IMG/VR virus record: IMGVR_UViG_3300036766_002285 | Strand: one strand, 5' to 3' | Length of the DNA: 30,978 nucleotides | Origin: an uncultured virus (IMG/VR IMGVR_UViG_3300036766_002285) | Lineage: Duplodnaviria > Heunggongvirae > Uroviricota > Caudoviricetes | Part shown: positions 1 to 30,978 of the stretch, piece after piece | Numbering within the stretch: position 1 is the first letter of the stretch | How the letters are laid out: each line of letters begins with the position of its first letter | The notes under the pieces: model-generated | Seen by the model: the letters and a program-made list of their open reading frames with translations, nothing else | Database searches by the model: none | Told to the model about the DNA's origin: nothing | Translations under genes and position numbers: made by a program

Positions 1-1054
1 TATTAATTCTATTTTCAATAAGAGTTTGTAGTCTCGCACTGTTATGCTTAATAATATCTAATGCTTTTTTAACACCAGGTCTAGCATCACTCTTAAGATC
101 GTCTTCTAAGATCTCAAGATACCCCATAATTGCAGATAGAGGTTGGCGTAGTTCGTGACTAATATTAGCAATTTCTTTATTCTTGATAGTGTTAGCGACT
201 TCAAGTTTTTGTGTTAAGGCCGCATTTACGTCCATTTGCTGTTTTTGCTTTATTGTGCCAAGCTGCACCATACTAGCCAAAACTATTGTACGTAAAAACG
301 TGCGTTCAATTTCGCTCCACTCACGTGGTTTATCCAACATGGCGGCCCAAATCAGAAAATCTACTTTGGTTCCCTCTCCTTTAACCGTAGCTAGAAAACT
401 GCGATGATTAGCACATATGACCGGAACGAGTTCTATTTTGGTTAGGTCTCCTTTAGGATTAGTAGTATCCGTTACAGATAAAACACCACCATGTTCATTG
501 TAAACATAAGTAGCCATAGAAAATAATAATGCATCATCCATTTTTAGTTGTATGTCATCAATACGACCGCTAGGCTTTCTCTGCCATTGTTGGCTGCTTT
601 GTGGTGTGTCTGCTTGTGCAAAACTATACAGTACTACAGAATCAACCCCCAGAGCTTTACCAAGACCAGATAGTAAAGTTTCGGTAAGTAAACCGTCATC
701 GGAAGTCGAGCGTATTTTTAGTAGTAATGGTTTGCGTTGTTCATCTAAACGTGCTTGATGGTCACGTTCACTATCAATATAATCTATTAGTTCACTATGG
801 TCTTTACCATCGTTATCAATATTTTCTAAATTAGCAGGTCTGCTTAGAAAATATTTTTTTCGCAAAAATACCACCAGGGTATCTCCTAAAAAAACAAGAG
901 CAAACACAACCAGAAGTGTAGCTTTCATAAATACAGATCGCCCGGCTACGAAACTTACAACGACTGCTCCTAATAATATAAGCCAATTCCGCTGACGGCT
1001 ATTAAATACATTAATCAGTCTCTTTGTCACAACAGGTCTGTCTGCTTGTTTCAT
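1..1054 (-). CDS. GAF-domain sensor histidine kinase-like protein, C-terminus beyond window edge (at least 351 aa)
   Basis: Manual translation (absent from the ORF track because no stop lies in the window). ATG at 1054-1052 with an in-frame TAA shortly upstream. The protein begins MKQADRPVVTKR. Two hydrophobic segments follow (WLILLGAVVVSFVAG; VFMKATLLVVFALVFLGDTLVVFL, then RKK). A GAF-like region runs from LGKALGVDSVVLYSF to KPREWSEIERTFL. After a coiled coil comes the H-box ANISHELRQPLSAIMGYLEIL (His codon 155-157), then ALDIIKHNSARLQTLIENRIN to the edge. Confidence 0.88.
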   Translation of the reverse strand, partial: MKQADRPVVTKRLINVFNSRQRNWLILLGAVVVSFVAGRSVFMKATLLVVFALVFLGDTLVVFLRKKYFLSRPANLENIDNDGKDHSELIDYIDSERDHQARLDEQRKPLLLKIRSTSDDGLLTETLLSGLGKALGVDSVVLYSFAQADTPQSSQQWQRKPSGRIDDIQLKMDDALLFSMATYVYNEHGGVLSVTDTTNPKGDLTKIELVPVICANHRSFLATVKGEGTKVDFLIWAAMLDKPREWSEIERTFLRTIVLASMVQLGTIKQKQQMDVNAALTQKLEVANTIKNKEIANISHELRQPLSAIMGYLEILEDDLKSDARPGVKKALDIIKHNSARLQTLIENRIN

Positions 1055-1111
1055 ATATCTAATAGTGCATATATTTTAGCCTTTGGCATACATTAACAGC
1101 TGGTCTGGGAG

Positions 1112-1117
1112 ATTATA
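1112..1117 (-). promoter_or_regulatory. Possible sigma70-type -10 hexamer upstream of the GAF kinase gene
   Basis: Perfect TATAAT on the minus strand, about 57 nt upstream of the ATG at 1054, in a 175-bp intergenic region. There is no convincing -35 at 17-bp spacing, and the AT-rich background makes a chance match plausible. Confidence 0.3.
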
Positions 1118-1229
1118 GCGTCTAAATGCCTCATTAACACCCACTTTCTTATACTTTTCAAAAAGTGCGGAGACTTAGCTGCTATAAGTATCAATAAACC
1201 AGTTTTAGCGAACACCTGTTTTGGTGACT

Positions 1230-2888
1230 CTATTTTGTTTTAATGATCCCATGTGAGATCGGCAGCCGCATAGTAACCAAGGTACCAGATGTTTCAAGTG
1301 ATTCAATCGACCAGGTTCCACCATGTGCACGCATTAAATAGTCTGCAATCATAAGACCAAGTCCAGATCCTTGAATAGCTCCAGCAATAGCATTACTCGA
1401 CCTGAAAAATCTAGTTCCGATGTGAGGCATGTCGGTTTTAACAATACCAATTCCAAAGTCTTGTATAGTTATAACAGCTTCTGACTTACCATTTTTATTT
1501 ATTTCTGATCTGGCCCCAATTTTTATTTCCCCATCAGGTAAACTGAATTTTACTGCATTTGACACAAAATTATTAAGTATTCGTAACATTTCCTCTGAAT
1601 CGCTCATTACCATTATAGGATCAATTCCAATGTCCGTAATAATTTTTATATCATGAAGCTGTGCGTCACTCTCTAGTTGTTCTATAGATTCTTTAATCAT
1701 TTTTCTTATATCGTGATTTTTCAGTGTAATATGCACATCATTATTGTCCATTCTAAGTACTGTAAGTACGTTATCGATAAGACCAGCCAACCGCGTATTG
1801 TTGCGCATAATCACTCTTGCCCAACCTTCGCGTTTTTCTTTCGTTACATTTTCTGTATTACTTGCTAACATTTCAGCAAATCCAGTAATAGAAGTAAGAG
1901 GGGTTCTAAGTTCGTGATTTACGGTGTTAATAAAGTTTGATTTTATGAAACGTATTCTTTTAATATGTTCCTCTGCATTTTCTTGTTGTTGAGCCAGATC
2001 ATTTATGGCGTGACCTATTACTCGAATTTCTGTAGGCCCGACACTAACTTCTGCTCTTTGTCCGGAATATCCTTGATATATCTTATTTGCAACATGACTC
2101 ATATTAACTAAAGGATTAGCAACGTCCGCGCCTTGATTAACTATCGTAAAAATAATAATAATAAAAGTAACAAAAATTATTAATAGCGATACAATTATTG
2201 TTTGCTGGCGAACTTTAGCAGCCGATTTTACAGATTTAGCGTTTGCTTCATCTAGTGACTGTATTACTTTTCCCATGTTCTCTCTTAGGCTACTAACCAC
2301 TTGAACTGCTATAAGTTGTGGATTAGCCTCAGGCGGACTGTCTGCCTTTACTGGAGTTGTTTGTTCTGTATAAAGTTCTAACAAAGTAGTTATAAGGATA
2401 TTAGATTCCTGTACTAATTGTATTAGGCCCGGATCGTCCACTTTATCTGCTTGCTGTTGCAGTGAAATAAGACTGCTATTTATCTTAACACTAGCCGCTT
2501 TTAGTTCTGTGATGTAACCAGTATCATTAGTTAGAAGAAAAGAGCTGGCTGCAGTTGAACTGGATATAGTTGCTAACATCATCGCATCGTTTGCTGCTCG
2601 CACGTCACTATATACTGCTGTTAGCTTATCTGCTTGTCCAGAGGTTACTGCAATTCCCACGCTTCCAGCTCCAGCTACGGCTAAAATCAAAAGGGCAGAC
2701 CCAAGCAGTACTCGTCGTACTCTTCGTCCTACAGTGTCACGGGTATTAAACTCAGAAGCTCCCTGAGGAGATAATGGTGAAAAACTTTCTTCAATGGGTA
2801 CATGACTAGCTACTGTTGGAGTTAGCATAATATTGTCTGAGCTTGCGACAGTTTTACCTAAAGAGGGTTGTTTGGCCATAGTATTCAT
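1230..2888 (-). CDS. Membrane sensor histidine kinase (TM-CHASE3-like helical sensor-TM-HAMP-HisKA-HATPase_c), 552 aa
   Basis: TM1 VLLGSALLILAVAGAGSVGIAV. Extracytoplasmic helical region with SFLLTNDTGYI, resembling CHASE3 GYLLTGD..YL. TM2 IIVSLLIIFVTFIIIIFTIV. HAMP NPLVNM...GPTEIRVIGHAINDLA. H-box NHELRTPLTSITGF, N-box ILNNFVSNAVKFS, G1 QDFGIGI, F-box RFFR, G2 GSGLGL. The start could alternatively be M4 or M21. Confidence 0.95.
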   Translation of the reverse strand: MNTMAKQPSLGKTVASSDNIMLTPTVASHVPIEESFSPLSPQGASEFNTRDTVGRRVRRVLLGSALLILAVAGAGSVGIAVTSGQADKLTAVYSDVRAANDAMMLATISSSTAASSFLLTNDTGYITELKAASVKINSSLISLQQQADKVDDPGLIQLVQESNILITTLLELYTEQTTPVKADSPPEANPQLIAVQVVSSLRENMGKVIQSLDEANAKSVKSAAKVRQQTIIVSLLIIFVTFIIIIFTIVNQGADVANPLVNMSHVANKIYQGYSGQRAEVSVGPTEIRVIGHAINDLAQQQENAEEHIKRIRFIKSNFINTVNHELRTPLTSITGFAEMLASNTENVTKEKREGWARVIMRNNTRLAGLIDNVLTVLRMDNNDVHITLKNHDIRKMIKESIEQLESDAQLHDIKIITDIGIDPIMVMSDSEEMLRILNNFVSNAVKFSLPDGEIKIGARSEINKNGKSEAVITIQDFGIGIVKTDMPHIGTRFFRSSNAIAGAIQGSGLGLMIADYLMRAHGGTWSIESLETSGTLVTMRLPISHGIIKTK

Positions 2889-2895
2889 CTACAAC

Positions 2896-5800
2896 CTATT
2901 GTTTAGCGTTATGCTGTTTTTGCACTCGAATTGTAGTTAACATACGATTTATAGGTATGTACAAGCCCATAAGCAGCATGAGAAGTATAAGTATTTGTAG
3001 CAATAAGGCATTATGGTTAACAGGCAGGTTATGGGCCGCTATTTCAGCTATAACTGTAGCACTCCCCAAGGTTGTTTTGGTATCCATATATACAGTTCCT
3101 CCACCACGCACCGCATAGAACTGGCAAGTACCTACACCTGTTCCATGGATAACTCCGGTTTCTTCGACAGTACAAATACTTGGGTCACTTACTCCAATAA
3201 AACGAGCACCGTCTTCACTTGATCCGCCTAGAGTCTTTGCCACAAGTACAGAGCCGGTTACTGTTCTAAAGTTTGAGAACTTCAGATCCATAGCGGCTTG
3301 TTCTTTTCTGATACCAAATAATGTAAGGTGACGAGTAAATATCACAACACTCCCGTCTTTTTCAGTAAAGAAGCCGTCTTGTTGTATCCTTGGTAGTTCT
3401 TTGGTTAACAGAGCAGGTATACTATTCCAGCTAATTTCATCAGTAGACCACGCAAGTATTCCACCTGCTGGCAATGCTGGCAAACTGATACTAATAGGCT
3501 CTATAAGCTTTGTTATAGCTACGCCAGTTGCGTCGTGAGCTTTTATGCTTACAGTCAAGAAACCCTGATCGAGAGCAACTTGTTCAGTGCGCTCACTCAT
3601 AGTCATATTCCAAACAGTACCCGCACTGCTGGCCGTGTCGGCGATATTAACTTCAACTACGATTCTCACATCAGTATTGGTGCTTGCTGGTGCTGCTAAT
3701 TCCATTACAGTTGCGTTATCAACGTGGGTAATTGTCACAACACTTTCTGGCGCAATCGTGGTCGTAGTTGTAGGAGGAACAGTAGTTGTAGTTGTTTGAG
3801 GAACAGTTGTTGTTGTACCGCTACCAGGTCCAGGAACTGTAGTAGTTGTGGTCTCAGGTATTGTGGTTGTAGGCTCTGGTACCACTGTTGTAGTTGTAGA
3901 TGGCTGTGCATTAGGTACTTCTATGGTTGTTGTGGTTTCAGGTACAACCGTAGTTGTCGTAGTTGGCTCTTCAGGTGCAACTGTTGTAGTAGTTTCAGGT
4001 GCAACTGTTGTTGTAGTAGTTTCACCCACAACTGTTGTTGTAGTAGTAGTTTCAGGCGCAACTGTAGTTGTCGTTGTAGTAGTAGGTGCAACCGTGGTTG
4101 TAGTTGTGGTTGTAGTAGGGGGTACAACGGGTGTTCCAGAAACTGTAGCAGATGTCACAGGGCTGCCAAAGCCGTTACTTGTGACACGGATTGCAACAGA
4201 GTAGCTAGTGTCATTTGTAAGACCACTAATAACAAAACCTCCAGCAGCCACAAGGCCAGTATCTACCCAGTTGCCACCGTCTAGTTGATATTCAATAAGG
4301 CTAATTGTTGAACCATTTGTTTGCACATTATATATAGTAGCATTTAATACGCCATCTCCAGCCGTAACGCTTACAGATGCAGTTGCTGCATTGGTATCTG
4401 TTGTGAACGATGAAATAGATCCAGTTGTTGTACCACTAACATTAGATGCTACAATTCGGAAATAATATGTAGTACCAGCGCTAAGTCCGGTAAGGGCATA
4501 AGACACAGCGGCTCCAGATTCTCCAGTCACCGGTGACTCACTAGCAGTTACTGTAGTGAATGTGCTTAAATTAGAGGTAGTACCATATCTAAATGATACT
4601 GTAGTTGATGCGCCGTGAGCATTTACAGTGCCAGTAAGTGTTGCAGTAGTAACACCTACATTTGTTGCAGCAGTACCACTAATAGAAGGGGGTTCAACAG
4701 GTATTACAGCAGAGGATACTGCTGACGCTGTACTAGTACCAGCAGCATTAGTTGCACTCACTCTAAAGGTATAGGAAGTACCATTGGTTAGACCAGTCAC
4801 CGTAGCGGATATTGATGCTGAAGTACCGTCAGCAAATGTGTGCCAAGACCCGTCATTGTATTCCACCAAATAATCAGTGATTACAGATCCGCCATTGAAA
4901 GATGGTGCACTCCAGCTTAGAGACACCGAAGTGTCCCCAGGTGTCCCAACAACGCTGGTTGGTGCATCTGGAATTGTAAATGGTGTTACAGAAGCCGAAA
5001 CACTAGAGTAGTTGCCCGCCCCAGCAGCATTAGTTGCACTCACTCGGAAAGTGTAAGCAGTACCGTTCGTAAGTCCAGTAACTGTAGCAGAAGTTGAAGT
5101 AGCAACCCCATCAGTGAAAGTTATATAGTTTGTACCATCTGTAGATGATTGTATTACATAGTCAGTGATTGCGGATCCACCAGTAGATGCCGAAGCTGAC
5201 CATGTTAGAGAAACTTGGGCATCACCAGGAGTGCCAACAACACTAGTTGGCGCACTTGGTGCCGCTATCGGAGTCACTGATGCGGATACGACAGACGCTA
5301 CACTAGTTCCAGCTACGTTTATAGCACTCACTCTAAAGGTATATGAAGTACCGTTAGTTAAGCCGGTAACAGTTGCACTTGTTGATGTTGAAGTACCATC
5401 AGCAAATGTGTGCCAAGTTCCATCATTGTATTCTACTAGGTAATCAGTAATGACAGCACCACCATTGCTTGCTGGAGCACTCCATGTTAGGGATACTAAA
5501 GAGGCTCCCGAAGTTCCAACTACATTTGTTGGTGCAGAAGCAACTGTAGCGGGCGTTACTGCATCAGATACCAATGAAACTATACCAGTACCCACAGCAT
5601 TAGTTGCACTCACACGGAAGGTATATGAAGTACCATTGGTTAGGCCAGTCACCATAGCCGATGTTGAAGTTGAAGTACCATCAACAAATACTATCCAGTC
5701 GGTTCCGTTCAAAGATGACTCTACCAAGTAGTCAGTAATGGCAGCACCACCATTACTTGCTGGCGCTGACCATGTTAGTGACACTAAGGTATTGCCTGAA

Positions 5801-8800
5801 GTGCCAACAACACTAGTTGGAGCGCCCGGCACAGTTTTTGGTATTACTGCAGCAGACGCAGTTGAGACCGCACCAGTACCTGCAGCATTTATTGCACTCA
5901 CTCTAAAGGTATATGATGTACCATTGGTTAGACCAGTCACCGTAGCTGAAGCTGAGGTAGATACGCCGTCTGTAAATGTTGCCCATGAAATACCATCATT
6001 AAATTCAACTAAGTAATCAGTAATGACAGCTCCACCATTTGATCCCGGTGCTGTCCATGTTAGAGATACTAATCCAGCTCCCGACGTTCCAGTAACAGAA
6101 GTTGGTGCGGAAGCAACTGTTCTTGGAATTACTGCAGCAGATACACTTGATGTAACACCAGTACCCGCAACGTTTGTCGCACTCACTCTAAAGGTATATG
6201 AAGTACCGTTAGTAAGTCCGGTCACTGTAGCTGCAGCTGTTGTTGAAGTACCATCAGCAAACACTATCCAATCCGTTCCATTCAAAGATGACTCTACAAC
6301 ATAATCAGTAATTGCTGACCCACCATTGTTAGCTGGAGCACTCCATGTTAGAGATACTTGTGTGTTATCTGGAGTTCCAACAACTGTTGTTGGTGCATTA
6401 GGTACTGTACGTGGTGTTACAGCAGACGATCCTGTTGATGAAGTCCCAGTACCTGCAATGTTTGTCGCACTCACTCTAAATGTGTAAGCAGTACCATTGG
6501 TTAGACCAGTTACTGTAGTTGAAGCTGAAGTTGAAACACCATCTGTAAATGTTGCCCACGATATACCGTCATTAAATTCTATCTGGTAATCAGTAATAGC
6601 AGACCCGCCATTACTTGCTGGAGCTGACCATGTTAGAGATGCTTGAGTATTGCCTGGAGTTCCAGACACAGCTGTTGGTGCATTTGGTGTTCCTACGGGC
6701 GTTACTGCATTAGATACACTTGAAGCACCACCAGTTCCTATAGCATTGGTTGCACCCACTCTAAAGGTATATGAAGTACCGTTTGTTAGACCAGTTACAG
6801 TTGCACTAGCAGTTGTTGAGGTACCATCAGCAAATGTTGCCCACGATATACCGTCATTAAATTCTATCTGGTAATCAGTAATAGCAGACCCGCCATTACT
6901 TGCTGGAGCTGACCATGTTAGAGACGCTTGAGTATTGCCTGGAGTTCCAGCAACAGAAGTTGGTGCACCAGGCACAGCAGCCGGTATAACTGCAGTAGAC
7001 ACTGCTGACACAGTTCCAGTACCTGCAATGTTTGTTGCACTCACACGGAAGGTATATGACGTACCATTCGTTAGACCAGTAACTGTAGCTGAAGTTGAGG
7101 TAGACACGCCGTCTGTAAATGTTGCCCATGAAATACCATCATTAAATTCAACTAGGTAATCAGTGATAGCAGATCCACCGTTAGATCCTGGAGCTGACCA
7201 TGTTAGAGAAACTTGTGAAGCACCTGGAGTACCTACAACGTTTGTTGGAGCACTTGGTGTAGTACGTGGAATTACAGCTGCTGACGCGCTTGATGTTGCT
7301 CCAGTACCAGCAGCATTAGTTGCGCTCACTCTAAAGGTATATGAAGTACCGTTTGTTAGACCAGTTACTGTTGCTGATGTTGATGTTGAAACTCCATCAC
7401 TAAATGTTGCAAAGCCTCCGCCGTCATTAAATTCAACTAGGTAATCAGTAATTGCAGACCCACCATTTGATCCAGGTGCTGACCATGTTAGAGAAACTTG
7501 TGTATTACCAGGAGTTCCTACCACGCTTGTTGGTGCACCCGGTGCTGTAGCAGGTGTTACAGCACTTGAAGCATTAGAATAGTTTCCAGCACCAGCAGCA
7601 TTTACTGCACTTACTCTAAAGGTATATGAAGTACCGTTAGTCAAACCAGTCACTGTAGCTGAAGTTGATGCTGAAGTACCGTCAGCAAAAGTAGTCCAGT
7701 TTGTTGCATCTGGAGAAGATTGTATTACATAATCAGTTATTGCAGACCCACCGTTATTAGCCGGAGCTGACCAGCTTAGAGACACTTGGGTGTTTCCTGG
7801 AGTACCAGTAACATTAGTTGGTACGCTAGGTACTGTTCGTGGGATAACTGCTGCTGATACCGCCGACACTGTACCAGTACCAGCAACGTTTATTGCGCTC
7901 ACTCTAAATGTATATGAAGTGCCGTTTGTTAGACCAGTCACTGAAGCCGATGCAGCCGATGAAACCCCATCAGTAAACGTAGCCCAGCTATTTCCGTCGT
8001 TAAATTCAACCAAATAATCAGTAATTGCAGATCCACCGTTGCTTGCTGGAGCACTCCATGTCAGAGATACTAAAGCAGCACCAGGAGTTCCTACCACGTT
8101 TGTTGGCGCACTTGGAGTATTTCTTGGGATTATGCTAGTAGACACGCTTGATGCAACACCAGTACCGGCAGCATTTATAGCACTCACACGGAACGTGTAA
8201 GCGGTACCGTTAGTTAGACCTGTTACTGTGGTCGACGCTGTAGCTGATACGCCATCTGTGAATGTTGCCCATGATATACCATCGTTGAATTCTACCAAAT
8301 AGTCAGTAATTGTGGCTCCGCCGTTACTTGCTGGAGCGCTCCACGTTAGAGATACTTGAGTGTTACCAGGAGTTCCAACAACAGATGTTGGTGCACCAGG
8401 TACAGCTGTAGGAATTACAGCTGCTGAGACAGCGGACACAACACCAGTACCGGCAGCATTAGTTGCACTCACACGGAATGTATATGAAGTACCATTTGTT
8501 AAGCCAGTCACTGTAGCACTTGTGGACGCTGATACACCATCTGTAAATGTTGCAAATCCTCCACCATCGTTGAACTCAACTAAGTAGTCAGTTATTGCAG
8601 ATCCACCAGTTGAAGCGGGTGCACTCCATGTTAGAGAAACTTGTGTGTCACCAGGAGTTCCAACAACAGATGTTGGTGCGCCCGGTACAGTTCTTGGTGT
8701 TACTGCAGCTGATACAACAGATGTTGCACCAGTCCCAGCAGCATTGCTTGCACTTACCCTAAATGTGTAAGCAGTACCATTCGTAAGGCCAGTTACCGTA

Positions 8801-11800
8801 GCTGATGCTGTTGTTGAAGTTCCATCAGCAAATACAATCCAGTTAGTATCATCTAGTGAAGACTCAATTATATAGTCAGTAATTGCAGAACCACCAGTTG
8901 AAGCTGGAGCAGACCATGTTAGAGAAACTTGGGTGTTACCTGGAGTACCAGCAACAGAAGTTGGTGCGCCAGGCACTGTACGTGGAATTACTGCAGCTGA
9001 TATTACAGACACTGTTCCAGTTCCAGCTGAGTTTATAGCACTCACTCTAAATGTGTATGAAGTGCCATTAGTTAAGCCGGTCACTGTAGCTGATGCTACT
9101 GCTGAAACACCATCAGTGAACGTTGCCCACGACACGCCATCATTATATTCAACTAAATAATCAGTGATAGCAGCTCCACCATTGTTTGCTGGAGCACTCC
9201 ATGTTAGAGATACTTGTGAAGCCCCAGGTGTACCAGAAACCGCTGTTGGAGCATCTGGAGTCGTAGCAGGAGTTACTGCACTAGATGCACTAGAATAGTT
9301 TCCAGCTCCAACAGCATTAGTTGCACTTACACGGAAAGTGTAAGCAGTGCCATTAACTAAACCAGTAACTGTAGCAGACGTTGCAGTAGATACTCCATCA
9401 GTAAAGGTTGTATAGTTTGTACCATCCGTAGATGACTGTATGGTGTAATCAGTTATTGCAGATCCACCGTTGCTTGCTGGAGCAGACCATGTTAGAGAAA
9501 CTTGGGTGTTACCAGAAGTTCCAACAACAGATGTTGGTGCACTTGGAGAAGTACGTGGTATCACACCAGCAGATACTGACGATGCTACACCGGTACCCGC
9601 TACGTTGGTAGCACTTACACGGAATGTATATGAAGTACCATTCGTAAGTCCAGTAACTGTAGCAGATGTTGAAGTAGATACACCGTCACTAAATGTTGCA
9701 AAACCTCCACCGTCATTAAATTCAACTAGGTAGTCAGTAATTGCAGATCCACCATTTGAAGCAGGTGCTGACCATGTTAGAGATACTTGTGAAGGGCCTG
9801 GAGTACCAGCAACAGATGTTGGAGCTCCTGGTACTGTACGTGGTGTTACTGCAGCTGACACAGTTGATAGTGCACCCGTTCCAGCAGCATTAGTTGCACT
9901 CACTCTAAATGTGTAAGCAGTACCGTTCGTAAGTCCAGTAATTGTTGTTGAAGCAGATGTTGAAGTACCATCAGCAAATGTTGCAAAACCTCCACCATCG
10001 TTAAATTCAACTAAGTAATCAGTAATAGCTGAACCACCAGTTGAGCCAGGCGCTGACCATGTTAGAGAAACTTGGGTGTCGCCAGGAGTTCCAGCAACAG
10101 ATGTTGGAGCACCTGGTACTGTACGTGGAATTACTGCAGCTGATACGCTTGACAATGCTCCAGTACCAGCAGCATTAATTGCACTCACACGGAATGTATA
10201 TGAAGTACCGTTTGTAAGTCCAGTAACTGTTGTTGATGCTGAAGTTGAAGTACCATCAGCAAATGTTGCAAAACCTCCACCGTCATTAAATTCAACTAGG
10301 TAGTCAGTTATAGCAGATCCACCAGTTGAAGCAGGCGCTGACCATGTTAGAGAAACCGAAGTGTTACCAGGAGTTCCAGCAACTGACGTTGGAGCACCCG
10401 GAACTGTACGTGGTGTTACTGCTGAAGATACAACAGATGTTGCACCAGTTCCAGCAGCATTACTTGTACTCACTCTAAAGGTGTATGCAGTACCATTAGT
10501 TAAACCAGTAACTGTAGCTGACGCTGAAGTTGAAGTACCATCAGCAAACACAATCCAGTTAGTGTCATCCAAAGAAGTCTCAATTACATAGTCAGTAATA
10601 GCAGACCCCCCATTACTTGCAGGAGCTGACCATGTTAATGACACTTGAGTGTTACCTGAAGTACCAGCAACAGATGTTGGAGCACCCGGTACTGTACGTG
10701 GGATAACTGCAGCGGATACAGCAGATACTGTACCAGTTCCAGCTGAGTTTATTGCGCTCACTCTAAAGGTATAAACTGTACCATTTGTTAAACCTGTGAC
10801 AGTTGCACTAGCTGAAGTTGAAGTACCATCAGCAAACACGATCCAGTTGGTGTCATCTAATGAAGATTCTACTACATAGTCAGTTATTGCAGATCCACCA
10901 GTATCTGCAGGCGCACTCCATGTTAGAGAAACTTGGGTGTTACCTGGAGTACCAACAACCGAAGTTGGAGCATCTGCAACAGCAGCAGGAGTTACTGAGC
11001 TAGAGACAGCAGACGCCACTCCAGTACCTGCAGCATTAGTTGCACTTACACGGAAAGTGTAAGGAGTACCGTTTGTTAGACCAGTAACTGTAGTTGATGT
11101 TGAAGTAGCTACTCCATCTGTGAAAGTTGCCCACGACACACCATTATTAAATTCTACTAAATAATCAGTTATAGCAGATCCACCAGTTGACGCTGGCGCT
11201 GACCATGTTAGAGCTACTGTAGTGTTTCCAGGAGTTCCAGCTACTGACGTTGGTGCGCCCGGTACTGTACGTGGGATAACTGCACTAGATGTACTCGACG
11301 GTGTTCCTGTACCAGCTACGTTGGTAGCACTTACACGGAAAGTGTAAGATGTACCGTTAGTTAGTCCAGTTACAGTAGCAGATGTTGAAGTAGATACTCC
11401 GTCAGTGAATGTCGCAAAACCTCCACCATCATTAAATTCTACCAAGTAGTCAGTGATTGCAGACCCACCTGTTGAAGATGGTGCACTCCATGTTAGAGAG
11501 ACCGATGCGTTTCCTAAAGTTCCAGACACGCTAGTTGGTGCTCCCGGTACTGTTCTTGGAGTTACGGCTGATGATGCAGTAGATACTGCTCCAGTACCAG
11601 CAGCATTGCTTGCACTTACTCTAAATGTGTAGGCAGTACCATTTGTTAGACCAGTAACTGTTGCACTAGCTGAAGGCGAAGTACCATCGCTAAATGTTGT
11701 CCAGTTAGTACCATTGATAGAATGTTCAATTACATAGTCAGTAATTGCTGATCCGCCATTTGATGCCGGAGCTGACCAGGTTAGAGAAACTTGTGAAGCA

Positions 11801-14800
11801 CCTGGAGCACCAACAACACTTGTTGGAGCATTTGGTACCGTTCTTGGTGTTACTGCAGCTGATACAACAGATGTTGCACCAGTTCCAGCAGCATTACTTG
11901 CACTTACCCTAAATGTGTAAGCAGTACCGTTTGTTAGCCCAGTAACTGTTGTTGAAGCTGTTGTTGATGTACCATCAGCAAATACAATCCAGTTGGTATC
12001 ATCCAAAGAAGACTCAATCACATAATCAGTAATAGCTGAACCACCAGTTGAAGCCGGAGCTGACCACGTAAGAGAAACTTGTGTATCTCCAGGAGTACCC
12101 GCAACAGAAGTTGGAGCACTTGGTACAGTTCTTGGAATTACAGCAGCTGACACAGTTGATGCAACACCAGTTCCAGCAGCATTAGATGCACTTACACGGA
12201 ACGTGTATGAAGTGCCATTGGTTAGACCAGTAACTGTTGTTGACGCTGTAGTAGAAACTCCATCAGCAAACGTTGCAAAACCTCCACCGTCATTAAATTC
12301 AACAACGTAGTCGGTTATTGCAGATCCACCAGTTGACCCAGGTGCTGACCAGCTTAGGGATACTTGAGTATTACCAGGAGTTCCAACAACTGATGTTGGG
12401 GCACTAGGTACTGTAGCTGGAATAATTGATGCAGATGCAGCAGATACTGCACCCGTTCCAGCAGCATTAACAGCACTCACACGAAACGTGTATGAAGTAC
12501 CGTTCGTAAGTCCAGTCACTGTAGCACTAGCTGAAGTTGAAGTACCATCAGCAAATACATGCCAAGACCCATCATTATACTCAACAACATAGTCTGTAAT
12601 TGCATTTCCACCATTAACTGCTGGTGCACTCCATGTTAAAGAAACTTGTGTGTCACCAGGAGTTCCAACAACAGATGTTGGAGCATTTGGTACCGTTCTT
12701 GGTGTTACTGCAGCTGATACAACAGATGTTGCACCAGTTCCAGCAGCATTACTTGCACTTACCCTAAATGTGTAAGCAGTACCGTTTGTTAGCCCAGTAA
12801 CTGTTGTTGAAGCTGTTGTTGATGTACCATCAGCAAATACAATCCAGTTAGTATCATCTAATGAAGACTCAATCACATAGTCAGTAATAGCTGAACCACC
12901 AGTAACTCCTGGTGCACTCCATGTTAGAGAAACTTGGGTGTTACCGGGTGTACCGGCTACTGATGTTGGAGCATTTGGTACAGTACGTGGTGTTACTGCA
13001 GCTGATACCGTAGAGGTGGCTCCAGTACCTGCAGCATTAATTGCACTCACACGGAATGTGTATGAAGTACCGTTCGTAAGGCCAGTAACTGTAGTTGCTG
13101 CTGATGCTGAAACACCATCTGTGAACGTTGCCCACGACACGCCATTATTAAATTCAACTAGATAGTCAGTGATAGCAGCTCCACCATTATTTGCAGGAGC
13201 GCTCCATGTTAGAGAAACCTGTGAAGCACCTGGAGTACCAGAAACAGCCGTTGGTGCATCTGGAGTTGTAGCAGGAGTTACAGCACTTGAAACAGTAGAA
13301 TAGTTACCAGCTCCAGCAGCATTAGTTGCACTCACACGGAATGTGTAAGCAGTACCGTTTGTTAAGCCAGTAACTGTAGTAGACGCTGAAGTAGATACTC
13401 CATCAGTAAAGGTTGTATAGTTTGTACCATCTGTAGATGATTGTATAGTGTAGTCAGTAATGGCAGATCCACCATTTGATGCAGGAGCAGACCAAGTTAG
13501 TGATACTTGTGAAGGGCCTGGAGTACCAGCAACAGATGTAGGTGCACTTGGAGAAGTACGTGGTGTTACGCCAGCCGATACAGTTGATAGTGCACCAGTT
13601 CCAGCAGCATTAATCGCACTCACTCTAAATGTGTGACTTGTACCGTTCACTAAACCAGTAACTGTAGCAGATGTTGAAGTAGATACTCCATCAGTGAATG
13701 TTGCCCAGCCTCCGCCATCATTAAATTCAACTAGGTAATCAGTAATTGCAGATCCACCATTTGATCCAGGAGCAGACCAAGTTAGTGATACTTGTGAAGG
13801 GCCTGGAGTACCAGCAACAGATGTTGGAGCTCCTGGTACTGTACGTGGTGTTACTGCAGCTGACACTGTTGATAGTGCACCCGTTCCAGCAACGTTACTT
13901 GCACTCACTCTAAATGTGTAAGCAGTACCGTTAGTAAGTCCGGTCACCGTAGTAGATGCTGAAGTTGAAGTACCGTCAGCAAACACGATCCAGTTTGTAT
14001 CATCCAAAGAAGATTCAACTACGTAATCTGTAATTGCAGATCCACCAGTAATTGCAGGCGCTGACCATGTTAGAGAAACTTGCGTGTCGCCAGGAGTTCC
14101 AGCAACAGATGTTGGTGCGTTCGGTACTGTTCTTGGAATTACTGCAGCTGAGACTGTTGACAATGCTCCAGTTCCAGCAGCATTAGTTGCACTCACTCTA
14201 AATGTATATGAAGTACCGTTAGTTAAAGAAGTTACAGTTGCTGATGTTGATGTTGAAACTCCATCACTAAATGTTGCAAAGCCTCCGCCATCATTAAATT
14301 CAACTAAGTAATCAGTAATTGCAGATCCACCATTTGATCCAGGTGCTGTCCATGTTAGAGAAACTTGTGTATTACCAGGAGTTCCTACCACGCTTGTTGG
14401 TGCACCCGGTACTGTTCTTGGAATTACTGCAGCCGACACACTCGATGCCACGCCAGTTCCAGCTACGTTTGTTGCACTCACTCTAAAGGTGTATGAAGTA
14501 CCGTTTGTTAGACCAGTTACAGTTGTTGAAGCTGTTGTTGAAGTACCGTCAGCAAATGTGTGCCAAGTTCCATCATTGTATTCTACCAAGTAATCAGTAA
14601 TTGCAGCTCCACCATTTGATCCCGGTGCTGTCCATGTTAGAGATACTTGAGTATCCCCAAGAGTACCAGCAACTGAAGTTGGCGCACCAGGTACTGTTCT
14701 TGGTGTAACTGCAGCTGATACAGTTGATGTAGTTCCAGTACCCGCAGCGTTGCTTGCACTCACTCGGAAGGTGTATGGAGTACCATTGGTTAGACCAGTG

Positions 14801-17800
14801 ACAGTTGCACTCGTTGATGTTGAAGTACCGTCGGCAAATACTATCCAGTTGGTATCATCCAAAGAAGATTCAATTACATAGTCAGTGATAGCTGATCCAC
14901 CAGTAACTGCTGGTGCCGACCATGTTAGAGATACTTGTGAAGAACCCGGAGTACCAGCAACTGATGTTGGCGCATTAGGTACTGTACGTGGTGTAACTGC
15001 GGCGGAAACAACAGATGTAGTTCCAGTACCTGCAATATTACTTGCACTCACACGGAATGTGTAAGCAGTACCGTTAGTAAGTCCGGTCACCGTAGTTGAA
15101 GCTGATGTTGAAGTACCGTCAGCAAACACTATCCAATTAGTGTCATCCAAAGAAGATTCAACCACGTAATCTGTAAGCGCAGATCCACCATTATTTGCAG
15201 GAGCTGACCATGTTAGCGATACTTGCGTGTTACCAGGAGTTCCGACAACTGATGTTGGCGCATTAGGTACTGTACGTGGTGTAACTGCGGCGGAAACAAC
15301 AGATGTAGTTCCAGTACCTGCAATATTACTTGCACTCACACGGAATGTGTAAGCAGTACCGTTAGTAAGTCCGGTCACCGTAGTTGAAGCTGATGTTGAA
15401 GTACCGTCAGCAAACACTATCCAATTAGTGTCATCCAAAGAAGATTCAACCACGTAATCTGTAAGCGCAGATCCACCATTATTTGCAGGAGCTGACCATG
15501 TTAGAGAAACTTGTGAAGGACCTGGAGTACCGGCAACAGATGTTGGAGCATTTGGTACTGTTCTTGGAATTACCGCAGCAGACACGCTCGATGCAACACC
15601 AGTTCCAGCTACGTTGGTTGCACTCACTCTAAAGGTGTATGAAGTACCGTTTGTTAGACCAGTAACTGTGGTTGAAGCTGTTGTTGAGACTCCGTCACTA
15701 AATGTTGCAAAGCCTCCACCATCATTAAATTCAACTAGATAGTCAGTTATTGCAGATCCACCAGTTGAAGCTGGCGCGCTCCATGTTAGAGAAACTGTAG
15801 TGTTACCTGGAGTACCCGCAACTGATGTTGGTGCACCCGGTACTGTACGTGGTGTTACACCAGCAGACACGCTCGATGCAACACCAGTTCCAGATACGTT
15901 TGTAGCACTTACACGGAAGGTGTAAGCAGTACCATTGGTTAAGCCTGTTACGGTTGTTGAGGCTGTAGCAGATACTCCATCAGTAAATGTAGCCCAAGTA
16001 TCACCATCATTAAATTCAACTAAGTAATCGGTAATTGCAGACCCACCATTAAATGCAGGAGCGCTCCATGTTAGAGATACTTGTGTATCACCAGGAGTTC
16101 CAGCAACAGATGTCGGTGCGTTTGGTACTGTACGTGGGATGACTGCAGAAGATACTGTTGAAGTAGCACCGGTACCAGCAGCATTAATTGCACTTACACG
16201 GAATGTGTGACTTGTACCATTTACTAAACCAGTAACAGTTGTTGCAGCTGTTGTTGATACGCCGTCTGTAAATGCTGCCCAACCTCCACCATCATTAAAT
16301 TCTACTAAGTAGTCTGTAATTACAGATCCACCAGTTGAAGCAGGTGCTGACCATGTTAGAGAGACTATTGTATTTCCTGGAGTACCAGCAACTGAAGTTG
16401 GCGCACCTGGCACTGTACGCGGCGTTACTCCAGCAGATACACTCGATGCAACACCAGTACCAGCTACGTTGGTTGCACTCACTCTAAATGTGTAAGCAGT
16501 ACCGTTCGTAAGTCCAGTAACTGTTGCACTAGCTGAAGTTGAAGTACCGTCCGCAAATACAATCCAGTTAGTGTCGTCCAGTGAAGATTCAATTACATAA
16601 TCAGTGATTGCAGACCCACCTGTTGAAGCAGGCGTTGACCATGTTAGAGAAACTTGGGTGTTACCAGCTGTTCCAGCAACAGAAGTAGGTGCTCCAGGTA
16701 CTGTGCGTGGAGTTACTCCAGCTGACACAGTTGATGTAGTTCCAGTACCAGCAGCATTAGATGCACTTACTCTAAATGTGTAAGCAGTACCGTTTGTTAG
16801 GCCAGTAACGGTTGTTGAAGCAGATGTTGAAGTACCATCAGCAAACACAATCCAGTTGGTATCATCTAGTGAAGATTCGATCACATAGTCTGTAATAGCT
16901 GATCCACCTGTTGAAGCAGGTGCTGACCATGTTAGAGAAACTTGTGTATTTCCCGGAGTACCAGCTACTGAAGTTGGAGCACCCGGTACTGTACGGGGTA
17001 TTACAGCTGCTGATGTTGTAGATACTGCTCCGGTACCAGCTACGTTAGTTGCACTTATTCTAAAAGTATATGAAGTACCATTGGTTAGCCCTGTTACCGT
17101 AGCAGATGTTGAAGTAGATACACCATCAGTAAAGGTTGCAAAACCTCCACCATCATTAAATTCTACCAAGTAATCAGTGATTGCACTCCCACCATTAACT
17201 GCTGGAGCACTCCATGTTAGAGATACTGTAGTGTTGCCAGGAGTACCGGCCACTGATGTTGGTGCATTAGGTACCGTACGTGGTGTAACTGCTGCAGACA
17301 CAGTTGACAATGCACCAGTACCTGCAGCATTGATTGCACTCACACGGAACGTGTGGCTTGTGCCATTCACTAAACCAGTAACTGTAGCAGATGCTGAAGT
17401 AGACACTCCATCAGTGAAGGTTGCAAAACCTCCACCGTCATTGAATTCAACTAAGTAATCAGTTATTGCTGAACCACCATTGACTGCTGGAGCTGACCAT
17501 GTTAGAGAAACTTGAGTGTTACCTGGAGTTCCTACAACAGACGTAGGAGCATCAGGCACTGTTCTTGGAGTCACGCTAGCTGATACAACAGATGTAGTTC
17601 CAGCACCTGCAACGTTACTTGCACTTACTCTAAATGTGTAAGCAGTACCGTTTGTTAAATCAGTTACCGTAGCAGATGCTGAAGTTGAAGTTCCGTCAGC
17701 AAACACGATCCAGTTGGTATCATCTAGTGAAGATTCGATTATATAGTCAGTAATTGCAGATCCACCATTATTTGCTGGAGCACTCCATGTTAGAGATACT

Positions 17801-20800
17801 TGAGTGTTACCTGGAGTACCAACAACAGATGTTGGTGCATTAGGTACTGTTCTTGGAGTCACGCTAGCTGATACAACAGATGTAGTTCCAGCACCTGCAA
17901 CGTTACTTGCACTTACTCTAAATGTGTAAGCAGTACCGTTTGTTAAACCAGTTACCGTAGCAGATGCTGAAGTTGAAGTTCCGTCAGCAAACACGATCCA
18001 GTTGGTATCATCTAGTGAAGATTCGATTATATAGTCAGTAATTGCAGATCCACCATTATTTGCTGGAGCACTCCATGTTAGAGATACTGTAGTGTTGCCA
18101 GGAGTACCGGCCACTGATGTTGGTGCATTAGGTACCGTACGTGGTGTAACTGCTGCAGACACAGTTGACAATGCACCAGTACCTGCAGCATTGATTGCAC
18201 TCACACGGAACGTGTGGCTTGTGCCATTCACTAAACCAGTAACTGTAGCAGATGCTGAAGTAGACACTCCATCAGTGAAGGTTGCAAAACCTCCACCGTC
18301 ATTGAATTCAACTAAGTAATCAGTTATTGCTGAACCACCATTGACTGCTGGAGCTGACCATGTTAGAGAAACTTGAGTGTTACCTGGAGTTCCTACAACA
18401 GACGTAGGAGCATCAGGCACTGTACGTGGCGTAACTGCAGCCGATACTGTCGAAGCCGAACCAGTACCAGCAGCATTGATTGCACTTACTCGGAACGTGT
18501 GACTGGTACCATTCACTAAACCTGTAACTGTAGCAGATGTTGAAGTAGATACTCCATCAGTGAAGGTTGCAAAACCTCCACCATCATTAAATTCTACCAA
18601 GTAGTCAGTTATTGCTGATCCACCATTGTTTGCTGGAGCACTCCAGGTTAGAGAAACTGATGTGTTACCAGGAGTACCTACAACTGATGTTGGTGCGTTA
18701 GGTACTGTACGTGGTGTAACTGCTGCAGACACGGTTGATGTTGCCCCAGTTCCAGCAACGTTGCTTGCACTCACTCTAAATGTATATGCAGTACCGTTCG
18801 TAAGTCCGGTTACTGTTGTTGATGTTGAAGTTGAAGTTCCGTCAGCAAATACAATCCAGTTAGTATCATCTAGTGAAGATTCAATTACATAGTCAGTGAT
18901 TGCAGATCCACCATTGTTTGCTGGAGCTGACCAGGTTAGAGAAACTTGGGTGTTACCAGGAGTACCGGCCACAGAGGTCGGTGCATTAGGTACCGTACGT
19001 GGTGTTACTGCAGCTGACACTGTTGATGCAGCACCAGTACCTGCGGCATTAATTGCACTTACTCTAAATGTGTGGCTTGTGCCATTCACTAAACCAGTAA
19101 CTGTAGCAGATGTTGAAGTAGATACTCCATCAGTGAAGGTTGCAAAACCTCCACCATCATTAAATTCTACCAAGTAATCAGTGATTGCACTCCCACCATT
19201 GTTTGCTGGAGCAGACCATGTTAGAGAAACTTGGGTGTTACCAGGAGTACCGGCCACTGATGTTGGTGCATTAGGTACAGTACGCGGTGTAACTGCTGAA
19301 GACACGGTTGATGTTGCCCCAGTTCCAGCAACGTTGGCTGCACTCACTCTAAATGTGTAAGCAGTACCATTCGTAAGTCCGGTTACTGTTGTTGATGCCG
19401 ATGTTGAAGTACCGTCGCTGAATGTTATCCAGTCAGTACCATTAATTGAATGCTCAATAATATAATCTGTAACAGCAGAACCACCATTTGATCCTGGTGC
19501 GCTCCATGTTAGAGATGCCTGTGTGTTACCAGGAGTACCAACTACTGATGTTGGAGCCCCCGGTACTACTGCTGGAGTCACGCTAGCTGATACAGAAGAC
19601 GCAACACCAGTACCCGCTACGTTTACTGCACTCACTCTAAATGTATAAGCAGTACCGTTTGTAAGTCCAGTTACAGTTGTTGAAGCTGTAGTAGAAGTTC
19701 CATCAGCAAATACTATCCAGTTGGTGTCATCTAGCGAAGATTCAATTACATAATCAGTAATCGCACTTCCACCAGTTGAAGCCGGTGCTGACCATGTTAG
19801 AGAAACTTGAGAGTTTCCTAAAGCTCCTACAACAGATGTTGGGGCACCTGGTACTGTACGTGGAATTACGCTAGCTGACACTGTCGATGGAACACCAGTT
19901 CCAGTAGCATTGGTTGCGCTTACTCTAAATGTGTATGAAGTACCATTCGTTAGACCAGTTACAGTTGTCGAAGCTGTAGTTGAAGTACCATCAACAAAAG
20001 TGTGCCAAGTGCCATCATTGTATTCTATTTCATAATCAGTAATTGCAGAGCCACCAATATTAGAAGGTGCTGACCATGTTAGAGAAACTTGGGTATTACC
20101 TGGAGTACTAACCACTGATGTTGGAGCACCAGGCACCGCTACAGGCGTTACTGAAGAAGATGTAGCTGACACTGCACCAGTTCCAGCGACGTTTATTGCA
20201 CTTACTCTAAATGTGTAAGCAGTACCGTTCGTAAGTCCAGTTACTGTTGTTGAAGCTGATGTTGAAACCCCATCAGTAAATGTGTGCCATGTTCCGTCAT
20301 TATATTCAACTAAGTAGTCAGTAATTGCTGATCCGCCATTTGATGCCGGAGCTGTCCATGTTAAATACACTAAAGCGTTGCCCGGATCCCCCACAACACT
20401 TGTTGGTGCTCCCGGAACTGTACGTGGAGTAACTGAACTAGAGACTGTTGATGTTGCACCAGTACCTGCAGCATTAGACGCACTTACTCTAAATGTGTAA
20501 GCGGTACCGTTCGTAAGTCCAGTTACAGTTGTTGACGCTGTAGTAGAAACTCCATCAGCAAATACGATCCAGTTAGTGTCGTCCAATGAAGATTCAATTA
20601 CGTAGTCCGTGATTGCAGACCCACCTGTTGAAGCGGGCGCTGACCAGGTTAGAGAAACTTGGGTGTTACCAGCTGTTCCAGCAACAGAGGTTGGTGCTCC
20701 AGGTACTGTACGTGGTGTCACACTAGCAGATACAGTTGACAATGCTCCAGTACCTGCAGCATTGCTTGCACTCACTCTAAAGGTATAAGCAGTACCATTT

Positions 20801-23800
20801 GTTAGACCAGTTACAGTTGTTGATGCTGTAGCAGAAGTACCATCAGCAAACACGATCCAGTTAGTATCGTCTAGTGAAGATTCAATTACATAATCAGTAA
20901 TTGCACTTCCACCAGTTGAAGCCGGTGCTGACCATGTTAGTGCTACTTGTGAAGGACCTGGCGTTCCAGCAACAGATGTTGGGGCACCTGGCACTGTACG
21001 TGGGGTAACCGATGCTGACACTGTGGAACTTGCACCAGTACCTGCGGCATTAATTGCACTTACTCTAAATGTGTGACTTGTACCATTCACTAAGCCTGTT
21101 ACTGTAGCAGATGTTGAAGTAGATACTCCATCAGTGAAGGTTGCAAAACCTCCACCATCATTAAATTCAACTAGGTAGTCTGTGATGGCTGAACCACCAT
21201 TAACTGCTGGAGCACTCCATGTTAGAGAAACTTGGGTGTTACCAGGAGTTCCTACAACAGAAGTTGGTGCGTTAGGTACTGTACGTGGTGTAACGGCTGA
21301 AGACACAACAGATGTTGCCCCAGTACCTGCAACGTTACTTGCACTCACACGGAAAGTGTAAGCAGTACCGTTAGTTAGACCTGTCACTGTTGCACTTGCA
21401 GATGTTGAAGTACCATCAGCAAACACAATCCAGTTAGTATCATCTAGTGAAGATTCGATTACATAATCAGTGATTGCTGAACCACCATTAACTGCTGGCG
21501 CTGCCCATGTTAGAGAAACTTGAGTGTTACCAGGAGTACCTACAACTGATGTTGGTGCGTTAGGCACTGTACGTGGTGTAACTGCAGCTGATACCGCGGA
21601 TGGAGTTGTATCAACACCATTAATACTATTCATTTGGAAATAATAAGCTGTACCATTTGTTAAACCGGTTTTAGTATAGGACACATCAGATGCGGTTCCC
21701 ATAGTGTTGAAAGTACATCCAACGGACATATCGACATCCGTGCAAGTAACTAACTGTAATGAAGTTCTAGGAGCAGCTGCAGAAGTAGATCCGTTAGTCC
21801 ATGTTAGCGATATTTGTGTATTACCTGGAGTTCCGGCCACACTTGTAGCAGCACTAGGGGCCGCAATAGGAGTTTTTGAAGCAGATGTTGCCGACATAGC
21901 TCCAGTTCCAGCGGCGTTAATTGCACTTACACGGAACGTGTATGAAGTACCATTAGTTAAACCTGTTACAGTTGTACTAGTTGCTGTAGATGTACCATCA
22001 GCAAAAGTATTCCATGTTCCATTATTATACTCTACCAAGTAGTCAGTGATTGCAGACCCGCCATTAGATCCTGGAGCACTCCATGTTAGAGAAATTTGTG
22101 AAGTTCCTACAGTACCCACAACAGACGTCGGAGCATCAGGCACTGTACGTGGCGTAACTGCAGCCGATACTGTCGAAGCCGAACCAGTACCAGCAGCATT
22201 GATTGCGCTCACTCTAAATGTGTGACTTGTACCATTCACTAAACCAGTAACTGTAGCAGATGTTGATGTAGATACACCATCAGTAAAGGTTGCAAAACCT
22301 CCACCATCATTAAATTCAACTAGGTAGTCTGTAATTGCTGATCCGCCATTTGATGCCGGAGCTGACCATGTTAGAGAAACTTGGGTGTTACCAGGAGTAC
22401 CAACTACTGATGTTGGTGCGTTAGGTACTGTACGTGGTGTAACGGCTGAAGACACAACAGATGTTGCCCCAGTACCTGCAACGTTACTTGCACTCACACG
22501 GAAAGTGTAAGCAGTACCGTTAGTTAGACCTGTCACTGTTGCACTTGCAGATGTTGAAGTACCATCAGCAAACACAATCCAGTTAGTATCATCTAGTGAA
22601 GATTCGATTACATAATCAGTGATTGCTGAACCACCATTAACTGCTGGCGCTGCCCATGTTAGAGAAACTTGAGTGTTACCAGGAGTACCTACAACTGATG
22701 TTGGTGCGTTAGGCACTGTACGTGGTGTAACTGCAGCAGACACAGTTGACAATGCACCAGTACCTGCAGCATTGATTGCACTTACTCTAAATGTGTGACT
22801 TGTACCATTCACTAGACCAGTAACTGTAGCAGAAGTTGAAGTTGATACACCATCAGTGAATGTTGCAAATCCTCCACCATCATTAAATTCAACTAAGTAA
22901 TCAGTTATTGCAGATCCACCTGTTGACGCTGGAGCCGACCATGTTAGAGATACCTGGGTGTTACCTGGAGTACCGGCAACTGCTGTTGGAGCACCCGGTA
23001 CTGTACGAGGAGTTACGCCAGCTGACACTGTTGATACAGCACCAGTACCTACAGCATTGATTGCACTTACTCGGAACGTGTGACTTGTACCGTTTACTAA
23101 ACCTGTAACAGTTGCAGATGTTGAAGTAGATACTCCGTCAGTGAATGTTGCAAATCCTCCACCATCATTGAATTCAACCAGGTAATCTGTGATTGCACTT
23201 CCACCATTAACTGCTGGAGCTGACCATGTTAAAGAAACTTGAGTGTTACCAGGAGTACCTACAACTGCTGTTGGTGCGTTAGGCACTGTACGTGGTGTAA
23301 CTGCTGCAGACACGGTTGATGTTGTTCCAGTACCTGCAGCATTACTTGCACTCACTCTAAAGGTATAAGCAGTACCATTAGTTAAACCAGTAACTGTTGT
23401 TGAAGCAGATGTAGAAGTACCATCAGCAAACACAACCCAGTTAGTATCGTCTAGTGAAGATTCAATTACATAATCAGTGATGGCAGATCCACCAGTTGAA
23501 GCTGGTGCTGACCATGTTAGAGAAACTTGTGTATCGCCAAAAGTGCCAGCAACAGAAGTAGGTGCTCCAGGTACTGTGCGTGGAGTTACTCCAGCTGACA
23601 CTGTCGATGGAACACCAGTTCCAGTAGCATTAGATGCACTCACTCTAAATGTATAAGCAGTACCGTTAGTTAGGCCAGTAACTGTTGTTGAAGCAGATGT
23701 TGAAGTACCATCAGCAAACACAATCCAGTTGGTATCATCTAGTGAAGATTCGATTACATAGTCTGTGATTGTAGATCCACCAGTTGAAGCAGGTGCTGAC

Positions 23801-26800
23801 CAGCTTAGAGAAACCTGGGTGTTACCAGGAGTACCAACAACAGATGTTGGAGCACCCGGTACTGTGCGTGGTGTAACTGCTGAAGATACGCTGGATGCAA
23901 CACCAGTTCCAGCTATGTTAATAGCACTCACTCTAAAGGTGTATGCAGTACCGTTAGTTAAACCAGTAACTGTTGTTGATGCTGATGTTGAAACTCCATC
24001 TGTAAATGTGGCCCAACTATTTCCATCATTAAATTCTACCAAATAGTCTGTAATTGCAGATCCACCAGTAACTGCCGGAGCTGACCAGCTTAGAGAAACT
24101 TGTGTATTACCAGCTGTTCCTATAACTGATGTTGGTGCACCCGGTACTGTTCTTGGTGTAACTGCAGCTGATACTGTTGAAGCAGCTCCAGTACCCGCAG
24201 CATTAATTGCACTCACTCTAAATGTGTGGCTAGTACCATTCACTAGACCAGTTACTGTAGCAGATGTTGAAGTTGAAACTCCATCGCTAAATGTAGCCCA
24301 ACTTCCGCCGTCATTAAATTCTACCAAGTAATCTGTAATAGCACTTCCACCAGTTGAAGCAGGTGCTGACCAGGTTAGAGAAACCTGGGTATCGCCAGGA
24401 GTACCAGCAACAGAAGTTGGTGCACCAGGTACTGTTCGTGGTGTTACTGCTGAAGATACTGTAGACACAGTACCAGTACCCGCAGCATTAATTGCACTCA
24501 CTCTAAATGTGTGGCTAGTACCATTCACTAGACCAGTTACTGTAGCAGATGTTGAAGTTGAAACTCCATCGCTAAATGTAGCCCAACTTCCGCCGTCATT
24601 AAATTCTACCAAGTAATCTGTAATAGCACTTCCACCAGTTGAAGCAGGTGCTGACCAGGTTAGAGAAACCTGAGTATCGCCAGGAGTACCAGCAACAGAA
24701 GTTGGTGCACCAGGTACTGTACGAGGAACAACCGCCCCAGATACTGTTGATGCTGCACCAGTTCCTATAGCATTGATTGCACTTACTCTAAAAGTATGGC
24801 TTGTACCATTTACTAAACCAGTTACTGTTGCACTAGCAGAAGTTGACACACCATCGCTAAATGTGGCCCAACCTCCACCATCATTAAATTCTACCAAGTA
24901 ATCAGTAATTGCTGATCCACCATTGCTTGCAGGTGCTGACCATGTTAGAGAAACTTGTGTATCACCAGGAGTACCAGCAACAGATGTTGGTGCACCTGGT
25001 ACTGTACGAGGAACAACCGCCCCAGATACTGTTGATGCTGCACCAGTTCCTATAGCATTGATTGCACTTACTCTAAAAGTATGGCTTGTACCATTTACTA
25101 AACCAGTTACTGTTGCACTAGCAGAAGTTGACACACCATCACTAAATGTTGCCCAACCACCACCATCGTTGAATTCAACTAGATAGTCAGTAATTGCAGA
25201 TCCACCTGTTGAAGCAGGTGCTGACCATGTTAGTGATACTTGGGTGTTACCAGGAGTTCCAGCAACTGAAGTTGGTGCACCAGGTACTGTACGTGGTGTA
25301 ATGCCGGCACTGGTTGCTGAGTTAGTAGAACCATAACTATTGATACTGGTTACTTCAAACCAGTAGGTAGTACCATTGGTAAGACCAGTAATTGAGTGAG
25401 CAGTATCACCTGCTGCAAATGATGTAGTTGTAACGCAGCCAACTTGCATAGCAGAGTTGGTACAATAATCTATAGAAATACTGGTTCGTGGTTTAGCAGA
25501 TGTAGTAGAACCGTTTGTCCATGTAAGATCTACTTGAGTATCTGCACCAGTTCCAGCAACTGTTGTTGCAGCATTAGGTTGAGAAATTGGTGTGACCGCA
25601 GATGAAGTGGCTGTTGCTCCAGCTCCAACTGCGTTAACAGCACTTACTCTAAAAGTGTATGCAGTTCCATTAGCTAAACCAGTTACAGTTGCTGATGCTG
25701 ACGTGGAAACTCCGTCAGTGAAAGTTGCCCAATCTACACCATCATTGAACTCTACCAAGTAATCGGTAATTGCAGACCCACCATTAGATCCTGGAGCTGA
25801 CCATGTTAGAGAAACTTGTGAAGTACCAGCTGTACCAACAACAGAGGTTGGAGCATTAGGTACTGTTCTTGGGGTAACGGCTGAAGATACAACAGAGGTA
25901 GTTCCAGTACCCGCAACGTTAGTTGCACTTACTCTAAATGTGTAAGCCGTACCGTTGGTTAGGCCAGTAACTGTTGTTGAAGCAGATGTTGAAGTACCAT
26001 CAGCAAATACGATCCAGTTGGTATCATCTAATGAAGATTCAATCACATAATCAGTAATTGCACTTCCACCAGTTGAGGCCGGTGCTGACCATGTTAGAGA
26101 AACTTGGGTGTTGCCAGGAGTTCCAGCAACAGAAGTTGGTGCACCCGGTACGGTGCGTGGCGTCACTGCTGAAGATACTGTAGATGTTGCCCCAGTACCT
26201 GCTGCATTACTTGCACTCACTCTAAATGTATAGGCAGTACCGTTAGTTAGACCTGTCACTGTTGCACTTGCAGATGTTGAAGTACCATCAGCAAACACGA
26301 TCCAGTTAGTATCATCCAAAGAGGACTCAACTATATAATCTGTAATTGCACTTCCACCATTAACTGCTGGAGCTGACCAGGTTAGAGAAACTTGGGTATT
26401 ACCAGGAGTACCGGCCACTGATGTTGGAGCATTAGGCACTGTACGTGGTGTTACCGATGCTGACACAGTTGATGTAGCACCAGTACCAGCAGCATTGATT
26501 GCACTTACTCTAAATGTGTAAGGTGTACCATTAGTTAGACCAGTGACTGTTATTGATGCTGTAGATGAAGTTCCATCAGCAAACACGATCCAGTTAGTAT
26601 CATCTAATGAAGATTCAATTATATAATCAGTAATCGCACTTCCACCAGTTGAAGCAGGTGCTGACCATGTTAGAGAAACTTGGGTATTACCAGGAGTACC
26701 GGCCACTGATGTTGGAGCATTAGGCACTGTACGTGGTGTTACCGATGCTGACACAGTTGATGTAGCACCAGTACCAGCAGCATTGGTTGCACTCACTCTA

Positions 26801-29800
26801 AATGTGTAAGGTGTACCATTAGTTAGACCAGTGACTGTTGTTGATGCTGTAGATGAAGTTCCATCAGCAAACACGATCCAGTTAGTATCATCTAATGAAG
26901 ATTCAATTATATAATCAGTAATCGCACTTCCACCAGTTGAAGCAGGTGCTGACCATGTTAGAGAAACTTGTGTGTTACCAGGAGTACCGGCAACTGCTGT
27001 TGGTGCCCCCGGTACTGTACGAGGAGTTACGCCAGCTGACACTGTTGATACAGCACCAGTACCTACAGCATTGGTTGCACTCACTCTAAATGTGTAAGCA
27101 GTACCATTCGTAAGTCCAGTTACAGTTGTTGATGCTGATGTTGAAGTACCATCAGCAAACACGACCCAGTTGGTATCGTCTAGTGAAGATTCAATTACAT
27201 AATCAGTGATAGCGGATCCACCATTGCTTGCTGGAGCTGACCAGGTTAGAGAAACTTGAGTATTACCTGCAGTACCCACAACTGTTGTTGGTGCACCCGG
27301 TACTGTTAAGGTTGTAAATGATAATATCGAGCCATTTGTAGTTCCATTACTGTTAACTGCCACTATTCTAAAATAATATAATGTTCCAGGATCAAGTCCT
27401 ATTAAAGCCTTAGATACGACCGAAGGTGACCCACCAGTGGCCGGCGAACCAGTAGCGGCCACACTTGTCGCTCCAGTTAAGTCTGATGCTGTACCATATT
27501 CAAATGTTACTGTAGCATCTGCATAGTTAGCATTAACAGTACCAGATAATGACACTGTAGTAGTTCCTATTGAACTAGCTGCATTTGTTACTATTACTGA
27601 GGTTGTTGATGGAATTACCCCGGCAGAAGTTGCAGACGCTGTTGACCCGCCAGCATTAATACTAATTACTTGAAAATAATATGTAGTACCGTTTGTAAGT
27701 CCAGTTTTAGTATAAGAAGTATCTGTGGATGTACCCATTGTCACAGTTGTACATCCAGTTGTCATACCAGCATTTGTACAAGTTTTTACATCCAAACTTA
27801 CTCTAGGAGTAGGGCCAGTAACAGCTCCGTTTGTCCAAGTTAATGGTACTTGAGTATTTCCTGAAGTTCCGACCACGCTGGTTGCAGCATTAGGAACATT
27901 AACTGGAGTAACACTAGCACTTGTAGCAGACGTAGTAGCACCAACACCATTAGTGCTGATAACTTGGAACCAGTAAGCAGTACCAGCAGTTAAACCTGTT
28001 TTAGTATAAGAAGTGTCATTTGCAGTACCCATTGCAGTAGTAGAACATCCTGTAGTCATACCGGAATTTGTACAAGTTTTTACATCTAAACTAGTTCTAG
28101 GTGCAGAACTAGAAGTTGCACCATTCGTCCAGGTTAGTGCTACAGATGTACTGCTAGCAACAGTTCCCACAACCGAAGTTGCGGCCGCCGGTGAGTTAAT
28201 AGGAACAAATGATAAAATAGACCCCAGAGTAGTATCTACACCATTTATTGCAACTACTCTATAATAGTAAGTAGTACCTGTTGTTAAACCAGTTAATGCT
28301 TTAGTTACAGCCGTATTAGAAAATCCTGTAACTGGCGATTCTGCTGCGGCCACACTGGTAGCTCCAGTCAAGTCAGATGCTGTACCATAATCAAAAGTTA
28401 CAGTATTAGAAGTACCTACCGCATTTACAGTACCATTTAAAGTTACCGTAGTTGAACCAAGTGAAGTTGCTGCATTGGTTGTTGCTGTAGCTGAGTTGTC
28501 TACAGCAATGCTTGTAGCAGAAACTGCTGATAAGTTTCCTCCAGCATCTGTCGTGTATGCAACATAAGTTCCAGCTAACAAACCTGTTGATGCTACGCCA
28601 GTATTTGTATTAGCTGTCGAAACTGTAACTGTGTTCCACAAGTTTCCAGCAGCTCCAGTAATACTCGCTAGATTGGTAACAGATACAGTATTTTTTACTA
28701 TATAACCTGTACCTACTTCAGTGGATTGAATAATACATTGCTGACCACCGTTACACGGTGATGATCCTATAATAGATGCTGTTGGAGCAGTAGTATCAAC
28801 CAAATGACTGCCAGAAGCAGCCACCGCCGAATGGGTGATAACAGCTGCAGCTGAGTTAGCATTAATAGTACCACCATTAAGCTCTAAAGTGCCAGCAGTA
28901 ATTGCTATACCATCAGTATCAGTGTCTCCACTCACTACAGTATAATTAAATACTAGCGAAGTAGATCCAGTCCCTGAAGCATAGGTCATATATTTACTAG
29001 ATAAACCTAAAATAGGTATACGAGGAGTATTTGTTACTGTTACAGCTGCACTAAATACTACTGTAGCACTAATTACATCTCCTGCAACATAGGTATTATC
29101 AGCCCCAGCAGAAGATGTATATGATATAGAGGTCACTCTAGGCACAAAAGTATAACTCGCTGTTTTTGTTACAACTCCTCCAGTACTAGTTAGAACAACA
29201 TCTATCGCCGCCCCAACAGCTTTAGCCGGAGTATTAACATTAACGTGAGTTGAATCTGTATTAACAATTGATGTCCCGGCTGTACCTCCAAAGGTTACTC
29301 CAGTAGTACCTTGCAAGTTAGTACCGGTGATAGTAACAGTAGTACCTCCAGCGTCAGATCCAGACGCCGGAGCTACAGTTGTAATTGTTGGTGCAGCTAC
29401 GAATTCAAATCCGTTAAATGTTGCTACAGCCTGACCATTTTTTGTAACTATAACAGCTGAAGCACCAGCTGCTACTGATGGCGTTTGTACTGTAAATGAA
29501 GTGGAGTTGACTGCAGTAATAGAAGTACCAGATGTGCCACCAAATGTTACCGCCGTAGGAACAGGACTCATATTAACACCAGTAATTGTAATAACTGTTC
29601 CAGCAGTTGTCGCTTTAGCGCTAGGAAATCCTGCAGCGTTAAGTACTGAAGTTAAGGGAGCTGGTGTAATAGTAGGTGGAGATAGCGCAGATATTGTTAC
29701 CGCATTACTTGATGTAACTTTCGTCATACCAGCTACAGGAGTGGAGCTGTTTGTAGGATTAGTTATCCCAGAAATTGTTACTGATGCTGCAGCTCCTTGA

Positions 29801-30978
29801 GCGAGAGCACAAGTTCCAGCTAAAGTTATTACGACTGTTCGAGTAGATTGTGTTCCAGCACCAGTAGCGGTACAACTTCCTCCGAACGCAGCATTAAGTC
29901 CAATAGTAGGTGTAGTGGGAACTGCCCAAGTGGATGCAGTGCTACCAAATACAGCAGTAATAGTTCCGGCTGCAGCGAGCGCTACGTTATTTTGAAAAGC
30001 AAGTGTCCAAGTGTTAACTGTTGCTTCAACATATGATGGTGAAGTAAAAGCAACTGAAGAAACAATTGTAGGCAAAGACGTAGATAACGCACCTACTACT
30101 GTCGCATTTGTTCCGGATGTATTTTTTGTCATACCTGCTATAGCAGTAACGCTTTGAGTTGGATTAGTTATCCCAGAAATTGTTACTGATGCTGCAGCTC
30201 CTTGAGCGAGAGCACAAGTTCCAGCTAAAGTTATTACGACTGTTCGAGTAGATTGTGTTCCAGCACCAGTAGCGGTACAACTTCCTCCGAACGCAGCATT
30301 AAGTCCAATCGTAGGTGTTGCAGGAATTGTCCAAGTGGATGCAGTGCTACCAAATACAGCTGTGATAGTGCTAGCTGCAGCGAGTGCCACGTCGTTAGTA
30401 AAAGCAAGTGTCCAAGTGTTCGTCGTTCCTTCCGTGTATGATGGAGAAGTAAAAATAACAGTTGAGGTAATTACATTATTTGCCGGAACAGCGAATGCAG
30501 CAGTACCTGCTGCTGAAGTTCTGAGAGTTTGTCCAGCGATAGCAGTAGCACTTGCACTTGGGTTGAATATACCTGGGACTGTAAAAGTTCCTGTAGTATT
30601 TGCTGGCAGTGTACAACCAGTTGGTAGAGTTACTAATAATGTACGTGTACCTGCAGTCCAAGTACTAGGTCCTGTAGTACATCCACTAAATCCGGTACTA
30701 TAAGTAATTGTTGGTGTAGTAGAAGCACTTCCCCAAGTTAAAGAACCACTACCAAATACAGCTGTAATAGTTCCAGCCGCAGGTACTAAAGCCGTATCTC
30801 TAAGAGCTATAGTCCAAGTAGTTGAAGTACCTTCGACAAGCGATGCTGGTGTCATAGTACCAAGCGAAACAGTCGCCGCAGCTAGAGCCGGAGTTGCTAC
30901 AGCAAATACGCCGGCAGCAGAAATTGCAAATACAAGCAATATCTTCTTTAGTTTAGAAAAACCGGATTTAAAGTGCAT
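2896..30978 (-). CDS. Giant membrane-anchored fibronectin type III repeat surface protein / putative adhesin, 9360 aa
   Basis: Uninterrupted 28,083-bp ORF with an N-terminal signal peptide and a C-terminal TM helix. It has about 85 modules of ~95 aa carrying FN3 hallmarks (P.AP, LTW.AP, GGS.ITDY, TVTGL.NG..YTFRVSA.N..G.G). The ATG is the last codon of the window, so upstream context is not visible. Confidence 0.95.
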   Translation of the reverse strand: MHFKSGFSKLKKILLVFAISAAGVFAVATPALAAATVSLGTMTPASLVEGTSTTWTIALRDTALVPAAGTITAVFGSGSLTWGSASTTPTITYSTGFSGCTTGPSTWTAGTRTLLVTLPTGCTLPANTTGTFTVPGIFNPSASATAIAGQTLRTSAAGTAAFAVPANNVITSTVIFTSPSYTEGTTNTWTLAFTNDVALAAASTITAVFGSTASTWTIPATPTIGLNAAFGGSCTATGAGTQSTRTVVITLAGTCALAQGAAASVTISGITNPTQSVTAIAGMTKNTSGTNATVVGALSTSLPTIVSSVAFTSPSYVEATVNTWTLAFQNNVALAAAGTITAVFGSTASTWAVPTTPTIGLNAAFGGSCTATGAGTQSTRTVVITLAGTCALAQGAAASVTISGITNPTNSSTPVAGMTKVTSSNAVTISALSPPTITPAPLTSVLNAAGFPSAKATTAGTVITITGVNMSPVPTAVTFGGTSGTSITAVNSTSFTVQTPSVAAGASAVIVTKNGQAVATFNGFEFVAAPTITTVAPASGSDAGGTTVTITGTNLQGTTGVTFGGTAGTSIVNTDSTHVNVNTPAKAVGAAIDVVLTSTGGVVTKTASYTFVPRVTSISYTSSAGADNTYVAGDVISATVVFSAAVTVTNTPRIPILGLSSKYMTYASGTGSTSLVFNYTVVSGDTDTDGIAITAGTLELNGGTINANSAAAVITHSAVAASGSHLVDTTAPTASIIGSSPCNGGQQCIIQSTEVGTGYIVKNTVSVTNLASITGAAGNLWNTVTVSTANTNTGVASTGLLAGTYVAYTTDAGGNLSAVSATSIAVDNSATATTNAATSLGSTTVTLNGTVNAVGTSNTVTFDYGTASDLTGATSVAAAESPVTGFSNTAVTKALTGLTTGTTYYYRVVAINGVDTTLGSILSFVPINSPAAATSVVGTVASSTSVALTWTNGATSSSAPRTSLDVKTCTNSGMTTGCSTTAMGTANDTSYTKTGLTAGTAYWFQVISTNGVGATTSATSASVTPVNVPNAATSVVGTSGNTQVPLTWTNGAVTGPTPRVSLDVKTCTNAGMTTGCTTVTMGTSTDTSYTKTGLTNGTTYYFQVISINAGGSTASATSAGVIPSTTSVIVTNAASSIGTTTVSLSGTVNANYADATVTFEYGTASDLTGATSVAATGSPATGGSPSVVSKALIGLDPGTLYYFRIVAVNSNGTTNGSILSFTTLTVPGAPTTVVGTAGNTQVSLTWSAPASNGGSAITDYVIESSLDDTNWVVFADGTSTSASTTVTGLTNGTAYTFRVSATNAVGTGAVSTVSAGVTPRTVPGAPTAVAGTPGNTQVSLTWSAPASTGGSAITDYIIESSLDDTNWIVFADGTSSTASTTVTGLTNGTPYTFRVSATNAAGTGATSTVSASVTPRTVPNAPTSVAGTPGNTQVSLTWSAPASTGGSAITDYIIESSLDDTNWIVFADGTSSTASITVTGLTNGTPYTFRVSAINAAGTGATSTVSASVTPRTVPNAPTSVAGTPGNTQVSLTWSAPAVNGGSAITDYIVESSLDDTNWIVFADGTSTSASATVTGLTNGTAYTFRVSASNAAGTGATSTVSSAVTPRTVPGAPTSVAGTPGNTQVSLTWSAPASTGGSAITDYVIESSLDDTNWIVFADGTSTSASTTVTGLTNGTAYTFRVSATNVAGTGTTSVVSSAVTPRTVPNAPTSVVGTAGTSQVSLTWSAPGSNGGSAITDYLVEFNDGVDWATFTDGVSTSASATVTGLANGTAYTFRVSAVNAVGAGATATSSAVTPISQPNAATTVAGTGADTQVDLTWTNGSTTSAKPRTSISIDYCTNSAMQVGCVTTTSFAAGDTAHSITGLTNGTTYWFEVTSINSYGSTNSATSAGITPRTVPGAPTSVAGTPGNTQVSLTWSAPASTGGSAITDYLVEFNDGGGWATFSDGVSTSASATVTGLVNGTSHTFRVSAINAIGTGAASTVSGAVVPRTVPGAPTSVAGTPGDTQVSLTWSAPASNGGSAITDYLVEFNDGGGWATFSDGVSTSASATVTGLVNGTSHTFRVSAINAIGTGAASTVSGAVVPRTVPGAPTSVAGTPGDTQVSLTWSAPASTGGSAITDYLVEFNDGGSWATFSDGVSTSTSATVTGLVNGTSHTFRVSAINAAGTGTVSTVSSAVTPRTVPGAPTSVAGTPGDTQVSLTWSAPASTGGSAITDYLVEFNDGGSWATFSDGVSTSTSATVTGLVNGTSHTFRVSAINAAGTGAASTVSAAVTPRTVPGAPTSVIGTAGNTQVSLSWSAPAVTGGSAITDYLVEFNDGNSWATFTDGVSTSASTTVTGLTNGTAYTFRVSAINIAGTGVASSVSSAVTPRTVPGAPTSVVGTPGNTQVSLSWSAPASTGGSTITDYVIESSLDDTNWIVFADGTSTSASTTVTGLTNGTAYTFRVSASNATGTGVPSTVSAGVTPRTVPGAPTSVAGTFGDTQVSLTWSAPASTGGSAITDYVIESSLDDTNWVVFADGTSTSASTTVTGLTNGTAYTFRVSASNAAGTGTTSTVSAAVTPRTVPNAPTAVVGTPGNTQVSLTWSAPAVNGGSAITDYLVEFNDGGGFATFTDGVSTSTSATVTGLVNGTSHTFRVSAINAVGTGAVSTVSAGVTPRTVPGAPTAVAGTPGNTQVSLTWSAPASTGGSAITDYLVEFNDGGGFATFTDGVSTSTSATVTGLVNGTSHTFRVSAINAAGTGALSTVSAAVTPRTVPNAPTSVVGTPGNTQVSLTWAAPAVNGGSAITDYVIESSLDDTNWIVFADGTSTSASATVTGLTNGTAYTFRVSASNVAGTGATSVVSSAVTPRTVPNAPTSVVGTPGNTQVSLTWSAPASNGGSAITDYLVEFNDGGGFATFTDGVSTSTSATVTGLVNGTSHTFRVSAINAAGTGSASTVSAAVTPRTVPDAPTSVVGTVGTSQISLTWSAPGSNGGSAITDYLVEYNNGTWNTFADGTSTATSTTVTGLTNGTSYTFRVSAINAAGTGAMSATSASKTPIAAPSAATSVAGTPGNTQISLTWTNGSTSAAAPRTSLQLVTCTDVDMSVGCTFNTMGTASDVSYTKTGLTNGTAYYFQMNSINGVDTTPSAVSAAVTPRTVPNAPTSVVGTPGNTQVSLTWAAPAVNGGSAITDYVIESSLDDTNWIVFADGTSTSASATVTGLTNGTAYTFRVSASNVAGTGATSVVSSAVTPRTVPNAPTSVVGTPGNTQVSLTWSAPAVNGGSAITDYLVEFNDGGGFATFTDGVSTSTSATVTGLVNGTSHTFRVSAINAAGTGASSTVSASVTPRTVPGAPTSVAGTPGPSQVALTWSAPASTGGSAITDYVIESSLDDTNWIVFADGTSATASTTVTGLTNGTAYTFRVSASNAAGTGALSTVSASVTPRTVPGAPTSVAGTAGNTQVSLTWSAPASTGGSAITDYVIESSLDDTNWIVFADGVSTTASTTVTGLTNGTAYTFRVSASNAAGTGATSTVSSSVTPRTVPGAPTSVVGDPGNALVYLTWTAPASNGGSAITDYLVEYNDGTWHTFTDGVSTSASTTVTGLTNGTAYTFRVSAINVAGTGAVSATSSSVTPVAVPGAPTSVVSTPGNTQVSLTWSAPSNIGGSAITDYEIEYNDGTWHTFVDGTSTTASTTVTGLTNGTSYTFRVSATNATGTGVPSTVSASVIPRTVPGAPTSVVGALGNSQVSLTWSAPASTGGSAITDYVIESSLDDTNWIVFADGTSTTASTTVTGLTNGTAYTFRVSAVNVAGTGVASSVSASVTPAVVPGAPTSVVGTPGNTQASLTWSAPGSNGGSAVTDYIIEHSINGTDWITFSDGTSTSASTTVTGLTNGTAYTFRVSAANVAGTGATSTVSSAVTPRTVPNAPTSVAGTPGNTQVSLTWSAPANNGGSAITDYLVEFNDGGGFATFTDGVSTSTSATVTGLVNGTSHTFRVSAINAAGTGAASTVSAAVTPRTVPNAPTSVAGTPGNTQVSLTWSAPANNGGSAITDYVIESSLDDTNWIVFADGTSTSTSTTVTGLTNGTAYTFRVSASNVAGTGATSTVSAAVTPRTVPNAPTSVVGTPGNTSVSLTWSAPANNGGSAITDYLVEFNDGGGFATFTDGVSTSTSATVTGLVNGTSHTFRVSAINAAGTGSASTVSAAVTPRTVPDAPTSVVGTPGNTQVSLTWSAPAVNGGSAITDYLVEFNDGGGFATFTDGVSTSASATVTGLVNGTSHTFRVSAINAAGTGALSTVSAAVTPRTVPNAPTSVAGTPGNTTVSLTWSAPANNGGSAITDYIIESSLDDTNWIVFADGTSTSASATVTGLTNGTAYTFRVSASNVAGAGTTSVVSASVTPRTVPNAPTSVVGTPGNTQVSLTWSAPANNGGSAITDYIIESSLDDTNWIVFADGTSTSASATVTDLTNGTAYTFRVSASNVAGAGTTSVVSASVTPRTVPDAPTSVVGTPGNTQVSLTWSAPAVNGGSAITDYLVEFNDGGGFATFTDGVSTSASATVTGLVNGTSHTFRVSAINAAGTGALSTVSAAVTPRTVPNAPTSVAGTPGNTTVSLTWSAPAVNGGSAITDYLVEFNDGGGFATFTDGVSTSTSATVTGLTNGTSYTFRISATNVAGTGAVSTTSAAVIPRTVPGAPTSVAGTPGNTQVSLTWSAPASTGGSAITDYVIESSLDDTNWIVFADGTSTSASTTVTGLTNGTAYTFRVSASNAAGTGTTSTVSAGVTPRTVPGAPTSVAGTAGNTQVSLTWSTPASTGGSAITDYVIESSLDDTNWIVFADGTSTSASATVTGLTNGTAYTFRVSATNVAGTGVASSVSAGVTPRTVPGAPTSVAGTPGNTIVSLTWSAPASTGGSVITDYLVEFNDGGGWAAFTDGVSTTAATTVTGLVNGTSHTFRVSAINAAGTGATSTVSSAVIPRTVPNAPTSVAGTPGDTQVSLTWSAPAFNGGSAITDYLVEFNDGDTWATFTDGVSATASTTVTGLTNGTAYTFRVSATNVSGTGVASSVSAGVTPRTVPGAPTSVAGTPGNTTVSLTWSAPASTGGSAITDYLVEFNDGGGFATFSDGVSTTASTTVTGLTNGTSYTFRVSATNVAGTGVASSVSAAVIPRTVPNAPTSVAGTPGPSQVSLTWSAPANNGGSALTDYVVESSLDDTNWIVFADGTSTSASTTVTGLTNGTAYTFRVSASNIAGTGTTSVVSAAVTPRTVPNAPTSVVGTPGNTQVSLTWSAPANNGGSALTDYVVESSLDDTNWIVFADGTSTSASTTVTGLTNGTAYTFRVSASNIAGTGTTSVVSAAVTPRTVPNAPTSVAGTPGSSQVSLTWSAPAVTGGSAITDYVIESSLDDTNWIVFADGTSTSTSATVTGLTNGTPYTFRVSASNAAGTGTTSTVSAAVTPRTVPGAPTSVAGTLGDTQVSLTWTAPGSNGGAAITDYLVEYNDGTWHTFADGTSTTASTTVTGLTNGTSYTFRVSATNVAGTGVASSVSAAVIPRTVPGAPTSVVGTPGNTQVSLTWTAPGSNGGSAITDYLVEFNDGGGFATFSDGVSTSTSATVTSLTNGTSYTFRVSATNAAGTGALSTVSAAVIPRTVPNAPTSVAGTPGDTQVSLTWSAPAITGGSAITDYVVESSLDDTNWIVFADGTSTSASTTVTGLTNGTAYTFRVSASNVAGTGALSTVSAAVTPRTVPGAPTSVAGTPGPSQVSLTWSAPGSNGGSAITDYLVEFNDGGGWATFTDGVSTSTSATVTGLVNGTSHTFRVSAINAAGTGALSTVSAGVTPRTSPSAPTSVAGTPGPSQVSLTWSAPASNGGSAITDYTIQSSTDGTNYTTFTDGVSTSASTTVTGLTNGTAYTFRVSATNAAGAGNYSTVSSAVTPATTPDAPTAVSGTPGASQVSLTWSAPANNGGAAITDYLVEFNNGVSWATFTDGVSASAATTVTGLTNGTSYTFRVSAINAAGTGATSTVSAAVTPRTVPNAPTSVAGTPGNTQVSLTWSAPGVTGGSAITDYVIESSLDDTNWIVFADGTSTTASTTVTGLTNGTAYTFRVSASNAAGTGATSVVSAAVTPRTVPNAPTSVVGTPGDTQVSLTWSAPAVNGGNAITDYVVEYNDGSWHVFADGTSTSASATVTGLTNGTSYTFRVSAVNAAGTGAVSAASASIIPATVPSAPTSVVGTPGNTQVSLSWSAPGSTGGSAITDYVVEFNDGGGFATFADGVSTTASTTVTGLTNGTSYTFRVSASNAAGTGVASTVSAAVIPRTVPSAPTSVAGTPGDTQVSLTWSAPASTGGSAITDYVIESSLDDTNWIVFADGTSTTASTTVTGLTNGTAYTFRVSASNAAGTGATSVVSAAVTPRTVPNAPTSVVGAPGASQVSLTWSAPASNGGSAITDYVIEHSINGTNWTTFSDGTSPSASATVTGLTNGTAYTFRVSASNAAGTGAVSTASSAVTPRTVPGAPTSVSGTLGNASVSLTWSAPSSTGGSAITDYLVEFNDGGGFATFTDGVSTSTSATVTGLTNGTSYTFRVSATNVAGTGTPSSTSSAVIPRTVPGAPTSVAGTPGNTTVALTWSAPASTGGSAITDYLVEFNNGVSWATFTDGVATSTSTTVTGLTNGTPYTFRVSATNAAGTGVASAVSSSVTPAAVADAPTSVVGTPGNTQVSLTWSAPADTGGSAITDYVVESSLDDTNWIVFADGTSTSASATVTGLTNGTVYTFRVSAINSAGTGTVSAVSAAVIPRTVPGAPTSVAGTSGNTQVSLTWSAPASNGGSAITDYVIETSLDDTNWIVFADGTSTSASATVTGLTNGTAYTFRVSTSNAAGTGATSVVSSAVTPRTVPGAPTSVAGTPGNTSVSLTWSAPASTGGSAITDYLVEFNDGGGFATFADGTSTSASTTVTGLTNGTSYTFRVSAINAAGTGALSSVSAAVIPRTVPGAPTSVAGTPGDTQVSLTWSAPGSTGGSAITDYLVEFNDGGGFATFADGTSTSASTTITGLTNGTAYTFRVSATNAAGTGALSTVSAAVTPRTVPGAPTSVAGTPGPSQVSLTWSAPASNGGSAITDYLVEFNDGGGFATFSDGVSTSTSATVTGLTNGTSYTFRVSATNVAGTGVASSVSAGVIPRTSPSAPTSVVGTSGNTQVSLTWSAPASNGGSAITDYTIQSSTDGTNYTTFTDGVSTATSATVTGLVNGTAYTFRVSATNAVGAGNYSSASSAVTPATTPDAPTAVSGTPGASQVSLTWSAPANNGGAAITDYLVEYNDGVSWATFTDGVSAVASATVTGLTNGTSYTFRVSAINSAGTGTVSVISAAVIPRTVPGAPTSVAGTPGNTQVSLTWSAPASTGGSAITDYIIESSLDDTNWIVFADGTSTTASATVTGLTNGTAYTFRVSASNAAGTGATSVVSAAVTPRTVPGAPTSVVGTPGDTQVSLTWSAPASTGGSAITDYLVEFNDGGGFATFTDGVSASTSATVTGLTNGTSYTFRVSATNAAGTGVVSAVSAAVIPTAVPGAPTSVVGTPGNTQVSLTWSAPASNGGATITDYLVEFNDGISWATFTDGVSATASTTVTGLTNGTAYTFRVSAINAAGTGVASSVSTSIIPRNTPSAPTNVVGTPGAALVSLTWSAPASNGGSAITDYLVEFNDGNSWATFTDGVSSAASASVTGLTNGTSYTFRVSAINVAGTGTVSAVSAAVIPRTVPSVPTNVTGTPGNTQVSLSWSAPANNGGSAITDYVIQSSPDATNWTTFADGTSASTSATVTGLTNGTSYTFRVSAVNAAGAGNYSNASSAVTPATAPGAPTSVVGTPGNTQVSLTWSAPGSNGGSAITDYLVEFNDGGGFATFSDGVSTSTSATVTGLTNGTSYTFRVSATNAAGTGATSSASAAVIPRTTPSAPTNVVGTPGASQVSLTWSAPGSNGGSAITDYLVEFNDGISWATFTDGVSTSTSATVTGLTNGTSYTFRVSATNIAGTGTVSAVSTAVIPAAVPGAPTSVAGTPGNTQASLTWSAPASNGGSAITDYQIEFNDGISWATFADGTSTTASATVTGLTNGTSYTFRVGATNAIGTGGASSVSNAVTPVGTPNAPTAVSGTPGNTQASLTWSAPASNGGSAITDYQIEFNDGISWATFTDGVSTSASTTVTGLTNGTAYTFRVSATNIAGTGTSSTGSSAVTPRTVPNAPTTVVGTPDNTQVSLTWSAPANNGGSAITDYVVESSLNGTDWIVFADGTSTTAAATVTGLTNGTSYTFRVSATNVAGTGVTSSVSAAVIPRTVASAPTSVTGTSGAGLVSLTWTAPGSNGGAVITDYLVEFNDGISWATFTDGVSTSASATVTGLTNGTSYTFRVSAINAAGTGAVSTASAAVIPKTVPGAPTSVVGTSGNTLVSLTWSAPASNGGAAITDYLVESSLNGTDWIVFVDGTSTSTSAMVTGLTNGTSYTFRVSATNAVGTGIVSLVSDAVTPATVASAPTNVVGTSGASLVSLTWSAPASNGGAVITDYLVEYNDGTWHTFADGTSTSTSATVTGLTNGTSYTFRVSAINVAGTSVASVVSASVTPIAAPSAPTSVVGTPGDAQVSLTWSASASTGGSAITDYVIQSSTDGTNYITFTDGVATSTSATVTGLTNGTAYTFRVSATNAAGAGNYSSVSASVTPFTIPDAPTSVVGTPGDTSVSLSWSAPSFNGGSVITDYLVEYNDGSWHTFADGTSASISATVTGLTNGTSYTFRVSATNAAGTSTASAVSSAVIPVEPPSISGTAATNVGVTTATLTGTVNAHGASTTVSFRYGTTSNLSTFTTVTASESPVTGESGAAVSYALTGLSAGTTYYFRIVASNVSGTTTGSISSFTTDTNAATASVSVTAGDGVLNATIYNVQTNGSTISLIEYQLDGGNWVDTGLVAAGGFVISGLTNDTSYSVAIRVTSNGFGSPVTSATVSGTPVVPPTTTTTTTTVAPTTTTTTTVAPETTTTTTVVGETTTTTVAPETTTTVAPEEPTTTTTVVPETTTTIEVPNAQPSTTTTVVPEPTTTIPETTTTTVPGPGSGTTTTVPQTTTTTVPPTTTTTIAPESVVTITHVDNATVMELAAPASTNTDVRIVVEVNIADTASSAGTVWNMTMSERTEQVALDQGFLTVSIKAHDATGVAITKLIEPISISLPALPAGGILAWSTDEISWNSIPALLTKELPRIQQDGFFTEKDGSVVIFTRHLTLFGIRKEQAAMDLKFSNFRTVTGSVLVAKTLGGSSEDGARFIGVSDPSICTVEETGVIHGTGVGTCQFYAVRGGGTVYMDTKTTLGSATVIAEIAAHNLPVNHNALLLQILILLMLLMGLYIPINRMLTTIRVQKQHNAKQ
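2899..3009 (-). other. C-terminal transmembrane anchor and short basic cytoplasmic tail of the giant protein
   Basis: ALLLQILILLMLLMGLYIPI (about 3009-2950) followed by NRMLTTIRVQKQHNAKQ, consistent with the positive-inside rule. Confidence 0.85.
3045..3300 (-). other. Membrane-proximal two-Cys Ig-like domain
   Basis: LGGSSEDG...SDPSICTVEETGVIHGTGVGTCQFYAVRGGGTVY resembles the Big_2-like S..P.VC.V...G.C.I.A...G...Y modules of bacterial surface proteins (recognised by eye). Confidence 0.6.
3310..3740 (-). other. GAIN/ZU5-like juxtamembrane domain with putative autoproteolysis motif HL|T
   Basis: Beta-rich ~140-aa domain: SIKAHDATGVAITKLIEPISISLP...AWSTDEISWNSIP...DGSVVIFTRHLTLFGI. His codon 3330-3328 (H9217), Leu 3327-3325, Thr 3324-3322 (T9219). 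Confidence 0.65.
3745..4122 (-). repeat. Thr/Pro-rich low-complexity mucin-like stalk (~126 aa)
   Basis: Runs such as PPTTTTTTTVAPTTTTTTTVAPETTTTTTVVGETTTTTVAPETTTTVAPEEP; ACN-codon repeats appear as gttgta/agttgt on the + strand. Confidence 0.92.
4130..28490 (-). repeat. Intragenic array of ~85 FN3 modules (period 282-288 bp in the core)
   Basis: Hand count: 77 standard modules, 4 Cys-loop modules, 3 variant 'TL.GTVNA...F.YGT' modules and 1 degenerate terminal module. DNA motifs such as gaccatgttagagaaacttg recur about every 286 bp. Confidence 0.93.
28495..29145 (-). other. Two non-FN3 Ig-like adhesin domains
   Basis: First domain: TYVAGDVISATVVFSAAVTVTNTP...YASGTGSTSLVFNYTVVSGDTDTDGIAI...LNGGTI...VDTTAPT. 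Second domain: IQSTEVGTGYIV...GLLAGTYVAYTTDAGGNLS. Both resemble modules recurrent in giant bacterial surface proteins; no family name is assigned. Confidence 0.6.
29145..29660 (-). other. Two IPT/TIG-like domains
   Basis: TTAGTVITITGVNM...VTFGG...VNSTSFTVQTP and APTITTVAPASGSDAGGTTVTITGTNL...VTFGG...VNTP match the IPT/TIG pattern P.SG...GGT.VTITG.N. Confidence 0.82.
29660..30879 (-). repeat. Three ~135-aa N-terminal repeats, each with a Cys pair
   Basis: Shared pattern S.(V/T)E.T..TWT.A......AA.TITAVFGS....W....TPTI.....F.(G)C......TRT...TL...C.L.......T..GI.NP. Repeats 2 and 3 are offset by 405 bp. Confidence 0.85.
30880..30978 (-). other. Sec-type signal peptide of the giant protein
   Basis: MHFKSGFSKLKKILLVFAISAAGVFAVATPALA|AA: basic n-region, hydrophobic core and ALA signal peptidase I site. 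There is no lipobox Cys or twin-Arg motif. Confidence 0.85.

Follow-up and report, generated by a model that had tools for sequence, protein, structure and literature searches.

A giant FN3 surface protein with a predicted self-cleaving MAIN-type domain, encoded beside sensor kinases: a candidate bacterial 'adhesion receptor'

The closest described counterparts of the protein considered here are bacterial proteins that contain a MAIN (Microbial Autoproteolysis INducing) domain, such as YfkN of B. subtilis (Brogan & Rudner, bioRxiv 10.64898/2026.05.12.724683, May 2026). According to that preprint, MAIN domains with an HX(S/T) motif cleave in vitro as well as in vivo. In its main text no signalling is tied to the stub that cleavage leaves behind, and its Discussion leaves open whether the tethered peptide has an effect on physiology. 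Related folds were treated earlier by Zhang et al. 2012 (PMC3482391), who brought ZU5, GPS and Nup98 together and pointed out that large surface proteins of bacteria contain ZU5; where that paper proposes toxin or enzyme release for such domains, kinase coupling is not mentioned.

Two further kinds of bacterial system are relevant. The SEAL-domain anti-sigma factors RsgI, as they are presented in bioRxiv 10.1101/2023.06.27.546760 (PMC10328401), resemble the present case in being bacterial transmembrane signalling proteins with an extracytoplasmic self-cleaving domain that stays associated, and in that force on the ligand-binding end is the proposed trigger; for the protein described here, cleavage is a prediction. 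As described there, RsgI differs in having a SEA-like fold and a different cleavage chemistry, and in relying on intramembrane proteolysis and a sigma factor in the same polypeptide, whereas here the possible partner is a neighbouring histidine kinase. In NlpE-CpxA (surface sensing), YycH/YycI-WalK and LiaF-LiaS, a membrane-anchored extracytoplasmic protein that is encoded with a kinase modulates that kinase. To our knowledge, none of NlpE, YycH/YycI and LiaF is a giant adhesin or carries an autoproteolytic domain of the GAIN/ZU5 type.

The window, by which we mean the whole 30,978-nt stretch of DNA that was analysed, contains three minus-strand genes in the same orientation (Table 1). ORF listing and translation confirm this arrangement, which the initial annotation had described, and give the order adhesin, HK1, HK2. 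The ATG of HK1 (2888) lies 7 bp from the TAA of the giant gene (2896-2898), the spacing that had been reported at the outset, and HK1 and HK2 are separated by 175 bp (1055-1229). A scan of positions 1-3400 for promoters and terminators gave counts at chance level, and the minus strand had no terminator-like site.

Table 1. Features of the window and of its three gene products
Feature	Coordinates	Strand	Basis or remarks
Giant surface protein gene	2896..30978, stop codon included	minus	9,360 aa; ATG at window edge
Signal-peptide-like N-terminus, residues 1-34, MHFKSGFSKLKKILLVFAISAAGVFAVATPALAA	30877..30978	minus	translation; hydropathy peak 9-37
FN3 repeat array, ~79 copies of 285-bp unit	4735..27306	minus	TRF (285-bp period, 78.9 copies, 71% matches), repeat spacing, Pfam fn3
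Thr/Pro-rich stalk, ~residues 8950-9075	3754..4131	minus	Thr runs at 8955-9074
MAIN / GAIN_B / ZU5-like beta-sandwich (predicted), ~residues 9080-9226	3301..3741	minus	
H9217-L9218-T9219, predicted autoproteolysis site L|T	3322..3330	minus	motif and model turn
Big_2-like Ig domain, conserved Cys pair C9269 + C9285	3034..3300	minus	
C-terminal TM helix, residues 9320-9344	2947..3021	minus	hydropathy; model helix 248-285; invariant Gln Q9328
Short basic cytoplasmic tail, 16 aa	2899..2946	minus	
HK1 gene	1230..2888	minus	552 aa
HK1 domains: cytoplasmic N-segment (conserved), TM1 59-84, CHASE3-like sensor 85-224, TM2 225-257, HAMP, HisKA, HATPase_c			
HK2 gene, 5' part only	2..1054	minus	351 aa; cut by window edge
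HK2 features: two TM helices (23-66), GAF-like region, HisKA			Pfam, hydropathy

The giant protein is composed, in order, of a predicted signal peptide, about 80 FN3 domains, a Thr-rich stalk, a juxtamembrane domain that ends in TRHL|TLFG, an Ig domain, a TM helix and a tail. YTFRV-type motifs occur in it 81 times, at intervals of 94-96 aa, and Pfam fn3 matched in an N-terminal sample of the sequence. The hydropathy scan places the TM helix such that the tail is one residue shorter than the 17 aa first proposed, while the length of 142 aa given for the C-terminal fragment beginning at T9219 was correct. A sortase anchor was considered and rejected, the LPVNH stretch before the TM helix not being an LPXTG motif. 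A single-protein scan of genome contigs found no relatives.

Modelling indicates that the juxtamembrane domain very probably has a MAIN/GAIN_B-type fold. The model is all beta apart from one 5-residue helix; its predicted fold is the GAIN_B-like beta-sandwich by which MAIN domains are recognized, and structure comparison likewise places it within the ZU5 fold. The H-L-T motif, which occurs only once in the entire protein (context FTRHLTLFGIRK), is located in the turn between model strands 137-143 and 146-151. In the structure comparison, model residue 144, the counterpart of L9218, is where the chains of cleaved GAIN and FIIND domains stop. Chains ending at the equivalent position include GPR56 at ..382 and NLRP1 at ..1212, and S1213 is described as the first residue of the NLRP1 C-terminal fragment. 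The structure search needed the domain to be folded alone; the whole 286-aa model gave only Ig-tandem matches in Foldseek.

At the sequence level the domain is distant from known families. No Pfam GPS, GAIN or ZU5 model matched the query domain at E<=0.1 or at E<=5, these families were absent from the 25 most frequent of the 67 families found among 51 relatives, and neither Pfam nor NCBIfam contained a model that matched the MAIN-like domain. A PDB sequence search with the single protein had Afp7 as its sole match (E 0.97), and a search with the family profile matched the Big_2 part only. SEA and SEAL have no entry among the 50 matches listed in the structure comparison. The model shows no helical GAIN_A subdomain, and GPS cysteines are lacking (residues 9075 to 9232 include no Cys), which together with the missing Pfam GPS/GAIN match distinguishes the domain from the GAIN of adhesion GPCRs and polycystin-1. 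The GAIN-type domain of the initial annotation is retained as a GAIN_B/ZU5-type beta-sandwich with HL|T at the equivalent cleavage turn, and the remaining hallmarks of GAIN are not.

We consider it likely that the domain self-cleaves between L9218 and T9219. At E<=1e-3 the search with the C-terminal 286 aa gave 260 relatives, and across this family the HL|T motif, which had been picked out from the single sequence, proves to be real and conserved. With this number of relatives, and with the motif columns among the most conserved, the motif greatly exceeds what chance would give. Its His, Thr/Ser, Phe and Gly columns reach 84-91% conservation (H143 84%, T/S145 88%, F147 91%, G148 87%), T141 is conserved at 92%, and H-x-S/T is kept in 123 of the 153 aligned rows that cover the site. 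The opposite scenario is that the H-L-T turn is structural only and the anchor covalently continuous, so that force transmitted without dissociation would be the way in which any signal reached HK1. Some of the data are in line with this: 30 of the 153 rows are without H-x-S/T, including five TM-anchored relatives that the protein search found to have KTG, RTG, KAG, TTG and RPV; 28 rows have HAT variants, with Ala at P1; and the best structural matches of the domain are ankyrin ZU5 domains, which are not known to self-cleave. Countering it are the conservation of the motif residues and the finding, as the preprint gives it, that HX(S/T) serves as the catalytic motif in six MAIN domains put to the test (bioRxiv 10.64898/2026.05.12.724683), and an uncleaved anchor appears to us fairly improbable.

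Our assignment to the MAIN type rests on fold, motif and architecture, whereas the preprint's own definition is PSI-BLAST homology to YfkN. Like MAIN domains, the domain is predicted to be a GAIN_B-like beta-sandwich without the helical subdomain, with HX(S/T) in the turn that precedes the last strand. The layout of the protein is also the same, running from signal peptide through adhesion domains and MAIN to a surface anchor, and large FN3, Ig or TIG ectodomains are common among MAIN proteins. The anchor itself is different, in that an additional Ig domain leads to a C-terminal TM helix in place of a sortase, SLH or cell-wall anchor, and the motif is HLT here and HFS in YfkN. Probably this is an actinobacterial family, with relatives named as Ilumatobacteraceae or Actinomycetota MAGs; the preprint, by contrast, puts its emphasis on Bacillota and has 'Actino' 0 times in its main text. 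Finally, the gene lies in a two-component operon, and the main text of the preprint associates no signalling with the stub.

More distant systems differ further. In adhesion GPCRs and polycystin-1 the cleaved domain is joined to 7 or 11 TM helices, whereas here it is followed by an Ig domain, one TM helix and a 16-aa tail, and for signalling the putative partner, a histidine kinase, is a protein of its own. Compared with the ZU5 autopeptidase group (PIDD, UNC5, ankyrin, and the FIIND of NLRP1/CARD8), the domain has no Pfam ZU5 (PF00791) match and is extracellular. The initial annotation knew of no described system with this combination. That statement must be narrowed, because the kind of domain has already been described as MAIN; the part that concerns kinases stands, in that no published link was found. 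Our literature searches gave no connection of a GAIN, MAIN or ZU5 domain to a bacterial histidine kinase, and the terms 'two-component', 'signal transduction' and 'operon' occur 0 times in the main text of the preprint, although its supplementary tables could list such proteins.

A metagenome motif scan yielded 45 loci, 43 of them with a motif-bearing ORF, which fall into 31 clusters at 90% identity. All six dereplicated lineages among these clusters that have the MAIN-Ig-TM module also have adjoining kinase genes, as expected had the kinases been conserved neighbours of the adhesin. A full-length HK1 orthologue lies directly downstream in five of the six TM-anchored clusters (E 1e-79 to 1e-127, sensor domain included), and the HK1 orthologue group is at 38-42% identity. 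The sixth lineage, the L012 group, has an intact HLT adhesin and has lost HK1, of which a remnant of 46 aa at 56.5% identity persists along with an HK2-like kinase. A 369-aa ORF of L012 was considered as a diverged HK1 and rejected, since hhalign against HK1 shows no similarity. No HK1 orthologue was found in the 25 clusters without a TM anchor, which have other C-terminal anchor domains. One more module with a TM helix, L013, comes from a 1.2-kb contig that has only 24 bp downstream of it; it has no BLAST match to the window module and was excluded from the tree and from the count of six.

The gene order in the relatives is OmpR-type regulator, adhesin, HK1, HK2 and two receiver proteins. The regulator is directly upstream of the adhesin gene in both loci with visible upstream sequence (L025 and L029), and an HK2-like kinase and receiver proteins are present in all five clusters with enough downstream sequence. 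The adhesin stop codon and the kinase start codon overlap (ATGA, GTGA or TTGA) in 7/8 loci inspected, as in translational coupling, compared with the short gap in the window. Within the TM-anchored clade, the adhesin gene forms part of a two-component operon. Kinase-linked modules all belong to one clade (SH-aLRT 96, 1 label change in the tree), and the link is thus conserved synteny rather than repeated convergence; it is one inherited event.

We think that the adhesin and HK1 probably act in one pathway. The single origin of the kinase link would also suit a purely mechanical fuse, whereby under load the 9,218-aa ectodomain could come away at the MAIN domain, as has been proposed for MAIN proteins in general, and HK1 and HK2 are unrelated neighbours that have been kept by descent. 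Gene order has been maintained, however, at module identities of 35-43% and HK1 identities of 36-40%, with overlapping stop and start codons. Such retention of order is unusual for unrelated genes, and a fuse with chance neighbours seems to us improbable.

A second scenario is that the adhesin is a regulated target and not a sensor. With its CHASE3-like domain the two-component system would read some unrelated cue, from the envelope or the environment, and would control transcription of the adhesin operon, the adhesin would be there for co-regulation, and MAIN would serve as a release or breakaway joint. This possibility accommodates the position of the DNA-binding OmpR-type regulator directly upstream of the adhesin gene, the 25 of 31 MAIN-type clusters that have no HK1, the persistence of the adhesin in the L012 lineage after HK1 decay, and the release model of the preprint, which as set out there needs no signalling. 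The preponderance of clusters without HK1 indicates that the domain in general probably serves for release or anchoring, in agreement with the preprint's proposal. Less easily explained by a regulated target are the location of the adhesin gene between regulator and kinase, with the codon overlap noted above, and the fact that HK1 presence tracks the TM-anchored module exactly. Moreover, the ectodomains differ within the clade (FN3+TIG, TIG+MBG_2 or ice-binding-like), whereas the module, and with it the stub, is constant together with HK1 and its sensor, a pattern typical of co-made subunits. In the orthologue alignment, conservation of the HK1 sensor domain (51%) is about that of the ATPase domain (59%); among clade members, the strand after the predicted cut is the most conserved segment (68%) and the TM Gln (Q9328 in the giant protein) is kept in 10/10. 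On balance we regard the regulated-target scenario as rather unlikely.

The reading that we develop here is that of a self-cleaving, TM-anchored adhesin that signals through HK1, which as a whole is plausible and unproven, and to which we give somewhat less than an even chance. The giant gene would encode a membrane-anchored adhesin in which the MAIN domain precedes the Ig domain, the one TM helix and the short tail. Cleavage would proceed by a His-assisted N-O acyl shift, as used by GAIN, ZU5 and MAIN, and would leave the ectodomain bound non-covalently to a stub made up of the beta-strand TLFGIRK, the Ig domain and the TM helix. The stub may then act as an accessory or co-sensor subunit of HK1, with contact most likely through the TM helix and its invariant Gln and/or from the Ig domain to the CHASE3-like ectodomain. 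Kinase output would change when the ectodomain is under tension or lost, and would so report surface attachment or shear. That HK1 senses the predicted stub directly is a tentative proposal, and force-driven dissociation as the signal is rather unlikely. We are similarly doubtful of a bacterial counterpart of adhesion-GPCR cis-signalling, in which force removes the ectodomain and the exposed stub activates the dedicated CHASE3-type kinase of the next gene within a multi-kinase, multi-receiver network. Three elements of such a stub are candidates for the active part: its tethered strand TLFGIRK, its Ig domain and its TM helix, which has the invariant Gln.

We suggest that the TM-anchored MAIN adhesin with its neighbouring sensor kinases is a candidate bacterial 'adhesion receptor', and that the locus and its relatives offer a concrete, conserved candidate for a signalling role of a microbial GAIN-like stub, the question left open by the 2026 preprint. 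If the adhesion-receptor reading is correct, the C-terminal fragment of a microbial GAIN-like domain would for the first time be assigned a part in signalling, and bacteria would possess a dedicated sensor of adhesion and shear. The reading would also imply that 'adhesion receptor' logic is older than GPCRs, and would create an evolutionary tie between mechanosensing by adhesion GPCRs and two-component signalling in prokaryotes. Should signalling fail, the proteins would still form a clear new MAIN subfamily, characterized by the HLT motif and a MAIN+Big_2 tandem, probably actinobacterial and lacking a Pfam model.

The kinases had been typed in the initial annotation as CHASE3-HAMP and GAF kinases, and the domains are recovered to differing degrees. 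In HK1, HisKA (9e-13) and HATPase_c (9e-21) are both above the Pfam cut-off, and matches to HAMP (0.0036; 18 bits, cut-off 25) and CHASE3 (0.06; 13.7 bits, cut-off 28) are weak. CHASE3 reaches 34.2 bits in the L034 orthologue, above the Pfam cut-off of 28, and other HK1 orthologues have precomputed PF05227 and PF00672 annotations. For the part of HK2 in the window, HisKA is the sole Pfam domain, and the GAF match (3e-06) comes from the L027 homologue; residues ~87-350 are homologous to the 562-699-aa kinases of related loci. TIG domains are fused N-terminal to the kinase in 8 of 20 HK1-orthologue clusters.

The window carries three co-oriented genes, a giant adhesin, the kinase gene directly behind it (HK1) and a second kinase gene (HK2), and the initial annotation described it accurately: the 7 bp from the adhesin TAA to the HK1 ATG and the 142-aa fragment beginning at T9219 were both found again, and the adhesin has a single HLT (residues 9217-9219). 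The gap between HK1 and HK2 is 175 bp (1055-1229). Within the adhesin the YTFRV-type motifs are spaced 94-96 aa apart, and TRF gives a period of 285 bp for the gene, with 78.9 copies and 71% matches; the FN3 array is made of two alternating sequence subtypes, '...IESSLDDTNW...' and '...VEFNDGGGFATF...'. Residues 1-1200 (window 27379-30978) hold three ~135-aa repeats with a Cys pair each (C100/122, C234/255, C369/390), after which come two TIG domains and then PhoD_N-like FN3 variants. G+C content is 37-38% across the kinase genes (window 1-3000), versus 44-46% in the adhesin gene (3001-27000).

Features of the window, its adhesin and related metagenome loci (L numbers)
Feature	Location	Strand	Basis or remark
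Giant adhesin ORF, 9,360 aa	2896..30978	minus	ORF listing
HK1 ORF, 552 aa	1230..2888	minus	ORF listing
HK2 ORF, at least 351 aa	2..1054	minus	ORF listing; continues past window edge
Adhesin N-terminus	first part	minus	signal-peptide-like
Mixed beta domains, ~1,270 aa	after N-terminus		Pfam TIG, fn3 and PhoD_N-like matches
FN3 array, ~80 repeats	after mixed beta domains		81 YTFRV-type motifs and TRF
Thr/Pro-rich stalk	residues 8955-9074		
Juxtamembrane domain, ~145 aa			ends ...VVIFTRHLTLFGIRK
Ig-like domain	C-terminal to juxtamembrane domain		two conserved Cys
Adhesin TM helix	residues 9320-9344		followed by basic tail, 16 aa
Oxidored_molyb-like gene	L002 4256-4810, L014 3426-4025, L015 2864-3463		
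Oxidored_molyb-like gene, further loci	L022 7394-7948, L025 7664-8218, L029 2506-3105		
HK1 C-terminal remnant, 46 aa	L012 3631-3768; L043 3308-3445		adhesin side is an ice-binding-like MAIN adhesin
LuxR-type regulator and UhpB/NarQ/LiaS-like kinase pair	L007 4123-6490, L042 1-1473, L040 255-2736		

The juxtamembrane domain is part of a conserved family that no database model covers. The homolog search of the adhesin C-terminus suggested in the initial annotation, made with the last 286 aa against 1.84 billion representatives, returned 260 relatives at E<=1e-3 (111 at <=1e-10). When the 150 listed relatives of these 260 were re-aligned to the query, 189 rows resulted, 153 of them covering the motif, with the family pattern S-x-D-G-x-x-W ... 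L-P ... D-G-Y-[YF] ... D-G ... T-x-H-[LA]-[TS]-x-F-G and strongly conserved columns (W110 99%, T141 92%, H143 84%, T/S145 88%, F147 91%, G148 87%). Of the 153 rows, 123 have H-x-[ST] (HLT 78, HAT 28, HLS 13, HFS 2, HFT 1, HMT 1); the other 30 are degenerate or cut. The domain has no Pfam match in the query or in 25 relatives, and no NCBIfam match; ZU5, GPS, GAIN and FIIND models are absent from the 25 most frequent of the 67 Pfam families found in 51 relatives at E<=5.

AlphaFold2 models built on an alignment of 51 sequences reached pLDDT 91.1 and pTM 0.76 for the 286-aa module, and pLDDT 85.7 and pTM 0.81 for the domain alone (158 aa). Both place H143-L144-T145, equivalent to H9217-L9218-T9219, in a tight turn between strand 137-143 and the sandwich's final strand, 146-151. 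In a VIA-align search of the domain-alone model against all 48,161 chains, the CD97 GAIN domain ranked fourth (8.4), with further rows for CD97 (7.7), CELSR1 GAIN (7.5), BAI3 GAIN (7.3), Gpr126 (6.7), GPR110 (6.2), GPR56 (5.9), GPR97 (5.8) and LPHN3 (5.3), and ZU5 or FIIND rows for UNC5b ZU5 (7.8), CARD8 FIIND (5.9), NLRP1 FIIND (5.2 and 4.9) and ZO-1 ZU5 (4.7); mixed in with these rows are three axonemal chains and various glycosidase beta-sandwiches. Foldseek independently put the CD97, BAI3 and BAI2 GAIN domains and ankyrin ZU5 at the top, at E values of only 0.01-0.06 and none <=1e-3, and in a protein-language-model Atlas the nearest named cluster was eukaryotic ZU5 (score 0.87), which we take as a lead only. 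The helical GAIN_A subdomain is not seen in the domain model and residues 9075-9232 contain no cysteine, so the domain is of GAIN_B/ZU5 size and not a full GAIN. The GAIN analogy of the initial annotation thus holds for a GAIN_B/ZU5-like fold with the motif in a turn, and fails as a full GAIN. The fold (as predicted by the model), the motif position and the architecture are established.

Zhang et al. 2012 (PMC3482391) unite the ZU5, GPS and Nup98 autopeptidases, point out that large surface proteins of bacteria contain related ZU5 domains, and propose release. A preprint by Brogan and Rudner (13 May 2026; bioRxiv 10.64898/2026.05.12.724683) describes Microbial Autoproteolysis INducing (MAIN) domains, GAIN_B-like domains of microbes that carry an HX(S/T) motif; these cleave in vitro and in vivo, the fragments remain associated, and the cut site in YfkN is HF|S1346. 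In their usual layout a signal peptide comes first, adhesion or enzyme domains come next, and MAIN is followed by a sortase, SLH or cell-wall anchor. The window domain has the fold, motif and architecture that the preprint sets out, and by these it is matched to MAIN proteins; the self-cleaving-domain half of the original proposal therefore adds a member to a kind published in 2026. Within this newly characterised MAIN/GAIN_B/ZU5 kind it makes up a new subfamily, with self-cleavage predicted.

The relatives are surface proteins that differ from one another in their ectodomains (among them ice-binding-like, BspA LRR, Flg_new, Cadherin-like, FN3 and TIG) and also in their C-termini (TM helix, OmpA-like domain, extra beta domain, LPxTG-like strings). 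LPxTG-like strings (LLPDTGF, LLPNTGF, GLPQTGLW) or OmpA-like peptidoglycan-binding domains close the protein of locus L009 and the database proteins P0066, P0087, P0027 and P0055, and the MAIN+Big_2 tandem is therefore paired with several kinds of envelope anchor. Five TM-anchored proteins (P0008, P0013, P0019, P0024, P0026) have KTG, RTG, KAG, TTG or RPV in place of H-x-T and a common tail end, ...ALRTDP; from their sequences they are probably non-cleaving forms.

A metagenome scan with a DNA pattern back-translated from the motif, which had first been confirmed to match the window, gave 45 loci; greedy ORF calls found a motif-bearing ORF in 43 (L020 and L039 had none), and these form 31 clusters at >=90% module identity. 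Full-length HK1 orthologues, sensor domain included, were found by phmmer (E 1e-79 to 1e-127) in 10 loci or five clusters (L002/3/22/25, L014, L015/29/34, L027, L036), each time directly downstream of the adhesin and co-oriented. A window-like TM helix and short tail follow the module in these five clusters and in L012/33/43, and over 236-281 aa all six are 35-43% identical to the window module. In the L012 cluster an HK1 gene is missing; between its adhesin gene and an HK2-like kinase lies a 46-aa remnant of HK1 residues 499-544 (P0002, the window HK1; 56.5% identity), and, judged by sequence, this lineage seems to have let HK1 decay and kept an intact HLT motif. A 369-aa ORF in the same interval, considered as HK1, was rejected as unrelated. 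Of the conserved kinase neighbours anticipated at the outset, HK1 is thus present downstream in five of six TM-anchored clusters, and as a remnant in the sixth. L013 also bears a TM-containing module, and is uninformative on kinases because its 1.2-kb contig has just 24 bp of downstream sequence.

None of the 25 remaining clusters has an HK1 orthologue. Two (L007/L042 and L040) adjoin a different system, a LuxR-type regulator with a UhpB/NarQ/LiaS-like kinase; near the other 23, up to four ORFs away, are genes such as those for permeases, reductases, glycosyltransferases and a sortase, some contigs being short. The MAIN-type proteins of L007/L042 and L040 are not TM-anchored and form their own small clade (SH-aLRT 91). 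A quick IQ-TREE analysis of 31 module rows (leaving out redundant loci, L013, L020 and L039) groups the window with the six kinase-linked clusters in a single clade (SH-aLRT 96), and one change suffices for the kinase label. The kinase link therefore has a single origin and was passed on by descent, a case of conserved synteny and not of convergence; the larger part of the family lacks this link, and one lineage lost HK1. Ectodomains differ within the clade (FN3+TIG, TIG+MBG_2, ice-binding-like), while the C-terminal module and HK1 persist.

The adhesin stop and HK1 start overlap (ATGA, GTGA or TTGA) in seven of eight loci inspected (L014, L015, L029, L034, L025, L002, L036), L027 having a longer overlap or a later start. 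Beyond HK1, one layout (L002 and the L014/15 groups) has an Oxidored_molyb-like protein of 184-199 aa, an HK2-like kinase of 684-692 aa and two receiver-only products (138 and 123 aa); another (L027) has two receivers and then a GAF-containing HK2. An HK2 homologue occurs in all five clusters with enough downstream sequence. The Oxidored_molyb match is partial (E ~1e-9 to 1e-10) and occurs in two lineages; the gene is absent from the window, where the 175-bp gap stands instead, and from L027, where the two receiver genes do. An OmpR-type regulator lies directly upstream, co-oriented, in both loci with visible upstream sequence (L025, L029). With this regulator upstream and kinases and receivers downstream, the adhesin gene lies inside a two-component operon, conserved and, by its gene layout, translationally coupled. 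The main alternative to a sensory role for the adhesin is that this two-component system merely regulates the adhesin operon.

All-pairs identity among 10 TM-anchored modules is highest in the strand that follows the predicted cut (145-156; 68%), with 53% in the MAIN core, 50% in the Ig domain, 38% in the TM helix and 31% in the tail; all 10 have the same Gln (window Q9328) in the outer half of this helix. Across 21 HK1 orthologues, the extracytoplasmic sensor reaches 51% identity, compared with 59% for the ATPase domain and 74% for DHp, and an invariant N-terminal motif on the cytoplasmic side precedes TM1. The initial observation is confirmed and its interpretation partly supported. In the sensory reading, the adhesin would cleave itself between L9218 and T9219, as MAIN, GAIN and FIIND domains do that have been tested, and the 142-aa stub would be a subunit or co-sensor of HK1, most likely touching it through the TM helix with its invariant Gln and through the Ig and CHASE3-like ectodomains. 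HK1 output to a network with HK2, the OmpR-type regulator and the two receiver proteins would then change when the 9,218-aa ectodomain comes under load or is lost. We found no report in the searchable literature of strict clade-wide coupling of a MAIN-type domain to a sensor-kinase operon, and such coupling bears on a question left open in the MAIN preprint (bioRxiv 10.64898/2026.05.12.724683).

The HK1 orthologue group is sharply bounded (14 clusters, 38-42% identity, >=93% coverage; the next matches drop to E 1e-54), and the source records of two members label them as an Ilumatobacteraceae MAG and an Actinomycetota MAG. In eight of 20 HK1-orthologue clusters (P0155, P0162, P0164, P0274-P0278), an in-frame fusion places IPT/TIG domains ahead of the kinase's cytoplasmic segment and TM1, on the N-terminal side; a PhoD_N/FN3-like domain of the giant adhesin's type is present as well in P0275 and P0278, and P0274 repeats the N-terminal cytoplasmic motif ~5 times. 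No signal peptide is visible in these fused forms and they lack the MAIN-Ig-TM module; their TIG array may be cytoplasmic, following the positive-inside rule, or an untranslated remnant. P0280, a 1,959-aa FN3 protein named 'titin', has the stalk-MAIN-Ig-TM end of the window protein (41% identity over MAIN). P0274 and P0280 probably lie on one 12,607-bp JGI contig, given their shared source and equal recorded size, in which case the TIG-fused HK1 forms do not replace the adhesin.

Follow-up and report, generated by a model that had tools for sequence, protein, structure and literature searches.

To our knowledge, self-cleaving GAIN-type domains were long held to be restricted to eukaryotes. A preprint of May 2026 (Brogan and Rudner, bioRxiv 10.64898/2026.05.12.724683) describes MAIN (Microbial Autoproteolysis INducing, or microbial GAIN) domains, with B. 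subtilis YfkN as the prototype. In the passages drawn on here, which concern Bacillota, self-cleavage of YfkN at HF↓S (the arrow marks the cut) was documented by Edman degradation, by its loss upon S-to-A substitution and by its rescue with S-to-T, and four further MAIN domains were cleaved. The MAIN set (15,000) was gathered by PSI-BLAST from YfkN, and in virtually all of these proteins a signal peptide is followed by adhesion or enzymatic domains, the MAIN domain and a surface anchor; those passages leave open whether the anchored MAIN fragment signals. Zhang et al. (2012; PMC3482391, in the passages on ZU5) had already predicted ZU5-type domains on bacterial surface proteins. These two sources bear out, in the parts cited, the statement of the first-pass annotation that GAIN-like autoproteolytic domains are on record from prokaryotes.

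The window analyzed here is the whole 30,978-nucleotide stretch of IMG/VR record IMGVR_UViG_3300036766_002285, with a GC content of 44%. On its minus strand, the ORF list and the translation define a giant surface-protein gene (2896..30978, 9360 codons plus stop). The protein starts with a signal-peptide-like leader, followed by TIG and ∼79 Fn3 repeats, a Thr-rich stalk, a MAIN-like domain, an Ig-like domain, a transmembrane (TM) helix and a short basic tail. The putative leader, as read from the sequence, has a K-rich start, a hydrophobic core and ALA-AAT. The Fn3 strand motif matched 79 times in the giant ORF, and Pfam fn3/TIG matches were obtained in searches of residues 1-1600 and of the final 834 residues. 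In the translation, a Thr/Pro-rich low-complexity stalk (residues 8951-9076; 3751..4128, minus strand) separates the final Fn3-like module from the MAIN-like domain and may serve as an extended, possibly glycosylated linker. The MAIN/GAIN_B/ZU5-like β-sandwich itself covers 158 residues (9077-9234; 3277..3750, minus strand), slightly wider limits than the 3310-3740 first proposed.

Downstream of the sandwich, a Big_2-like Ig domain (about residues 9232-9315; 3034..3285, minus strand) was recognized by profile match to the PDB: profile A1 matched the Big_2-type domain of 7quz (E 4.5e-6) and 7x30 (E 8.7e-4), and Pfam Big_2 directly follows the MAIN-like domain in homologues P0010, P0014 and P0031. 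Its Cys pair, C9269 and C9285, is invariant (C193/C209 in alignment A3). The translation then shows a C-terminal TM helix (residues 9325-9343; 2950..3006, minus strand) with an invariant Q9328; L249, Q252 and L256 are invariant in alignment A3. The last segment is a short basic tail (residues 9344-9360; 2899..2949, minus strand), predicted to be cytoplasmic by the positive-inside rule. An AF2 model of the 284-residue C-terminus (6 sequences, A3-based) was poor overall (pLDDT 56.7) and in the Ig-like domain, and was relied on for the terminal helix only, which it places at 246-283 with low confidence. Neither the protein itself nor its relatives in the alignment carry an LPXTG-type sorting motif before the TM helix; 'LPVNH', which precedes this helix, was considered as a sortase signal and rejected, because the relatives have no LPXTG-like motif there.

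The motif under study, H9217-L9218↓T9219-L-F (3316..3330, minus strand), lies near the end of the β-sandwich, where the translation of the giant ORF reads ...DGSVVIFTRHLTLFGIRKEQ.... His9217 is encoded by positions 3330-3328, Leu9218 by 3327-3325 and Thr9219 by 3324-3322, so that the predicted scissile bond (L9218-T9219) maps between 3325 and 3324. The residue numbering of the first-pass annotation is thus correct on the translation of the minus-strand ORF, as is its remark that the GPS cysteines are absent (0 Cys in 158 residues). Two of its other descriptions hold in part. The site was placed near the membrane anchor; the TM helix does lie downstream, but 106 residues after T9219 and beyond the Ig-like domain. 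The Trp residues of AWSTDEISW were called conserved-looking; W9184 (W108 in domain numbering) is at least 90% conserved and is invariant in alignments A2, A3 and A5, but W9176, of 'AWS', is replaced by F, Y, H or S in relatives.

A single H-x-[ST]-x-F occurs in the 9360 residues, vs. 0.11 expected from composition. This count is weak by itself, and it is the conservation among homologous sequences that makes the motif real. The domain has 236 homologues at E ≤ 0.001, and column counts were taken from 154 alignment rows (the query plus the top 150 of the 236 matches, some of which contributed a second domain match). Among these rows, T139 is kept in 144, H141 in 137, T or S143 in 136, F145 in 137 and G146 in 125; the nucleophile column holds 121 T and 15 S, the preceding X column is mainly L (92) or A (49), and the His is missing in 17. 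The motif is also invariant in alignment A5, partly by construction, since the degenerate DNA pattern search could return only members keeping DG-x5-TRHLTxFG. An initial metagenome scan that used the single protein as query yielded 113 pattern matches, none of which was confirmed.

Sequence searches gave no link to the known families. Pfam GPS/GAIN had no match in any of 14 family members at E ≤ 1, and Pfam ZU5 (PF00791) matched one of the 14 (E 0.051), which was not the domain in the window. Profiles A1 and A5 found no GAIN or ZU5 in the PDB at E ≤ 10: A1 matched the Ig-like domain only, and A5 nothing below E 0.28. Pfam and NCBIfam returned nothing relevant on the C-terminal 301 residues, and phmmer with the C-terminal 284 residues against the PDB gave nothing beyond one Afp7 row at chance level (E 0.96). 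By these comparisons, the MAIN-like family is divergent, with no Pfam model and no sequence-level link to GAIN or ZU5.

Structure comparison pointed to one superfamily. The AF2 model of the domain, which is confident (pLDDT 89.3), contains 10 strands and a single helix of 5 residues; strands 135-141 and 144-149 (domain numbering) flank L142-T143, and H141 ends the penultimate strand. HLT therefore sits in the modeled turn before the last strand, and the motif does end a β-rich domain, as first noted. Foldseek against the PDB ranked the GAIN domains of CD97, CELSR1, BAI3 and BAI2 and an ankyrin ZU5 as its top five; these matches are weak (E 0.02-0.04), and none reached E ≤ 0.001. In a Foldseek-independent structure search of 48,161 chains, the top eight were all ZU5 or GAIN. 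SEA/SEAL-type cleavage was considered by analogy; the SEA fold is absent among the structural matches listed. In the ESM Atlas, unnamed clusters scored 0.90-0.91 and the nearest named cluster, ZU5, 0.87, which we take as a lead only.

The alignments also agree on the register of the site. Model residues 1..142 align onto 677..837 of 4dlq_A, where ADGRL1 (latrophilin-1) has H836 and T838; residues 1..152 align onto 720..921 of 8oek, with S912 as the ADGRB2 (BAI2) nucleophile, and onto 356..540 of 9mqr, with S531 (S531A) of CD97, the offset being 9 in both cases (152-143). Judged from these end-points, L9218↓T9219 in the model coincides with the scissile-bond position in latrophilin-1, BAI2 and CD97, in agreement with the match to a GPS-type HL↓T site claimed at the outset. 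The two in-silico checks that the first-pass annotation named as able to refute it, the fold comparison (GAIN_B/ZU5-like rather than unrelated, by the Foldseek top five and the independent search) and the position in the turn, both came out in its favor, and its reading is supported.

These data suggest, with a probability of roughly 70%, that residues 9077-9234 are an autoproteolytic domain of the microbial GAIN_B/ZU5 type (MAIN-like), for which self-cleavage is predicted. By analogy with GAIN and MAIN work, after export and folding His9217 would act as general base and deprotonate the side-chain hydroxyl of Thr9219; this nucleophile would attack the Leu9218 carbonyl in an N-to-O acyl shift, and the ester would then be hydrolyzed. 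With the chain severed in the tight turn that leads into the last β-strand, this strand (TLFGIRK...) would remain hydrogen-bonded within the sandwich, and the ∼9,200-residue Fn3/TIG ectodomain would be held non-covalently on a 142-residue stub consisting of the last strand, the Ig-like domain, the TM helix and the tail. A pulling force on the adhesin could then detach the ectodomain from the cell.

A ZU5/GAIN_B fold need not cut itself. As in the ZU5 domains of ankyrin and UNC5, the sandwich could be a rigid spacer next to the membrane or a module that binds other proteins, with TRHLTxFG playing a structural role. An intact HxS/T is no guarantee of cleavage in GAIN domains, according to the passages cited (PMC13062082, PMC12488864), and BAI2 stays uncleaved despite S912. 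We nevertheless consider this reading unlikely, since the His and the Thr/Ser two residues on rank with the best-conserved positions in the family alignment and are placed exactly where GAIN/MAIN catalysis occurs, the nucleophile position shows the Ser/Thr swap (121 T, 15 S) expected of a catalytic hydroxyl, and nearly all bacterial MAIN domains assayed by Brogan and Rudner were cleaved, as reported in the preprint passages used here. The same conservation across homologues (236 found, counts from the best 150) argues against HLTxF having arisen by chance within an ordinary Ig-like β-sandwich unrelated to GAIN/ZU5; the top fold matches, moreover, belong to one superfamily and agree on the cleavage-site register, and we disfavor this explanation as highly improbable.

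In other bacteria, the regulated release of giant adhesins through a protease devoted to that task is well established, and a separate protease might likewise free the ectodomain here (LapG/LapA- or sheddase-style), the motif being its recognition site. However, no protease gene was seen in the 2.9 kb downstream of the adhesin, and the modeled site is buried in a β-turn of a folded sandwich, a location typical of intramolecular chemistry and atypical of a protease substrate; release by such an enzyme is therefore quite improbable. Self-cleavage by a MAIN-like domain would give a 9,360-residue adhesin a built-in break point, which would decide whether the cell stays on a surface.

The likeness to MAIN is one of fold, of HX(S/T) turn position and of domain order, and this kind of domain is already known. 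As in the MAIN proteins described in the preprint passages, a GAIN_B-like sandwich carries HX(S/T), with X hydrophobic, in the turn before its last strand, follows a large adhesion ectodomain and precedes a surface anchor; a secretion leader is present, and force-triggered release is proposed. The differences, within the same passages, are the motif (HL↓T here vs. HXS reported for Bacillota), the source (Actinomycetota MAGs here, a phylum named 0 times in the preprint main text), the anchor (an Ig-like domain and TM helix here vs. sortase, SLH or wall-binding domains), and the sensor kinase gene conserved downstream of the adhesin, where the preprint reports that signaling has not so far been associated with the anchored fragment. 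In the family studied here, which is found in Actinomycetota MAGs, homologues carry TIG, cadherin-like, LRR_5, Flg_new, fn3, β-helix or ice-binding ectodomains and are anchored by TM helices, OmpA-like domains or LPXTG. The MAIN kind would thus be extended to a sequence-divergent family of uncultured Actinomycetota, to a purely membrane-anchored form, and to one of the largest proteins likely to be met (9,360 residues, ∼79 Fn3 repeats).

With adhesion-GPCR GAIN domains (latrophilin-1 4DLQ, CD97 9MQR, BAI2/3, CELSR1), the domain shares the subdomain-B fold, an HL↓T equivalently placed in the structure, a last strand that would likewise be kept in the sheet after cleavage, and adhesion repeats (Fn3, Ig) upstream. 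It differs in having no helical GAIN_A, as it directly follows the Thr-rich linker and has one 5-residue helix, and in lacking both GPS cysteines and a Pfam GPS/GAIN match. GAIN domains of the aGPCR/PKD1 type directly precede 7TM or 11TM segments, whereas here the domain is followed by an Ig-like domain of ∼85 residues and one TM helix. The ZU5 superfamily (ankyrin, UNC5, PIDD, NLRP1/CARD8 FIIND, Nup98) has the same β-sandwich fold, but the family showed only the one marginal Pfam ZU5 match, and eukaryotic ZU5 domains are cytoplasmic. The polymorphic-toxin ZU5 examples of 2012 lie, in the passages cited, at the N-terminus of RHS proteins (PMC3482391), unlike the domain here.

The gene after the adhesin encodes a sensor histidine kinase, HK1 (552 aa; 1230..2888, minus strand), whose two TM helices enclose a periplasmic CHASE3-like domain and are followed by HAMP, HisKA and HATPase (Pfam). 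HK1 starts 7 nt after the adhesin stop, and no terminator-like site was found on the minus strand between the two genes. Its orthologues are 37-39% identical over the full length, and Pfam CHASE3 was detected in four of five of them; the copy in the window gave no CHASE3 match at E ≤ 0.01. In 7/7 loci of the TM-anchored subfamily, a CHASE3 histidine kinase orthologous to HK1 is encoded downstream of the adhesin, on the same strand. It directly adjoins the adhesin in four, its start overlapping the adhesin stop in two or three, and in the other three one TIG-repeat reading frame intervenes. Among 301 sampled genomes of one family, four carry the kinase orthologue, with the adhesin adjacent in two and the kinase at a contig edge in the other two. 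As judged from gene order, HK1 is a conserved partner gene of the TM-anchored adhesin subfamily.

Because the same sensor-kinase gene always follows the adhesin gene (7/7 loci), signaling by the stub is hinted at. Force would strip the ectodomain and leave a stub with an exposed TLFGIRK... strand, the Ig-like domain and the TM helix with its invariant Gln; the presumably co-transcribed CHASE3 kinase would read this stub and pass the signal to the neighboring receiver and GAF-kinase genes. Such coupling, a bacterial counterpart of the adhesion-GPCR 'cis' signaling arm built from separate parts, is speculative and rather unlikely; the kinases may do no more than regulate the adhesin gene or lie alongside it, and no relevant literature linking MAIN/GAIN-like domains to histidine kinases was found by title or abstract. 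The nearest precedent is the SEAL domain of RsgI anti-sigma factors, in which, according to the passages cited, extracytoplasmic autoproteolysis in bacteria leaves the fragments together and force-driven separation is proposed to start transmembrane signaling (PMC10556640, PMC10328401). SEAL differs, in the same passages, in its SEA-like fold and cleavage motif, and it signals by intramembrane proteolysis of the same chain rather than through a neighboring histidine kinase. If true, the coupling would make the locus a mechanosensory two-component system; the adhesin-kinase pairing is a concrete candidate for signaling by an anchored fragment and may represent a prokaryotic analogue of tethered-agonist mechanosensing.

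A second histidine kinase, HK2 (2..1054, minus strand; Pfam HisKA), runs off the window end, with 351 aa seen. Its counterpart in loci L015 and L018, which combines GAF and kinase domains, comes after a stand-alone receiver domain.

The minus strand of the window is dominated by the giant adhesin ORF (2896..30978, 9360 codons); arrays of highly similar repeats commonly risk collapse or expansion during assembly, and the length of 9360 residues is therefore provisional. A K-rich, hydrophobic leader ending in ALA opens the protein, in which Pfam placed TIG and many Fn3 domains, and 79 Fn3-like repeats were counted with a simple strand motif. The Fn3 array (window about 4130-28130) is built of ~79 near-alike repeats with alternating subtypes, e.g., '...IESSLDDTNW...' and '...VEFNDGGGF...'. 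Upstream of TIG, a module of ~130 residues (…TWTLAF.N.VALAAA.TITAVFGS…C…C…) is present in three copies (residues ~35-430, window about 29700-30880), and no Pfam family had its best stretch within it. The Fn3 array is joined to the cleavage domain by a Thr/Pro-rich stalk of 126 residues (residues 8951-9076, window 3751-4128, minus strand) that contains TTTTxVAPE-like repeats; from its sequence, the stalk looks like a mucin-type spacer and is possibly glycosylated. The last 284 adhesin residues matched no Pfam or NCBIfam family.

The first-pass annotation had proposed a GPS/GAIN-like HL|T autoproteolysis motif near the membrane anchor. The string DGSVVIFTRHLTLFGIRK was present as described, and H9217, L9218 and T9219 were located on the minus strand at window 3330-3328, 3327-3325 and 3324-3322, respectively. 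H-x-[ST]-x-F occurs once in the adhesin vs. 0.11 occurrences expected from composition; taken alone, the motif is hardly more than chance. A search of 1.84 billion representatives with the 158-residue domain segment (residues 9077-9234, numbered 1-158 in the model; window 3277-3750, minus strand) returned 236 homologues at E≤0.001, the best 150 of which were aligned (154 rows, including the query and second domain matches in some homologues). In this alignment T139 was retained in 144 rows, H141 in 137 (absent from 17), F145 in 137 and G146 in 125; position 143 was Thr or Ser in 136 rows (121 and 15, respectively), and position 142, between His and Thr, was Leu in 92 and Ala in 49. The Trp residues held to look conserved fared differently: W9184 is conserved (at least 90%), but W9176 is not. 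The segment contains no Cys, in keeping with the reported absence of the GPS cysteines.

AlphaFold2, with a 50-sequence alignment, modeled the domain as a ten-strand sandwich (pLDDT 89.3, pTM 0.84) with final strands at 135-141 and 144-149. Thus, the penultimate strand ends with H141, and the turn before the last strand consists of L142-T143, as predicted for HLT. Foldseek against the PDB gave nothing at E≤0.001; its best row was the CD97 GAIN domain (E 0.02, probability 0.99, TMq 0.48), and ankyrin ZU5, CELSR1 GAIN (probability 1.00), BAI3 and BAI2 completed the best five. VIA-align, which is independent of Foldseek, was run against 48,161 representative chains, and ranks 1-8 were exclusively ZU5 or GAIN, led by erythroid ankyrin ZU5 (two entries, 8.2), CD97 (7.8), UNC5b (7.5), CELSR1 (7.2), a second CD97 entry (6.9) and BAI3 (6.7). 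Ranks 9-10 were two axonemal proteins (6.5), and lower rows held GPR110 (6.1), Gpr126 (5.9), glycoside-hydrolase end domains (5.8-5.2), Nup98 (5.0), CARD8 (4.8) and NLRP1 (4.3). At the sequence level no link to these families emerged: PDB profile searches with the family profiles found neither GAIN nor ZU5, and among 14 family members, Pfam GPS/GAIN matched none and Pfam ZU5 one (E 0.051). The domain very probably has the GAIN_B/ZU5-type fold that the annotation had anticipated.

The register of the predicted cleavage site was read from the first and last aligned residues, which presupposes a last hairpin without gaps. Model residues 1..152 aligned with residues 720..921 of 8OEK (uncleaved BAI2, nucleophile S912) and 356..540 of 9MQR (CD97), and model residues 1..142 with residues 677..837 of 4DLQ chain A (cleaved latrophilin-1). 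Model residue 142 was also the alignment stop for the NTF-type chains of GPR110, Gpr126, GPR97, GPR56, latrophilin-3 and NLRP1, which we take to terminate at the cleavage site. In ADGRL1, GPS-2 is H836 and GPS+1 is T838 (PMC13062082); with the 4DLQ end-point, L142 is therefore P1 and T143 the nucleophile. CD97 in 9MQR bears S531A at the GPS (PMC12519206), and the nucleophile-to-end distance is 9 in both 8OEK and 9MQR, equal to 152-143. The latrophilin-1, BAI2 and CD97 end-points agree with a GPS-type HL|T site, and self-cleavage at L9218|T9219 is predicted with a probability of roughly 0.7. The observation in the first-pass annotation is confirmed and, within the limits of computation, the evidence supports its interpretation.

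The domain is best read as a predicted autoproteolytic module with a GAIN_B/ZU5-type fold, like those that Brogan and Rudner named MAIN (bioRxiv 10.64898/2026.05.12.724683); prokaryotic GAIN-like autoproteolytic domains, which the annotation had mentioned, are indeed on record. According to the preprint, Edman degradation placed the cut in B. subtilis YfkN at HF|S; cleavage was lost in S1346A and regained with Thr at that position, the fragments purified together, and the ectodomain came off in SDS or upon heating. Nearly all of several further MAIN domains tested cleave. In virtually all of the ~15,000 MAIN proteins, adhesion or enzymatic domains follow the signal peptide and precede MAIN and then the anchor, an order that the window adhesin shares. 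Zhang et al. (2012) had earlier united ZU5, GPS and Nup98, and pointed out ZU5 relatives on large surface proteins of bacteria that also carry adhesion modules (PMC3482391). The kind is thus already known from the 2026 preprint and the 2012 prediction; what the window adds is a divergent family in Actinomycetota, an anchor made of an Ig domain plus a TM helix, and a conserved sensor-kinase partner. The preprint's main text makes no mention of Actinomycetota.

In a sequence-pattern scan of one genome per species, 15 loci were found and 13 were upheld by phmmer (12 labelled Actinomycetota at various ranks, 4 of them Ilumatobacteraceae, and one Bacteroidetes). The contig labelled 'Bacteroidetes bacterium' (L011), which equals the metagenome contig of L016 in length (19,427 bases) and is counted as one with it, carries an adhesin C-terminus, TIG protein and kinase much like those of an Ilumatobacteraceae MAG (L009), and its bin label may be wrong. 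When 23 homologues were scanned with Pfam, 18 gave matches, with TIG, cadherin-like, LRR_5, Flg_new, Fn3 and beta-helix or ice-binding ectodomains, and none over the domain itself.

Downstream of the cleavage domain, the adhesin has a Big_2-like Ig domain whose pair of Cys residues is invariant, a hydrophobic C-terminal helix (residues 9325-9343, window 2950-3006, minus strand) and a basic tail; the TM-anchored subfamily alignment has no sorting motif at the anchor. Q9328, in mid-helix, is invariant in 6/6 members of this subfamily, which suggests a helix-helix contact within the membrane. Among the best 150 of the 236 homologues, a simple hydropathy test assigned a hydrophobic C-terminal helix to only 13; others finish in OmpA-like or other beta domains, and two carry LPXTG protein names at their source. 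These counts are rough because many sequences are fragments. An OmpA-like peptidoglycan-binding domain (…LNRRVEIW…) replaces the TM anchor in proteins P0035, P0083, P0111 and P0112 and loci L008, L012 and L014, with PF00691 precomputed for two of the members ending in this way. Many other homologues end in a basic beta-rich domain (…VKLNKSGDA…), possibly another kind of wall anchor.

Histidine kinase 1 (1230-2888, minus strand, 552 residues), a CHASE3/HAMP-type sensor, begins 7 nt past the adhesin stop, with no terminator-like site between them on the minus strand, and is followed by histidine kinase 2 (2-1054, minus strand). An orthologue of kinase 1 lies downstream on the same strand in 7/7 visible TM-anchored subfamily loci, and no kinase adjoins the adhesin in six non-TM members (L001, L002, L008, L012, L013 and L014). 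Adhesin C-termini are 33-41% identical to that of the window in the subfamily alignment (35-43% by tblastn for metagenome loci) and the kinases 37-39% over their full length, with Pfam placing CHASE3 and HAMP each in 4/5 and HisKA and HATPase in 5/5. L017 shows a 4-nt overlap between the adhesin stop and the first listed kinase start (TTG); in L018 (identical to L015/G002) the kinase directly adjoins and its first listed start (GTG) is 50 nt within the adhesin ORF; in L019 the genes share an ATGA overlap. One 1290-residue TIG-repeat gene intervenes in L016, and the kinase lies beyond a TIG frame in genome G001 (L009; E 6.5e-126) and about 2 kb downstream in genome G412. The neighbours of L005 are a LuxR-type regulator, unrelated, and a kinase.

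Among 301 genomes of G001's family, a full-length TM-type C-terminus was found in 2 and a kinase orthologue (E≤1e-90) in 4, including those 2; in the other two the kinase is at a contig edge, its upstream side missing. In 301-genome samples of G001's class and G002's order, only the seed genome matched in each. That the two genes stay adjacent at about 40% identity, overlap start to stop and are rare together suggests that adhesin and kinase form one operon. The adjacency may also be gene order inherited among close kin, since the sampled genomes, with handles common to several samples, seem fairly closely related. Within the operon reading, signalling through a partner kinase that senses the stub left in the membrane is doubtful; the kinase may merely belong to the adhesin's regulon, without sensing the stub. 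The MAIN preprint states that the anchored fragment has not yet been connected with any signalling (bioRxiv 10.64898/2026.05.12.724683), a search of titles and abstracts found no link between a MAIN/GAIN-like domain and a histidine kinase, and no DNA-binding output domain was seen among the kinase-neighbour genes.

L018 continues past the partner kinase with a stand-alone receiver plus a GAF kinase; L019 has there a protein of 199 residues, a further kinase and a receiver-like ORF. In two Ilumatobacteraceae-family genomes (L025 1489-4584 of G412; G001:C66, with an open frame of 1874 aa), the frame of the kinase continues uninterrupted at its upstream end into a TIG-repeat protein. A real fusion, read-through or an error of assembly may explain it; a fusion would have an odd topology, with TIG repeats ahead of the kinase's cytoplasmic N-terminus. 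In L016, the TIG protein and the kinase are in the same frame with a stop codon between them.
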